Assembly: GCA_964106645.2 (NCBI GenBank)
Contig: OZ067043.1
DNA: 64,000 nucleotides
DNA from: Podarcis pityusensis
Taxonomy: Eukaryota
Direction: 5' to 3' (one strand)
Shown here: piece after piece, positions 1 through 64,000 of the stretch
Layout of the letters: every line of letters starts with the position of its first letter
Numbering within the stretch: position 1 is the first letter of the stretch
Program-made: the position numbers and the translations under genes
Notes under the pieces: generated by a model
What the model was told of the DNA's origin: nothing
The model's database searches: none
What the model saw: the letters and a program-made list of their open reading frames with translations, nothing else

Positions 1-3000
1 AAAAGTGTGCCAACTCATGCAAATAATCAGCAGCTCCGTTCGTTGTGAGCATTGCATCAATTCTGATGCCTGGCCAAGCAGGAATACTTAATATCCAAGC
101 CCCTTTCTTTCTTAGAGCAATTAAGTTAAAAGTGTGTGTGGGGGGTGTAATTAAGAAAACATATTTTTATAGTTAAAGAAATAAGGGGTTGGGGGGGGCG
201 AGATTGTGCAGCATAACATTGATTTCTATGAGTAAAGTTTTCTACTTATCCACTCCCCCTTCCCCTGTGCTCCAGAATTGCGGGCAGATGTTTGTGTGAA
301 TCTAAAGCCGAGGTTTGCTGTATGAGGATTCAGAGTGCAAGAGAGAAACAAAAATGAAGTATGCAATAGATGGAGAGGCAGCCTTTTGGATGCTAATCCT
401 TTGGCCTGCCTTAGGGATGCTGTTTCCATGCAGCCATTTCAGTGTTTCCTGGAGATACGCATCTGAGCCAAAGAGAGGTTTTGAAATCTGTGTTCAAGGC
501 TAATAATAATAGTAATGCTACTTCTACCAATAAATGTACAGAACACTCTCGTTTCGTTCACACAGACTCCTTAAAGCAGCTGGAGAAAACTGAACGTCTC
601 TTTGGTGGAGGAGAGTTCAGTTCTATCAGCTGGGTTGCATCCTGCTACTTTTATACATTAAGAACTCACAGCACTAAGTAGCACTCAATTAATGGGAAAG
701 TTCTACATTAGAATATGAGAGATCAAGGAAGTTGTAGGAAAGCAATCATATGGCTATATAAAAAGCTACAGATGTAAGTGCTGAAAAATAAAACTGACAC
801 CCAAATCCTCCCAACTCTGTTTCTAAAAGTGACTGTGTGAGACACAGTGAACAATCTTAAAAGCATTTCAGATCCTTGAGGAAAAGTGTGGATGCGTTTG
901 TATGTGTCATACAAGCACAAACACTTGCTTCTGCCTGTATTTACAAAAATAAATGCAGGATCACTTCTTTTCTTGCTCAGAGCTTTAGTTCTATGCATTT
1001 ATCTATGTTAGGGATCAAAGAAGGTGCCTCCCAAGGTTCTGCTCAAACAACATTTGTTTTCATTTACAGTGAAATCATGTGAAAGAAGTGAGAAAAATAA
1101 TACAGCATGCTTTTAAACAAGTGAAGAGAGCTCCCCTTTAGTGCCTTATAAAAGGAAACTGAGACCCCATTCACATGCAGTGTTATCCTTGGCCCTCTTC
1201 CCCACACTTGCACTGTAGGAAATGGCACACACAGAGGAAAAACTATTCACTGTAGTTTGAAAGTAATGAAGTGAATCCGGTTTTTAATACCTGCATAAAA
1301 AATGAATGCAAGACGTTCAGGAAAAGCATCTAGTGCAGGGTTGAGATTAAGCTAGGCAAGGCAAGGCATATACTAAAGCACATACAGTCACTCAATGGGC
1401 TTGGGTATTTTATTTTAGAAGGTTATGCCGCTGTTCACTTTCTTTACAATATACCGGGACTCGAATATAATGTGCTGTCTCTGCTGCATACAAATCTGTT
1501 CATTTCAGTAAGCCCAAAACAACACTGCTAGCTATTTAAGTAGAACAAATATGGTCCACCCACTTAGAGGCATTAATTTTCCCTATGAAAAACAGTGCAT
1601 GTCAAACCTCCAGGAGCATTTGGTGCAACTTTAAGGCTCATGATCATGGCTACCTTCAGGATCCTGGTTCCAGATATCTCTGAAGATCAGTTGCTGGGAA
1701 TCACAAGCAGAAGAGTGCTAATTCACTCATCTCATGCTTGTCAGCTTCTAGGTTAGAGGTATTATGGTTTCAATCTGGAATCCTTTTCTGAAAATAAAAT
1801 TTTCAGAATGTTGGGGACCGTTATCTCATCTGCACTGCAGGGAAAATCTGCAACACTGCTCAAGTCTCTGGTAAAAGTTCACACTTTGTCCTAAGCTGGC
1901 ATCAGTTATAAAGCACACAATCCTAACACTTAACAATATTTCTCATTGAAATCAATGAAAGTTACCTTTAAACAAGATGCTTCAAATCAGGCTGCAAGTG
2001 TTCCGCATGGTTACTGCGCCTATAACGCTTTATCCAGATCTCTGAAAATCCCATATTCATACAACTGTGTTTTTGTTGCAACACCCTGCATTCCGAAGAT
2101 GGCAGGGGGATTTGTTTCCTGTGGAATTAGCACTCGCTTAAAAGCCTCACCCATTTCAGCAGATGAAAGCAAGACCAGCCGTCATCCTAAGTAAAGCTAA
2201 CACAGCAACTCGGAAAGCAGCTGTTAGCAGTAGTAAGTAATCAAAACAGAGTGAAGGAAGCAGAGAGCAGCACAAACACAAAGGAACATTGTGCCCATAA
2301 GGCGATTCAGGGGTTGGCTCCAAGGACACAAGATGAAAGGGTGTGTTTTTTTAATTGACTATATAAAATGAGTGGGGAAGGGAAGCTTTCTGCTACTGTC
2401 AGCTAGCAGCATTAGGATAACAATTGTGAAAATGCTCCAGGGAGGCTCACTCAAGTTCCCAACAGACTGTGCCCACATCACCAACATCATGACCAGGACA
2501 AGATCTCATTTAAGAGAATTAGCGTTGAGAACATTCTCCTCCTTCATTCTGTCTGAGATTTTTTTTTCTTTCTGTCTGAGATTTTATCTGCTCTCTCTCT
2601 CACACACACCCCCGTGTCTTGGGCAGATAGGAAACTGAAGCCACAATCAGCATTTCTACTGTCAAGAGAAAGGTGGTGGGAGTCATCTGCTCATGCCACT
2701 AGTAAAATCAAAATAAAGCGCAGGTGCACAAATTCATGCTAAATAACTGTGTGGTCTCTCTTCAATAACTTTACCAGCCTAGCTAAGCAACTTTTGCATA
2801 CGTTCAATTGCTGGATTTTGACTCACTACCTCCTTGAAGTTCTACAGAAAAAGAGAATATGTGTAAATATTTATGGCTCTTACTGTCTCTTTCTAGTATT
2901 CTCCTCCTAGTTACTGAAGAGAATATGCTATGCACATTCCATATGTCAGCTGAATATTTGATTTATTGCATTTCCATGCTGCTTTTCATTCAAATGAATC

Positions 3001-3351
3001 TTAAAGTGGCTTACAAACAATAAATAACAATCACATAATAAAAATCACAAATGCAGCATCAATCATATAAAATAATTAACAAATCATCTCTAAAACAATT
3101 ACAATCTATAAAACACTATTAACAGAGCAGCAACTAAAGAATTAAGCTAAACATCACAATTACAGCAAAAAGCATATTATATGATTAACAATCAATACAG
3201 CATTTATAATCTATAAAACAATATTAACAACATCAACAAAACAGCAACTAAAAAAACAAGCTAAGCACTACTAGGTTCATGCAGACACTCTGCATGCCTC
3301 CATGATTCATGATCCTTCATTCTATTTAGTTCATTAAAATACACATAAAAT

Positions 3352-3521
3352 ACCCATAATGCCCGTTGTTAAGCTGGCTCAGCCAGATGCTGTGCTGGCT
3401 GGGGTCCTCAGGTTGTGGACCATGATGGAGATGGTGGGACTCTTGGGCCTACCGCCAGTGGAAACGTTGATATTGACTCTGGGTAGCCTGCCCACATTGC
3501 TCTCAGTAATCAGGGGGTTCA
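3352..3521 (-). pseudogene. OTUD1: Degenerate OTUD1-like OTU-domain fragment
   Basis: Manual translation gives NPLITESNVG / AGYPE / VNINVSTGGRPKSPTISIMVHNL / PEDPSQHSIWLSQLNNGHYG. This resembles recalled OTUD1 (SPLIEGDVG...AGYPE...VNIHLTTGGRLESPTVSTMIHYLGPEDSLRPSIWLSWLSNGHYD), with frameshifts and internal deletions. Confidence 0.8.
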
Positions 3522-3523
3522 CT

Positions 3524-3695
3524 CCTACTTGAGGAAGCCTGAGACAAGCCTATCCCTTGGGGCAGCGAATCACGACTGCACTCAGTGCAGAGGCCAACCA
3601 GGAAGTCCAGAAGTGCCTCCACGCTCAGGATGCTCATGCTGTAGCCCATCCACCAGCAGCTGCTCCAGCTTCTTCAGCTGCACCTTGGCCAACAA
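3524..3695 (-). pseudogene. CDC42BPB: Degenerate CDC42BPB (MRCK-beta) N-terminal/exon-1 fragment
   Basis: Manual translation gives LLAKVQLKKLEQLLVDGLQHE / ILSVEALLDFLVGLCTECSRDSLP / DRLVSGFLK*. Recalled CDC42BPB reads MSAKVRLKKLEQLLLDG...[34 protein letters not shown]. The ATG is lost, there are two frameshifts, and Trp has become TAG. Confidence 0.8.
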
Positions 3696-5202
3696 GTGCT
3701 AAACTTGGTTCATGTACGCAACCAGCCCTGGGTGTTGGCAGCCGCCTTTCTTGCCATCGCATTCAATCTTTGGTCTGAAGGTTCTGCTGCTATTTTATTT
3801 TATATATTAAAAAAAACTTCATTATGTAGAGCCTTCCCACTGCTCTTTGGCTATTGCTAATCTTGGACAGTACTTCCAAGTACTTCCTGATTGCAACAGG
3901 TTACAGTACTTCTGTGTCGTCGTCGTCGTCTTCTCAGCTTCCTTGGGCTATACTAGCTTCTGCTCAGGTCTCTATTCTCATTTCCTCCAGCTCCTGTTCC
4001 ACTTCCTTGTAAATTGTAAGTTGGACTGAACAGTCAGCATTTGGCTCACCTTGAATTTCATGCCTAGATTACCTTTCATTGGAAAAGTCACTTGCCTTGT
4101 TGCTGTGATCTTGCTTTCATTAACCATATTTCTAAAACCAAGAGGTAGTACAGAAATATTTATATAAATAATATGCACAATCCCTAGTCTGGAACACAAT
4201 GAGACTTTCCCTTGAGAGAAACCCTGATTCCAATTCCTTCCATATTGACACCGGGCTGGCTTTGCTAAATACTGAAAGCTGAATTTTGAGGAGTGCGGCC
4301 ACCTTATTTTTTATTTTTTATTATTGTATACCATCCTATACCCAGAGGTCTTGCTCCTATGACTTTAGCAGCAACACACAAACATATTTAAAGAGCTGAT
4401 TAAGTTCATGCCAGGAAAAGTCACACCTGCTTAACTGTTCACATCCAACTGTTTCTAAAAGCACTGGAGCAAGGCCAGTAAAAAGGTTACTGTGTCTTTC
4501 CTGCGGTCAGCCATCTCCTTCTTCCTCTGAGTGGAACTTTCCTCCAAGTTGAAAAAAATAAGTGTAGACTTGGCTTCAGCAAGGCAGTGTTTAAGTATGG
4601 CCTGCCTATGGTGGTGCCATTTTGCATACTTCACAGTATTACACAGCTCAAGTTATTGTGACACATGTACCTTTTCTGTCTATGAGTATAAACCTCATGA
4701 GAAGAAAATTTAGCAAAGGGGGGCGGCGGTGAGAGGACAATAATCTCTGCAATGTTTACAAGTGCAGTGGGGGATAAGAGACTGGTGACCCTGTGAGGCT
4801 GATCATGTTCTCAAACCAAATCCCCACAACTGATTTTCTAGTCAGCAATCTAATCACTCCCTCCACTGGCAAACTCAGATTCTGAGTTTTTGTGCAAAGT
4901 CACATGTTTTATTTACTACATCTATGCGTGCCCAGGCAAGATGTATCTTATGGGAAATAACACAGAAGTTAGATAGCTAAAATGTAGCATGGAATGTTTC
5001 TTCTAGTGTGCCACTTTTAATCACCATTTGCACAGGAGTATTTTAGAATCTGCCCAGTTTACAGTTTCAGGATTTGCTGGCCACCTCTGCAGAAATTCAT
5101 TTCTCACATGAAATGCTTAACATGCTTTTCGTGATCCTTCTGCTTCACACAGGAGCCTTTTAGCACTGTCTCCTACTGCTCTTTACCGGGGCAGTCCCTA
5201 TA

Positions 5203-5444
5203 CAGTGGTACCTCAGGTTAAGTACTTAATTCGTTCCGGAGGTCCGTTCTTAACCTGAAACTGTTCTTAACCTGAAGCACCACTTTAGCTAATGGGGCCT
5301 CCTGCTGCCACTGCGCCGCAGGAGCACGATTTCTGTTCTCATCCTGAAGCAAAGTTCTTAACCTGAAGCACTATTTCTGGGTTAGCAGAGTCTGTAACCT
5401 GAAGCGTATGTAACCTGAAGCGTATGTAACCCAAGGTACCACTG
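5203..5444. mobile_element. Non-autonomous Tc1/mariner-type MITE
   Basis: TIRs CAGTGGTACCTC...GGTACCACTG with TA on both sides; near-identical copies at 17110 and 55770. Confidence 0.85.
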
Positions 5445-7756
5445 TATTCTGGTACCTTACCTGCCCCATTTTTGCTTTCGGATAAGATGATGGAAGAAGA
5501 GCTGTGGCTCAGTGGTACGGATCTACTTTGCACGCAGAAGATCCCAGACCCAGATTGGCTTCAGTAATGTTGCCCCATCATTGCCCCACTGAAGTGAATA
5601 GAACCCAGTGGTAAGCACCAGTCAGTCTAGGGGACAGTGACATGTGTCAGGTTGCTACAATAGTAGTCTAAAATACATGTAACCCCCCTGTAGACTTCAA
5701 TGCCAAAAGTTCTGAACTGAACTTGCTTTTTTAAAAAATATGTTTTTTAAAGTGCTTATGATCTGTTTTCGGATTTCCTGATGGACTAGCAGCTGTTGAC
5801 AATGCCCTCTACTCAAGTGGCACAGTGCTTTGTGAAATAACTTACTATTAAATTATTCAGCTCTTCAAGCATCTGGCATGACCGTATGCCTGCATTTTTC
5901 TCACCCTATAAAATTAGCACACACTGCTAATTTTAAGTATGGATTGAGTCCATTTAAATCTTTAAATTTGTGGTTACAATATCTGGCATCAGTACACATT
6001 TTATTTTTATAAGGTAGTTTGCCAATTGAATATTTTTTGTCCCGGGATCTGCACTAATCCAGCTGGATCCAATTTCCTCCTTTCCCCCCAATAAATTGCA
6101 TATTTTTGTTACAACACTTGATCCAACCAACAGAACACCCTTTTCACATTATACGTTGCATTTATATAGCATGTATCAAGCATTCAAAGCCTTTAATGTG
6201 CATGAGCTCAGGAGTCCTTAAAACTTCCCAGTATAGTAGGCTAGCACTATTCTCTCTTTATTGCAGAAGGAGAGACAAAGAGAAAACAGAGGGTTCCCCT
6301 ATCACTCAGGTGAAAATTCAAACTGTAGACTTACTGCATTAGAATAGCCTTCTTAAGACATTCTGCTTATGTGCAAATAACAACATGCAAGTGGGGATGA
6401 GAATGTTAAGTTCTGATCGTCCTGTCCATATTTCCCTCTACAAGGGTAATATTCTTAAAAAGCTGTGGGGTGGTGTTTTTTTAATGCTGAAAAAATTGGA
6501 GTGCTAAATCATGTAGGAAGCTTCCATGAGTACAGGAGGCTTTCTGCTTCAGATAGCAGCTCATGGAGGCAAGAAGGATGGCAATGGCAGGAGCTTAACA
6601 CATTTGTCACTCCCGTGTTGCTTTTACAGCAAGAGTAGAACACCTGGAGGGGGATAGTAGCATGAGGCATTACTCCTCAAACTAAATGGAGTACTACTTC
6701 CACTATGTCATTCTTACAACAACGCCTTACATCTCTTTGTCTCACTTATGCATTTTACACGATTTCCCTTTTAACCTATAAAGGGAATGTCTTTAAAAGC
6801 ATCCCTTCATAAGGTATTTCTTATGACCAGCACCCATGGCAGATTGTGAGGTTAACAGTGGAAACTCAGAAGAAGCAGCCCAAAGAGGAAGCCATAAAGG
6901 AAGGTGAATTAATGGAGAAGAGACACAATACAGTAGGAAGGCCTGGTGAGCAGAACCTTGGTGCCCCAAAAGTTTGGGAATCAAATTTAGATTTTCAAAG
7001 ACTACAGAGGAGCAAGCACCATTCCAGCAGGACATCTATTTCAATTTGTACTCACTGCCATTAAAGTAAGGCCATATGTTAGCAGTCCACTGCCTGCTTT
7101 GTGTACACAAACATATGAGGCAGCAGCCAATTCCCAGAACTGAATTTACGAGGAAGGGTCAACAGCTAATGAGTTTATACATTGGTTTATGCCTAGGATT
7201 TATTTTTATTTAAGTTTTTCAGAAAAATAATAATTCCCATTTTTGTTTTTCCAAGTACAGTATATTATTTTCAGGTTTGTGTATGAGAGCAGCTGCCACT
7301 GTGCTCTTTTGGTACTGTCCCAGACCTTCTCAGGTGGCAAAGCATATCTCTTTGGCAGACAACCAATCATACTGGCTGTAAAACAGGAGGCGCTGCTAAG
7401 TGCATGCTACTGCTAGAGATAGCCAGAATGTCTGGAACGTTTCCCAAGGACATTAGACCATGGAACAACATCCCAAGGAATAGGCAAGTTATGGACAGGA
7501 GAAATAAATGAATCCTACAGTGCTTGTATTATGGAATCTCAACTTAAGCTCCATGAATAAAGCTTCTCTGTACTGTACTGCAACTGGTAGAAGAAAAAAT
7601 TAATAAAGCTCTACGCTCATTTCATTTCAGAGTACAAAGCCCCTAGAGAAATAAAAACAAATGATCCTGGTTATTTCCCAGGTAAAGTACTACTGCTGAA
7701 TGTGTGGGATTGTGTGCACACGCAAGATAAATAGATTGCAATTGGATGCAGAGGAT

Positions 7757-7766
7757 TTTATTTATT
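7757..7766 (-). terminator. Candidate poly(A) signals (two overlapping AATAAA) for the env transcript
   Basis: Plus-strand TTTATTTATT. These are the nearest canonical minus-strand AATAAA I found, ~960 nt downstream of the env stop, within an old LINE-tail-like AT tract. Confidence 0.3.
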
Positions 7767-8723
7767 TAAAAATATTTCTAGACTACTTTCTATTTAAAAA
7801 TACTGAATTGGTTTACAATATTAAAACATTAAAAAACATTTTTATATGCACACATATTAAAAATTCCAGGCTGTATGATCCAGTGTTAACGATCAGGAAA
7901 TGCAGAACCAATAGGTGTGCTTTCAATAAATGCCAGCAGCATGGATGGCTCCCATTCAACAGTCTGAATCCAAGGATTCTGTAGTGCAGGGTGGTTAGGG
8001 TTAGGCTCTGCCCTTTTCCCCAGCTCTGTGCTTGTGTTATTCATGTATAGGTCATAGCTGTGTAGAGCAAGTGCCCCGATCAAGCATAGCCAGTGTTCGA
8101 AACTCCCATTGTTCTAGGCGCCTTTTGCAACAGGGAATTTCTTTAGCTTGAGCAGTTTCTGAGCTCTGGGTACAGTACTGAGCCTAAGATTTCAGATTAA
8201 AACTGCAGGAGGACGTTTTTCTGCCTCCCCAGTTCCAGCTACTGTCTGAAGACTGGAGAAGAGACCCTCTTAAGAATATTAGGTGGGTGGGCAGGGGAAG
8301 GACTAGACTAAGTGAAAAATGAACATACGATTTTAGCTGCAGTTCATTCATTTTCAGCTTTGTATTCTTGTTATAAAAAAGCACGCCTAGACATTCTGTT
8401 GTTGCACCCATAACCTAGGATTAAGGTGCCATTTAGCTCCTAGCTTTCATATCTCAGTTTCTAAAACTGAGCATAGCCCTTCCATTTATACAGGATCTCA
8501 TGCACTGGGCTTTCCCTACTGACAACCACATACAACAGATCTTTCCTGTCTCTTCACAGCCATTCAACAGAATGTGACCGTTCTGGAGGTCAAGCATCTT
8601 GTCCTTAGCTGCTAGACCATGTCAGCTGACCATAAACAGACAAGATGGAAGCTTAAAATCACAATTGTGGTATCTGGCAACGTCCTTCCATTAAAGGAGT
8701 GTTTGCTCTAGCAAGTATTCCCA

Positions 8724-11084
8724 TCACAGGCTTCCTCTGGCGGCCTGTATCTGGTTCTCTAAATCATAAAGTCTTTGTGTTTGCCGCCTCATCCAGCTGA
8801 CCAGCAGCAACAAACTGATCACTAGCGCCACTTGAAATAATAAAATCACCACAATAGGGTGGAGAGCAATATTTAGCACTCCATTTGAACTTGGAGACCA
8901 TCCAAGAAGCACCTCCCACCAAGCGTGGTCTCCAGCAGATTTAACTGTGGCTACAATCTGGGCAATCTCCCTATTGCTATGCAGAATCTCAAGTGCAGCA
9001 TTTTCACCCATGTCTTTGATTTTCAACAATTCCTGCTTCAGGGAGGGGTGAGAAAGCAGGTTTTTCAGAGTAGAAAGGCCAAGGCCTAGAGAAATAGGCG
9101 AGATTTCTCGATACAAAGATGGGTAAGCCTTCATGTGCTGCACAGTCCAAACAGGTACCCGAAATTGGAAATCACAGCCTACAAGCACACTAATATTGCA
9201 AAAACAACGGTTAATATAAGGCAGCATAGGCTGGATAACCAGACCATTAATGATTACAAACTCACATGGCGTTCTTACACAAATACAGCCCTTCCCAGTA
9301 TACACAACAATAGAACTTTCTTCTTGGATTACATCAAAAGAGCAGTGGGAACTATTTACAAGCTGAGGAGAGAAGCATTCGTGGTGTTCTTCTAAACTGT
9401 TGTCATCACATACAAAGCCCAAGTTTTCCCTTTTCACACAACCTTGCACATTAACTGTTTGCCAGTCACCATTCCTCATCCGTGCCCACCTATTGGAGTC
9501 CCTGGAATACATGACCAAATCCTTGTCAATCTGGAATCCCAAGGGGACCACTGGATAGATTGGGATGATCTGGGTGGCTTCTACGGTTATTAAAAATAAC
9601 CGCAGCATATTCTGGGCAGAATCATAAGATGCATTTAGCAACCTCCACCAATTCTCCAAAGCTATTTCTCCTGAAGTGAGCTCTGGCCGAATTAAATTGC
9701 TCACCTCCATGGGAATGTTTCCCGCCTTGGCCTCTCGAATCATTCCCATGACTACATTCTGTGTGATTGCTTGTGCCTGTTCACATGCTAAAGCCAATGA
9801 AACATTGCTTTGGAGGGACTGGATTCCAGACACAATCAACATGCTGTCCTCTTCTAATATTGCTTCCCAGACTGGAAGCACTTTACTGATAGCTTGTGGT
9901 TGTTCTGTGAGCTGCAAGAGAGATTTGGTTAATGGAGCAGTCAGTTTCCCTATTTGTTTTGTGGAATATGAAAGTTTATTAGCCAAGACTTCTATGTTGG
10001 CTGCATCTATGAAAGAAAGACCTGCTCCTAGGGGCCCAAGCCAATCCATCAGTTCTCTTTTAACCCTTTCCCCATGATGTACTCCATCCCACATTTTAAC
10101 CCACTCCATCCAACCTCTGTGGCTGACTCCGAGAAAGGGAGCACATTGAGGTGCTCTCTGTGACACATTCAAACCCTCAAAATGAATCTGCACCTCCTTT
10201 AGTGAGGTCTGGGGGTGCATGACAATTTGTTCAGGCTGATCTAATTTCAACACATGAGACCCAATGATGGGGTTGGTCAAACGGCGAAGTGGGAGGATGT
10301 CTGTGATCAGGGGATTAAATGTAAGAATTGTTTTGTTTTGAGAGCCAAATTCTACCCGGTATGAACCTTGCTCACTTATTTCCTCTGTGATGGCAACAAA
10401 ACCATAGAATTTAAACCTAATAGAGGACATTTGTTGGTCACAGTGTGTCCCCCTGATCGGCACCACCCAGTCTGGTGGCCCCTGTTTAATTAAGTCCATT
10501 CCATTTAATTCCCACTCCTGAGATTCCCAATTAACGATTAGGCGGGTGATGTTCTTTCCAGAGGGCGAAATCAAGGACAGCTGGAACTGATCTCCAGGAA
10601 ACCTAGTGTTCTGGGTTCCAACAACAGTTCGCAGATGCAGCGGTGCACCAGGTTTCCATAAAGCAGCAGAAATGAGGGCAACATCGCACGAACCATCCTG
10701 GATGCTGCTGCTTTCGGCTGAACGAGAATCCAGATGTGTAGGCAAAGGTCGGCAAGAAACAGGAATGCGAACACTTGAACTGGCCGTCTGCATGCTGTAA
10801 CAAAAATGTCCAACTTCTCCACTGGTCTTGAGGGTGCAATTGGCTATGTCTCTCCAGTGGCAGCTGATTGAGTCTGAGACGGCATGGAACATGTAGAAGC
10901 TCTGGAACACTCCAGGGTTGGATCCATTGGCATACAATCCATGCATGCGACAAAGCAACCTTGCTTCAGCTACTCCTCCTTTCGGCAGACAGGCCCACAA
11001 CTTCACAGGGATGGCAGACACATTCGGGCTGGCAGAAACAACCATCCATCCGTTCCCCAGGAACAGCAGCAAAGGCAACAACAT
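8724..11084 (-). CDS. Intact retroviral-type envelope glycoprotein (env), 786 aa from the probable ATG; candidate domesticated ERV gene
   Basis: Single uninterrupted ORF (track 8724-11189). It contains a signal peptide MLLPLLLFLGNGWMVVSA, a furin site RVKR (10056-10067), a fusion peptide LMDWLGPLGAGLSFI, a heptad-like region and a Cys-rich ectodomain. These are followed by a Trp-rich membrane-proximal segment, a TM helix IVVILLFQVALVISLLLLVSWM and a ~21-aa tail. About 10 N-glycosylation sequons. Confidence 0.92.
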   Translation of the reverse strand: MLLPLLLFLGNGWMVVSASPNVSAIPVKLWACLPKGGVAEARLLCRMHGLYANGSNPGVFQSFYMFHAVSDSISCHWRDIANCTLKTSGEVGHFCYSMQTASSSVRIPVSCRPLPTHLDSRSAESSSIQDGSCDVALISAALWKPGAPLHLRTVVGTQNTRFPGDQFQLSLISPSGKNITRLIVNWESQEWELNGMDLIKQGPPDWVVPIRGTHCDQQMSSIRFKFYGFVAITEEISEQGSYRVEFGSQNKTILTFNPLITDILPLRRLTNPIIGSHVLKLDQPEQIVMHPQTSLKEVQIHFEGLNVSQRAPQCAPFLGVSHRGWMEWVKMWDGVHHGERVKRELMDWLGPLGAGLSFIDAANIEVLANKLSYSTKQIGKLTAPLTKSLLQLTEQPQAISKVLPVWEAILEEDSMLIVSGIQSLQSNVSLALACEQAQAITQNVVMGMIREAKAGNIPMEVSNLIRPELTSGEIALENWWRLLNASYDSAQNMLRLFLITVEATQIIPIYPVVPLGFQIDKDLVMYSRDSNRWARMRNGDWQTVNVQGCVKRENLGFVCDDNSLEEHHECFSPQLVNSSHCSFDVIQEESSIVVYTGKGCICVRTPCEFVIINGLVIQPMLPYINRCFCNISVLVGCDFQFRVPVWTVQHMKAYPSLYREISPISLGLGLSTLKNLLSHPSLKQELLKIKDMGENAALEILHSNREIAQIVATVKSAGDHAWWEVLLGWSPSSNGVLNIALHPIVVILLFQVALVISLLLLVSWMRRQTQRLYDLENQIQAARGSL

Positions 11085-11125
11085 CCTGGAAAACACCTGA
11101 GAGAAAGAGAACAGAAAAAGGATCT
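11085..11125 (-). promoter_or_regulatory. Splice acceptor feeding the env ATG
   Basis: Minus strand reads CTTTTTCTGTTCTCTTTCTCTCAG|GTGTTTTCCAGGATG: a polypyrimidine tract plus CAG (AG at 11098-11097), 12 nt before the ATG at 11084, which has A at -3. Confidence 0.8.
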
Positions 11126-11778
11126 CCGAAACCCCAGTTGCCTGGGTATGCATCACTACTGCAACTCTAGTTCTTTGATGAGGCATCATTGACAGGTGCA
11201 GAATCCATGAAAAAGAAGGGACTGCTGGTCCAAGTTAGCAATCAGAATGGCTACTAAGTGATGGACTGGATTCAGATTGAGACCAAGAATCCTGGGGGTA
11301 TATATTTCTGCTCAGAAAGCAGGTTATAACAAGGGACTAGTGGCCCACCTGGAATACATGCCAGTGGCATCAGCCAGCTAGCATATTTTACTTATTTTAC
11401 TAGCTTTCTTCCAGAATAATCTTTTCCAGATTTAGTATCCAGAAATCAGGGGATTTCTAGTGACCCAAGATTAAGAGATGCTTGGCATCCCTGAAAAGAG
11501 AAGAGAGAGAAACCCTTTTATTTAGTTGTCTACACACTTGGCATTCAACATGGAAATTTTTGGCTGTAATGCTCAACAGACAGTCAAAGAATAGCAAACC
11601 AATTTCTACTTTAATTATGAAATTTAAAAACTTTCCACTCCTCCCAACACTGGAAACTTCCACTCTGCATATTCTAGGGGAGTTCAACAATTATCAGTGT
11701 TTAAATACTTGTTTTTCTTTTCTTTTTTACTGAGATGACAGGACAATCCAGAATGTATTCTGGGCATGGGGATAGAGA

Positions 11779-14110
11779 TTTATTCTATTTATTTAACAAA
11801 TTTTAAATACTGCTTGCCTGTAAGAAAACCTCTAAGTGGTTTAAAGGTAAAGGGACCCCTGACTATTGAGTTGTGGACGACTCTGGGGTTGCGGCGCTCA
11901 TCTCGCTTTACTGGCCTCTAAGTGGTTTACATAAGTATAAAATAAAGCATTAAACCTCAGTATAAGAACAGTTAAAATAGGTATTTAAAAACATGTAGAA
12001 GACTATCATAATCAACACTAGCAAAAAAAGAGAAGATGCTTATGTAGCTTCTACATGTCTGAATAGGATTGCCGAAACAAAAATGTTTTAAGCAGGTGGT
12101 GAAAATTACAGCGAAGGTACCTGCCTGATGTCAAGCAGGCAGGGAGTTCCAAAGTATAGGTGCTGCTACACAGGAAGAACAATTTCTTGTAAGTATTGAA
12201 CAAGTATTATGTGGCACCATTAATGCTGTCAGTTCTGCAGATCAAAGCAGTTGAGGGAGCATATATGGAGTAAAGTGATCTTGCAAGTAAAATGGCCCCA
12301 AGCTGTTAAGGGTTTATATTCTAATAGTAATTCCTTGAACTTGGCCTGGTAGCAAATGGGCAACTGGTGCAGAACTCCAAGCAAGGGTGTATATGCAGTA
12401 TATGCAGACAGGGTTTCATTCCTGTCAGTAACGGTGCAGTAACTAATTGCGGCTTCTGGTTCAAGTGCATGGGAAGCCCCACAAAGACTGAACTGAAGTG
12501 CACTGCAGTAATCCCATCTTGAAGTCACCAATGCTTGAACTACTGTGGCCAAGCTATCCTGGTTCAGGACTGGCTGTTGGTGTCACCCTAGTTGCATGAA
12601 GTAAAGGGCACTTCTAGCAAATGAGGCTACCTGGGCATCCACTGGCAGAACAGGTTCCAGAAGCACCCCCAAACTGCTCCTTCAGAGAGAGCGCATCCAG
12701 GGAAATCAGTTGACTAATTGCTTGGACTAAAGAATCGCTCATCCACGGTATTTCTGTCATGCCAGGATTCAAGCTTAACATATTTTCCTTCACCCATCCT
12801 ACCACTGGATCCAGGCACCAGTCCAGGGCCCGCACCACCTGCCCTGATGCAGGTGTGATGGAGAAATAGAGTGAAGTGTCATTAGGATACTGATAACTCA
12901 TTGCCCACAAACTCCTAATGATCACTCCAAGCAGGTTCATGTAAATATTAAATATCACTGGGGAAAGAATAGTGTCATCCTGCTTCATGTAAGTGCAAAG
13001 GACCACAAAGCACTCTCCCTAAAAGCATTGTCCTGTAGGTAGGACAGGAACCATTGGAATACAATGCCCTCCAATTCCCATTTGACAGTGTCAGTCCAGA
13101 AGGATACCATTGTCAATGATACTGAAAGTCGCAAACAGAGCAAGAAGAGAAAGCAAAGTTGCACTCCCCTTGTCCCACTCTTTGAAAAGATTATCCACCA
13201 GGGCAACCAAGACGCAATCCCATGGCCAGGCCTGAACCCAGACTGAAACAGACCTAAATAATCCATGACATCCAATAATGCTTGCAGCTGCCCTACCAGA
13301 ATTCTCTTCACCACCTTCCCCAATAAAGGTAGTTGCAACTGGTTGATATTCTAGTCCAAGGGGTTCAGGCCTGGTTTCCTCAGGAGAGGTTGCACCACAG
13401 CCTCTTTCAAGGGAGTAGACACCATCCCCTTACGGACTTCAGTGCCAACCATACTCTGGCCCCAAACAGTCAAACCCCCTCTGCTAGCTTTAATAAGCCA
13501 GGAGGGACAGGGATCAAGAGGATACATGGTCAGGCATACAGCCAGGACCTTGTCTACATCAGCAGACTGCATCAGCTGAAACTGATCTCACAACACATCA
13601 TTGACTATGGCACTGGGTATTTCATCTAGAACTGCAATAACCGCAGAATTAAGGTCACTCTGAAGTCAAGTGACTTTATCCTCAAAATATATAGCCAGTT
13701 GGTCACAGTAGGTCCTCTAATGCTCCAGAGGTCCTTCCCCCTCTGTGGAAGTCAGTAACATTCAGAATGTTTGAAATAATTCCACTGGCCAGTGACTAGA
13801 GAATGCAATGCAAGCTGTGAATGAGCCTTCTTTGCAACTTGCATGCACTGCCACATGGTTGGCACAGTTACTGCACTAACCAGCGTTCAGTCAGCTTCAG
13901 AGTGAGACTTGTGTCACTTGCACTCTAGTCTTCATTCTGCTTGCTTCATAGCCCGAAGCTCTCTAGAATACCAAGGAGCTGCCCTAGCTCCACAACGCCA
14001 TAGAGGATGCTCAGGAGCGAATATGTCAACCACTCATTTCATCTCACTACTCCATAGTGAAGCATCAACAGGATTGTTCAGACTGTTTAGGAATTCCTCA
14101 AGAATTCAGG
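11779..14110 (-). mobile_element. Decayed non-LTR retrotransposon (L2/CR1 clade) ORF2 remnant
   Basis: Broken RT fragments (LDPCPSWLIK, LKEAVVQPLLRKPGL, LPLLGKVVKR...FQSGFRPGHG, LSPVIFNIYM, VVQALVTSRWDYC) with many stops and frameshifts; AT-rich 3' tail near 11780. The 5' boundary is approximate. Confidence 0.85.
11844..11914 (-). mobile_element. 5'-truncated Sauria SINE-like insertion with 15-bp TSD
   Basis: ACCTTT-type tail (plus-strand AAAGGTAAAG); perfect TSD CCTCTAAGTGGTTTA at 11829-11843 and 11915-11929. Confidence 0.8.
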
Positions 14111-14696
14111 AGCTCCTCAAGTTCCTTTAGTCTCGGAGAGTGGGCCATCCAAATAGGCCTACTTTACTACTAATTACTACTAATGTTGACAAGGGACTGA
14201 ATTGCACCCCCACCACCACCAAAAAAAGTTTGATCTATCCCTCATATCACTTGGGCTAAAGACAACATCAAGATTGTGCCCTGCCTGATGTGTTGGACCA
14301 ACAACCATTTAAAACAGTCCCATGGGGCTCTGCCACTGGGCTACAGGGCAGTTGATAGACCAGTTACATTCCCAGTTAGCCACACAACTCCAGCTATACT
14401 TTCCCCTGCCCATCACCACTGAAAGTGGGGGAACATATTCACAACTCCTTCCTACCTGCCCATCCAGACACATCCTGGCACCATAATCCAATGTCATACT
14501 ATACAGCTGGGCAATTAAGGCCACAGATAAACAAAGGTCCAGTAGTGGGCACATCCCACACTTTCAGATGGAAGGTAGTAACTTCATAACAACTCTCCTT
14601 ATGCTGTCTCTCACTCAGAGGGAACCCACCAAACCAAGTTTCTCCTCTTCCTGGCTTTCACAGGCCTGCTTTCCACATTCTCATTTTCAGTATCCT

Positions 14697-15058
14697 AGAA
14701 TCATAGAATTGTAGAGTTCGAAGGAACCCTTAGTGTCATCTAGTCCAACCCCCTGCAATGCAGGGATCATAGCTGAGAAACCCTTAACATATCCTTGACC
14801 ATCCAACCTCTGAGGTAGTCAATTCCATAATTGAATAGCTCTTACCACCAGAAAGTTCTTTCTCATGTTTAGACAGAATCTCCCTTCCTGTAATTTGAAT
14901 CCACTGCTTTGGGTCCTACCCCCGGGAGCAGCAGAAAACAAGTTTGTTCCATCTTCCATGCAACAGCCCTTCAGATATTTGAAGATGGGTATCATATCAC
15001 CTCTCAATCTTCACTTCTCCAGGCTAAACATACCCAACTCCCTCAACCATTCCTCATA
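14697..15058 (-). mobile_element. CR1 LINE 3' fragment
   Basis: ORF2 C-terminus (RGDMIPIFKYLKG...GGRTQSSGFKLQEGRF.LNMRKNFLVVRAIQLWN) and ATTCTATGATTCTA tail. Confidence 0.9.
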
Positions 15059-17109
15059 AGGCTTTGGGGATACCCTGCCACAGCTGATGTGTGAATCTGC
15101 ACACATCAGATTCTGCATCTACACTCCAGCTATGTCCACTCAACTAGCATTCAAGCAGTACCACTCACTGCAATCAGCACAAACACTCTCTAACCTGAAG
15201 GCAGAGATCTAACAGGACAAAAACTGCGTGGTCATCCTGTAGATTTGCTCTCCTGCTGATGAAGCAGCCGCCTATATAAAGATGCTTGCCAATCCCACCT
15301 ATCCCCCCCCCCCCACATCTCCATACCTTCCCCATTAACCCCTTACACCAAGAGTGGGCAAGTGTTCTGGGTCCCACCCCACATGCTAGCTTTGACAAGT
15401 AGGGAGAGCAACCCACCTGCCACGCACATGACATTATTATGGTATCACATGATTGTTCCACCCTCCTTTCAAAATCCCTTGTGGGGCTTCCAAGCACTTG
15501 CTGCTGCTGAAGGAAGCCACAGAGAAGCCTGCATTTTAAAATGCAGCCAGTGGTCCAGGGCTGCTGCAGCCTGTTCCAACTGTCCCTCCGCAGCTCACTT
15601 CCCTTCATCATACTATAATTCACAGAGCCACCTATCTGTGCCCAATCAAACTTCAGGGTGATGGCATTCTTGCATATTTATGATATGTAAGCTATATTAA
15701 ACTGTATTTATTATTTTCTCAATATAATTGCTGCTTTTTGAATAAAACCTGTAAATGGCATTACAGACATCAGGAAATTCTGATTTATTTCTGCCTTAAA
15801 TGCTTGTTTCCTTACCTTCTTAGTCGCCCTTCTCCAATCTGTTATCCTCCAAAAGCTTCAGACTACAACTTCTTTCATTCTTGACTGTTGGTCATGCTGA
15901 CAGGGGCTGATGGGAGTGAATTCAAATCACTAGAGGACACACCAGGCTGAGGAAAGCTGTTCAATGCTGTTAAACCCAGATTTACAGCAGAAGTCTAACC
16001 ATGTCTACTCAGAAATAAGTCCAATTGAGTTCAATGAAGCTTACGCTCAGGTAAGTTGGGTTAAGACTGTAGCCTTACTTTCTTTTGCAAGTGGCCCATG
16101 CTTTGTATTCTGAACGAAAGCCTATGCTGAAGTTTCATATAAGTTAATTTTATTTTTCAAGAACTTCCAGCCAGAAGCTAGTAGGTTCCTCTCCTTCTCT
16201 GTTTTCCTAGGCACAGAGAGAAACTGCCACTCACACCAACAATTCAGCTTTGTACTGGTAGCATTGCAGTCTAGGCTGCACTCATCCAAGACAGCTGGAA
16301 AAGTGTTTAGCAACCCTTTTGCCCCCTCTACAGATGCCTTGAGATTGCTGACTGAACAGTGAGAAATCTGGAACTATTAACTTTACAGAGTTGCATTTTC
16401 TCACCTCATTTGCCAGTCATATCAACACTTTCCTGTCTGGCACCCAAATACATTTTCAGTGTGCAAAACTAAAACACCTGCGGATGAACAGATGGCCCTG
16501 CAACACTAAGACTCTCAGACACTATGCCTATGAGAGAGTAAGAGTCATATCATTGTACACCAACAAACGATGGCACCAAGGCCAACAAGGCAGTGCTAAG
16601 TCATAACAAAATCTACCGTACCATCCATTCTGCCAAGGACAAAGTCTCCTGAAGAGATCAGAACCAGAGGCTTCAGAGCAAGTTCCAAGGGCATCATGGC
16701 AGGTTCCCTTATCCCTGGAAAAGGTTCCAGTTTAACAACAACATGGGTAATAAAATAAGATGAAAACACTTATTAAAATTCCTGCCTCTTAAAATCTTAA
16801 ATCTAACCACTGGAAGTCAACCCCCAAAAGGGTGATTTCCCAATGCTTCTCAAAAGTGCTGAAGCTTGATCAATCTCAAAATAACAGAACTTCCAAATTA
16901 ATGTTGCAGCCACCAAGCATACCTTGCTTCCAAACAATCAAGAGGGCCTTCTTGGCTGATCTAAGATGTATCTTTATATTTTAAGATTACAGAAAATGTG
17001 AGGAGTCGTATATGTCTACTTATTTCAGAGTGAAGAAAGGAGAGAATCTCGAAAAGGTTAACTTCAGGCAGAGGTGCCTCCAACAATAATTTGTCAGACT
17101 TTAAGAATA

Positions 17110-17335
17110 CAGTGGTACCTCAGGTTAAGAACTTAATTTGTTCCGGAGGTCTGTTCTTAACCTGAAACTGTTCTTAACCTGAAGCACCACTTTAGCTAAT
17201 GGGGCCTCCTACTGCCGCTGTGCCGCCAGAGCACGATTTCTGTTCTCATCCTGAAGCAAAGTTCTTAACCCGAGGTACTATTTCTGGGTTAGCGGAGTCT
17301 GTAACCTGAAGCGTATGTAACCTGAGGTAACACTG
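17110..17335. mobile_element. Tc1/mariner-type MITE (same family as 5203)
   Basis: Same TIRs and internal sequence, TA flanks. Confidence 0.85.
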
Positions 17336-18208
17336 TAGTGGCCATTTTTTCACAAGCGTGAATTTAGAACTAATCCAGAATAACAAAACAAGTGAGGATT
17401 AGAATCTAAACCACACTTTACAGAGCAGTTGCTAGAAACTCCATCAGTAAAGAGGAAAAACAAGACAATGTCATAGGAACGTATTTTTTTCACAAGGAAG
17501 TTCAAAGCTCTGTGTAGAAACTTCTCTATGAGTCATTCATGAAGAAGGAAGAAAGGCTTTCTATAGAAATCTAGAGATTTTTCCTGTGGAAATTTTAGCA
17601 TGCTTACACCTAGGGGAATTTTTTTATGGTGAATACTTTAAATATATCTATATATATAAAATAAAGAAATGCATATTCAAGCCAACAATTCAAAAATTGC
17701 TCTTCTGGTAATAAGGGGTTTGGGGAGTTCCTTCATGCAACAAAGTGGGTTTGATGAAAAACCCCTCAAGTCTGGAGCATTTAATTGCAGTATTACAAAA
17801 GACAGGTCCAAACCTCCTCCAATCAGAGCGGTCTATAAATCTTGTCTCTTCAGAAGTAAGATTACTTTAGATAACACTGTGAGGATTAAAAACTGAGCAA
17901 ACAACAGGAGACAATTCTGTTAATGATTTTCACAGGGATTAGTAAGGCATAATAGCTCTCCCACATTTCTCAGGGCAGTGTATTTTTTTCTCCCCTCCCC
18001 GTCCCAAAAAAGACATCAATCACTGTTACTGGTTTTTGAGTCCAAAACAAGAAATATGTTGGAATTGATGGATTGTCAAAAGGTATTAAGAAAGAGTTGC
18101 CAAGAAAAGCGACTTCACCTGTCATAAAAGCGAACACAGAATGAAGTGGCAGCAAAAATGGCAGGATCTCACTAGCCTGTACTTGTCTTCAGAAATCTCA
18201 GATTTTTC

Positions 18209-18211
<3 letters not shown>

Positions 18212-18244
<33 letters not shown>
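18212..18244. repeat. (TA)n microsatellite
   Basis: Direct reading. Confidence 0.95.
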
Positions 18245-18246
<2 letters not shown>

Positions 18247-21155
18247 GAAAAACATTTACACATCAAATAAAAAATGATGGTGGGAGGATGGGGCAGTAGA
18301 GGAGACAAAGAAAGGCTTTGCTCCTATTAATGTTCAACATCAGTATTTTGATCACCACTTGGGACTCTCATTTGCTCACCAACCCTGCCAAACCCCACAC
18401 TGTATTGACAACTCCCATCACCCCAACACCCTTACAGCTCCTTCACCCCAACACCCCCATATACCCATCACAACCCACCCGGTTTCCAATCTCTGTCTCA
18501 CAGTTTGTCCAAAACTCGTGCCTCCTCCAACATTTCACCCTAGTCTCAAGATCCGCTGTCACCGTCAATCACAGAGAAGAGGGGCATGAAGAGAAGAGAG
18601 CTTTCCCCTCTTTCAGCACGCACCACTTTCACTGGCAGAAGAAAGCGTGCATTTATAAATGGACACTTCTTTCTGGTGGCAGTGAACTAAGGGGAGAATG
18701 TTTTCAACCTGTAGCAGCAGTGGCGACGATGACAGGGAGCACCCCTTCAGCTTGTCTCCCCTCATTGTCCCCGCATGAAACCAAGCTAGGAGGCAGCGGG
18801 TGGCTGCAACAACAACAGGAGGGACATGTGAATGCCCACCTGGGCCACCCACCTACCCACTTGCTTGCTCTGCAGGCCTGTTTACTCATGCTACTGACCT
18901 GCCTGCTTTGGTCACTCACTCTGCCCGCTGTTGTTGTGTTGCAATTTATGTGGTTGCCAACTGGCAGTCACACAAATTGCAGTGTGAAAAACTTTCTCGT
19001 ATATAGGAAGATATAAAATGCCCCTACTCGGAAGCATCTGTTAAAAATAGGTTTGGTTACTCCTGAAAGCTAGTATCTTATTTCCTATTTTAAAGCAACA
19101 CAAAAGGCCCATGAGAAAGTTTTCCTGCCAGGGTGTAACCCTATCTGTACATCTGAAGAGCAGCATCTCTTCCCAGTCAGCTCTCTTGCCAGCATCAAGG
19201 CCGCATATGGAAAACAGAATGAAGCTTTTTTGTCAATAAATACAAATAAGACCATGGTCATATACTCAACTCAGAAATGTAATGAATGTGGGAACAGACT
19301 GCGATATAGTTATACTAAGAGTAAAGACAGCAAGAAGACCCATGGGGTTCCTTCCAACTCTATAAATCTAAGATTAATTGGTTATGGTTTATATCCTTCT
19401 ATTTCCCCAAGAAATGCAGATCAGAATACCAGATGTTTTGGTGGTGGAGTTTTAAGTAAGAAATTATTTATAAGGGCCTTGAGAAGTCATTTCAAGAGCA
19501 GCAAAGGCTTTTCCAGAGAGGGCAGTTCTGAACTTTGACAAATGGATGCTTTTCTCTTTGGTAGACTTTTAGCATGTCTCCGTTATATGGTCTTTGCCCA
19601 GCCAAATTCACCACAGATGCTGACCATTTGATTGGGCATCTGTTCCTGCACTCTGCATGTTTCTTAAAGACTGTACACCACCAGGGCAGTGTTTCTGAAA
19701 TGATAATGTTGATCCTCTCAGAGGATGGGAAAGGACAGCGAAACTCCAAAGAAAAGGGCTTTATCTTGCAGATTGTTTTGTTTCAGATACAAACAAAATT
19801 CCAGCTGTGAAAAGAAAGGATAGGACTTTCTCTAGTATGTGACAACTAAAGAGGAACTGAATGGGTGAGTCTTATATGCCTTAATAGAGTTGATGGGTGG
19901 GTACTAAAAATTTTAGTCAACAGAAGGGATGAACATGTCACAGTCGTCTTTGAAAGATGGGCCATGTACATGCACAGATCCTATATATGGGTTGGCAAAC
20001 AGAGACACTTAAAAGAATAACAGTTGCAAGTAACTGCATCACTATTGTAAATTTATATACCATGTCCTTCTCCAAGGAATGGTGGCTTTAAAAAAAACAA
20101 ATAGTGAAATCAGAGTAGATCTATTGAAATTAATGGACCCAATTCAGTCATGTTTCAGTGGATCTACTCTGAGGAAAACTCAGTTGAATATCACCCATTG
20201 CTTAAAAAAATAGAACGTAATGTAAACCTCCAAAGCCTCAAAGATAATCAGTTTTCAATTGTGCCCAGCATCTGTTTACTACTGAATATTTTGATGACTT
20301 TGCTGTATGCACTATACAGCAGTTTTCACAACAATGGCAATATCTCTAAGTATCATAATTGATGTTTCATCAGCATTCTCACCTTAATAGCTCTACTTGA
20401 CCTGTGAAATTGCTCTGTGGGAACCACAATTTCCTGCTGAGTCTGTTTGGAATGTTACGCTGCTTTTCAATTTTAGATTTTAATGCTCAGTCTCTAAAAG
20501 AAGAAAGACAGTACATTGCCAACACCTAAAATCCTACAACATCTTCCACATTAAAATGGCCATATTCTAAGTGTTCAGCTACTTAGAAAGAGAAATGCCA
20601 CTGCTTTACTTTAATAGCATATTATTACCAGGTGCTCAAATATAATCTGCTATGGTGAGAAACTGTTATACTAATGTTGCATGCTCACCAAAAAGTTCAG
20701 AAAATCACACTGCAGGGTTTCATTTCATTCGGGTGAGATGGAACACAGCTGATCTGTGTCTCTGAACAAAGGCAGAGCCTATTGAAAGCAGCCTCAGCAG
20801 AAACCCGATGCTGATATACTGAGCTTAATTAACACAGTTGCTTTGAAAGATTCAGGGCAGTGGCATGTTGAACTACCTTCCATGAGAATTTTCATAACAA
20901 AACTCACACCACTTATTCATGATCCTGCAGCTCAAACAAACAGAACCGAGAATAGATCAGAGGCCACTCACACGTCTCCAGCCTAGATCTCTGTACGCCC
21001 TAACACAGCGTCTCCTTTTCCAAATGCTAAGAAAACAGAAATTAAGGTCTTACTGACTCCAAGCAATATATTGTCCCTACATTACAGAACCCTAAACATC
21101 CTCTTGCCTGCACACTGGCCGCAGTATATTAAAACCATGAAAAACAGCAACTCAC

Positions 21156-21189
21156 CCGCCAGGAGAATTCAGCAGACTGCCTGCAGCAT
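21156..21189 (-). other. Possible alternative non-coding exon
   Basis: Strong donor GCGG|GTGAGT at 21155 and a weaker acceptor CTCCTTTCAG at 21190. It could instead be the 3' end of an alternative first exon. Confidence 0.3.
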
Positions 21190-21933
21190 CTGAAAGGAGC
21201 ATGTGACTTTTGTGTACTTCTCTATCGCTCCGCCTCTGCCTCTGCCACCTGCTCAGAGTGTTTATGGAATTGCTGGCCAAGAAAATAGCACAGCTACTGC
21301 TTCATGACTGCACTCAAATTCCTTGCCCTTTCTCAGTACAGTTTTAGAAGAGGGTTGTACATGAAGCCAGGGGAAGCAGGGAGTCCCCAGAAAATTCACT
21401 GGTGGTGTTACAAGTCAGTAATTCAGACCCATGTCATGATCAGGGTGCAGGAGGCTTCTTTTGAATTGAGGCAGTGGCCACCCACAGTGACCCAGAGCAT
21501 ATATACCAGTTTTGCTCCCCACCCCAACATACACACTTTTTCATTCATGTTTATAAAGTTCCTGAAAGGAGCTTTTGAAATAAAAATCAGAAAAGTAAAA
21601 CAGGCGGAAGCTGTTCTTTTGCCATGGAAATGACACAGTCACTACACCACTCCCTGCTATTATGCCAAATGTAGGTAATACAGAGAAGATAAGCAGGCAG
21701 GTTTCAGAGTGAGCTCTCCCTCTTTGAACAGGGTGTTGGAACTTGTAAATCTCCCATGACTACCAACTAGAAATGAGAAGGGAATGTAGTTTTCTGAACC
21801 AGACCGATGACCACAAACACAAGCCAGAATTATCATTCATCCCATACCTACTATTCACTGAAAAGCCTCCTGATGTTTATTGTTTAAAGATACCTTAATT
21901 ACAAGGCTCTGAGTATCTAATGCTTTCAAGATC

Positions 21934-21935
<2 letters not shown>

Positions 21936-21999
<64 letters not shown>
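21936..21999. repeat. Compound (CA)n(GA)n microsatellite
   Basis: Direct reading. Confidence 0.95.
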
Positions 22000-22002
<3 letters not shown>

Positions 22003-22445
22003 TTAATGTCACCTCATTAGAGAATCAAAAATCTTTAACCAACTGACTAATCTAGGGCAGAGGTGGTCAAAGTGTAGGACTCCAAATGCTCGGACTACAA
22101 CTTGTATCAGCCCCAAGCATTGGACATACTGGCTGAATCTGATGGGAACTGTAGTGCAAAACATCTGTAAAGCCACTGGTTAGCCACCCTAATCAAGATG
22201 GGTTTTTTTATTTTTAAAAAAGACAACAGGGCAAATTACCACTAAAATCTCTCTAATTTCACAATATCATTAAATAATCTTGTATCAAACATATTGCCAG
22301 CAAGTAATTTTAACCACCTCTCTCTAAGTCTCTCTTTCCATGCCAGAAAAACAATAATCCTACCCTCAGTAGGAATGAGAAGAGTTATACCATTCTAACT
22401 CATGATATATCCAGAACACATGAACACACACACTACTGTAACTCA

Positions 22446-22452
<7 letters not shown>

Positions 22453-22493
<41 letters not shown>
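22453..22493. repeat. (CA)n microsatellite
   Basis: Direct reading. Confidence 0.95.
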
Positions 22494-22495
<2 letters not shown>

Positions 22496-22794
22496 CCCAA
22501 TCTTGCCTTTTCTCATGGAGATGGATAAAGCAGGTGCTAACCTGCATGCCATTCCTAAAGTTCTTCAAAATCACCTTGACTCATCAGACTGAGGCAGATA
22601 AAGGATTCAAGACGTAGCTGAACTGGCACACACTGACCACCCTGCACCCAGCTTTTGCAGAAGCTAGTGGATCCAAATGTGCTGTTCTAGCCAACTCCTT
22701 TTTCCTGGCCAAAACTGGTAAGTCTGCCCAGCAATAATTATATGGATCTTCCTAACCATATTCCTTCACCTACAATGGTTTATTTTATTGACCG

Positions 22795-23005
22795 ATTGCA
22801 TTTATATCCCACCTTTGTCTCCAAGGAGTTCAAGGCGGCGTACATGGCTCCCCCAACCACCCTCATCATTTTATCCCCACAACAAGCTTGGGGTGTAGGT
22901 TAGGCTAAGATACAGTGAGTGGCCCAAGATCACACACTGAGCTTCATGACTGAGTGGGGATTTGAACCCTGGTCTCCTAGGTCCTAGTCCAACACTCTAA
23001 GCACC
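22795..23005 (-). mobile_element. tRNA-derived squamate SINE
   Basis: B-box-like GGTTCAAATCCC in a tRNA-like head on the minus strand, with an AT-rich tail. Confidence 0.65.
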
Positions 23006-25722
23006 ACCACACCCCATACACAATTTAAACATGAACACACAGAGCATCTGCCAGGTTGCAGGGTTAGTTTCTGGGTGTGAAGGGTGCAGATGGCTTCCCA
23101 TTTGCTGCTTCGTGGAAGCACATGATGTGTAGAAGAAATGCAGTCACACACTGTTTAGTGCACAGGGAAGCCGTCCTCTCGCAGGCAGCACCTGCATTTG
23201 GCCTTGGGCTCTAAGTGCACTGAGTGGTCTCTACATCTTGCCACCTGCATGCACAAACAATAGGCAGCACAGTGCCCTCTGTCGTCTAAATTGCTTATGC
23301 TCTTGTCACTGAGTGAACTATACTACATGTGCATCTTTAAAAGAATCCTGCATTACAAGAGCCGTTCACAATTAATCCTGTGTATTTGTCGCAACACAAG
23401 TATATTTTCAAAACTGGTAATTCGCCTTAAGAGTAAAAGGGTGCAATTTCTATTAAAGCATTTTGTTACTCTCCCAAACACAAAGCAATCCAAGCACACT
23501 AAATATCACTGCTTCTCAACCAGTTCAGAAATTCATTCTTCTCCCCTTCTGTTGCCCACTGGTGAATAGGAATATTTGGATTTTACTCTTCATCCCCAGC
23601 AAAAAGGCAACAGCAGGGTCACTGTTCCTACTCTGGAAGTGCTTGCAGTGGTATGACAGGGATTTTGTATCCCCATTTCAGGCTTTTGTTTTTACAGAGG
23701 GTGTGATCCATGCACAAAACTTGTTCTATCATGAGTATCACTTCTTGAAGGAATCTGCCTTGTGATTACAGTGTAACAAAGGGCACTCTAAAAGTTTGGC
23801 ATTTTCTTTACAAAAGCAACAAAATAAACAATCATTTCGCAATCAATATCAAGCTACATATTCATATTTAAAAGGCGTCTGTTTATTTATTTGCTTCCTG
23901 CCCTTTATTATAAAGTCCCTTTACAACCATAAAAATATACAATTATAAAACAAGTAAAACAGTTATAAACATAAAGCAAGATAAGTAAAAACACTTCCAT
24001 TTAGAAAAAGTTAAAAACAATTCCACAAATTAAAAACAGTTTCAATATAGTTCTAATACAGATGCATTCATTTTACAGCAACTATAGAAGTGAAATCTAT
24101 TGTACCCTGCCCCTAGGATGTTGGGATGAAAGGCAGGTTGAATACCCTTAATAAATAACAATTCTTCCTTCTTCTAATAAAATATGACAAGTCCAATGAA
24201 GATACAATGGTGATATGATTAAGACAATATTAAATTATAGAAATAAATCTTCTGCAATAAACAGTTTTGTTACCATCATAAAGTTAAAGATTAAAGTAAA
24301 TGTAAGAGTGAGTTTAAGATTCCATTTTGGATATACATTATATCATTTTTGCTGTTATCCAGATTATGTTCTTGTATTTTATTGTTGGGCCTTATTATGA
24401 ATTATCAATGGACTAATTTTAATGCATATTTGCTAACATGATTTTTTTCATTAGGCTGTTGTTTATATGACTATTTAAATTTTGTTATGTATTGTAATTG
24501 TTAGTGAATTATCTTACATAAACTTTTTGATGTGAGCCATTTTGAGGATGGTTCAGCATGGAAAAGTGGCATACAAATAAATAATGGTGGCAATAATAAA
24601 CAGAAAGCTACTTGGGATTTCTTTTAGGTTTCAGATGCTCCACTTCATTCCAGCTAATCTCCATATACCACAAAACAATGACAATGGTCCATGCTAATTC
24701 TTTCAGCACACCACTGGGTCAGCATAGGCGAGACAAGATCACATTGCACAAAATTCCAGGAAACATAGTAGCTCCTCCATTTACTCAAACATTAATTTAC
24801 AACCTTTAGCTTTACTGAACTGGCAGTGTGGGAATGCCTTAAATATGAACAGATGAGTTTGCAGAAGAGCACAAACAAAACCACTATAATTTTCTGTCCT
24901 CATTTCTGAAAGGCTACACAGAGGGTGGAGTTGTGCATTATATCAAACCTGGTAAAGCCAGGGAAATACATGACTTATACCTGGTACTAAGAAACAACAG
25001 CCTTGTCTTAACCAAGGTAACTAGGCTTGTGAATCAGTCAGCTAAGCCTTCCAAAGATAGGCAGTGACAGTATTTACAAACTATATGTGAATCCTTTTCA
25101 TGCAGCAGAATTGCACAGAAAGGTATTCAACTAGGTTTCAATGAAAGTAGACCCATTAAAATTAGCTGACTTTATACAGTCATGTTCATTAATTTCAATG
25201 GGTCTACTCTGAGCGAAACTTAGTTAATTACCACCCATATCATTTAATGAACAGGATTTGGAACAATTTCAGGGACTGACAGTATTTTACAAAAACACAG
25301 GAAAGCATCAGTATCTAACATGCACTCATTTAAATGCTAATAATTCTTCTTTTTCACAGAGGGAGTGCTGTAAGATACAGAGAATAAACTACCAAACATG
25401 AGTAGAATTTAGCAGCATGCTACCCACAACTCCAACTCACACTCTAACTCCATAATACTCTAAAGCACAGATTAAAACAGAAGGTTAATATACATTCTCT
25501 CGTTTATTACTGTATTTCACAGATAACACTGAGAGATATCTTGTTCATTTATATTTGTCAGCTGTTCAAACAATAAGAAGTACTATTATCACATGCAGAA
25601 TATGAAACCAACAGAATCTGAAAACAACCCCCACATCCATTGCTGGGACTTTCCAGAGTATAATCCAATATATAATCAAATATACCTAGAACCCCCAAAC
25701 TGAGATTTTAAGAGCAGGTTAC

Positions 25723-25813
25723 CTCTTTTGACCAAATTTCTCCGTTCACCTGTTGGTGAAAGCCAACCTGTCGTTACCATGTCAGCATGAAGGAAGTCCC
25801 AGGTGGAAAGAAA
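25723..25813 (-). other. PPARD: Non-coding 5' UTR exon 2 of the CpG-island gene (probably PPARD)
   Basis: Acceptor TTTTGCTCTCTTGCAG| and donor GAG|GTAAC define a 91-nt exon. It contains GGCTTTCACCAACAGGTGAA, resembling recalled human PPARD exon 2 (GGCTTCTGCTCACCAACAGATGAA). Confidence 0.65.
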
Positions 25814-25976
25814 CTGCAAGAGAGCAAAACACGTTTCAACTCCATGCATAAACGGCACCAAAAAAAAGGTTGCAATTTGAAGCACATGTGAAGAAAAATG
25901 TACTGAACTGGGCTTCATTCCAAACAAGTAAACAGAGCTTTAGGATTTGCTTTAGATAAACAGAGAGAGATAAACA

Positions 25977-26111
25977 CATAGAGGGATGAGGAACCTGTGG
26001 CCCTCCAGATCCTCTTGGATTACATTTTGCATCATCAACAACCACACTGGTTGTGGCTGATGGTAGATGGAGTCCAACAACATCTGGAGGCCCACAAACT
26101 CCCCCATCCTA
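25977..26111. mobile_element. Palindromic hAT-like MITE; related copies near 15855, 22060, 27160 and 59072
   Basis: Inverted ends GGAACCTGTGGCCCTCCAGAT...ATCTGGAGGCCCACA, recurring in the window. Confidence 0.6.
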
Positions 26112-27405
26112 AGCCCAGAAAGTCATATTCTGGCTACATAGCTACGCTTTTCTTGTGCACTTAGATGGACGCTTATTAAGGATCTAGTTGTAGTGCTGAA
26201 GAGCTCTTAAGGCAGTGGTTTTCAACCAGTGTGCCATGGCACCCTGGGGTGCCTTGAATGATGGTTGGGGGGGTGCCACGGGCAACAATGGCCTCTGTCC
26301 CTCTTTCCTTTATTCCCTCCTCTGATTCCCTCTTACGTCTATGCCTCCCAAAGGCATGTGTGACTGTTTGTTGCAGCAGCTATAAGCTCCCAAGGTGACT
26401 CTGAGGCTGGCCAGGAGGTGCTTCCCAGGCCCCTGTAGGGCAGTGTGAGGAGGCACCTCTCTTTGGGGCAGAGGGGCAGCTCAGAGACTAGGGGCAGCAG
26501 CTGCGGAAGCCCAGAGGACTTCCAAGGAGAGGGGCGAGGAGAGGAGGCTGAGGGAACATTTCAAGTGTGGTGCAGCAGGTAATAATCGGGTGTCAGAATA
26601 AGACCTAGGAACCGTGGCCTCAATTCCCTGTTCATCAATGCGGCTCACTTGTTAGCTCTGAACTCTACTCACACAACTCTCTAAGTTTCAGCTGTCTCAC
26701 AGGATTGTTATTAGGATAGAACAGGAGAGGAGAGAAGTATGTTCTCAGTTCCTTAGAGAGACAAAAGAAATATAAAAATACCTAGAAGTAAACATAAAGT
26801 ATGGATCCCCTCTTATCACAAGAGAGAAAACAAGGACCCTTGCCCTACACCTCCCAAATTGTGAACAAAACCAAAGTTTATATGCGTTTTCTATCCCTCA
26901 GTGCTCAATGTTGTTTTCCATTGTCTTAGCTCATGGACAGAATGAGCTAAGGTGCATATTAAGGAGAGGTTTTGAGCATTCACTGTTGATGCTGGGGAGA
27001 AAGAAGTTAAAGAACCTTTTGACCTTGTCCACTGACTCACTCCCTTGTGATAAGTTTCAGACAATGACGCTGGCCCTTCATTGCTCAATTCAAAATATGG
27101 TTCCTGTTAGTGGTATTTTCTGTCATGCAAAGCTTGAGAATGACCTTCTTACTAGGCCAGGAGTGGAAAACTTGTTAGTCTACGAAACACTGTTGGACTA
27201 TAACTCCCACTATCTTTGATCACTGACCATGCTGGATGGGGTTGATTTGGAAGGCCCACAGATCCTCCCGTCCAGCTCTTGTGTAGCTAAATAACTTTTA
27301 AGGTATTTGCTCAATTTCTTTGGATGGCTGGTGGCTACCACAAAGCCACTAGAATGTTTGCATCACATCCCATGTTCCTGTGTGGGAACCGAAAAGTTAG
27401 GTATA

Positions 27406-27624
27406 CAGTGGTACCTCTAGTTGTGGACACGATCCGTTCCTGGGTGTCGTTCACACCCCAAAAAGTCTGCAACTAGAGCGGCGTTTCTGTGCAAGCGCGG
27501 AGCGCAATAGAGCGCTTCTGCATGTGCGTGTGTGGCAAAATTCGGAAGTATACACTTCCAGGTTTGCCATGTTCGCAAGCCAAAAAGACGCAAGATGAAC
27601 CTAACACAACACAAGGTGTGACTG
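27406..27624. mobile_element. Tc1/mariner-type MITE (second subfamily)
   Basis: TA-CAGTGGTACCTC start and degenerate ...GACTG-TA end; internal sequence differs from the 5203 family. Confidence 0.7.
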
Positions 27625-29699
27625 TAGTAGTTTAAATATATCCAGGAAAAGAGGAAGTTGAGTCCTTGCAGCTGTCTGGTAAGAAATAGTATCAGAAGTC
27701 TGCTGTTGCTTTGGGGGACTGTTTGATGCTGTGCTAAGGCTAGCATTATCACATTGCTGTCCAGTCTGCCTTATAGCTTCCTCCCCATGCTAATTTTGCA
27801 TGCATGTAACAGATAGGTATCATGGACACATTGTAAATCTGAACAAACACCTCCAAGCATCATGCGAATCTGTCTCAACTTTAATAAAGGCTTTGGGCAA
27901 GGGTGGGGAACATTTTTCACCAGCCTGCAGGCCAACTTTGACAGATTTAACAGGACAACCCACTTGCCAATCCCATGATGTCATTATGGGTAATGGGAGA
28001 GCCCTTTGCTCCAAGCAAAGGAGTAATCAGGAGTTTACAGGTTAAGCTCCCCAATGTTCATTTGAAGGCATGTCTGTACCAGCCCAACACCTAATGTCAC
28101 ATATAGGCCAGGTGTGGGTGGTTTGGAGGTGTCCTCAAGGACCAAACTGGGTCTGGGACTCTGTGCTGGGCCCAGTTGGCCCACAGATGGGAGCTTCACC
28201 ATCTTTGGTTTATGGATTTTTCACAAGATAGGCACCAAAACCAGAAGCAAACCAGTGCATTTTGAAAGACTCTACACCATGACAAATATGAACCTTTTAC
28301 TTTAATAAATTTCAGAAAGCAGCAACTATCAAAGACGACAGCATTTTCTTCAAAACCTTTTTAACATCACAGAATTGCAGAGTTGGAAGGGACCACAAGG
28401 GTCATCTAATCCAACCCCCTGCAATGCAGGAGTCTTTCACCCAACATGGGGCTCAAACCCACAACACTGAGATTAAGAGTCTCATGATCTACCGGCAGAG
28501 CTATCCCTGAAGAACTTTAGCAAGGATAACTTTATCACTATTCCAACTGTCAAATAATAAAGGGCAATAACTAATGTACTTTTAAAACATCTCTTTCCAT
28601 AAAAAAGTTATTTAGAATCAAATATCATAATGAGGAATGTATTTTATTTAGTCCACTCAGTACTCTAAATCTATCTTGAATATCAGGCTGAGATAAAACT
28701 ATATCAGGATAAGAACAGAGTGAAGCACAAATCTACTATTCTGTCTCTTTCTATCACTTTTGTTGACAGCTGTACTTTGGGGTTTTTCTCCTCTGTGGCT
28801 TAGTAGTATGACTGTTTGCCAGCACATGCTTCCACTTTCCTTCATCCTTCTCAAGACCCCATCAAAGCAATGCAGCCCACTACACTACTAAAACGAGGAT
28901 AACCAGCTGGGCAGAGGTGGCAAATCATGGTTGCTCTCTCTGGGCAGCATGCTAGGAAGGACTGGTCTTCATGGTGCCACGGGGGGGGGGGGGGAGATGC
29001 TGCCCCCCTCAGCTTGTTTGTTCTTTTCTCATTGTCCCTCTTCTCACCGCAGTAGGGAGAATAAGGATTGGAGTCCCTGGCCCCAATTCCCATTGACGTG
29101 CCACCCAGAGAGAGGATAAGGCAACTATTCCATGCAGAGCCAGCTGACTTTAACCATTCTGGGTTCCCAAGTAGTGAGGACTGGGTAAAACCTACAGTAC
29201 TGCACCCCCTAGAGAGTGTACGAGGGTTGAGGTGATAGCTCAGAAAGTGTTGCAGAGTCTCCTCCTTCCCAACACAGTAGGCAAGCAACTCCTGCCAGGA
29301 TAGCCACTATTTTCTCTGGGCATCTCGGTTGGCTCAACTTCTCTCCGCAGTGCCATCTACAGAGGAGAGTGGGCAAAGGCAACAGCAGCTACCTTCACTC
29401 TTTGACTGGGTGGTGTGCCCAGCCCCTTATCATTGCACCTCCCTACAGGCAGCGTCAGCCGGTCCCTGCCACTGCCTCTCACTTCCCTACTTTGCTGGGA
29501 AAGGTAGCAGCATCAACGGCCCTTTTGCCATCTGCCTCTGAGTGGGAAGGGGAAAGGGTGAGGAGGGGATACTGCTGCCACTCCCTCGGGGGACACACTA
29601 GGCAAAGGGGACTGGGCCCAGCAAGTCCAATCCTCACCCTCTCTACTTCCAATGTAGAGGGAAGAGGGCAAGCAACCAAGGAGAGGAAGCAGCGGATCC

Positions 29700-30720
29700 T
29701 GCAACGCCATGGGGCCCGATCCTCCACAGCATGCTACAAGCACGCCCGATCCGCCACTCGCTTTGGTGGGTGGGGGGGTGGATTTTGGATAACGGGGGTT
29801 TGTTGTTGGGGGCGAGTTGCTGAGGGAGCAGCATAACCTAGGACTGGGCTGGAGGGAAGGAAAAGCTAAGACGCAGGTTTTCCTTATTTGTTTTCTTCCC
29901 CCCTCCTTCCAAGAGGGGTGGGGGACGGGAGGAAGGGGCAAGCGAGCACCAGCTGTCCTGTGCCGTGTGCCTCCATCCTTCCCCCCAAGCCTCGGAGGGT
30001 GAAAGGGGGTTGCTGGTGTCACCGGGCAAGGCACGCAGCCAGGCAACGGGGCCAAGCTCAGCTGCAGCTGACCCGGAGCAGCCGCCACAGGGCACCCCGG
30101 AGGCGGACAGGCCTCGGCAGATACCCCAGGGCACCGACAACCGCCCCCCCCAAGCTCCCGTCTCGCGAGGCGCCACACAGAACTGCCCCCGTCCCTTCTC
30201 CGCCCTACAAACGCCGCCCGCTTCCCCCGCCACCTCACCTGCCGGCCGCGAAGGGCGCGCGCTCCCCGGCCGCCCTCGGCGCAGAACTTTTGTCATGAGA
30301 AACCCCAACCCGGCCCGACAACCACAGCAACCTCTCTCTTCTTTTTTTTTTTTTTTTTTGTCCCCGCCCACCCTCTCGCTCGCGTCACGCGCGCTGGGCC
30401 TGGCGTCACCGCGCATCGCCACCCCCGTTGGCCAGTCAGAGGCGCGAGGGAGGTATTAGCATATCGCCACGACGACGGCCCAAGCCCGTTCCCGCCCCCC
30501 TGAGGAGAGAAGGTGCTCTCTCGTCAGCAAAGGAGGCCAACCCTGTGGCTGGCTACCTCCTTCCCCGGTGCTCGTCGAGTGGCAGCGGGTTCTTCCGTGG
30601 AAGCGGCCGTCCGAGGGCGGAGAGTCCCTCCAGCGGGAGCGAGAAGTGGACGCCCGTCTCCGATATCGGACAGGCGGGTGCAAACAGGGCCAGGGACTTT
30701 CTGCATCTGGTCGCGGTGCA
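29700..30720. promoter_or_regulatory. PPARD: CpG-island promoter (probably PPARD), transcribing leftward
   Basis: The clearest GC- and CpG-dense non-coding segment in the window. GC boxes (CCCGCCC at ~30363 and ~30491) and CGTCA half-CRE sites (~30382, ~30403). It lies ~8 kb downstream of the DEF6 stop, matching the DEF6-PPARD tandem order known in human. Confidence 0.75.
30239..30340 (-). other. PPARD: Non-coding exon 1 (probably PPARD); 5' end approximate
   Basis: Consensus donor GCAG|GTGAGG at 30238. TGGGGTTTCTCATGACAAAAGTTCTG resembles recalled human PPARD exon 1 (TGGGGATTAATGGGAAAAGTTTTG). Confidence 0.65.
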
Positions 30721-30938
30721 GAAGGCACCACTGAGGCTATTGCAATCCATTGAAGGTGCTCTTACTCCGTGGAATAAGCCCCACTGAACTCAAGGGGGTA
30801 TATGAGCATCTGCTTTCATAGAATCATAGAGTTGGAAGAGACCACAAGGGCCATCGAGTCCAACCCCCTGCCAAGCAGGAAACACCATCAGAGCTTTGCA
30901 TGCAGGAGGTGCCAGGTTCAATCCCCGGCATCCCCAGT

Positions 30939-31046
30939 CATGGGCATAGCCTGGATTTATTTATTGGGGGGGGGGGGGCAGAACCGAGCTTTTATTAAAA
31001 TTTCTTTACTTGATTTAGGGGGGCAGCTGCCCTAGCTATGCCCATG
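30939..31046. mobile_element. 108-bp hAT-type MITE nested in a SINE
   Basis: Perfect 12-bp TIR CATGGGCATAGC/GCTATGCCCATG; 8-bp TSD TCCCCAGT at 30931-30938 and 31047-31054. Confidence 0.85.
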
Positions 31047-32296
31047 TCCCCAGTTAAGGATGCAGAAGGCTGCTGCTGCTGCTGCTGCTGCCTTAAACCC
31101 TGGTGAGCAGCTGCTGACAATGTTGACAGTATTGAGCTGGACGGACCAGTGGTCTAAGTTAATGTTAAGCAGCTTTATACGTCCATGTGTTCTATTACAT
31201 TAAAGAATTTCAGACGAAAAAGAAACCTCGTTAGGATGATGTACTGGTATGTTAGGAAAGTGGTGGCATTAGATCTTCATATTCAGTAACATTACTGTGC
31301 CGTGTGCATTTTAGATCAGCCTAAGACCACTGGCTAATTTCTATATATATAAAAGAGAGGGGGCTGGATTTAGGCCTGCCTGGAAAGCTGCATGCTTCCC
31401 CTCCTAGGGATCAGGGAGAAATCTGAATCAGTTCAGATTTAAAAGCAAGTATCAAATCCACACTTCCTGAAATTCACACTACACGGAATTGAAACACAGA
31501 CAAAATTGCTGTAGAAATGTGGAAAACCGAATTTAAGAAAAGAAAAATGAGAAACCGAGAGAACTGAAATTGACAAATACTTCCCAACTCTTCTCCTCAC
31601 CCTGTTACAAGCACAGGCAACAGGACACAGAAGTAGCTGACACATACACAGCGGCAATTTACTGCTACTTAATACAGTATTGTGAACGCTCACTCCACTT
31701 CTGTAAATGGCAAGAAATTTCTAAGCCACGGTGCTTATCCAAGTCTGATTCCCTGCGGAAAGATGTCACTGGAGGCTTATTAGTGTTTTGTAATCTTTGC
31801 ATTTATTTACATACATATACAGGTTGAGTGTGGGTGGAGACATAGCTTAGGCACTCTAATGAAGTCACAGTCCGCTGCTCCCACAGCAGATCTTCTGGGA
31901 GACACCTAGCACCCCAAGACACTTACAGAAACTAAACTCAGGGTATCCCCAACCAAGCTATTCGGGATAAGGGAAACATATTTGAAAAACTACCTACACA
32001 ATGTGGCTGCATTAGTGACTCCCTGCAAATCAAAATTTCAATCAGAAAAGAAATATTGGGCTTTTACCTCTGATCTTTCTAAAAGCAGTTTCTGAGAGCA
32101 AAAACAACATAGTATGAGCAAACCATTGTATCTAGAATTCTAGATTTCATGGAGTTAATGGCAATAGGACAAGACTAGGAAAATAGCAGAGGCACCAAAG
32201 CAAAGAAATAAAGGAGCACCTTTGATTTGAAATATAATAATTTAATAATTAATAATAATTTATTATTTATACCCCGCCCATCTTTAAAGGGCGCGC

Positions 32297-32570
32297 GTAC
32301 AAGTGGGTCCGAGTGGTGTGTATGGTTTTTCTTTTGGCCCTGCTAGGAAAAACCACTGTTTACCTCTGAAATGGAACAAATGTCAATTGGGTTTTCTGTG
32401 GATTGACATTTGTTCCGATTCAGTGATAAACAATGGGTTTTTCCGGGGAAAGCGGCATGAAAAAAAAAGCTGCTTGGACCCACATCTGAAAAGCAGAGAC
32501 CTGTGCCTGCAAATTGTGGCACGAATGAAAGTCTGGATTTTCAACTGAGGCAATTGATAGTGGCCTGTTT
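32297..32570. repeat. Palindromic MITE-like repeat; inverted relative at ~37255-37445
   Basis: Internal hairpin GGAACAAATGTCAAT...ATTGACATTTGTTCC; reverse-complement match to CTGAATCAGAGCAAATGTCAATCCACAGAAAAC at ~37338. Confidence 0.7.
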
Positions 32571-33806
32571 GGGAAGGAAATCTCGTTAATCCAAGTGACA
32601 CGCTCATAAAAGTTTTAAATATATATGTCACCTTAGAAATTGTTTCATTAGACTTAGGAGGTGTAATGAGAAATAGGAATTATTGTGAATATGCCTAATA
32701 CTATGGTGTTGCCTAAAATATCATTTGATGAAGGAGCAAAGACTTCATAGAAGGTCTGAATAGTTCCTTAACCACCTCAGAATTTGAAATTGGGGGAGGG
32801 GACATGAAGCAGTTTGCAGACTTGGGAGGCAGAGATGGAAGTTTTTATAGCTGGAGTTGGCTATATCCTTGGGGTGCAGTTGCTCTTTAAAAATCTGAAA
32901 CAGGATTAGCAGTTGTGGTTCTGCTTTTTAGAAGCCCAGTTACAATAGGTTCTGCTTTTATAATTTTAAATACAAATATTACAAAGGCACTTTTAAGTCT
33001 CTGGTGTACCCTCTCATTCAAAGGAAGTTATGTACAACTGCCCCTGCCCTGGACTTATTTCAGTGTTGGAAAGTGGGGAACAGCATATATAAGCAAATTA
33101 AAATTTTACTATTGGCCTCCACAGGTAAAGTCACTCTAGTACAGTATCCTTCACCACATGCCCTGCCCTATGAATTTAGGTGAGCTGTGAGTAGTGAGCA
33201 TGCCTTCTCAGCCATGGTACCCCCCCCCCCTCCTATGGATTGCTCTGCCCCCAGGAGACTCACTCATCTCTTCCTAGGCCCTACACCTCAATGCTCCACT
33301 TCTGCACTATCAAGTGTCCTGCTGAGGTAGACTTGACTACTCCTTAGCCCTTTATTGTCTCCAGACTTTGAAGTGGTAGCCAAGTGTAAGTTAACTGTTA
33401 CCCCGGTAGTATTGCTCTCCTGTCTGCCTCTCTTCTTTGACTTTGCTGCTATTCTTTACCATTCTGAATACTACTGGGAAGCTAAGCAAGCTTGTCAAGG
33501 ATCAGAACCATTGTAGATGGTGGAAAGGCAGAGAATGGGGCATGGAAGGAAGAAAAATATTTCTTCCACTTTCTCCCACACACTGATTTCTGGCTACCTT
33601 TTCTGCAGGGCAGAAAGCCAGAAAGGAACAGTTTGATCATCAGCCACACCTTGAATTGTTCCAGAGGATAAGGCAGGCTACAGCAAACACACAATAGAGT
33701 TTTATGGCACACTAAAGACTTACAGATTTACTGTGGCTTAAGCCTTTATGCACAAGAGACCACTTATTCAGATACATAAAAGAGTTGTCCTCAATGTGCA
33801 GGTATG

Positions 33807-34226
33807 GAACTGAGTATGTTTAGTCTGGAGAAAATTAAGCAGAGACATGAGAGTTAATTTCAAATATCCAAAAGGCTGTCACACAGTAGAAAGAGCAAAC
33901 CTGTTCTCTGTTGTTCCAGAGGATAGGGTAGAACTAATGGACCGAAATTGCAAAGAGGCAGCTTTCGGCAAATCCTTAGGAGAAATGTCTTAACAGTAGG
34001 AGCTGTCTGGCAGTGAAACAGATGGGCTTTGTGGACTCACCTTCACTAGATGAACTTGAGTAAAGACAGCATGATCATTTATCAGGGCTCCTGTTGCATG
34101 GATAGAGCAAGGTGCTGATAATGTCAAGGTCACAGTTTTGATCCACTTATGTTACAGTTGCATATTCCTGCATTGCAGGGTGTTGGACTAGATGATCCTC
34201 AGGGTCCCTTCCAACTCTTAAGATTC
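33807..34226 (+). mobile_element. Degenerate CR1 3' fragment
   Basis: CR1 ORF2 end (ATGTTTAGTCTGGAGAA...) and 3' UTR TTGGACTAGATGATCCTCAGGGTCCCTTCCAACTCT. Confidence 0.8.
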
Positions 34227-36002
34227 TTTCCCTGGCCTTTGACAACTGAGGCATCCAGCACTGAGCAGGGCACTGGATTAGAACACCTCCAAAGTACTTT
34301 CTAAGTTTTATCTACTTTTATCACACACACACACACCAAGGAAGGAAGGAAAATCCAGCTAAAGAAATGCAGGTCCTTAAAAACTTTTACCACAATACGT
34401 TTTTTCTGTCTGTCTCGAACTAGCAGTCTTGTACCTGGTGTTGCTTGGGAATTCTAAGAACACTGCTTCCCACCCCCCCACCTCGAAATCAGCGGTGTTT
34501 TGAAATCCGTGGTTAAAATCAGTGACAGTGCAATTTCAAAATGTTCAGTCCATCATAACAGCATCTACCTGTATCCAAACATGGACAAAAACCTGCTCCT
34601 TGATCTCAGGAACCATGCAAAATTTGGTTATGATATCTTAAGAGGTGTCCAAACAGACAAACAACTTTCCAAAATATGTAATAGAATATATAATCAATCT
34701 AGGCAGCAGCCTGCTGTAAGATGAAAGTGGCTCTGGCCTTGAAAATCTGTTACAGAAGGTACCAGATATCTCCTTTCAAGTTAGGAATTCAGCTGCCCAG
34801 CCTCAGAAAGTGGTAGTTTGCATGCCTGTACCATTTGGCGACCTGTTACCAACTTCCCCCCAGTATTGTTTCATTCTGCAAATCTTTCACATTTAACAAT
34901 ATATATGTACATTTAAGTTTTCCAACCTGTGTGGTCTCTGTTATGCAAAAGTATACAACTACCAGGATAGCTTAAAAAATAAAAACCCAAGAAAGGGAGC
35001 AAGCAACAGTGTGGCTATTCCCTGCACCCACCACCATCTATCATATGTGAACTAGGGCTCATGCTTTAGTGTTCTCTCCTTGAATCATGCTTTTACTGAT
35101 CATCTAGATAAGCAGTAACAGAAGAAGCAGGTGTGTGGTGTTTCGGCAGAGGAAGCACTCAGGAAAAAAGCTGATGCAAGGAGTTTCTTTTCTGATGTCA
35201 GCATAGCAAGACCAGAAATGAAAAGAACAGAAACAGCTTTGCTCAGTGTTGTTTTAGCTGAAAATAAGAAATGTTGTTTTATAAGGCCAATTGTAGCTCC
35301 CACCTGTTACGAGGTAGAAAGCAAGTTCAGCTTCATTTCTTGAGAAGAGATAAAGTAAGTCCAAACAAAATACATCTATAGTGGCTGTTTCCTACATGAA
35401 TCATGGAAACTGTAGTTAACCTCCTCCCCAGCTGCAACGCCCTTAAATTACAATTTGTAGGATCACAGAATTATTTCGAGTAAGTCGCATACTTTAAGTG
35501 TATGGTGTATACATATGTCCAGGGGCAACGGAAGGATGTGGAGGCAACGGCAAATGTGGCAGCTGAACTTGCTTAGGCTACTTTGAGGGATAAAGAGGGC
35601 CCGATCTCCATTTTCAAAGAGGCCCCTCTAGGAAATCTCATTGCTGAACTATTAAGGCATGAGAAATGTTTAATTGCCCAAAAGCAAGGAGATGCAAAAC
35701 AGCAATTTCTGTCCTCATTGGCAATGTGGTAGTCTATATCTCTGTGATGAGAGAAAAAAATATTATTATGAAGTACTTAAGCTCCCTGATTCAAGCCCTG
35801 GCAACTCTTGTAAACACAGAAAAGAAAAAAGGACCAAGTAGTAGAAGGTGATGGGAAAGGCTTGGGGCTCTGGAGAGATGCTACCAGTCAGAGCAGACAA
35901 TCCTGCTCTATATGGACATAGCTAAATCCCATGAACTAGCTGTCAGTTTGCAGTTTTATCACCTGCTATGAAGAAAAAATGACTGACTATAGGCCCCCCC
36001 TG

Positions 36003-36051
<49 letters not shown>

Positions 36052-38555
36052 CACTTTGCAAGTTCTGCCAAAGATAAGGGTGATAGTCAAATAAATTCTT
36101 GCACCAGTTGAAGGGAAAGTGCCAGCACAGTGATATTTTCCCCCTCCTCTCCTTGAGCCATCTTCAAATATGCTCTGGAGAGCTGGAGGAACTGCCGGGG
36201 GTGCACAAAGGAAAGAAACGGGAGAACCCTTCACTGTGTAGAAACAAATCATTGTGGTGACGGTACGTTCACCTAGGATAAATACAGCTCTAACTGCTAT
36301 CACCTTCTGAGTGAATTCACATCCTCATGAATTCATACTGCAGCAGTAGGAGAGATTTGAGAAATTGTGTCTCAAGGGCAGTGAGTGGTACTCAACTAAG
36401 TTTTAACCAGAGGAGACCACTGAAATTAATGGACGTAACTTAGTCACTGATTTCAGGAAGGATTATTTGTTTCATCATTAATTAATCACACATTTACTTA
36501 CACTTTGGCTCTGGTCTGGGATTGCTGATGCTTTGTTTTTAAGCAATTAAATTTTATGATATGAATAAATTTCATTAATTTCAATGGTTCTACGCGGAGT
36601 AATACTCAGCCGAATACCTCCCAGTACATACATTTTCGCTTGTTCATGCCTTATTAACATGTATTTATGAGCTAGTTTACACAATCAGTAGACATTAAAA
36701 AAAAACCCCTGCCCATTCTCACTACAGTTGAGAAATAGCATGAATCAATGCTGCTGGGGTTGTGGTGGGGGGCAATCTATGCACACCTAAAACTAGCTTA
36801 TCAGGGAGAAGAAGGCTAGGCTAGAATTCCTCTCCCCAATATTGATTTGTCTACTGGTAGAAAAGATTATATATTGTTTTTATTGAGACTAGACCCTGGC
36901 AGCCGTTTCCCAAAGGGAATGGGATATGTCAGAACCATCACTGCTCATGTTGTAGGCATGCTACCACCCGTGGCCAAACAGGTTTTACTAACTTTTCATA
37001 GTGCTTCAAAACCCTGCAAAACTTGTTTGTCACGGATGATAAATGGGACAAAAGAATTGAGGGGGCATACCGCAGGCTACAGTGGCTCTCTTTTACCATT
37101 TGAAACTGAGAAACTATTGTTAGCTTTTCAGACTCCTAGACTGCCAGCCTAAGCACACTTAGTGCAGAGTCTCACTGCATCCAGTGGGACTTGTTTCTAT
37201 GATTAGGTTAACACTTCCACTTCTCCCACTTCTAGAAAAACAGGAATCTGAGCAGTTTCCCACTTGCCACTTGCTTTCTGAGCACGGGGCAGAGCGGTTT
37301 TCTGTTTGCTTTCCCTGGGGAAACCTGCTCTTTAGCGCTGAATCAGAGCAAATGTCAATCCACAGAAAACTTGACTGGTATTTCCTCTGATTCAGCAGTA
37401 AAGATCGGGTTCTCCCAGGGGAAAGTGGCACCACAAGTGGAAGACTGGATGAGCCCTATGTCATGTTATGGAGAAAACTCAGTCCCCCACTTTGATCACT
37501 TTTGAAAATACTACTGTTTTTCAGTTAGAATTATTTTTTGCTGCCCTGGAGCACAGTATCGTTCTCCTTCACTCTCCCTCTGCGTCTTCCACAAGCCCTT
37601 CTCTCCCCCTCTCCATTTCCTTCCCGCAGCTGTGCACCAGGAAATTCTATTTACAGTTGCTTTTATAAGAGACTCTCCTTAGGACACCAGTCGTATTCCT
37701 GTAACATAATCAGAATGACACAACTCACAGCACACACACCCCGAAAGAACTGTGCTAGTTCCTCCAATGCCCTTCCCCCTCTATATATCTTTCACAATGC
37801 TTGCTTGATAACGAAAAACAAAGAAATTTCATTTAAAACTCATACTCTACATTGCACAGCGATTCAGGGAAACTGAGCATCAACTTGTTTGTTCTCAACA
37901 ACTCTTTGACAAGGCTTGCACATTGGTTTCAAAAGTTAGAAACATAACATTTTCAGAATTCATTATATAAACTTGGGCCATATCTGTATCTTCAGCTGCC
38001 TAATAATAATAATAATTAATTAATGACGTGGAAAATTAACCAATATTGTCCCAAAGAAGCAGGACCCAGACTGTTTATAACAATATATTGCAAACCACAA
38101 TGGAGCACAATATATATTTTACCATTTAAAAAAATGTTTTTAAAAGAATGAGACATCTTGGCACATTACAGAAGTGGTTACCAGCAACAACAGCAGTTTG
38201 AAATTCCTCATGCCAGTATGAGAGTGTGATGAGGATCTTTCATCTTCTGCAGAGGCCAAATAAAGTGTACCTTCGAGGGAACTGTAATCCCAAAGAACCA
38301 TACTCCTGCATTTTGGATAAGGAAACTTCTGGTTTGTCCATTTTATATACATCAGGTGCTGCTTTTGCATATTAAGCAAGTTGCCAGCATAGCCCATGGC
38401 TTAACAAAGTAGAATTCTTATCATACTTCCCTATACAATCTTTACATCTGTCCAGTGCTCATATGTATATACTATAGTTACTGTTAAACTGTCATGATGT
38501 TTACGTCCCGGCCCCAAAATTTCAACAAGTGGGTTGGCCTGGCTTCTGCAGCTAC

Positions 38556-38761
38556 TCAGAGGGTTTCTGAGCTAGGATTATCTTTATCAGGTGCCTGCAG
38601 CTGCTTCTCCATCTCCCCATTTAAGTTTTCCTTGCTTCCATTCTTCATAGCATCAGATTTCTTCTTTTCCAGATTCTGCTTCAGTTTGAGGGAGGAATCT
38701 CTCCTGGACAGGAGTGCAGGATTGAAACCAGGGAACCCTCCACTCACCACTGTACGTTTCT
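38556..38761 (-). CDS. DEF6: DEF6 last coding exon (11)
   Basis: Acceptor TCTTTCTAG|; reads (E)KRTVVSGG...LLSRRDSSLKLK...SETL*; phase matches exon 10. Confidence 0.88.
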
Positions 38762-38943
38762 CTAGAAAGAGATGAACAAAAGCACTTAGAAGCAACAATA
38801 GAGTATTGCCATGCATAAGCTCATCACTATCGTTGCAACAAAGCACCTTCAAGAATGTGCATGCAAGAATATGTGTGTTCAAATTAAATCTGCTAGTCTC
38901 CAGAGGACAGTACTCCAGTCACAGTAAATAACAGAACAGGATA

Positions 38944-39183
38944 CAGTGGTACCTCGCAATTTGAATGGCTCCGTTCTCGAAAGTTTTGGCTCTCAAAAGC
39001 TGAAAACCCAGAAGTAAGTGCTCTGGTTTTTGAATGTTCTTAGAAACACGAATGTCCGATGCGGCTTCCGCTATGAAAAAACCTAGCCATCAGCCAATCG
39101 GAAGCCACACCTTGGAACTCGAACGTTTTGGAACGCGAACGTTTTTCCGGAATGGATTACGTTTGAGTTCCGAGGTACCACTG
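38944..39183. mobile_element. Tc1/mariner-type MITE (third subfamily) in a DEF6 intron
   Basis: TIRs CAGTGGTACCTCG...CGAGGTACCACTG. Confidence 0.8.
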
Positions 39184-39486
39184 AACAAACAAACAAGGCA
39201 GAATGTTCCAAACAAGGACATTTTTATTTGTATAAGAGCACAAAGGATCTTTAGAACAACAACATGGCTCATAAACCCTGGAGGGATCTGACCTCTGTGC
39301 ACAGTTAGGAGGAAGATCAAAAAGAATCGCCGATATTACTTTCTGCAATGCAAGATTATTCCCTGGTAAGCAAACAACTACCAGATACAGCTGTGTGCAA
39401 GTTTGAAGCAGTGGGTCAATTGGCTGCAGTTATCAGATTTAGCTGTGTATTTGCTCCATATGCAAATACTTTATGCGGTCACTTAC

Positions 39487-39577
39487 CTCCTGGTGCAATG
39501 GGGTGCATCAGTCGATTCATCTGAACATTCCAATGTTTTACATTTGTGCTGGCCTGTTGAAGCTTCCGCTGGGCCAA
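39487..39577 (-). CDS. DEF6: DEF6 exon 10
   Basis: 91 nt, [30 protein letters not shown], with CAG| and |GTAAGT; not in the ORF track. Confidence 0.95.
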
Positions 39578-39889
39578 CTGCAATGAAACAGGAAAAAATC
39601 ACTAATCAATCAGGCAACATCACAAATTAACAATAATGTATATACTTATCTTCATATACAACCCATCCAACCAAGTTCTCAGGGCAGTTTAAAGAAGCGA
39701 TAAAATAAAAAGTACAAATTACAATAAAAACTCTGGCTGGTATTCAACTACTGCATCCTGTCAGTGCAAGGAATTCAACTTGTGCAACAGGACTTTCCCA
39801 CTGTCCTCTCCCCATGTGCACCCCACACCCTCCCAAATCTGCTCCAGAGAGTTGGGGGAACCCCTAGAACAGATTTATCATTCTGCCCG

Positions 39890-40186
39890 GACACTGAAGT
39901 CCAGCGCCAAGGACCTTCTGGCGGTTCCCTTACTGCAAGAAGTGAGGCTACAGGGAACCAGGCAGAGGGCCTTCTTGGTAGTGGTGCCTGCCCTGTGGAA
40001 CATCCTCCCATCACATGTCAAGGAAATAAAGAACTATCTGACGTTTAGAAGACATCCCGAAGGCAGCCCTGTTTAGGGAAGTTTTTAATGTTAGATGTTT
40101 TTATCACATTTTTAATATTCTGTTGGAAGCTGCCCAGAGTGGCTGGGGAGCCCCAGCCAGATGAGCGGGGTATAAGTAATAAATAA

Positions 40187-40217
<31 letters not shown>
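39890..40217 (+). mobile_element. LINE 3' end with (TAT)n tail; shorter copy at ~60212-60350
   Basis: Shared GGAAGC(T/C)GCCCAGAGTGGCTGGGGA..CCAGCCAGATG.GCGGGGTA followed by (TAT)n. Confidence 0.75.
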
Positions 40218-40219
<2 letters not shown>

Positions 40220-41180
40220 ATCGCACAAGAGGAAATCCTTGCACTGATGGGACACAATGCAGTTCCCATGTTCTTCATTGCTAGCCCAAACATTCTAACA
40301 TAATTAGCAAAGCATACAGTAAAATCAGCACAAAACCAGGAGCAGTGGGCCCTTCTAGGGGGACTGTTCATACAAAATCTGGTTACTATCCTGTACTTCA
40401 AGTGCAATTATCCCAACATTATGCTAAGTGCACTTAGGAATAATCTTTCATTCCAAAATCTCTCTCAAAAGGCAACAGGTAGCAAATTTATGATAAATCA
40501 CAGTAAGTTGCTTTGTGGTTGTTGTTTTTTAAGTTGCTATATGACTGCAGATTTGATCACCTAATATTTTCAGAGAAGTGCTGATAACTGTAAAAAAATG
40601 CTAGCTTCATAGAAACAGAATTGAATAATTGGAAGGGATTCGGAGGGTAATCACAACTAAAACATCCATGACACCAAACCTCTGCTTAAAAATCTCCAAT
40701 GAAGTAGAGTCCACCAACTTGGTCCAAGGGAGTACAAGTACAGTGTCTCCTTTTTAAGGCACCACAGGTACTGGGATGCAGTTTTCACAGGACATACATC
40801 ATCTGAACTAAATCTCTGGAGCTCTCTCTCACAGGTGTACCATACCTGTTTTCTACTAGTGATTTACTTTGGCCGAGATTTGATAGTTTGATCTAGCAGT
40901 AAATAAGTGCATCTGTGTGTGTAAGAAGCAGGGAAGAGACTGCCTTACTTTGAGAAGGAGACTACATAAGGAGGCAATTTGAGCCCTTTTTGAATTGCAC
41001 AATTCAGTTTTGCACCATGCAAATGCTATAATCAGTTTACTGTTTTAAGCATGTAGTTTCTACCTTGCCATCTTGAGCTACTTATGGGGAGGTGGGATAG
41101 ACAGTGGCTAAATAAGATGTTTCTGTGGCAGTAACACTCTCCTAGAGAGAATGGGAAGCAGAGACAGCTCCTTCACTCAC

Positions 41181-41379
41181 CATGACATCCTGGTCCACCC
41201 TTTCTCTATTGACTCTCACTTCTTCCAGCTGCTGTTGGGCCTCTTCCAGAAACTTGCTCTTGTTTTCCATCTCTTGCTTGAGGATCAGTTTTTCATGCTG
41301 GGTTCTGATGATGTACTCCTCCTGCTCCTCCTTCAGCTTCATCAGCTGCTTCAATTTCTCCTCCTCTTCATTCAGCAAC
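41181..41379 (-). CDS. DEF6: DEF6 exon 9
   Basis: 199 nt, [22 protein letters not shown]...VDQDVM, with TAG| and |GTGAGT. Confidence 0.95.
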
Positions 41380-43330
41380 CTAACAAAATTGCAAAAGAAG
41401 TCAGTTACATTTCACTCTATGAGCAATGCTGGTGCCGTGGCAATTTTGTTGCCCTGTAGGCCATGCTAACTACTTCCACTCCCCAGCAAAATAAATAAAA
41501 TAAAAAACTTCAATTTTCAAAAACAGATGTCTTGTAGAAAAAAATGAAAAGCACAAGGCTTGAAACTGCTAAATTTACTTTGAATTGCTAGAATAAGTAA
41601 TATAACAGTTTTTGAATTTCCTTCTCAAATAAACAAGAAAATGGTTTAGCACACAAATCATTTTGAATATTATTGTCATCTGCAATGTTAAAATTTAAGT
41701 CTCTTAAAAGTTTTGGTTTCAGGCACATCAAAATCTCACTTTGCACGCCTTTTCCTTTGCAAATGCTGTCACCAATTCCTTCAGGTCAAGTGCTGATATT
41801 TGGGCATGTTCAATGGATATAGTTGCCAAGCCGTATGTCTCTTTTGCAACACTGCTGAGCATATGTAAGTTCTTGTAAGTTTGACTTGTGAAAAACTGTT
41901 TTCAAAATCTAAAAGTCATATATTATCAGAAAGGTATAGGTTAGAATAAAAAGTAATCTGTGCCCCTCAAAGGTCAGTACGGTGCATTTCTGAGGTCAGT
42001 GCCCTAGGCAGCTGCCTAGTTGGCACCAACCCTGCCTATGAGCAATTTTCTTGTTTAAGCCTCTGGTCAGTTCCAGTACACACAGGGAAAGTCCATATAA
42101 CTGTGAAGGAAAACAGTATGATTTGCAAGAAGTGTGTGCAACTGCCTCCATTCCTGGAATCCTTGCTTAGGACACGGTGAAGATACTGGGGAAAGAGTTT
42201 TCTGGGAAATGTTTTGTCCCATCTCAAATCTCTGCAAAGCCTGGGGCTTTACCCATGTCCCTCCTTTTTCTTTTGATCTCAAGATTCGGTCCACCATGAA
42301 CTACTGTAACTTCCTCTCTACCCCCTTAGCAAATGCCCTGGTGCAATCCTCTCATGTGTAGTTTTCCACTGTCTCACCTTGACCTCTGTTCAGAACTGTG
42401 TCGTCAAATTCATTCACTTCTGTTGTCACTCTGACAATGCAACGCCCCCCCCCTTTAAATCCCTATGCTGCCTTCTGTCTGTTCCCAGATCCAGCACAAA
42501 TCCCCTGCCCTTTCTTTTAGAGTCCTCCAAGGCCCAATCTCCATTTTATCTCTCTGCTCTTATTCTGATGTGTCCCTGTCCATGACCTTTGCACCTCCAC
42601 CCTGTTGTCTGACGGTTTCCTGCTCCCTCAAAATACTCCACTGTTCCTCTTAATCTTCTTTTCGCTTTCAGCTAACTGCCTCCTAGAAGACTTCAGAGAT
42701 GCCATGTCACTCCTCTTCCTTCAAACACCTCCTCAAAACTCTCTTTTCTATTAATACTTTTCCTTCATCTATACCCCACTGCAATTCAGCCTAAGTACAT
42801 GCAGCTGAAATAGATGCATATCCTCTCTGTTTACCCCTGCCTCCATTTCCTTCCTCGTCCTCTCTTGTAGGCTCCTTGGTGCAGGAACCATTGTCTTATA
42901 CTTTGTAAAGTATACATACATTGATTGCATGGGAATATAATATAATTAATATAATATAATATAAAGCAAATGGTGCAGTAGAGGACATTTGTGTTGATAC
43001 TAGCACAGATCAGCTGTATCAATTCCAGATTTCCCCCAGCAAGAGGTGTATAAAGTGCAACGAAAACACCTGAAGGGACTTCAGTTTTTCTCATAAAAAT
43101 TACACTCATAAATAGTAGTGTCCTGTAAAGCTATAGTTACAGCAAACTGCAAGCCTCAGCCCTGGAATTGCTCCCAGTTCTTCCAGAGGGGTAGATGGCA
43201 AGGGAGTACATGAGTCCACCATCACTGAGGGAACTCACAATTATGCCAGCTGAACATTTGTTTCATCTGTCAAAGGACATTATATCCAGACCTAGTTGAA
43301 GGAAGGAAGCTGAGCATTCATTATCCGTAC

Positions 43331-43497
43331 CGGGCCTGTGCATATCTCACGGCCTCTTCATCCTGACGAGCTTTAACCTCCTGGTGCAGAGCATCTTGGA
43401 GTCGTTGCTGCATCTCCTCCAGTTCTGTGATGCGCTTGCGCTGACGTTCTGCCTCTGCCTCCTTCAGTACCATCTCAGCCTGCATGTTAGCACGAGC
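43331..43497 (-). CDS. DEF6: DEF6 exon 8
   Basis: 167 nt, [20 protein letters not shown]...YAQAR. Confidence 0.95.
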
Positions 43498-44895
43498 CTG
43501 CAGGTATAATAATACCATGCGGTTAGTATGTAGAGTACACAGCCCAACAGCAGGGGGCAGAATCAGCTACCTAAACACAGCCTACATCTCAGCCGTTGGT
43601 GCAGACTGTGGTATGGCTTTCGTCATTTCCAGTCCAGATTTGTGGATGTACAAAGACAGGCATGCAATAATTAGCAGCGTAGAAAGAAGCAAAAAAGAAG
43701 CAAAACTGAGTGGCTCAGTGGGTTGTGGGCCTCAGTTTGGAATTCTTTTTTTGTGGGGGTGGGGTGGGGGGAGGTAACACTTATTGGAATGTTAAGAGGA
43801 CCATGACCTCCCCTATAGGAGATTTCTGCCTGTTTGCCTTGGTGGCTATTAAATGATGCCATAATGAATATAACAATGCTGAGTTGGACGTTTTGCACTA
43901 TGGAATATGGCTGTCACTCTGAAGCTGGGTAGTGACTGCACAGAATTCCACTTGAAGCAAGAAAAATATTTTTCGGACACAGTTCTTTGTTGCACAGAGC
44001 CTGAGTAATACTTGATGCATGTTGCCTCATTTTACAGCTTGCTTGCTTGCTTGCATTAGATGTGCCACAATTATGCAACAAATAATAAGTAATCTGCATG
44101 CCATGAAAAAAAAGGTGACAGTACAGTTTCTAGTATACAGCAGGCTCCTATTTATAACAAGCTATTTGATTAGTATCAGCAGTTTACAACTATATAAGCT
44201 TGTTATTGGCATCTGTCTGTCTTGACAGACAATGGAGTGTGCCTCTGGTGATCTCCCCGGGGCACAAGTCTAGGCAGCGTGTATGGAGGTCCTGGGCTGC
44301 CCGCACAAGACCCCCCTCTCGGCCTTGCTGATGTGGACCACAGTAAAGCAGAGCAATACATCTGGCGCCAGCTTGGCTTCAGGAGTTTTGCATATTATTA
44401 CAAGAACCCTGAACCTGGCAGAGTAGCACATGGGCAGCCAATGCAGATATTTTTGCAGAGATGTCACATTCTGTTGTCTTGCACCTCCATCAGTAGTGTA
44501 TAGCCACTGTATTCTGCACTACTTGGAACATCTGGATAGCACCACACAGCAAAACCATAGTGTAGTGTTTAGGAGTGTGAGCTGCTAATCTTAAGCCAAG
44601 AAAAAGCAGGCCTTCCATCACTTCATGCTTCTCAAAAGGATGTGCTTCCTCCTCACCCGACTGGCTTTGCCCAGCCAGTCTAGGCTGAAGATCCCAAGGA
44701 GACTTATTGCACAAGCTAGAGCACTGAACAAGCCCCTAAAAAATCCACGGCATTCCTAACCCCTCCTGGGTATTGTTGGCAAGCTGACTGACCCACCAAA
44801 GATGCCAAGGACGGATTTGTATCTTTGTTTGCTGACCTGGTCGACCAGGCAGGTTGTGGATATGGGAGCCCCCTTGCCCTTCTCCTTGAACCCAC

Positions 44896-45194
44896 CTTCT
44901 CAGCTTCCTGCAACTGTATCTCCAGTGTCCTCTGCATTTCCTCATGCTGCTGCTGGCGCCGCTCCTCCTCCTCGTGGAGCAAGAGCTCAGCTTGGCGCTG
45001 GGCCTCCTTCAGCAGCTCCAGCTCCTGCAGCTTGCGCTCCTTCTCCTCCTGCAGCTGCTTCAGGCGCTGCATCTCCTCCTCCTTGGCAGCCTTCTTCCGC
45101 TCCCGCTGCTCCCGCTGCTCCCGCCGCTTCTGCTTCAAGTCCTTGTGCAGAGACTTCTTGCCCTCGGCCTGGAGGCGGATTGCCATCTGGATGG
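44896..45194 (-). CDS. DEF6: DEF6 exon 7 (coiled coil)
   Basis: 299 nt, [32 protein letters not shown]...EAEK. Confidence 0.95.
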
Positions 45195-46082
45195 CTGCCG
45201 AGGGAGGAAGGGCCGGAGATGTCAGAAGGGGACATAGGGGCTGCCTTGGCTAGCGACTATAAAGAGCCCCTTGACTCACAACCACTTCTCTATCCCTTAA
45301 GGTCAGGGAAACTCAGGTCCAGGGTCCAAATGTGGATCTTGATGTCTTTATATCTAGTGCTCAGGGATCTTCCTAGGCCACACCCTCTACTGGCCCTGCT
45401 TCATAACTTCTTGGTTTTGCCTGGCTGGAATGTGACCTTGAATTGTGATAATGTCTCTTGCACCCATGGATGGAGGTGAGTGCATGTAGAAACAAAGCCT
45501 AGTGCACAAAGGTAAGATTTACATTATTTGCTCCTCCCACTTTTGCCTCTGGCTCCACCCACCACTGGCATGTAGCCCCTGGAAGGTTACCTCAAAGGGA
45601 TGTGGCCCACAAATGCCTTAGGGCCATCTCCTGTGAGGGTCTTCTCTAAAGCCTCCCCCTTTTCAAAAGTGAGGCAGGTAAAGAAAGAGAGGGGATTTAG
45701 CACCCCTATCATGGGGACACCATCTCCAAGGAGGCTCGCTTTGAAGCAACATAGCATAAGCATAAACCTCCTTAGCAACCTAGGCTTTTTACCTCATTGA
45801 ACTGTTCCATTATCTGCTTGTTTGCTTAATCATTTTCATTGTTTTCATGAATTGCACTTCTAATTTTTTAAAAACTTCCCTGTAATTGAGTTCGATGATG
45901 GGCAATATAAAAATACGTTAGAGAAATGAAATAAGGAAGAGTTGCAACATTCAGCACCCATGACCCCCAGAGTTTTGGGATGTCTGCTTTCTTGGCTGAT
46001 GCTATTCAACAGGAAGCAAAACCAAACTTCCTTTTCATACTGCAAATTCATAAAAGTTTTGTGGTATGCAAACGAAGAACTC

Positions 46083-46086
<4 letters not shown>

Positions 46087-46123
<37 letters not shown>
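46087..46123. repeat. (CA)n microsatellite
   Basis: Direct reading. Confidence 0.95.
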
Positions 46124-46128
<5 letters not shown>

Positions 46129-46483
46129 TGTCAGACTGGCAAGACCCTGTGGTTCTATATTATCTTGTCTCCTATCTCTAACACTCAATATTATTTAGCT
46201 ACTACTAGGATTCTCGCAGAAGACAATATTAAAATAATCTGCACTGAAGTCCCAAATAGTTACACAAGACTGGCTTTCAATCCAGAATCATGTGTTTTTA
46301 TGTTTTCATAAAATGTTGGCCATGTGAGTTACTTTAGCTTGGGCAGTTCAAGTCATACGGGGAGAAAGTCAATCCATGAATGAAGGCTACCTAAAGGGCC
46401 AGAGGCTCTTGCTACTTTCAGTTTCATATCTTAATTACAGCAAATCTCCAAAGGTGTTAGGAGAAAAGAGCCACAGTACTCAC

Positions 46484-46592
46484 CAAGCGTCCACTCCTGC
46501 CTTTGCCTGGTATCCGAGGCGCTCATTTCATACGTCCGAGAAGGTGTTTTCACACAGAACATACACCGTTTCCCATCCTTGTCAGGCAAGAT
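46484..46592 (-). CDS. DEF6: DEF6 exon 6 (PH domain C-part)
   Basis: 109 nt, [36 protein letters not shown], with AAG| and |GTGAGT. Confidence 0.95.
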
Positions 46593-47761
46593 CTTTGAAT
46601 AAAGGAGGAAAAGTTGACATCTCCCTTCAGCCACAAGCCCACCTAGAACACTGCCAAGGCTTGAAATGCCTCAAGCCAAGGATGGCCACCCCTGCCTTTC
46701 CCAACCACAAAACAACATCCCCATCAAGGCTTTGCAACCCAGCCTGGGAGAAGCTGCAACCCTGCTGACTTCCAGTCCTTACTGAAAGTGGAGCTAACAG
46801 TCAGTACTGAATTTACATCCAGTTCTGATTGCAAGCCCTACTTTCAGCAACTATCTTTACAGCCTTGGCCTGACTTCAATCCATGGCTGCAAATCTTCTT
46901 CCCATACAGTATGAGCTGGGGCTGCAAAGGAAGAGTCACCTGACTTCAGGCAACTGATAGGTATGGCGGCCTTCCCCACCTGTCAAAAGTGGGCCATGGA
47001 GGGCGGGCCAGTTCTGGACTGGATCCAGTCCGTCCATCCCCTGTCCTCACTATTAACAGGCACAGCATGGCTTGTCTCCTCAATTCCTCTCAGTGGTGCA
47101 ATAGGTAATTTTAGACTCTGGGTGGCATCCAACAAAATAGCTCCATCTGCACAAGGATTTTTATTCATGCAACAGAATGTCCTCTCCCCAAACCTGCTAT
47201 GGAGGGTTGGGGGGAACCGAGAACATATTTAGGGGGTGCAGAGAGGAGAGGAAGTTCAATTGTGCAGCCATAAGTCCTTGATTTCACTGGATACTGCCCT
47301 ATGGTCTTAATGGACTTATGTAGGGGAGGCAGATTTTTAGACATTAATGTGTACTAAAATTCACTTCAAAGTGTGATAAACAAGTCCTGCTGCATTTGGA
47401 GGCTCTTGTATTCATTTTGTCAAGTGAGGACTTGGACTTTGTGCCACGATGGCACTACTGATTCTACATTGTTTTCCCCATACTTGGCTGTCAGTAATAT
47501 AGTAATTTCCTTCTTATTTCTCCTTTTCGGGGAAGGTCTTAAATATTTGGGGGAAGGCCTTCTCAGTATGGACAGTGCTCATCCAAGTGCTTCCACCAGA
47601 CCAAGGACTTCCGGCTGTTCAGTGGAACCTTCCCCTTTCTCTCCTCTTTCCTCACACCCATTAAATACGTCCTGGGGATCCCCTAAGCCTCTGGAGCAGA
47701 TATGGGGAGGGCGCAGGAAGCACACAGGGAGAAGAGGACATTCTGCTGTGTAAGTGGAGAT

Positions 47762-48180
47762 CACAGAATCATAGAGTTGGATAGGACCCCGAGGGTGATC
47801 TAGTCCAGCCACCTGCAATGCAGGAATCTCAACTAGATCATACAAGACAGTTGGTCATCCAACCTCTACCTAACAGCCTCCAAGGAAAGAGAGTCCACCA
47901 CCTCTTGTGGGAGTTTGTTCCACTGTTGAACAGCTCTTGTCGGAAAGTTATTTCTGCTGTTTCGTTGGAATCTCCTTTCTTGTAACTTGAAGCCATTGGT
48001 TTGAGTCCTGCCCCCCAGAGCAGGAGAAAACAAGCTTGCTCTATCCCCCATGTGATAGCCCTTCAGATATTTGAAGATGGCTATCATAACACCTCTCAAT
48101 TTTTGCTTCTCCAGGCTAAACATACCCAATTCCCTCAACCATTCCTCTTAAGGCCTGGTTTCCTGACCCTTGATCATCTT
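47762..48180 (-). mobile_element. CR1 LINE 3' fragment
   Basis: RELGMFSLEKQKLRGVMIAIFKYLKG...WNKLPQEVV; closely similar to the 14697 copy. Confidence 0.9.
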
Positions 48181-48873
48181 GGATAACACCCTTTGTTTTG
48201 AGATCTCCTGCTGAGGCTCTTCTCAAAGTGCCTTCCATATCAGAAACACAGAATAAAACAGTAATGGAGAGGGCTTTACTTTTTCCTGCTGGTGATGCCA
48301 GGTTACAGAACCCTCTTCTTAAAGAAGTATGCCTGCCACCTACATTACAATTCGTTTGGCACGAGGCAAAAACATTTATCCCCCCCCCCCCGGCATTTTT
48401 AATATATGTAATTGCTTAAACCTGCTGTATGTTTTAAGCTGCTGCCTCATGTTATGGTTAATATTTATGGTTTACTGCTTGTTTTAGTGTTTTATAATAT
48501 GCACTATGAATTATTTTGGACTTGTCATTGACCATCTTGAACTCTTATTGGCTGAAGCATAGTCTACAAATGTTTAGTTTATTTGTTTAAAACAGACAGC
48601 TTCATCTGCATGTGCTTTTTTCCTCCCTCAAAAGGACCTGTACATAGGCTTCAACAGCAACCTTGATAAGGTCCTGTCAGTTTCGCAGGTGCTGATAATG
48701 TCAAGGTCACAATCCACGTATGTTACAGTTGCATATTCCTGCATTGTGGTGAAGGGAATGACACTGGGGTACGCAACTGGGGAGAGGAGAAGCCACACAC
48801 TGTCACCAGCTGCCTCATGAGAGGACTGCATCTGCCTATCATGTTCCTTTTGTTTCAGAGTATGTCCAATTAC

Positions 48874-49020
48874 CTCCACACAAGAGTTTCTGTCCAAAGA
48901 AATGCTCCCCTTTTTCTCCTTCCGTTCCTCACTCACATAGTAAGAGAGATCACTGGGCTTTAGGGTGAACCATCGTTCAGACCAGTTCCTTCTCAGATGA
49001 CCTTTCTTCCATAGATAGCC
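48874..49020 (-). CDS. DEF6: DEF6 exon 5 (PH domain N-part)
   Basis: 147 nt, [28 protein letters not shown]...CVE. Confidence 0.95.
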
Positions 49021-50167
49021 CTGCTCCCAGCCAAAGAGACAGAGAAACAGAAAGTGAGTAAACAAAGATATTTGTACCAAAGATCTTTGCAAGACTCCAC
49101 CTATATTACAGCCATAGCACAGATTTGTGTCACAAAGGAGCCAAAGAAACTGGCACATTTAGAACATGGATTGTGTGAACTGATCTCCAGCTTATCTTAC
49201 ACAGGTATATGTAAGTGTATACATGCATATTGTATATTCTGAAAGGTATACCTTATCACTAGCTTTATATGAGGTTGCATCCATGTGGTAACTTCCCACA
49301 TGGCCAATTTACTTCTGGTGTGGAATAAGCAAGTGCCACCAACTAGCAGGAGGCTTTCTACTCGAACCTTTCCTTTGAATGAGCTGGATATCAACCTTAA
49401 TGAACCTTGAGCTTGATCTGCCATCTGAACTATTACAAACAGGACCATGTGGCTTGTGGGTGTCAGGAATGCTGACTTGTTTTCTTCCTCTTTGCGCAGT
49501 GGACTTAGCACAGTGTCCTATTTCCTCATTGGCTGCTGGCATATCCTCAATGCTGTACACTCAGCAAGCTTCCAGAATTTCCCACTATCAGGCATGCTGA
49601 TTTGGCACTTTTGACAGCTCACACGCCACAAGGGTATTGTGATTCCTGACAGGCTGATTGGCGATCAGGACTGATCAGGATTAGCAAAGTGTGGGAAATC
49701 TTCCAAAGGACTGGCATGCAAAATCCCATGCTAGCTGGTAGATACAGTAACTACATCTTGGTGTACAGAACCCAGAAGAAAAATGGAACATGCATACAAG
49801 CCTAAAAGTTGCCTACCCGATTATCCTTAGCATATGCAGTTACCATTCTATAGGAAAAGACAAATAAACATCAGTGTAGGTTCTCTGGTCTCTTCCCAGA
49901 TGGTTGCTCCCCCCCCCCTTTACCTTGTTCTACTGTTCCTCTCACTTCAAATACCACAAATTAGATCATTTCCCACCCCTTTAATGCTCTTGTTATCATT
50001 GTCCAAAAAGGTAACTAGAATGTGCAGTAGATGCAGTCCCCATCAGGCCAATACAGACTTTATTAGAGAGGAAGAAAGCTGTGCTGGGTCCCCGTGTATT
50101 ATTTCCTGTTCATAGGTAGTTCCACAAACCCAAGCAAAGGATTTCCTAATCAAGGACAGCTCTTTAC

Positions 50168-50395
50168 CTGTTTGAGCACATCTCCAATGATCTCCTGGTA
50201 GACTTCTTCAACAGCCATGCTAATAGCCTCACGCTCAATTCCTCGTAGGAACCGGCCAGAGTTTACCAAGTCAAGAAACTGCCAGACTGTCAAACCACTC
50301 TGCTGTTGAGCCTCTTGAGAAAAGAAGTCCTCTAACTCCCCAGAGTTGAGCTCAATGCTCATGGCTGTGCAGATCTTCTTCAGGAGGTATTCCAC
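50168..50395 (-). CDS. DEF6: DEF6 exon 4
   Basis: 228 nt, [12 protein letters not shown]...[13 protein letters not shown]. Confidence 0.95.
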
Positions 50396-52923
50396 CTGGA
50401 ACAAACAGGGGAAGTCAGCAGAGAAGGAACTAACCATGTTCTCTACTTCTAGGTATCAGATGTAATTTGAATTCCCCTTGGGATCACATACAATTCCTTC
50501 TTGTGCCGTGGAATTTCACTCCATAGACTCTTATTGCTTCAAGTCAGTTCTTGCTTCAAGAATTCTGTGGTTCCACATGGCAACAATATATAGTGACATA
50601 TTCTCCATTAAAATTCTCCAATAACTGTACCCAGGGGAAAGATTCAAAGTCCACTTATTTAGAAGTATCATTCAGTTCAATGGAACTTATTCCCAGAAGG
50701 TATATTTAGAACTGCAAATTTCAATCAGCAAATGATCTCCTTTCCGTTGGGGGCGGACTCACAGCCACCTCTTTCAAGTTGACTGGGAGTACCCACTCTC
50801 ACAAAAAAGACATTTATTACTTAATGGACTCCACAAATCAATCCTCTTCTGCTTGATGTTATCAATCAGAGAAAGCAAGCGCCGAGTCAACATCTGGTAC
50901 CCTCAACCCCCCCCCCCCCTGAGCACCATGTCTGTGTCACAAGGCCACAATAACTGAAAATCCTCCCTCTAAAAAGAACCAGAGTTCTGGATTCATTCAA
51001 CTGAATGCAGCATTTGTGGTACCCAAGTTATATCAAATGCAAAAATCTTTATGCTTGAAGTGTTTTGCAAACATATTATATGGAGCTTACAAGGGCACTT
51101 GTACATCCACCTGCAGGCCAAGCTGGAGTAAACTATGAACGACTCAGAAAAGCTCTGCTAAACAACGTCCCAATTACAGAATGGCAGAGAAGTATTGCTT
51201 CTTTGCTGCCATCGCTGCCACCAAAACAGGCACAATAATGTGTTTATTCCCATTTGAGTTTTCCATTACCTGCATTCCAACAAGGAAATGGACAGAAACA
51301 AAAGAAAAATTAGTTGGTTTTGCCTGTCATTGGCTTTGTCTACTTTGGCCTTCCTGCATTCCACTCTACTAGTCCCCATAGTTATTAGCCACAGCTGCCA
51401 CTACCTGTGGTATGAAAAGGTATCTAAATACACCTGAAGGCTGAAATCTCGTAGTCACTTCCCTAGGTGTGAAGTCCCACGGAAATCAATGGGATGCACA
51501 GAAGTTTGCAGCATCTCCTAGGATTTATTGTTTATTTTGACTATTTACTCAGAAGCCAGATGCCAATGCTAGATTTAAAAATCAAAAATCCTCATCCATT
51601 GTGGATTCTTACACAAAACCACCAAATTCTTTAAAAACAAATGCACGCTAGCGGATGCTCAACTCCACTGTTGGTGGAGTTAGAAAGACAGCATGCTTTT
51701 TCAAGAGCTGAACAGGAAATGCCTTGGTAGGAAACAGGAAGCGTAGCTGATGACTGCATGTGCACACAGGGCCTTTTCTGCTGAACTATAAGGGGGATGG
51801 AGCAAGAGTGTCAGACACAGGGGAGAGAAAAGCTTGATGGTTGTCATCACACCTGACATCAGCTGATGAGCTAGATGCAGTGGAAACTCCTGGAAACTAT
51901 ATGAGATTATTTTCTGGCTAGGTCTTTATTGGCTTTGGGACCTATGTGTCAGGGTTTAGTTTCTGGTCTTTAGATTTACAAACCACCTGACTGAGATTTT
52001 GCCTCTGTACTAAGGAGCAAAGGAAATCCCCTTCCCTCCAACAACATGTCTTGTGGAATTTAGAGATTATTGCTGTTATTACTGGCTCTGCTAGACTGAA
52101 CAGCATTTCTTTATTGCAATTAACCCTTTGGGTGGAGCCAACATGTTCCAGATTCGTATCTCAACGTGTTTCAAGAATGGGTGTGTCCAGACCTGCAGTT
52201 TTTCAGTCTACAACAGAAAGCAGCATGAGGAGCAGCCCGCATCCTCTCACTGCACACGTGAACTGGGTTTACACTCTCACTCTAAAGGACGGATGACATT
52301 AATTAGACATGCATGTTTCTGCCTGACTGGCCTAAATGAAAGTCACACGCTATCCCATTTCCTGGCCGTTGTTTCTCTCCGCCTCCAAGCTGGCTTGTTT
52401 GGTTTGGGGTTGTTCTTTTTTAACGTTGAGTCTGTGGCACTACCCTTTTGCATGCATTCATGTAGACGCCTTGTCCGTATGTTGGCTAGTCTCCTCCCAG
52501 CAGAAGCTAAACACAGCCACAGTGTTAACCCAGAATCCAACCACCTCACAGAATCTTATTCCCCCACCCCCAAAAAATATTTCCCTGCCCCACCCTGCCT
52601 GAGGCCATCTCCAGGCCATCTCCATTTGTGTGTGTGGAAAAATAAAGAAAATGTATCAGGTGTGATTGCATGTATGAGTGCAACTGTGCAAATTCAACAT
52701 TTATGAAACCCAAAGCACCTGCAGTTTTAGGAGAAGCATGGATGTAAGGGAAGCAGATGAAAATTGCTATTGGGACACTGAGAAACAGAAGTGAAATACA
52801 GCATTTTGGGAAGGGCCATAGATTAGTGGTATAGCACATCATTTCCAGGCCAAAGGTCCCAAGTTCAGTCACTGCTATATCCAGGACAAGGGATGGTAAG
52901 TACCAGCCAGAGCCCCATGGAGC

Positions 52924-53558
52924 TGTCATGGAGGGTTGGTTGGATCCTGAGAAGCAGCAGGAGGAGATCAGGGAGCTGCAGTTAGATAACTCTGGGGAGG
53001 GCCCCAGTGGGACAGGAGAAATTCCAGGGAATCCCTGTCAGGTGTCCAACATCAGGGAGGGGAAGGGGAGCTGGGAATCTGATCCAGGGGAGGGGCCAGG
53101 TGGCTTAACAGAGGAGAATTCAACCCCAATGAGATATGGGGTTGCTATTCAGGTGCTTCCTCCTGTCAGCGCAGAGCCTCCTGCTTTTAAGGAGGCAACA
53201 GAGTATAAATCTGATGCTGAGCACACATTGACAGTGCTTCCAAGAACAAGGAGATGCCAGCTCTAACACAAGTAGACCTCCCACGCCTAACTTGGAGGAG
53301 TGCATGTTCATTTGCCTAGCCCTGAGACTTTGGCTGCTTGCACTAATTGCTATGCCTGCCCCATCCTTTTATAAGAAAGATGCAGGAGGCATGTTGCTTG
53401 TGGGTCAACATCTTAGCTTGTGCCTGGCCATGCCTATGTATCTCTGTGGCTCCTTGTAACCTGAGCCTGGTCCATGCACTGTTTTGACTTTTGCAGTAAA
53501 GCCTTTGGCAGAAACAAGAGTCTGCAGTTCCAGTTCTTCATCTAGCAGGGCCAGGACA
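52924..53558 (+). mobile_element. Putative solo LTR inserted in a SINE
   Basis: 635 bp bounded by TGTC...GACA, with internal TATA-like (TTTATAAG) and AGTAAA motifs in LTR order; SINE halves on both sides; no clear TSD. Confidence 0.45.
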
Positions 53559-54101
53559 CTCACACCCAAAATCTGGGGGAATCATTGGCAGTCAGTGGAC
53601 AATACTGATGATTTGACTCTGTATAAGGCAGCTTCCTATGTTCCAGATACAAGAATGCTTGTTTTGGGGTGCATCAAAAAACAATACCACTCGAAAGCAT
53701 GAATGGGGTAGAACTCTCTATAGAGGAATCGGCATGAGTATAACAGATCATATATTGTGCAGGAGATTTGTAAGCACGACCAAAAGGGGCTATAAAGCAG
53801 CAACTCTCACAGATTGCATAGGGCCATGCAACATGCTAACATGTAGAAAAGGGCGTCTTCTTGTTCACCATATTCATCCCTTGGCCACACAGGGTGGAAT
53901 CTTGAGCAGCGATCAGATGATGCAAGAAGCAGCATAGTTTGGATCTGCAGGCCTGTATACAGAAATCTATGATAGCTAGACTCAGACAATGATTATAATC
54001 ACCTGGCTAAGCCCTAACGATGCAAAATATACATAGTGTGACTCATCCCTTATCAAAAGCACTGCAAAACAAGAAATTGTGTTACTTAAAAGCAATCATA
54101 C

Positions 54102-54287
54102 CTCGTCAGGAACCATAACAAGAGGGTACTTGTCTTCGGATAAGAAGTTAAAGAGACACCAAAGTTTGAAAGCATCTTCATGGGATACAACGCTATTCCC
54201 ATTCCGGTTTGGCTTGTAATTCTTCTTTGCTGTCAAGGTCCAGCAAAGCTCATCAAAACTCTCCTTGACAAAAGCACCTTCTTCTAC
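54102..54287 (-). CDS. DEF6: DEF6 exon 3
   Basis: 186 nt, [24 protein letters not shown]...[21 protein letters not shown]. Confidence 0.95.
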
Positions 54288-55769
54288 CTGCAAACAAAAC
54301 GTAAGTGATAGCTCTAGTGTTCTGGAGCAAACAGTGTGATGCAGCAGCAAGCAAACCAACAAACCTAATGCAATTCTAGGCTGCATCAACAGAATTACAG
54401 TGGCCTAATCAAGTGACTGGTTGAGTGGAGTGATGAGTACCAGAGCACATGGAAATGCCATTTACCTTCCCATCACAGCAGTACCTATTTATCTATTTGC
54501 ACTGGTATGCTTTGAAACTGCTAGGTTGGCAGAAGCTGGGACAGAGCAACAGGAGGTCACTCTAACCACTACACCACACTGGCTCTCAGGTGTCCAGTCA
54601 GGTGGTGCATGCTGGCAATGATTAGGGTCAAAGCCAGCAATGGGTAGGGCCAGAGACACCCTCTTATTTCTCTCTCTTTATGTTACAGCCTTTTCTCTCT
54701 CGCACCCCTCTTTACCTCTTCCTTTCTATCCAACAGACTGTCAGTGGAAAGACAGGTCGCTCTTTCCAGAGGTCTGAACTGACCATTTGGAAAGGGCTTC
54801 TCCCCCTCACCCTTCCATTGCTACATCTGTTTTGGCTCACTCCCCATTTTTTCCTCTGACACCTTCCTTCTCTCCCTCTGGGCTCCCCCCTCCCACTCAA
54901 ATTCAGTTGTGCGATATATATGGCCTTCAGACCAGAGGTTACTCTCCTACGGTTTAATCTTTGGCAGTGGAGTGCATATACATATTTCGCATCTGATGGT
55001 AGCCAGTTATTATCTCAAAGCACCTTGTTTTAGCTCTTTCTAAGGGACATACCATTTAGACACTGGGCTTAGGAACCCTCCAGGTGCCCTTTCTCTTGGG
55101 CATTCATGTTTGTGATGCTTGTGATGATATTGAGGCAGTCCTGCTTTCATCACAGTTTTCACCTACATAGGTTTTGGGGTGTCACACTGCTTCATTTCCA
55201 ATCAGTGCATCTCATGTAACATCCTGCTAAAACCCCATAACTTTTTATACCATGAATGTTCTGGTTTATTTCTGTTCCTGTTTTGCTATAGCACCCCAGG
55301 ACAGCAATAATGCGGTAGTACTGGGGAAGCATCGCAAAAACAGCTAATAAAACAGAATAAATTCACCACTCCCTTCACTATTATTGTGTCAAGAACTTGT
55401 TGCAAAACACACTTGCCATAAAACACTAGTCAGGGAGGGACCCAGCAATTTCCCTCTCATAAAGAGATGAGAAAAGCTTCTTCTTCTGCAATGTCCTTAT
55501 CTGCACAACTGTTGGTGATAAAAGAGTCCAATATCCTTTTGCATCTGGTTACTTTAACTAACTAGCAATGGATGAACTCATTTTTGCTTAGCTGGGGTAT
55601 TGGCATTTACAAACTTTCTTGCTGAGTATTCAGAAAATAGTTCATCTGTTTTCTGAGCACTCTCTCCTAACTTATAACACTGCACTGGCAGATGTGTCCT
55701 AATGCACCTTAATAATAATATTCCTCCTTTGGTAGTGTGGCTCCGAGCACCAGCCATGGTGGAGAACTA

Positions 55770-55979
55770 CAGTGGTACCTCGGGTTAAATACTTAATTCA
55801 TTCCGGAGGTCCGTTCTTAACCTGAAACTGTTCTTAACCTGAAGCACCATTTTAGCTAATGGGGTCTCCCTCTGCTGCTGCACCACTGGAGCACGATTTC
55901 TGTTCTCATCCTGAAGCAAAGTTCTTAACCCGAAGTACTATTTCTGGGTTAGCGGAGTATGTAACCCAAGGTACCACCG
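55770..55979. mobile_element. Tc1/mariner-type MITE (same family as 5203)
   Basis: Same TIRs and body, TA flanks. Confidence 0.85.
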
Positions 55980-56661
55980 TACTTGGAAAATCCAGCCACC
56001 ATCTCTTCCCCCCCCCCAAACCCCACCCCTGGAATAAAAGAGGCTTTTAGAGCCAGATGGGGAGAATAAACCACACATTTACAAGAAACCATCCAAGTAA
56101 ATTGACTCAGATAATACAGATTAATTAGTCTTTTAACTTTTGTCATTGTTCTCTTTTTTAAAAAAAAAAACACTTTTGCATTTCTGTTAATTTTCAATTA
56201 CAACATACTATTTCACCTACTCATAAGAATTTTAGATACTAGTCATAGCTCAGATGAACACATGCAACAATTCCCCAAAGTTCAAGGGAACCATGACGTT
56301 GACTAAGATAGTGTGAGGACACAAAAAGAGCCTGCTGGATCAGGACAGTGACCCTCTCAGCGAGCATCCTGTTCTCACAGTAGCCAACCAGTGGCTTGTG
56401 AATCATCAATATTATCATCTCCCATGTGGTAGAGGAGAAAGGTGGTTGGGAGAGATTGAGGCTGAGAGAGACTGGCTTGCCCAAGGCCACTTAGCGAGTT
56501 CATGGCAGAGATGACATTTGAACTAGGGAAATACCGATTCATAGCCCAGTCTGTTAGCCACCAGCACTCCATTTGCTTCCCCTGTGCAATTGCATCAAGC
56601 TTCAAAAAGTACTATGCAGTAAGGGAAGTGATACACAATTGTTCCCTGGCTCTTTAAACAG

Positions 56662-56662
<1 letters not shown>

Positions 56663-56703
<41 letters not shown>
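56663..56703. repeat. (GT)n microsatellite
   Basis: Direct reading. Confidence 0.95.
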
Positions 56704-56705
<2 letters not shown>

Positions 56706-57946
56706 GTTATCTGGCCATCTTCCATAGCTAGTCTCTAAACTACTGTTTCACAGTTTTCATCCAGCAAAAGGTTACCATGCCAAGATAACACTAGGCAGAT
56801 GTGCCAGTTCTGCCACTAGTTAATGGGGACCAAAAGGATAATGAAACAGCTATGATCATCCTTGTGATTTGTAGCTGGGGTTGCCTGCATATAAATTGGC
56901 ATTCAGATCATTTGGAGTGGGCAGCGAGTGGCAGCCAGCCAGGAATTCAGCACATGCCCCATGACTCAAGCTTGTGCTTTATCCAAGGCACGAAAGAGTC
57001 CAGAGCTCCCTGCATAATGCACAGCTGACACGTAAACCATGTTCTGCAAATAAAAGAGTCTAAATTCTCTCTGAATTTAAACCTTAAGTTTTAAAGCCTG
57101 AAGCCTAGCATTGCCAACTAGGCCTTTCTGGTATCTTACAGTCCTGCAAAGTGTGCCTGTTATTTGGGAGAGTCTTAAGGCTACATCCACGTAAAAGCTG
57201 TCTAGATTTCCAAGTTGGAACACTTGTGCATTATCAGAAAATTCCCTGGCAAAAGTAGCTACCTTTTTGCTTCAGGTCACAAATATGCCACTAAGCAAAA
57301 GTCTGACTATGCAGAAAGCACCACCTGCTAGCTCTGGGGGGCAAATCAGGATTGAAACCTCTAGACCATGTAGATTACAGAAAACAGGATGCACAGGGTA
57401 AAGTGCATCCAGTTTTCAAAATCAGCACTCTGTTGATGTGTCCTAATCGTGCCAGTGCATCAAAATCCAGAAGATGCAGAGAAAAGCAGCCACATACAAG
57501 ATGATACAGATTAGGAATATGTTCTGAGTGTGTTCTGTGTACTTGGTTGTAAGGGAATTCAGAAGTGCCCAGATTACAGGGGTCCAACTTGATAAATTGT
57601 ACCATTCATCTTTGTTGAAAAAGAAAAACAAAGCCTAAGTTATTCACCTTGAAAATCCAGAATTCTCTAATAATAATAATAATTTATTATTTTATTGTTT
57701 ATACCCCTCCCATCTACTCATAATTAATGAAGCTAGTTTGAGTGTGTTTAGCAAATTCATATACATTAACCTGACCTACAAGCCTTGGAATTTTAATTTC
57801 ACAGAATTTTGGGAGTGCATTGGCAAAGACTGGGGTGTGTGATAGTTGGAAAGGAGAAACGTGTTCGTTCTGAAACAAAACCTGATTGTATGTCAAGATC
57901 TGAGATTCCCTGCTATGCCAAGAGAAACATAGGGCACACATAGGGG

Positions 57947-58045
57947 TGTTTTCAATGCTAGTCCTACTCACAGTAGACCCTCTAAAGATAATGGACTTAG
58001 GTTCATTAGTTTCAATGGGTCTACTCTGAGTAGGTCCAGCATTGA
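57947..58045. repeat. Short hairpin repeat family; other copies at ~20110, ~25125 and ~36385
   Basis: CCTACTCA.AGTAGACCC...GGGTCTACTCTGAGTAGG inverted arms, recurring in the window. Confidence 0.65.
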
Positions 58046-59482
58046 CTAAAATCCATAGCTATGAAGCCAATGCAAACCACTTGGATCTTCTGTAGGCATA
58101 TTTGTGACCTTTTACACTAGGGTAAAAGGGCTTTCCTGAGGGCAAATCCGCCCCCCAACCCGTGCTTGACTCAAAACAGCATGTCTTCACAACTGATAGA
58201 GAGCGACATCACAATCAGATCATTTATTTCAAAACAGCATGTTCTCTATATGCATGAGTTTGTTTCCTTAATCATTTCACACTTGAGCTGTTTCGGCTGC
58301 TGCTGGGTGGTGAGTCACTGGAGAAGGTAGCATGTTTCCTGCTAATTGGAGGAGATATCCAAATTAACAGAAAGAGTATTCTCAGACTGCATTCCCACCT
58401 TGAGGCAAGATTATTCTGTTGGGCTTGTGGTTGCAGTGCAAGTCAGGCCTACTCAATAATGTGGAGTGGGGGGGGAGGGAGGGAGGGAGTGGACCCCAAA
58501 TGACATTCACAAACTCCACCCCAGGACTGCACCAAAGCATGCCCCTCAAAGCCTTCTAAAAACAATAAAAAACAGTGGAATCCTAAACTGGCTTCCTCAA
58601 ATCTACTCAATGGGGTGTACTCCCTCCTAGGTGTGCTTTGCACTGCAACTTAAGTATGGCATCCCAAAAGGCAAGGGCACTGGGCCCCTGTAATTTGAGC
58701 TCTCCTGAATTCACTTACAGCAGGAATGTAGAACAAGGGCCCCTGCAGATGCTGCTGGACCACAACTCCCAATTCCCTGATGAGAGGTGGAGTCTAGCAA
58801 CTGGAAGGCTACAACCTTACCTTACAAGGAAGAGTTTTGTGCTCAAGAGTTGTATATAACAAAAGGGCTCACATGCTCGCTGCTCCTCCCCTTCTTCTTC
58901 CTACCTGCCCCCCTCTCCCACAACCAGTCATCACGGTGTAGCACAATTGAGGAAGGATGCTAATGTCCTTCATCAGAAAATCAGGCATTAGGGGGACCAG
59001 AAAAACCGAGAGGGAGCCTTCAGAATGCTGAGTGCTGCCACCACTTTGCTGTGATGGCAAATACTGTTTAAAGCAGGAATGGGGAACTGGTGGCCTTCTA
59101 GCTTTTGTTAAACCCCAACTCCCATCACCGGCAGCCAACAGGGCTGTTGGTCAGGGATGATAGGAGTTGTAGTCCAACGAGGCCTGGAAGGCCACAGGTT
59201 CCCCCCACCCCTGAGTTGTGGTTTAACAGTGAAACTTTTGAACAGTTTTTGCCACCATAGCAAAATGGCTCATGGTGTGTCTAGGCTTCAAGTTGCTCTA
59301 TGGCTGGCAAGATTGGTGTGTGTTTGTGTAAAGTGGCTGGTGGCAGCTGCAGTGGGAAAGTAGTGGGCAACAGAAGTGGAGAGGCAGCAAGCCCTTGCTT
59401 GTTCTGCCACCCTCGGACTCCACCTCCTTATCCAAAAAACTCAACTTGCCACATGGCAGGAACAACCCTATGAAGCTGCCAT

Positions 59483-59485
<3 letters not shown>

Positions 59486-59543
<58 letters not shown>

Positions 59544-59550
59544 TGTGTGT
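59486..59550. repeat. Compound (CT)n(GT)n microsatellite
   Basis: Direct reading. Confidence 0.95.
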
Positions 59551-60504
59551 CTAAGCCTGGAGAAGACAGCTCATAACATTCCCCTTCAAGGAACAAAGAT
59601 GCCTTTGAAATACAGAGAACCAGAGAGAAAAATCAGGCTTTAGGAATCCAGTTTCTTATTTTAAAATCTTCTCTTCCTAACAAGCATCCAAACAGATCTT
59701 TAAGATGGGGTTTTTGCCAGCAGACTTTTAAAATTCATTTGAATCTCATTGACACAGATTTGCACATTCCCCAGGGCTTGATGGTGGGTTGTGGGGAGAG
59801 GAAGAGAAGCAGCAAACCTGCACCTGTTTGCTGTCCCGTTTTCTCAACCTTAAGTAGGATTCCATTCACACTGAAATGCTCTGAACCCACCAAAGCCAAG
59901 TATTCCATGCAAGGGGCTTTGATACTGCTTCACAGTCCCTCTATATAAAGTGCTCATGAATATGAAAATCAGGATTAACAGCTTCCTTCCTTGAAAGCCT
60001 GGGAGGTACTCAAGAAACTATGATTAACTGAAAATCCTCCAAGTAGCACAAATCTGACCACACTTGGAAGGGGTGACATCCTATTTCTGCTTCCTTCCTC
60101 CTTTGTGCCTCACACGTCATACACAGCTTTCACGTAAAATGTGGGTTGCCTCTTCCTTTTTGCCCCTCTACCCATTCACATAAAATGTGGGTTGCCTCTT
60201 CCTTTTTGCCCTGTTCAGGGAAGTTTTTAATGTATGACATATTAGTGTATTTTTGGTCTTTGTGGAAGCCGCCCAGAGTGGCTGGGGAAACCCAGCCAGA
60301 TGGGCGGGGTACAAATAATAATAAATTATTATTATTATTATTATTATTACTCTTTTCCCCACTCAGGGGAGTGCTCCAAGTAAGTTGATCCACTTAAACA
60401 ATTGTTCGGTGTCTTATTTACATTTTTTTTTAAAAAAGCCAAACTCAGTCAGTGGGGGATTTTAAATTGAAAAACTGCTTTGGGGATGGGGTGGGAGGTG
60501 GACA

Positions 60505-60700
60505 AGGCACAGCTGCAGCTGAATGATAGACCATCTGCTTAGCAGAAAGAAGGTTCCCAAGTTCCATCGCCAGCATCTCCAAATAGGGTTAGGAAAGACT
60601 GCTGCCTGAGACTTTGGAGAGCTGCTGCCAATCAGTGTAGACATTATAGAGCTAGATGGACTAATGGTCCCACTTGGTATAAAACAGCTTCCTATGTTCT
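60505..60700 (+). mobile_element. tRNA-derived SINE; relatives at ~30893-31190 and ~61470
   Basis: tRNA-like head and shared body GGAGAGCTGCTGCCA.TCAGTGTAGACA...GAGCTAGATGGAC. Confidence 0.7.
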
Positions 60701-60973
60701 TCCCATAGCTGTTAACTTTTCCCTTTTCTTGTGAGGAATCCTATTCGGAATAAGGGAATTCCCCTTAAAAAAAAGGAAATGTTGACAGCTATGGTTCTTC
60801 CTGTTACATCTCAAATCACCAGCCAATCATCAGTGTGCACAGTTGCTGCTGCTGGAAACTAGGAAAACTGTTCCTTTCCCGTCCTGTGTTTGATACTGCC
60901 TAGACACTTGTAGGGCCCTAAGTTCCCCATCCCTGATCTAAGAAGAAGGAGCTTCAAGGGGAAATGGGCTTAC

Positions 60974-61114
60974 CTTGTCCAGGATGTATTTGTTGAGATA
61001 TGGCATATACCCTTGACTTGATACTGGCCCATCGTCATCGTCCTTGAAGTGTTCCTCCAATGCCACAGGATCATGAGGGATGCACAGCACGGTGTACAGG
61101 TTGTGAGAAAGCAC
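60974..61114 (-). CDS. DEF6: DEF6 exon 2
   Basis: 141 nt, [47 protein letters not shown], with CAG| and |GTAAG. Confidence 0.95.
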
Positions 61115-64000
61115 CTGAGAGAGCAGAGGAAAGACAGGCCATCAGGACAAGACAGAACCAAATTAGACACAAGGAGGGCAGACTTTTTTCTTTTTTTCTC
61201 ACGTCTGCCTTATTGACATAACAAGTAGGGAATGGAGTGGGGAAGGGTTCAGCCTCCCTCACCCACACATCTCTACTGATGCCCCATGTCTTTTTGGCTT
61301 AAACATGAGCAAATGCAGACACATGAATGATAACCTTGGCTGCCAAAACTATGGTCCCATGATACTTGAAAAAATAAAACAGTCTGGATTAGGGCAATAT
61401 CTTCCCATTTGATATGTGGCACTTCAAGGATTAAACTATTTAGCTGCTAAGCAATTGGATGAAAAGTGGGGTTGAGCAGCACCATAGCCAAGATGCTCTG
61501 CGGATTCAATCCCCAGCATCTTCAGGTAGGACTGGAGAAAGACTCGTCTGAAAACCTAGAAACTCGGTGTAAGGCAATTTCCTATGTTTCTATAAAAGAA
61601 TATCCAACACTTTAAAGTTTAAAGGCATCCCAGAATACACTTCTGACTCACACCCTGAAATTACCCTCAAATAGAAAGAAGGAAACAATTCTGCAAATAA
61701 ATGGTGGGTTTAGGGATTTATTAACCCAATCAAGCTTTCACCCAAATAATAAATGCATTGCTTGGAAGAAAATCCCACATGCTGTCAATAAAACTTACTA
61801 TCAAGGAAGTGTGCCTAGGACTATGATCTTTTCCATATGATTATTAGATTCAAAAGGGGGTGCAGCTGTGTGCCTTAAATTTTTGTAGAAAAGAGATTAC
61901 TAGGAAGGGCAGCTTCTTCTACCTTTGCTGTATTGGATTGCCAGCTCCCCACCCCACCCCCTGCCCCATAGGTCTCATGTGCCTTTAATAGTCACATGAC
62001 AGGCAGAGATTCAACAGCTCAGAATTGTACCATCCATCGCTAGTAGCTTCGTATTGGAAAAAGCTTCAGCTGTTAAGTTTCAGCTCTCATCCAGCTGTTT
62101 GTGCATAGGAGCTCTGCAAGGGGCAAAGGGGTGGGGAAGTTGGCAACCCTACAGCAGCACTATAATGAAAGAGAAACTGCCTGCTGAGAAAATCTCTTCA
62201 GTGCAAATATTAAGAGGAGAAGGGGACCTTGTCCTGCATTGAATGTCTCATCCCTGATTTTCCATCCCCATAACCAAAAAATAGAAGGCAACTGCTCCCT
62301 CCCTCAAAACCAAGCTGTGATTAGCTGGCATCATCTGAAACTCACCCTATTCATCTTTCACATTCAACCCAGCATAATGGTGTTTGGTATTGAGTGCTCA
62401 GCTATTGGAGGGTAAATAATCTCCAAACAATGTAAAATTCTCTCCTTTGTCTGAGTGTGTACCACTTCTGGAACCGATATACGTGCTGTTGTAGAACAGA
62501 TGTCCTGGCTGCACTCCAGGTAGGCAAACTGCTTGCCATAGGTGACTTGGGCATGGGGGCGGGGGGGGGGAGAGACTGGGGAAAGTTTACATAAAAGGCA
62601 CATTGGGTAATTCCAAAAGACCAGGCTGCCAAGGTGAATAAAGCTTAGTTAGCCAGAAGAGGCTCACTATTGCCAGAAAAACGACTGCTATCTGCTGCAG
62701 TGTCTGCCTGAGGGCCTAGTCAGATATATGTGAAAGGATCTCCCAACAGTCATTTTCTTTACTTAAAAAACAACAGCAGAAAGACCCCAAATTGGATCAA
62801 GGCCATCGTGTTGGCAGAGGGGAATAGTAGCAACAGTGATGTCTATGTTCTGCTTTTCTTTGAGTTTATTTATAAAGCAGATAACATACAAATTAAAAAT
62901 AATAAAACATCAAATATAAACAAAGTAAAAGCATAAACAATACAAACAGAATGAACTGGGAGCGTGTGACTTCAGGAAGACAGGAAACGGCTTTATACTG
63001 AGCCTGACTAAGTGGTCCATCTCAGTATGTCTACAGACCAGTAGCAGGTCTCCAGGTTTTCAGGGACAGGGAGTCTCTCCCAGCCCTAGGTGGAGATGCT
63101 GAGGGTGTAATTTGAGGTATGGCCTTTCCTCTGCATTGTATCAGCAAGGGCTGAAATCTTAACCTCATTTACTTGGGTGTAAGACCCACTGAATTCAATG
63201 GGACCAACTTCTGAGTAGACATGGTTAGGCTTCAAGAAACCCGCTGAAATCAATAGACTTCTCCTTTAATTTCAGTCTTCTCTGACTATGATATAGTTGG
63301 ATATTTCTTTAGGAAGCAACCAGCAACCCCTGGAAAGTTAACTGGCTGACGAGTTTTACTACTCTCAGATTATGTTAGCTATGTTTTATATTGCATTTGT
63401 AGATACTCTGGTTTTGCCACAACAGGTTAAGTTAGCCACTTCTCTGAGAGGCTACTTTAGCCACTTCTGGAACTGAGAGGGTACTCCCCTTCCTGACAAC
63501 CAAATTTTAGCTTTCTAGGTCCATGCATAGCCCCAAACATCCCAGTCATGAGATAAGTCTGAAAGCAAGGGGGGGCGGAGGAGGAGACAGAAAATCAAGT
63601 CTGCTAGAGAAAGGTGAGAAGATGAATAAGTATCACCTCTGCAGTTATGTTGGGCTCTGCCAAAACCTGTCTGCAGTATCAAACTAGATGTGACCTGGGA
63701 GCTCCATATTTGGAGCTTCTTTCTCAAAAAGCAGCTGTGGGAGGAGGGGGATTCGGATTAGGGCCACAGTGCAGGCAAAGGATGCCACAGCCTCAATCTA
63801 TTATCACGCCCTCCCCCAAAGGTGCTATTGGCCACAAGGGTGGGTGGAAATTTATGGGTTTAAGGGCTTGAATTAGAATTACAGTCCATTCATGCTTTAC
63901 TCTCTTAACTATCTTAAGTGGAAACTGTTAGAGGGCACATCCTATCTGCTTTCCTTAACATTCATCTCTAAGAGGTAGGTTTGAGTGAGCTGCTGTCTGG

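Follow-up and report, generated by a model that had tools for sequence, protein, structure and literature searches.

We analysed a 64,000-nucleotide window (the whole stretch of DNA under study) from Podarcis pityusensis. It holds an intact retroviral envelope (env) open reading frame (ORF) in the 5'-UTR intron of PPARD, on the same strand as that gene and between non-coding exon 2 and the exon where coding starts. The features of the locus are as follows.

30239..30420, minus strand: PPARD non-coding exon 1, within a CpG island; its 5' end is placed approximately (CpG observed/expected 0.76 in 30001-31000; spliced to exon 2 at a GT-AG joint in 4 of 4 RNA runs)
25723..25813, minus strand: PPARD non-coding exon 2 (RNA joint with exon 1)
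11085..11615, minus strand: transcribed stretch upstream of the ORF, a retained intron or an alternative 5' end (one 3235-nt contig, run X4)
11097..11122, minus strand: splice acceptor with polypyrimidine tract, 12 nt ahead of the ATG (from sequence; the Podarcis raffonei model P0014 turns into env here)
8724..11084, minus strand: intact env ORF of 786 codons and a stop; its translation is uninterrupted
11028..11084, minus strand: probable signal peptide, residues 1-19, by hydropathy alone (Kyte-Doolittle 1.64)
10302..10697, minus strand: Ig-like beta-sandwich domain, residues 130-261 (many beta-sandwich matches, e.g., 6xi3, Z 7.1, rmsd 3.2, 88 aligned)
8925..10286, minus strand: F-type (class Ib) fusion core, residues 267-720, from structure matches of the predicted model; the most conserved part
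10056..10067, minus strand: furin site RVKR, residues 340-343 (R-x-K-R in 22 of 22 aligned sequences)
9984..10055, minus strand: probable fusion peptide, approximately residues 344-367, glycine-rich and weakly hydrophobic, directly after the furin site (13 of 24 columns invariant)
9468..9490, minus strand: two internal splice donors, GT at 9489-9488 and 9469-9468, matching the exit points of short isoforms of Elgaria, Crotalus and Vipera
8799..8855, minus strand: transmembrane anchor with its core at residues 744-762 and a short cytoplasmic tail after it (hydropathy 3.23; pLDDT 79-85)
8091..8469, no strand assigned: hAT-like MITE past the env stop codon, a repeat 250 bp beyond it (14-nt terminal inverted repeats and a flanking direct repeat)

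The initial annotation had described 786 uninterrupted codons with every landmark of a class I fusion protein. Translation bore out the length, giving 786 residues and a stop. The stop-to-stop frame around the ORF spans 836 codons, and 20 shuffles of the whole window yielded frames of at most 241. The RVKR motif, the transmembrane peak, the hydrophobic N-terminus and long helices (residues 399-453 and 670-718 of the predicted model) are present. So is the fusion peptide, but it is a softer landmark than claimed because it is weakly hydrophobic, with a best 19-mer hydropathy of 1.18 and acidic residues at its start. This segment aligns with the equivalent segment of Ovex1 ORF3. The protein carries 10 N-glycosylation sequons and 20 cysteines, and its Ig-like domain may form, with residues 20-129, a putative receptor-binding module.

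We searched the surroundings for the rest of a provirus. No match to gag, protease, reverse transcriptase, RNase H or integrase was found among 96 flanking ORFs (≥58 aa in 1-8723; ≥62 aa in 11085-25700), a scan that is insensitive to decayed remnants, since it missed decayed LINE pieces. LINE-like pieces at 12232-13587 are spread over several short frames. No polypurine tract was detected in the 1.3 kb past the env stop, where the longest purine run is 11 nt. Both candidate LTRs proved to be MITEs. The pair at 5200-5418 and 17107-17325 (94.5%), the sole long repeat common to both flanks, is a high-copy, TA-flanked element with terminal inverted repeats, and the repeat at 8091-8469 is hAT-like, with 39 of its 40 scored matches being other copies at 87-90%. 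Env itself is single-copy in the genome (1 of 1 DNA match); the next protein match has 32% identity and 4 stops. Beside three weak paralogous matches elsewhere in the Podarcis genome, none of 99 ORFs matched gag or pol, and one intact LINE lies there. The description of env as solitary thus stood, and what would mark an intact or recent provirus (gag, pol, paired LTRs, many near-identical copies) was not found at the locus.

We assessed the class of the protein by sequence and by predicted structure. The Pfam search of the ORF returned no env family at E-values up to 1 and two chance matches (E 0.16-0.17), and searches of the PDB by sequence and by profile gave 0 matches. A single-sequence AlphaFold model had a pLDDT of 37 and was unusable; the model used here is of moderate quality (pLDDT 69, pTM 0.50). 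With Foldseek, all 39 PDB matches listed were paramyxovirus or pneumovirus F proteins, the best with an E-value of 9e-10, at low TM-scores to solved F proteins (0.15-0.25 by query). The top six VIA matches were F or foamy virus Env structures (Z 7.3-8.0, rmsd 9-24), led by 3maw_A with Z 8.0, a range that the tool itself calls common, and rmsd 16.3 over 335 aligned residues. In BFVD the best named viral match was an epsilonretrovirus Env (E 1.5e-10), and insect-virus F proteins matched too. The best ESM Atlas match scored 0.88, below 0.9, and such matches serve only as leads. On this modelling, env is predicted to have an F-type (class Ib) fold of the paramyxovirus-F and foamy-Env type.

The marks of gamma-type envelopes were missing. 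A motif check detected neither CXXC, expected in SU, nor CX6CC, expected in TM, and therefore env is not syncytin-like; no env profile with an immunosuppressive domain matched. The comparators first proposed (syncytins, Mab1 and percomORF) are orthoretroviral envelopes and proved to be the wrong ones. The closest described relative is chicken Ovex1 ORF3 (LOC422926, 873 aa; PMC2717909), with 35% identity over 511 aa (E 2e-105). Because the homology extends over the fusion core, we place env in an Ovex1-ORF3-like envelope family.

Env is transcribed in the sense direction. RNA mapping covered 10400-30399, i.e., the 5' third of env, and raw stranded reads over env run in the PPARD direction at low mean depth (0.42 and 0.45). 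Contig depth over env was 15.3, compared with 3.0-5.6 for the other listed intron contigs of the same run. The RNA-seq check suggested at the outset gave a contig above intron background in one run and a small number of sense-strand raw reads in another. The 3235-nt contig of run X4 crosses the acceptor unspliced from 11615, and a joint between exon 2 and env was absent among the 15 joints listed, of 97, over 10400-30399. An internal promoter or intron retention may therefore dominate.

Database gene models of other species supply the splicing. The Varanus model P0051 begins with a translation of PPARD exon 2 (17 of 18 residues, E 1e-13), continues into env and ends in LEGTA. Elgaria X3 ends in LEGTA as well, and the PPARD exon 3 acceptor in the window reads LAGTA-stop in that frame. 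In two anguimorphs, Varanus and Elgaria, env is joined to PPARD exons according to these models. Gene models also give isoforms that lack the anchor, in Elgaria (555 aa), Crotalus tigris (551 aa) and Vipera (590 aa); a search of the window and the 20 kb beyond it did not recover the downstream exon of the short snake forms. The initial placement of env in a host intron is correct, the intron being that in the 5'-UTR of PPARD, but it is not a mere passenger there, since gene models of other species splice it to PPARD exons. We consider it very likely that env is part of the PPARD transcription unit.

Five clusters, with 37 of their 43 members listed, hold env orthologues at 79-99% identity; the listed members come from 26 species of lacertoids, anguimorphs, iguanians and snakes. 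In 20 of the 26 species the database name is "PPARD isoform" (X1/X2). Env and DEF6 lie on the same contig in all 7 species where both are given, and in Phrynocephalus they bear adjacent locus tags (JRQ81_015156 for DEF6, JRQ81_015157 for env). A quick tree of 34 rows, which left out rows <300 aa and one N-terminal fragment, resolved four groups with support, namely the lacertoids, the anguimorphs, the iguanians and the snakes. The proposed check for an orthologous ORF at the DEF6-PPARD locus thus found syntenic orthologues in lizards and snakes, which widens the original framing around one lizard. Env was present in the PPARD intron before lacertoids split from iguanians, anguimorphs and snakes, and the capture therefore predates a divergence of ~150-190 My. 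Its minimum age, ~150 My, is older than that of percomORF.

More distant relatives exist. Those of the turtle Pelodiscus and of alligator are 81% identical to each other. The alligator sequence was rejected as an orthologue: it lies on an 83.6-Mb contig and alligator DEF6 on a 46.1-Mb contig (assuming one assembly). This sister envelope may represent a second, still older capture. Some birds carry related envelopes in more than one copy (7 named Balearica/Grus members), and decayed pieces of related envelopes are present in the Podarcis genome.

We estimated constraint on the coding sequence. In one species pair, the first 228 codons hold 15 differences, 12 synonymous and 3 non-synonymous, giving a pN/pS of 0.076 (p = 6e-6), far from the value near 1 that had been named as evidence against domestication. 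Cysteine positions are invariant (20 of 20 in 22 aligned sequences). The fusion core is 82-90% identical to 7 toxicoferans. Set against the N-terminal domains it is the better conserved, at 89-90% compared with 72-77%. The 530 nt upstream of the ORF also look constrained, with 12-13 differences in 531 nt against a pS of 0.075. Judged from these alignments, env is under strong purifying selection. An intact retroviral ORF at a single orthologous locus, under purifying selection and transcribed, is what is expected of a domesticated env, and we regard env as almost certainly a host gene. The proposal that selection keeps it as such is well supported by the pN/pS value, the single genomic copy (the outcome of the suggested copy-number check), the syntenic orthologues and the sense transcription.

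What the host uses it for is a more graded matter. Env is a candidate fusogen that is fairly likely to be still fusion-active, and our best explanation, a domesticated fusogen of the F-type that is transcribed as part of the PPARD unit, has in our judgement somewhat better than an even chance. An Ovex1-ORF3-like env lies in sense in the PPARD intron, its provirus since lost. It would be used as an alternative exon (exon 1 - exon 2 - env), as the gene models partly indicate, part of the transcripts starting 0.5 kb or more upstream and staying unspliced, as the RNA contig suggests, and others probably leaving env at the internal donors for PPARD exon 3, which would give the short anchor-less form. 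The full-length product would be a type I membrane glycoprotein that furin cleaves after R343. Its N-terminal and Ig-like domains may bind a receptor on a neighbouring cell, upon which the F-type core would refold and the membranes merge. Such a cell-cell fusogen could serve a process common to egg-laying and live-bearing squamates; many of the species that keep env are egg-laying.

The same features can be read otherwise. If env were a non-fusogenic surface or shed protein, acting in adhesion, as a ligand or in signalling, its fold would be kept for trimer stability and receptor binding; HEMO is an old env with a proposed non-fusogenic role. The weakly hydrophobic fusion peptide with its acidic residues, the Ig-like domain and the anchor-less isoforms are consistent with this possibility. 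However, the furin motif kept in all 22 sequences, the invariant fusion-peptide columns and the heptad regions, which are the most conserved parts, speak against it, and we consider it possible but unlikely. We give about as little credence to an antiviral restriction factor, in which the domesticated Env, especially the short anchor-less isoform, would occupy the receptor of related retroviruses and block their entry. The short isoforms modelled in Elgaria, Crotalus tigris and Vipera, with both donors present in the window, fit this proposal, as do the multi-copy bird envelopes and the decayed Podarcis pieces, from which we conclude that the virus family circulated in sauropsids. Yet the tightest constraint falls on the fusion core, the furin site and the anchor and not on the receptor-binding part, a pattern that is not required if env only blocks a receptor; stable retention for >150 My would be long for an arms-race gene; and the short isoforms stop just inside the downstream exon and may be decay targets.

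A role as immune modulator through a CKS-17-type immunosuppressive domain, as in gamma-type envelopes, draws on general precedent (PMC12129022) but is very improbable given that CX6CC, CXXC and any Pfam env family are absent and that Ovex1 ORF3 also lacks CKS17 (PMC2717909). Least credible is that env is the remnant of a provirus, either recent or neutral, or that its ORF is kept for an RNA-level effect as a decoy exon lowering PPARD output. As an alternative terminal exon env would compete with PPARD for transcripts, and its upstream 530 nt look constrained, but RNA roles leave protein-level purifying selection, invariant cysteines and full-length ORFs in four squamate groups unexplained. The single copy without LTR also speaks against this reading, which as a sole explanation is largely refuted.

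Returning to the domesticated fusogen, these squamates probably have a very old fusion protein at the cell surface that has gone unnoticed. A more ambitious version remains tentative, and we would not bet on it as a whole: that this undescribed, fusion-active host protein is the oldest intact retroviral env dated (>150 My), belongs with the paramyxovirus-F-like proteins and not with the syncytins, was captured by linking up with the PPARD promoter and drives a step of cell fusion that lizards and snakes share, in a tissue rich in PPAR-delta. The syncytial beta-layer of the shedding epidermis and muscle are candidate tissues. Our literature search found no description of the locus, and there is a modest chance that a survey of 177 co-option events lists it.

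If the reading is right, the record for an intact captured retroviral env would move from ~110 My (percomORF, as published) to 150-190 My, and the set of host-domesticated proteins would gain a paramyxovirus-F/foamy-like class of fusogen. It would also add a route of domestication by which env joins a metabolic transcription-factor gene as one of its alternative exons, and offer one testable candidate for cell fusion among reptiles, most of which lack a placenta. Homology screens seeded with syncytins would miss an F-type env, as the empty Pfam and PDB sequence searches illustrate. Because of its database name in 20 species, pipelines that take the longest isoform compare an envelope as PPAR-delta.

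We compared env with known systems. Lyosin, an alternative exon of MYL4 (PMC12129022), is likewise an ancient mobile-element ORF serving as a host-gene isoform and carried in RefSeq under the host name; it derives from LINE-1 ORF1p and not from an env, and the full-length env product contains no PPARD protein sequence. Syncytins, including Mabuya syncytin-Mab1, are also captured single envelopes, conserved, with furin site and anchor intact. They are orthoretroviral, whereas env lacks CXXC/CX6CC, and they are defined by placental expression and fusion (expression at the materno-fetal interface and cell-cell fusion activity; PMC12813294). The percomORF of spiny-rayed fishes resembles env in being very old, intact and host-conserved, and was found to be fusogenic in a 2026 study (PMC12813294), but it is a gamma-type orthoretroviral env of at least 110 My (bioRxiv 2021.11.05.467493) and belongs to a different fold class.

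The class Ib proteins (paramyxovirus and pneumovirus F, foamy virus Env, PMC11468914, and the Env of lokiretroviruses, PMC7947760) are the structural counterparts, the predicted core at residues 267-720 matching F and foamy Env structures. Lokiretroviruses have a reverse transcriptase sister to that of retroviruses and an F-like Env (PMC7947760). Env differs in carrying an Ig-like module N-terminal to the core, in being a host gene rather than viral and in having no sequence-level match to solved structures. Ovex1 ORF3 (described in 2009 by Carre-Eusebe et al.) is nearest in sequence: it is under purifying selection (dN/dS 0.16), lacks CX6CC and starts 11 bp after a splice acceptor, compared with 12 nt here (PMC2717909). 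Gonad expression is known for Ovex1. It is not an orthologue, as Ovex1 lies at CD8-SMYD1 in birds and env in PPARD beside DEF6. Ovex1 keeps gag-pol and its own promoter, whereas no gag-pol was found for env, and ORF3 is reported without a signal peptide, whereas env has a hydrophobic N-terminus (PMC2717909). The first 270 residues of the two show no similarity. If our reading holds, it points to the same F-type fold in Ovex1 ORF3, for which the 2009 work had not settled whether it is an envelope.

The retroviral envelope-like ORF (env; window:8724-11084, minus strand) translates into 786 residues and a stop, which confirms the uninterrupted frame of the initial annotation. The open frame around it spans 836 codons, whereas the longest open frame in 20 shuffles of the window did not exceed 241 codons; the ORF is real. 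That annotation had also claimed every class I fusion-protein landmark. The hydrophobic N-terminus (hydropathy), an RVKR furin motif (residues 340-343) and a strong membrane anchor from residue 744 are present, but the fusion peptide stands less well, as the stretch following the furin site is glycine-rich and weakly hydrophobic (best 19-mer 1.18). The protein has 20 cysteines and 10 glycosylation sequons. Its ATG follows a clean splice acceptor at a distance of 12 nt.

Env lies in sense within the second 5'-UTR intron of PPARD because exons 1 and 2 are upstream, and the first coding exon and other nuclear-receptor exons are 14-25 kb past the env stop, all on the same strand. The GT-AG joint between exons 1 and 2 was present in 4/4 RNA runs. 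We take the host gene to be PPARD from its sequence and also from the database names of env orthologues. The features are as follows.

~38500-61100, minus strand: DEF6 exons
30001-31000: CpG island containing a non-coding exon
donor at 30239, minus strand: PPARD non-coding exon 1, spliced to exon 2
25813-25723, minus strand: PPARD non-coding exon 2
5200-5447 and 17108-17337: a TA-flanked MITE in two copies, with TA ends and terminal inverted repeats
12232-13587, 14843-15061 and 47938-48177, minus strand: decayed LINE RT-like pieces and CR1-like fragments
near 11700, upstream of env: TATA-like TATTTAAA
9468-9490, minus strand: two internal splice donors
8091-8469, just past the env stop: hAT-like MITE (inverted repeats, flanking duplication)
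G000:C6:35516086-35516612 (L005/L006) and G000:C12:12490418-12491017 (L002): decayed env relatives elsewhere in the Podarcis genome

Env is single copy. The protein retrieved itself and eight weak matches from the 1.5-Gb genome (the best at 32% identity with four stops), and DNA 8500-11700 gave 1 match of 1 candidate. No gag or pol families were found in the ORFs scanned near the decayed relatives. The reported lack of gag, pol and paired LTRs in the flanks was upheld: gag/pol families matched 0 of 96 flanking ORFs, in a scan that also missed decayed LINE pieces and is therefore blind to old proviral remnants. The repeats at 5200-5418 and 17107-17325 (94.5% identical) were rejected as an LTR pair because they carry terminal inverted repeats and TA ends and have thousands of genomic candidates, and an LTR at 8091-8469 was rejected given its 14-nt inverted repeats, flanking duplication and other copies at 87-90%. 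Both are young DNA-transposon MITEs; their family labels (e.g. hAT-like) and those of the LINE/CR1 pieces are our presumptive assignments. The LINE RT-like pieces are decayed, as had been described. The env gene model of Podarcis raffonei has a CR1-like piece as its 5' extension. An apparently intact LINE lies at another genomic locus (L011:3-3235, minus strand); it carries an ORF of 343 aa and another, for an endonuclease-RT, of at least 731 aa.

The env protein search returned five orthologue clusters at 79-99% identity. The 37 members listed (out of 43) come from 26 species, comprising 6 lacertoids (including the amphisbaenian Rhineura), 2 anguimorphs, 5 iguanians and 13 snakes; two Crotalus species are represented among them by shorter forms only. 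Env and DEF6 share a contig in 7/7 species with both given, and their locus tags are adjacent in Phrynocephalus, which bears out an orthologous ORF at DEF6-PPARD. The four groups were each supported within one clade of a quick tree (34 rows). Orthology, synteny and tree together place the insertion before the lacertoid/toxicoferan split, which is bracketed by the ages of crown Lacertoidea, 150 My (116-191), and crown Squamata, 193 My (176-213), in the accessible part of Jones et al. 2013 (PMC4016551, Table 3). DEF6 is on record for four geckos and Hemicordylus; no env relative named from these was among the matches listed (best 7995 candidates scored), where the 61% relatives P0007 and P0042 carry no species name.

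P0007 and P0042 are full-length Logan proteins, sister to the squamate clade; they and P0009 (full-length Logan, 42% identity) all have a signal-like start, furin motif and anchor. The truncated database proteins P0008 (Pelodiscus K7EZ49) and P0043 (Alligator LOC109283277) share 81% identity with each other and 56-60% with env. We treat them as a separate capture because the alligator copy and DEF6 are on different contigs, and there may have been a second ancient capture in turtles and archosaurs. In Rhineura, further partial relatives (P0045, 49%; P0059, 36%) occur on other contigs.

In 20 squamates the database name is 'peroxisome proliferator-activated receptor delta isoform': these RefSeq/UniRef 'PPARD isoform X1/X2' entries are env, longer than PPAR-delta and thus a trap for longest-isoform pipelines. 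One Varanus env model is misnamed ABCB8.

The proposed purifying selection is supported by one pairwise comparison and by conservation. Across codons 1-228, an RNA contig of a related species has 12 synonymous and 3 non-synonymous differences (pN/pS 0.076, p = 6e-6; 27 of the contig's 28 differences listed). R-x-K-R is present in 22/22 aligned sequences, drawn from the window and 21 of the 26 species; among them 20/20 cysteines are invariant and 7/10 sequons are always retained. Against seven toxicoferans, identity falls from 89-90% over the heptad and core regions to 72-77% over the N-terminal domains and 53% over the tail; Rhineura and five toxicoferans share 82-85% in env and 90-91% in DEF6.

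Gene models link env to the PPARD transcription unit along three lines: the database names, the Varanus start and the protein ends. The Varanus database model begins with PPARD exon 2 translation (17/18 residues, E 1e-13) and continues into env. It ends in LEGTA, as does the Elgaria isoform X3 database model; in the matching frame, the PPARD exon 3 acceptor of the window gives LAGTA followed by a stop. RNA mapping over 10400-30399 (two raw runs and two contig sets, related species) did not include the exon 2-env joint among the 15 joints listed of 97. A 3235-nt contig (depth 15.3) runs unspliced from 11615 across the acceptor into env. Among the contigs listed, the others from introns have depths of 3.0-5.6, and the PPARD exon joint has 29. 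The few env reads of a stranded bulk run are in the PPARD direction (0.42 vs 0); env is therefore transcribed in sense, and its transcripts may be spliced, intron-retaining or started internally. The transcribed stretch 11085-11615, upstream of env, has 12-13/531 differences (2.3%) from the related species versus 7.5% at synonymous sites, and may be a regulatory region under constraint.

Pfam and PDB sequence searches were blank and the protein has neither CXXC nor CX6CC, so we rejected a gamma-type envelope. A profile-free HMMER search found 273 relatives (E ≤ 0.001), including birds, turtles and a frog. Relatives in the crane Balearica (P0046 cluster) and Strix owls (P0048 cluster), both with neighbouring multiple copies, and in the frog Gastrophryne (P0100) make the family wider than reptiles. 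The best described is chicken LOC422926 (P0044; 35% over 511 residues), which the accessible part of PMC2717909 identifies as Ovex1 ORF3. Ovex1 has gag-pol there, supporting a retroviral origin of env, whereas the env locus has no gag/pol matches in its flanking ORFs.

Three structure searches with an AlphaFold model (109-sequence alignment, pLDDT 69) agree on a predicted core fold of paramyxovirus-F/foamy-Env type, class Ib. Foldseek against the PDB listed paramyxo-/pneumovirus F in 39/39 rows (best E 9e-10, low TM-scores), and BFVD matches were walleye epsilonretrovirus Env, insect-virus F proteins and foamy Env. With an independent aligner, foamy Env and five F proteins came first (Z 7.3-8.0, by itself middling; rmsd 9-24; 262-335 aligned), and an Ig-like domain was placed at residues 130-261 of the model. 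Class Ib is that of Fernandez et al. 2024 (PMC11468914) and includes lokiretrovirus Env (PMC7947760), as far as the accessible text goes. The homology across the core makes the F-type fold probable for Ovex1 ORF3 too; if so, this would settle the doubt over its envelope identity voiced in the available part of PMC2717909.

The best-supported reading, which we favour with some reserve, is that env would be a membrane-anchored F-type fusogen, activated by furin and used in cell-cell fusion. The strongest constraint falls on parts needed by fusion alone. The weak fusion peptide would suit a non-fusogenic surface or shed protein, which we rate as rather unlikely. Similarly improbable, if slightly more so, is a restriction factor that blocks a receptor; consistent with it are anchor-less isoforms of 551-590 aa from the internal donors in an anguid and two vipers, whose downstream exon in snakes was not found in the window. 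Immunosuppression is very improbable, and RNA-only roles still more so. Syncytins are defined by placental expression and demonstrated fusion; env is retained in many egg-laying squamates, and the predicted fusogen should not be called a syncytin.

Co-opted envelopes are a known kind. We found no published description of a PPARD-intron env in the accessible texts, and Wang and Han 2020 may list the locus. It is absent from the available portions of PMC12129022, PMC12813294, PMC13709493, PMC8922424, PMC11521997, PMC7947760, PMC11468914, PMC4016551, PMC2717909 and bioRxiv 2021.11.05.467493, 2023.10.26.564294 and 2026.05.06.723177. Env stands out among them by its age beyond dated examples, its other fold class and its wrongly named place inside a host transcription unit. 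PercomORF is dated to at least 110 My in the accessible part of bioRxiv 2021.11.05.467493; env is older and of another predicted fold class. Unlike the gamma-type syncytin-1 and percomORF, env is without CXXC and CX6CC, and its predicted fold is like that of paramyxo-/pneumovirus F and foamy Env.

Follow-up and report, generated by a model that had tools for sequence, protein, structure and literature searches.

An intact retroviral envelope gene (env) is embedded in the PPARD gene of the lizard Podarcis pityusensis, and we consider it likely that this is a domesticated gene of the Ovex1 type, which the PPARD promoter drives as one of two alternative ends of its transcripts, env being the last exon. 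Within the window, the 64,000-nucleotide stretch of contig OZ067043.1 that was analysed, the env ORF occupies 11084-8724 on the minus strand and, starting with the ATG at 11084, stays open over 786 codons without a stop; the genome contains one full-length match among the 27 candidates, all of which were scored. The coding exons of PPARD are situated beyond the left edge of the window, on the strand that also carries env; their ATG is some 5.2 kb away from base 1, and the ligand-binding exon scored 307 bits against PPAR-delta, 242 against PPAR-alpha and 209 against PPAR-gamma, bearing out the preliminary description, which had named PPARD as the host gene. The presumed PPARD promoter is a CpG island at 29751-31000 (unstranded; GC 0.57-0.69, CpG observed/expected up to 0.94), the sole one between the PPARD ATG and 64 kb; from the ATG to 29.75 kb, no 500-nt window reached the CpG-island threshold. 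Island gene, env and PPARD exons are all in minus orientation, as had been proposed for the first two, and env sits in sense inside the PPARD transcription unit, between the island (29.75-31.0 kb) and the coding exons.

Splice sites within 1-31000 were ranked by a simple consensus score, among 2218 AG and 1815 GT sites. The strong acceptor reported 12 nt before the env ATG proved to be the second-ranked of the 2218 AG sites (polypyrimidine tract and AG at 11096-11120, minus strand; first exon base 11096). Upstream of it, also on the minus strand, lie a candidate non-coding exon 1 at 30239-30340 (5' end approximate), with a donor after 30239 ranking 2 of 1815, and a candidate non-coding exon 2 of 91 nt at 25723-25813 (acceptor rank 21, donor rank 51). 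These donors and a third one after 21156 (rank 5) had previously been numbered 30238, 25722 and 21155, which are the first intron bases; the last exon bases are 30239, 25723 and 21156. All three donors were recovered, but the possible exon at 21156 found no read support, its depth being zero in three of four runs (X1, X23 and X21) and at intron level in the fourth (2.89 in X7), and it was rejected. A further candidate non-coding exon of 142 nt just upstream of env (11490-11349, minus strand) had been overlooked; its acceptor ranks 1 of 2218 and its donor 12 of 1815, it has stops in frame 1, and the surrounding region is single copy, with a read bin dominated by a repeat.

The env gene is transcribed. 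We examined four runs, namely two assemblies (X1 and X7, from 14 candidate runs that are RNA by guess) and two sets of raw reads (X23 and X21, from four raw-read candidates), over a stretch ending short of candidate exon 1. In X1, a contig of depth 8.68 spans 8547-11094, ending at the 11096 acceptor, and the mean of 6.2 in bin 10619-11285 equals 8.68 × 476/667, indicating that 11097-11285 is empty; env coverage is sharp and exon-like, with most repeat-free intron bins at 0-0.4. Run X7 carries an intron-level depth of 3-9, and its env contig (depth 12) stops at 11098, in the acceptor AG, apart from a separate intron contig. The stranded raw reads of X23, at a low depth of 0.4-1.8, came from a single strand (minus) in all four env bins. 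Use of the 11096 acceptor is supported by the contig ends in X1 and X7, together with a junction peptide in the RefSeq X1 protein of P. raffonei, where a CR1-type peptide passes into VFSRM exactly at this acceptor. At the other end, depth drops beyond contigs ending at 7756 (X7, depth 18.4) and 7852 (X1, depth 7.5), and a tandem AATAAA at 7757-7766 (minus strand) likely marks the end of a terminal exon of about 11096-7750 (3.35 kb); these data support an env exon ending in its own poly(A) region, at approximately 7750-7850. Over exon 2, X1 reached a depth of 3.21 versus 0-0.36 in nearby repeat-free intron bins, and X23 gave 0.70 and 0 by strand, pointing to minus-strand RNA. None of 25723-to-11096, 30239-to-11096 and 11349-to-11096 was among the joints listed, most of the listing being taken up by SINE and CR1 reads; the full set holds 62 more joints and 1446 more loose ends. 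We infer, with good confidence, that PPARD exons 1 and 2 are shared with the env mRNA.

Close relatives of the protein, 79-98% identical, were found in 26 species of lizards, amphisbaenians and snakes, and 24 of these, from four major clades, have the full-length ORF; the age of env and its conservation across lizards and snakes had escaped the preliminary description. In 20 of the 26 species annotators call the protein a 'PPARD isoform'. As it contains no PPARD sequence, and many PPARD-named entries have three or four transcript accessions per identical protein, shared non-coding exons are implied. The name is absent in the other six species, and a newer P. muralis annotation separates env as LOC144324844. 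Two internal env donors (9470-9490, minus strand; last exon bases 9490 and 9470) connect env with exons further downstream, PPARD exon 3 among them: the Elgaria X3 protein exits env at 9490 and a Varanus model at 9470, both ending in LEGTA, and in the P. pityusensis genome PPARD exon 3 opens with LAGTA-stop. Such junction peptides, seen in two species, speak for the reading proposed below; short forms of Crotalus and Vipera likewise exit at 9470. The PPARD name could partly reflect 3' links to exon 3 and not shared 5' exons. A Varanus protein labelled 'ABCB8' was discarded as a second env locus: the model carries the wrong name and represents this same env, followed by letters of PPARD exon 3. 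Outside P. pityusensis, orthology is judged by the PPARD name, given in 20 of 26 species, and by the exon 3 junction peptides of Elgaria and Varanus. More distant relatives, placed like the Logan proteins by identity alone, occur in a turtle (Pelodiscus K7EZ49, 57%) and in alligator (LOC109283277, 60%), and are 81% identical to each other. Protein searches returned no named orthologue from gecko, skink or tuatara, the Gekko kuhli fragments being only about 33% identical.

The sequence points to a retroviral env. The protein is 35% identical to chicken Ovex1 ORF3 over residues 274-781 (E 1e-105), and members of the Env family are found fused to reverse transcriptase, RNase H, protease or integrase. 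Neither an LTR nor any trace of gag/pol turned up around env, and none of the 19 minus-strand open frames of at least 60 aa in 11.1-20.5 kb had a retroviral Pfam match; a genome-wide integrase search scored 56 of 6640 candidates. An interspersed repeat in the env 3' UTR (8089-8470, unstranded) was considered as a 3' LTR and rejected as too young, 39 other copies, among 40 scored of 2340, being 87-90% identical.

The 786-aa Env (8724-11084, minus strand) comprises a signal peptide, an SU with a beta-sandwich, a furin site, an F-like fusion subunit, an anchor and a short tail. The furin site is RVKR at residues 340-343 (10056-10067, minus strand), with R-x-K-R in 16 of the 16 squamate proteins checked; a fusion-peptide-like segment and helical repeats accompany it, and the predicted membrane anchor lies at about residues 730-768 (8781-8897, minus strand), with hydrophobic 19-mers starting at residues 730-750. 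The gamma-type motifs are absent, with neither CxxC in SU nor CX6CC in TM. Pfam, including PF00523, matched neither this protein nor any of the 72 alignment members, and a PDB sequence search gave no match. An earlier full-length structure model was poor (pLDDT 42.8); a better one (pLDDT 72.6) matched paramyxovirus and pneumovirus F proteins (best E 6e-9), all PDB fold matches listed being F proteins, as well as epsilonretrovirus Env (E 2e-12) and foamy Env. Its TM-scores by query length were low, 0.13-0.26, owing to domain placement in the monomer model, and Atlas language-model feature scores of 0.83-0.88 serve as leads only. On this modelling, Env has the F-like class I fusion protein fold. 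Most likely it is still a furin-cleaved class I membrane fusogen.

We propose that env inserted in sense into the PPARD 5' non-coding region in the ancestor of lacertoids, anguimorphs, iguanians and snakes. Transcription would start at the PPARD CpG island, and exons 1 and 2, optionally with 11490-11349, would be joined to the former viral acceptor at 11096 in an Env mRNA that has a 3.3-kb last exon and its own poly(A) site. Alternatively, the same exons would skip env, join PPARD exon 3 and yield PPAR-delta, the two products having no coding sequence in common. Minor forms, spliced from the internal env donors to PPARD exon 3, would either encode a truncated Env without its anchor or be targets of decay. 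Env itself would act as a fusogen in a host cell type with PPARD expression.

A different arrangement would make env a captured gene with a local promoter at about 11.5-11.7 kb and a short first exon spliced from the 11349 donor to 11096, its tie to PPARD consisting of env-initiated transcripts that splice into exon 3, that is, of an alternative PPARD promoter. An X7 contig (11069-11688) that stops at 11688 would suit such a start, but its depth of 6 is the intron level of that run. The N-terminal models of Zootoca (X1) and P. lilfordi (821 aa), which read unspliced across the 11096 acceptor, and the known env-to-exon 3 junctions also fit, but most PPARD-named species show full-length Env only. 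Besides, no acceptor in the region scores above 11490, in line with an internal exon, and 11100-11800 is single copy, with neither a CpG island nor a repeat-derived LTR. We regard a local promoter as improbable. Far less credible still is a young provirus fragment, not yet decayed, within an intron of PPARD, with transcripts that are read-through noise: the low raw-read expression in X23 would be in keeping with it, but it is refuted by the full-length ORFs, at 79-98% identity, in 24 of 26 species from four clades, and speaking against it as well are the single copy, the low pN/pS (see below) and the sharp coverage in X1.

The wiring proposed above would also be compatible with an Env retained for blocking viral receptors, or as a non-fusogenic surface or secreted protein, a rival that concerns function only and is judged separately from the wiring. 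Receptor blockers are usually short-lived and fast-evolving. In env, 17 of 27 differences were synonymous and 10 non-synonymous (pN/pS 0.17, p = 7e-6), which at the sequence level indicates that env is under purifying selection; moreover, the fusion subunit is the best-conserved part of Env, and furin site and anchor are retained throughout. In favour of such a role are the anchorless short forms annotated in Elgaria, Crotalus and Vipera, two distant Logan relatives without a canonical furin site, and the well-documented capture of env genes that interfere with receptors (PMC8922424). We see a blocking or non-fusogenic role as a serious possibility, if on balance a doubtful one.

Among described proteins, Ovex1 ORF3 (chicken LOC422926) is the closest, at the 35% identity given above. 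As far as the available sections of its description go (PMC2717909), the Ovex1 env ORF begins 11 bp after a splice acceptor, compared with 12 here, likewise lacks the usual gamma-type motifs, and is more than 100 My old in birds. The same sections put Ovex1 on bird chromosome 4, flanked by CD8 and SMYD1, whereas env is in PPARD, and show that Ovex1 keeps gag-pol and its own promoter and has no clear signal peptide; its N-terminal third is unrelated. PPARD env is thus not an Ovex1 orthologue but a different gene of the same env family. In the accessible portions of the respective papers, no host-exon sharing is described for HEMO (ERVMER34-1), a mammalian MER34 env presented as a gene of its own (PMC8978518), and for the fish gene percomORF, whose control region overlaps the last exon of its host, there is no mention of use as an alternative terminal exon by the host transcript (PMC12813294). 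Lyosin, which stems from L1 ORF1 and forms an exon of MYL4 in reptiles and birds, is similarly an ancient transposon ORF serving as an alternative exon and hidden in RefSeq under the host gene name; it is, however, a LINE-derived fusion protein, whereas PPARD env is retroviral and its products share no coding sequence (PMC12129022, in part). PPARD is mentioned neither in that paper nor in its 10 supplements. Lokiretrovirus and other F-like Envs have in common with PPARD Env the signal peptide, RXKR, coiled coil, anchor and likeness to paramyxovirus and pneumovirus F, but the Lokiretrovirus Env matches PF00523 by sequence and PPARD Env is linked only by fold and language-model features (PMC7947760, in part).

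Syncytin-Mab1 of Mabuya skinks is, like PPARD env, a captured env in a squamate. As Cornelis 2017 is said to report, it is placental, gamma-type and confined to skinks. Unlike it, PPARD env lacks CxxC and CX6CC and occurs in egg layers. Our literature search found no published description of PPARD env; it could be listed in Cornelis 2017, perhaps as one of Env-Mab2-4, or in Wang and Han 2020, which reportedly covers 177 co-option events. Carriers of the intact gene include Podarcis, Lacerta, Pogona, Anolis, Python, Pantherophis and Varanus, all of them egg-laying genera, so that placentation cannot be the reason for its retention; the placental link once suggested finds no support, and with so many egg-laying carriers we do not class env as a syncytin.

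An intact env has probably been retained in lizards and snakes for more than 150 million years. The ancestor of lacertoids, anguimorphs, iguanians and snakes dates to about 170 My and that of living reptiles to about 280 My. If orthologous across the former four groups, PPARD env would be about 170 My old, older than the captures called oldest in the portions of the literature available to us, HEMO (about 100 My), Ovex1 (more than 100 My) and percomORF. More tentatively, and on our estimate rather unlikely, the turtle and alligator proteins may be orthologues at the same PPARD site, reflecting one capture about 280 My ago of a still-working F-like fusogen, splice-switched against PPAR-delta from one promoter; such a capture would exceed HEMO, Ovex1 and percomORF in age by a factor of more than two.

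Concealment of env in databases as 'PPARD isoform X1' means that longest-isoform pipelines may mistake Env for squamate PPAR-delta and that PPARD RNA counts mix both products. PPAR-delta drives keratinocyte differentiation, and the beta-layer of the shedding epidermis is fused; this layer is a candidate site for a putative role of Env in squamates, and because anoles can be gene-edited, env function is directly testable. The gene would represent an env that egg-laying animals have kept domesticated over a long time, in a setting other than placentation, and a long-lived domestication of an F-like, non-gamma Env class, wired such that a viral fusogen and a nuclear receptor would be mutually exclusive products of one promoter.

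A captured retroviral env gene lies inside PPARD, and it is real, conserved and expressed. Its ORF, on the minus strand of the window (G000:C6:44144001-44208000 within the 1.5-Gb genome), opens with an ATG at 11084 and reads without interruption to a stop at 8724, encoding a protein of 786 aa. Its 99% identity to a Podarcis lilfordi protein marks the host as a lacertid lizard. The deduced product contains an N-terminal hydrophobic segment, ten N-glycosylation motifs, a furin-type RVKR cleavage motif (residues 340-343) and a membrane anchor (residues ~730-768); neither CxxC nor CX6CC was found in a motif search. No other full-length match occurs in the genome; the eight further matches are all partial, with 24-40% identity. 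Among them are degraded env-family relatives, with stops or frame changes, at loci L005/L006 (G000:C6:35516086-35516612), L002 and L003.

A Pfam search returned no family for the env protein, and a profile search retrieved 357 proteins at E <= 0.001, the best described being chicken LOC422926 (Ovex1 ORF3), with 35% identity over 511 residues. Fusions to RT, protease or integrase in some members of the family confirm the retroviral origin of env. A structure model of residues 134-735 (72-sequence alignment, pLDDT 72.6) found paramyxo- and pneumovirus F proteins in every PDB match listed (best E 6e-9), with epsilonretrovirus, baculovirus F and foamy Env among the matches to viral models. The model thus suggests membership of the F-like fold family rather than a close match, TM-scores being low. 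The confidently modelled beta-sandwich in SU (residues 134-258, window ~10685-10311), a region not included in the Ovex1 alignment, gave weak fold matches, one of them to an alpha-2-macroglobulin domain (E 0.011), and is a candidate receptor-binding domain.

The host gene is PPARD, with its coding exons left of the window, as the preliminary description had proposed. Nuclear-receptor coding exons on the same strand as env were found there in four 10-kb stretches, and the ligand-binding exon scored best with PPAR-delta (307 bits, versus 242 for alpha and 209 for gamma). The first coding exon, which we take to be exon 3 by analogy with the human gene, begins ~5.1 kb left of window base 1, and the CpG island at 29751-31000 is the sole one between it and 64 kb. 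Together, the position and strand of the coding exons and this single island place env, in sense orientation, in the 5' non-coding region of PPARD. Upstream of the island, SWAP70/DEF6-type exons (44716-49158, minus) encode a PH domain (best PDB match KIAA0640) and a coiled coil; DEF6 adjoins PPARD in human. A single 500-nt CpG-rich stretch in the intron that follows the first PPARD coding exon (locus L010, ~2000-2500; G000:C6 ~44136000-44136500) is probably a repeat.

Among the matches listed, close relatives with 79-98% identity came from 26 species, one protein cluster being represented by 15 of its 21 members, and included lacertids, an amphisbaenian, an anguid, a monitor, agamids, pleurodont iguanians, pythons, a boa, colubrids, vipers and elapids. 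The protein is full-length in 24 of the 26 species listed, and in 20 of them the record is named 'peroxisome proliferator-activated receptor delta isoform', yet the protein contains no PPAR sequence. The annotators' transcript models must therefore link the env exon to PPARD, and the naming also suggests orthology of env among these species. The longest 'PPARD isoform' in at least 20 squamate annotations is env, and orthology or selection pipelines based on the longest isoform would take the wrong protein. The R-x-K-R site is conserved in 16/16 squamate proteins, and coding differences between the window and runs X1 and X7 comprise 17 synonymous and 10 non-synonymous changes (pN/pS 0.17, binomial p = 7e-6; 27 differences displayed out of ~35). 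Elapid proteins from Naja (P0027) and Notechis (P0040) are 814 aa long, with a tail 25 residues longer that includes a cysteine. Farther relatives are a Pelodiscus protein (57% identity) and an Alligator protein shortened at its N terminus (60%), 81% alike, a pattern that, judged by identity, fits the reptile tree and equally a related insertion elsewhere. Two full-length Logan proteins (P0006 and P0041), 90% alike and ~60% identical to squamate env, have a non-canonical cleavage site. Database protein searches turned up no named orthologue from gecko, skink or tuatara.

The preliminary description had correctly placed the env acceptor (11096) and the three donors (30239, 25723 and 21156). By a simple consensus score over window 1-31000 (2218 acceptors, 1815 donors), the acceptor ranked second and the donors 2, 51 and 5, respectively. 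The best acceptor, at 11490, pairs with donor 11349 (rank 12) to delimit a candidate extra exon of 142 nt (11490-11349, minus), overlooked in that description. In most squamates the ORF starts four codons earlier (MLSKM), at the acceptor position, whereas lacertids use the second Met (window 11096-11085); the frame of Zootoca differs within these 12 nt.

Probably, one CpG promoter serves both products through a choice of splicing, the shared 5' exons being inferred. This promoter would drive non-coding exons 1 (30340-30239) and 2 (25813-25723); splicing into the old viral acceptor at 11096 would yield an Env mRNA that ends at a separate poly(A) site, and splicing into PPARD exon 3 instead would yield the PPAR-delta receptor. 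The main rival, a local env promoter near 11.5-11.7 kb, appears unlikely. Four runs from a related organism were mapped to window 5950-25949, a stretch that ends short of exon 1. In X1 (presumed RNA), a contig covers 8547-11094 at depth 8.68 and goes no further, and by hand calculation the mean of 6.2 in bin 10619-11285 equals 8.68 x 476/667, leaving zero coverage from the acceptor to 11285; depth in repeat-free intron bins is mostly 0-0.4. In X7 (presumed RNA), an env contig of depth 12 stops at 11098, at an AG common to the intron and the upstream exons, and a second contig covers 11069-11688 at depth 6, similar to the intron depth of 3-9 in that run. The raw stranded reads of X23 run in a single direction, that of minus-strand RNA, in each of the four env bins as well as in the exon 2 bin. 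Coverage falls at ~7750-7850, adjoining two AATAAA at 7766-7757. The possible exon at donor 21156 fared poorly, its bin containing no reads in three of the four runs. The joints listed were dominated by repeat reads, with 62 further joints outside the listing, and none of those displayed gave the exon joined to 11096.

Annotated proteins also bear on the junctions. The P. raffonei X1 protein continues from a CR1-type peptide into VFSRM, the four codons between 11096 and the ATG, and its first exon derives from a CR1 copy related to a sense CR1 3'-end fragment at 14843-15061 (minus), which has a donor-like site at 14846. The Elgaria X3 protein exits env at an internal donor (9490) and ends in LEGTA, and PPARD exon 3 of Podarcis pityusensis opens L-A-G-T-A-stop in the frame of that junction; a Varanus model misnamed ABCB8 exits at 9470 and also ends in LEGTA, indicating that env and PPARD exons are joined in the models of two species. 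Counter to clean splicing, two models, Zootoca X1 and one from P. lilfordi, run unspliced across 11096, and in the newest P. muralis annotation env is a locus separate from PPARD.

By divergence dates, the capture would be ~170 My old, perhaps 280. Captured env genes are already a known kind: HEMO is ~100 My old and uses a cellular CpG island (PMC8978518), percomORF, posited as the oldest, lies within an intron of DNAJC6 (PMC12813294), Ovex1 is >100 My old (PMC2717909), and Lyosin is a LINE exon concealed among host-gene isoforms (PMC12129022), a paper in which PPARD does not figure. We found no published description of the PPARD env; since the ORF may be listed in Wang and Han 2020 or Cornelis 2017, the gene itself is probably, though not certainly, new. 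The novel features are its likely age, its F-like Env class, the range of egg-laying hosts and the probable splicing choice between Env and a nuclear receptor.

Retention of the furin site, the fusion subunit and the anchor suggests that the env protein is probably a working fusogen; that it serves as a receptor blocker or a passive surface protein is less likely. Many carrier species lay eggs, and the placental role suggested in the preliminary description therefore fails as the primary reason for the arrangement. PPAR-delta is active in epidermis and muscle, and we hypothesize that env may act in the fused beta-layer of the squamate epidermis, or in muscle.

Follow-up and report, generated by a model that had tools for sequence, protein, structure and literature searches.

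The window, a stretch of 64,000 nucleotides from Podarcis pityusensis (contig OZ067043.1), carries an open reading frame (ORF) of 821 aa on its minus strand, at positions 8724..11189, here called env. The frame and its surroundings were divided into the following features, given from upstream to downstream, with protein positions counted along the 821-aa ORF.

30239..30400, minus strand: exon 1, in the CpG island; its 5' end is approximate
25723..25813, minus strand: exon 2 of the PPARD/env unit, about 91 nt; its 3' end was read from the sequence
15816..15956, minus strand: upstream 141-nt exon spliced to the env acceptor, with AG before it, GT after it and two short uORFs
11085..11189, minus strand: in-frame extension M1-M35, mostly intron (pyrimidine tract and AG acceptor at 11098-11097)
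8724..11084, minus strand: env coding sequence with its stop, 786 aa counted from M36 of the 821-aa ORF; a single terminal exon in the PPARD 5' intron
11031..11084, minus strand: putative signal peptide, about residues 36-53, from hydropathy; boundary set by eye, not by a predictor
10698..11030, minus strand: N-terminal Cys-rich part of the surface subunit (SU), residues 54-164; model pLDDT under 50
10305..10697, minus strand: predicted Ig-like beta-sandwich module of SU, about residues 165-295; pLDDT about 80-90; candidate receptor-binding module
10068..10265, minus strand: F2-like segment of SU, residues 309-374, with the conserved Cys349; start of both the homology to Ovex1 ORF3 and the structural resemblance to F
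10056..10067, minus strand: putative furin site RVKR, residues 375-378
9981..10055, minus strand: putative Gly/Ala-rich fusion peptide, residues 379-403, from alignment
9696..9980, minus strand: predicted HR1 and central helix, residues 404-498, with Cys469; residues 449-498 form the predicted trimer coil
9488..9490, minus strand: putative internal splice donor (exon end 9490, GT 9489-9488), deduced from a RefSeq protein tail, not from reads
9174..9440, minus strand: Cys-rich beta block, residues 584-672, the predicted equivalent of paramyxovirus F1 domains I/II
8925..9077, minus strand: HR2-like helices, residues 705-755
8799..8855, minus strand: transmembrane anchor (TMD), residues 779-797
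8727..8798, minus strand: cytoplasmic tail, 24 aa
7761..7766, minus strand: AATAAA, the nearest one downstream of the env stop; candidate poly(A) signal

Translation probably starts at M36. In a spliced contig from run X3 the env exon was observed to begin at 11096, 12 nt ahead of the M36 ATG, and the squamate orthologues are 783-789 aa long, with a start at or near the equivalent of M36. M1 and M2 were ruled out as start codons because they lie upstream of the acceptor in use. Counted from M36, SU is 343 aa long; with a signal peptide cleaved near residue 53 it would be 325 aa. The RVKR motif is the sole R-x-[KR]-R in the 821-aa ORF and the sole R-x-x-R of the SU region. An earlier, sequence-only reading had proposed cleavage after residue 378, leaving a transmembrane subunit (TM) of 443 aa that is longer than an SU of about 325 aa. 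The site and the lengths were borne out: the TM of 443 aa (window 10055-8727) follows directly on the RVKR motif. Its length is no accident, being exactly 443 aa in 23 of the 24 squamate proteins matched by pattern, the remaining one being a truncated isoform. The span of 8727..10067 that it had given for TM was correct at its lower end, while its upper bound takes in the RVKR codons, TM starting at 10055.

The cysteine motifs quoted in that reading for a Cys-rich block of TM were all found, and TM contains 11 cysteines (469, 584, 594, 605, 616, 635, 637, 642, 662, 664 and 672) and SU nine. Each of the 11 is present in 77-100% of the distant homologues covering its position. The marks of gamma-type Env are missing, as had been claimed: CX6CC and CXXC are absent from TM and CXXC from SU, no stretch resembling the immunosuppressive domain (ISD) was found in the ORF, and the best match to the CKS-17 motif was negligible (BLOSUM score 10) and lay inside the signal peptide. 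CX6CC was observed in two of the 224 proteins retrieved, neither of them a squamate counterpart. The Cys168/Cys250 pair of the Ig-like module is conserved. In paramyxovirus F proteins a disulfide bond joins F2 to F1; since Cys349 (34/36 rows) and Cys469 (48/51 rows) are conserved family-wide, SU and TM are probably joined by a similar Cys349-Cys469 bond.

The C-terminal 488 aa of Env are 99% identical to a Podarcis lilfordi protein. Exons for the DNA-binding and ligand-binding domains of PPARD lie at C6 44128805-44133788, on the same strand as env and 10-15 kb past the left end of the window; the best PDB match of these nuclear-receptor exons is PPAR-delta (E 2e-91, as against 2e-71 for alpha). 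The PPARD ATG exon was located at C6:44138806, again downstream of env and on the same strand, and a CpG island lies near window position 30,000. Since the PPARD coding exons are downstream and the island is upstream, env is placed in sense within the PPARD 5' intron.

In order to describe transcription, we relied on runs from a close relative mapped on window 10450-30449. None of the runs listed is recorded as RNA; X1 and X3 are only presumed to be RNA, and their spliced joints speak for it. The joint 30239 to 25813 was present in 4/4 runs and the joint 15816 to 11096, which connects the 141-nt exon to the env exon, in one contig of run X3; all joint sites are GT-AG. Upstream exons of the PPARD unit are spliced to env, which serves as an alternative terminal exon. 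In the two raw-read runs, read depth over env was 0.33 (X23) and 0 (X24). Among the joints listed, none links exon 15816-15956 to exon 2, and for this reason we only infer that env shares the PPARD promoter and is transcribed from it. In Elgaria, a truncated RefSeq isoform ends in a tail that matches the start of the PPARD ATG exon of the present genome in 5/6 residues and thereby connects env with PPARD in another family as well; it appears that the Elgaria counterpart of the internal donor joins the PPARD ATG exon to give a truncated Env that lacks the TMD. Such TMD-less RefSeq isoforms were found in Elgaria, Crotalus and Vipera, and no mapping was found in this genome for the tails of the snake isoforms.

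The env is a solo, intact gene without a provirus. Queries for pol, protease and integrase gave no match in the window or in the 20 kb downstream, and remnants of gag, pol or LTRs were likewise not found there. At least 22 other env matches exist in this genome, all short fragments and most with stops, the copy in the PPARD intron being the only intact one found. A flanking LTR pair was considered and rejected; apart from a 219-bp interspersed element, at a distance of 3-6 kb, no repeat occurs on both sides.

Conservation of the protein was assessed on five 90% clusters, which together hold 43 squamate members. The 37 members listed come from at least 26 species, and 29 of them are named as PPARD isoforms; carriers among them are lacertids, Rhineura, Elgaria, Varanus, agamids, Anolis, Sceloporus and many snakes. 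Going by these records, the frame is intact at one locus across distant squamates. In a simulation of a neutral frame without indels, survival was 0.6% at 0.05 substitutions per site and 0/1500 at 0.1. Against a related species, 12 synonymous and 3 non-synonymous changes were counted among 15 listed coding differences over 635 nt (pN/pS 0.075, p 5e-6), on a contig with 28 differences, 24 of them listed and 9 of these upstream of M36. The env is under purifying selection, and change in the N-terminal part of SU is likewise purifying, not diversifying. In the nine counterparts compared, TM is 84-91% identical. Identity among ten squamate proteins is 83-93% in TM and 71-89% in SU, and RxKR is kept in 26/26 squamate rows, so that the putative fusion machinery is the best-kept part of the squamate protein. 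A sister clade from Logan carries RxTR in place of RxKR.

The gene trees recover host pairs such as Elgaria+Varanus and Python+Pantherophis. Both were quick trees with SH-aLRT support only, the first built on untrimmed rows and the second on the core alone (22 rows, 8 rows dropped). One turtle and one alligator protein, both from partial records, come out as sisters (81% identical in TM), and in the core-only tree the 98% clade that holds them also includes the squamate gene and unnamed proteins; the order among the squamate branch, the turtle and alligator branch and two Logan branches was not separated in that tree. Lacertids, an amphisbaenian, anguimorphs, iguanians and snakes together span about 170 Myr or more, and the ancestor of all living reptiles is dated to about 280 Myr. 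The turtle and alligator relatives may place the capture in early reptiles. We advance only as a tentative and rather improbable extension that a single capture took place in the ancestor of all living reptiles and was kept in squamates, turtles and crocodilians as an F-like host fusogen under the PPARD promoter, the large family of sauropsid and amphibian endogenous retrovirus (ERV) Envs and the epsilonretroviruses sharing its class Ib fold. If this were true, it would be by far the oldest intact captured env, and class Ib envelopes would be in use throughout that family (Ovex1, GGLTR11, TERV, some ERV3) and in epsilonretroviruses.

A profile search returned 331 matches at E up to 0.001. After the near relatives, the first was chicken NP_001159385 (LOC422926), which corresponds to Ovex1 (PMC2717909, in the part available). 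The alignment with chicken Ovex1 ORF3 shows 35% identity over 511 aa (E 2e-105) and runs from ORF residue 309 to the TMD, which supports the kinship with Ovex1 suggested by the sequence-only reading. Further members are ERV Envs of birds, turtles and frogs. By alignment, env belongs to an Ovex1-ORF3-like family whose F2-like segment and TM can be aligned and whose Cys pattern is common. The bird relatives sit on several backbones, namely Ovex1, with a reverse transcriptase near SpeV/SnRV, class I GGLTR11 and the alpha-like TERV (PMC2717909), and a degraded relative elsewhere in this genome has an RNaseH-IN-dUTPase-env layout, described as ERV3-like (PMC4299795). Since pol is absent at the PPARD locus and the relatives were carried on several pol types, the class of the parent virus, including the class III origin proposed in the sequence-only reading, cannot be read from Env. 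Scans of viral and metagenome contigs found no relative, and a search for longer homologues, within the range of 1561-4455 aa, found none.

Direct domain searches gave little. Pfam returned nothing significant for the window protein, with no PF00523 at E up to 1, and a single-sequence PDB search was likewise negative; a second profile (A3) had 0 matches in PDB, and Pfam on 60 family members identified no family in common, Baculo_F occurring in 1/60 (E 0.03). The 60-sequence family profile had six matches in PDB, all of them paramyxovirus F (best E 0.0028), and in this search the putative fusion peptide aligned with that of HPIV3 F, a weak domain that alone is not significant. We then turned to AlphaFold models, of moderate confidence, of the full protein (pLDDT 64, pTM 0.38) and of the core only (pLDDT 73, pTM 0.59). 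With the full model, every row listed by Foldseek against PDB was a paramyxovirus or pneumovirus F (best E 2.6e-9), and the best VIA match was NDV F (Z 9.9 over 321 residues, ORF 309-677, with a high rmsd of 9.5); with the core-only model, VIA matched F at Z up to 7.7, which is within the range that the tool calls common. VIA also set apart an Ig/filamin-like domain at about residues 165-295 (Z about 7, rmsd about 3), and the match to F2 opens about 70 residues ahead of the furin site; the extra module is N-terminal. In BFVD the full model was matched, in order, by A0A384ZVF2 (928 aa, without a name, 1.7e-18), WEHV-1 Env (6.6e-13), an arlivirus glycoprotein and WDSV Env (1.2e-11); with the core-only model the walleye epsilonretrovirus Envs fell to 4th and 12th. 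The Atlas search gave 0.83-0.88 for the whole protein, values that are no more than leads (a chordate cluster represented by a protein of 874 aa, followed by F and Baculo_F clusters), and no usable match for SU alone.

In these models a class Ib (F-like) core is predicted, with nested F2/F1, a central helix and beta domains, and the long Cys-rich TM, as modelled, is nothing other than a chain of the F1 type. In no search with the fusion core did a gamma- or beta-type TM or a cellular protein come out on top, and a gamma- or beta-type Env never headed any fold list, post-fusion HERV-K appearing at rank 49 only, among helical bundles. The proposal of a non-gamma Env, captured separately from the syncytin class, is therefore upheld by the missing ISD and CX6CC and by the predicted fold. 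Its description as 'spuma-like' holds in part: the class Ib core is shared with foamy Env (8rm0, Z 5.7, rmsd 4.3, 190 residues), but foamy Envs ranked only 29th-31st in BFVD (feline foamy Env 31st with the full model), after the walleye epsilonretrovirus Envs and many F proteins, and the foamy leader peptide, second furin site and inserted receptor-binding domain (RBD) are all missing.

Env is also predicted to form a homotrimer through HR1. When ORF 306-620 was modelled in three copies, the chains were wound into a coil along residues 449-498, and the F2-like helix lay on its outside (score 0.47, best control 0.00; contact agreement at least 49%, pLDDT at least 60). This mark was reached by 21/30 solved homo-pairs and 0/23 single chains (17/29 and 0/30 for eukaryotes), a calibration with two copies rather than three, and long helices are prone to coil in any case. 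The positive result may reflect resemblance to F trimers of solved structure.

Taken together, the locus very probably holds a captured F-like Env. Our proposal is that an ancient retrovirus with a class Ib envelope would have inserted in sense into the PPARD 5' intron, in an ancestor of at least lacertoids, anguimorphs, iguanians and snakes; gag, pol and the LTRs would have decayed, and the env splice acceptor would have been retained as that of an alternative terminal exon of the PPARD unit. The 786-aa product would enter the secretory path, be N-glycosylated, trimerise through HR1 and be cut by furin into SU (Cys-rich part, Ig-like module and F2-like segment) and an F1-like TM, and it would carry out receptor-triggered cell-cell fusion for the host in a non-placental tissue that uses the PPARD promoter. 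Furin cleavage, receptor binding and fusion are steps that we infer. We favour, with some reserve, a domesticated F-type env whose product most likely still is a host cell-cell fusogen; for that role taken by itself, which makes the protein a candidate fusogen, we put the chances at about even.

Conservation of TM is no proof of fusion, because a class Ib TM is also needed for folding. It is conceivable, if rather unlikely, that the captured F-like Env has lost the ability to fuse membranes and acts as a trimer in adhesion or as a ligand or receptor, the secreted truncated isoform being a modulator. The good conservation of the Ig-like SU module, the TMD-less isoforms of Elgaria, Crotalus and Vipera and the weaker cleavage motif of the Logan clade would fit such a protein, but squamates have retained the furin site, fusion peptide, HR1, HR2 and TMD alike, and TM is conserved above SU. 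We consider it less probable still that the protein restricts viruses, either through receptor interference or through dominant-negative poisoning of related viral Env trimers. The CpG-island promoter of PPARD is probably broadly active, which would suit such a function. Related ERVs did invade the lizard lineage, as the degraded copies attest, and other sauropsids, and captured envs are known to act in restriction (PMC2717909 and PMC13709493, in the parts available); the change in the N-terminal SU is nevertheless purifying and not diversifying, and retention in all sampled squamate groups seems long for an arms race.

The env exon competes with the PPARD ATG exon, and the protein could on this ground be thought incidental, the exon tuning PPARD output by alternative splicing or termination; alternatively, the copies could be recent or independent insertions. 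We regard this pair of readings as very improbable. The codon pattern already largely refutes an incidental protein, with 12 synonymous to 3 non-synonymous changes and no neutral frame among 1500 surviving; the invariant TM length of 443 aa stands against both, and the recovery of Elgaria+Varanus and Python+Pantherophis in the gene tree goes against independent insertions.

Captured envs are a known kind of gene; our findings suggest that what is new here is one that is nested in PPARD, old, constrained and Ovex1-like with a predicted F-like fold. The PPARD setting, the age and the likeness to paramyxovirus F, its main features, had escaped the sequence-only reading. In the literature covered, no description of a PPARD-intron env or of an F-like fold for Ovex1 ORF3 was found; supplements and the main co-option survey lay outside this scope, and an earlier listing is possible. 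Wang and Han (2020) reportedly surveyed 177 co-option events. In the parts available, PMC12129022, PMC13709493 and PMC8922424 do not describe the PPARD env. The captured envs described so far are mostly of the gamma type, with ages of about 96-122 Myr for the oldest ones cited (gecko foamy env, percomORF, Ovex1); the PPARD env spans about 170 Myr or more of squamate divergence and has a predicted fusion fold unlike the gamma type, which suggests a separate, very old capture of a viral membrane-fusion machine. Most of its carriers lay eggs, and it is a candidate non-placental host fusogen in egg-laying reptiles. The gene is filed in databases under the PPARD name and may confound analyses of PPARD expression and isoforms in reptiles. 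Two questions become testable, namely the nature of Ovex1 ORF3 and the spread of F-like envelopes beyond foamy and loki viruses.

Among known systems, Ovex1 ORF3 and the GGLTR11 and TERV envs share with the PPARD env the Cys pattern and the lack of ISD and CX6CC. Ovex1 ORF3 is also alike in that its ORF begins 11-12 nt past a splice acceptor and in being a long-conserved host gene (PMC2717909). It differs in that Ovex1 lies on chicken chr4 with gag-pol upstream, while the PPARD env is solo, and in that ORF3 reportedly has no signal peptide, according to the part of that paper available (PMC2717909); moreover, its N-terminal SU could not be aligned and it forms a separate branch in both trees. 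The same 2009 paper, in that part, left the envelope identity of ORF3 uncertain. The class Ib F proteins of paramyxoviruses and pneumoviruses (PMC11468914) have in common with the PPARD env the F2-like segment, furin site, fusion peptide, HR1 trimer coil, Cys-rich beta domains, HR2 and TMD. Identity to them is about 8-16%, and the PPARD env has about 250 extra N-terminal residues with the Ig-like module; unlike viral F, it is retroviral in origin and host-encoded. Its extra module is N-terminal as in coronavirus spike, whereas that of foamy Env is inserted.

F-like retroviral Envs are known from lokiretroviruses (PMC7947760), foamy viruses and errantiviruses (PMC13524379). In foamy Env the leader peptide is anchored in the membrane and there are two furin-type sites (PMC11468914). 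The class Ib core and the long TM are common to it and the PPARD env; the latter lacks the leader peptide with its TM1, the second furin site and the RBD between the F2-like strands and the furin site. Geckos have a co-opted foamy env of more than 96 Myr, ERV-Spuma-Ppi/Gja, which is a precedent for a solo non-gamma captured env in squamates (PMC6669660). Lokiretrovirus Env, compared here by description and not by sequence, has a signal peptide, RxKR, fusion peptide, coiled coil, TM and faint paramyxovirus F similarity in common with the PPARD env (PMC7947760); the latter differs in having no PF00523 match and in having relatives on ordinary retroviral pol types. The epsilonretrovirus Envs (WDSV, WEHV-1), our best named retroviral matches by predicted fold, are much longer (1159-1317 aa) and only 11-14% identical; they have been described as non-gamma (PMC9967133) and have resisted SU modelling (bioRxiv 2021.11.05.467493). 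Gamma-type Envs are marked by an ISD followed by CX6CC in TM (PMC9967133). Syncytins and percomORF are of this type, with a short TM, unlike the PPARD env; they are likewise captured, intact, under purifying selection and transcribed under host control. PercomORF has been called the oldest intact ERV gene (PMC12813294) and is at least 110 Myr old (bioRxiv 2021.11.05.467493), and the capture of the PPARD env looks older than both it and the syncytins.

A degraded provirus of the same envelope family as the window env was found elsewhere in the lizard's genome (locus piece L017, on sequence C19).

L017:5145-8300, ~G000:C19:20547100-20550300, plus strand: degraded provirus, in the order RNase H-like, integrase-like, dUTPase, env

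Its RNase H-like stretch is a weak match (E 3e-4) and the integrase-like residues were recognised by eye; these are followed by a dUTPase domain (PF00692, 2.9e-17) and, 3' of it, the env (profile iE 7.6e-15). A high-copy repeat of 880 bp breaks up this remnant. A second sequence (C20, between 31.38 and 31.73 Mb of G000:C20) carries a broken piece of the C-terminal part of env in 13 or more copies, some on each strand; the three that were compared have 0.75-0.95 kb in common and are ~90-93% alike.

Outside the squamate gene, Pelodiscus K7EZ49 and Alligator XP_059588713 (P0007, P0042), both partial records, are 81% identical to each other in TM and ~60% identical to the squamate proteins; no further close env relatives were found in turtles or crocodilians. 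The full-length relatives P0006, P0040 and P0041 comprise one pair, 92% alike in TM and carrying RxTR at the cleavage site, and one deeper member (45%). They may represent additional captures, or else the reptile groups otherwise missing, and no gecko or skink counterpart was present among the matches listed. Distant family members occur in frogs as ERV Envs (P0102, P0133, P0100 and P0185, from Gastrophryne, Anomaloglossus, Mantella and Xenopus).

Truncated RefSeq/GenBank isoforms of 551-590 aa from Elgaria, Crotalus and Vipera (P0018, P0025, P0033) leave env ~190 residues into TM and are without the transmembrane anchor. These possibly constitute a secreted form, and in Elgaria env appears to be joined to the PPARD ATG exon. 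A 3.2 kb unspliced contig of X1, a run from a close relative taken to be RNA, covers window 10450-11615 and runs on past the env acceptor for ~520 nt on the upstream side, reflecting intron retention, pre-mRNA or a local transcription start. The usual neighbour of PPARD is DEF6, which we take to be probably the gene at window ~41000-52000, containing the following exon.

48868-49035, minus strand: PH-domain exon, best PDB match KIAA0640

Among predicted viral structures (BFVD), the putative glycoprotein of Wenling thamnaconus septentrionalis filovirus ranked 2nd-5th against the env models, suggesting an F-like fold; in this it would differ from Ebola virus GP2, which is gamma-like. PMC4299795 gives the placement of dUTPase after integrase as the layout of ERV3, which the order seen in the C19 provirus resembles.
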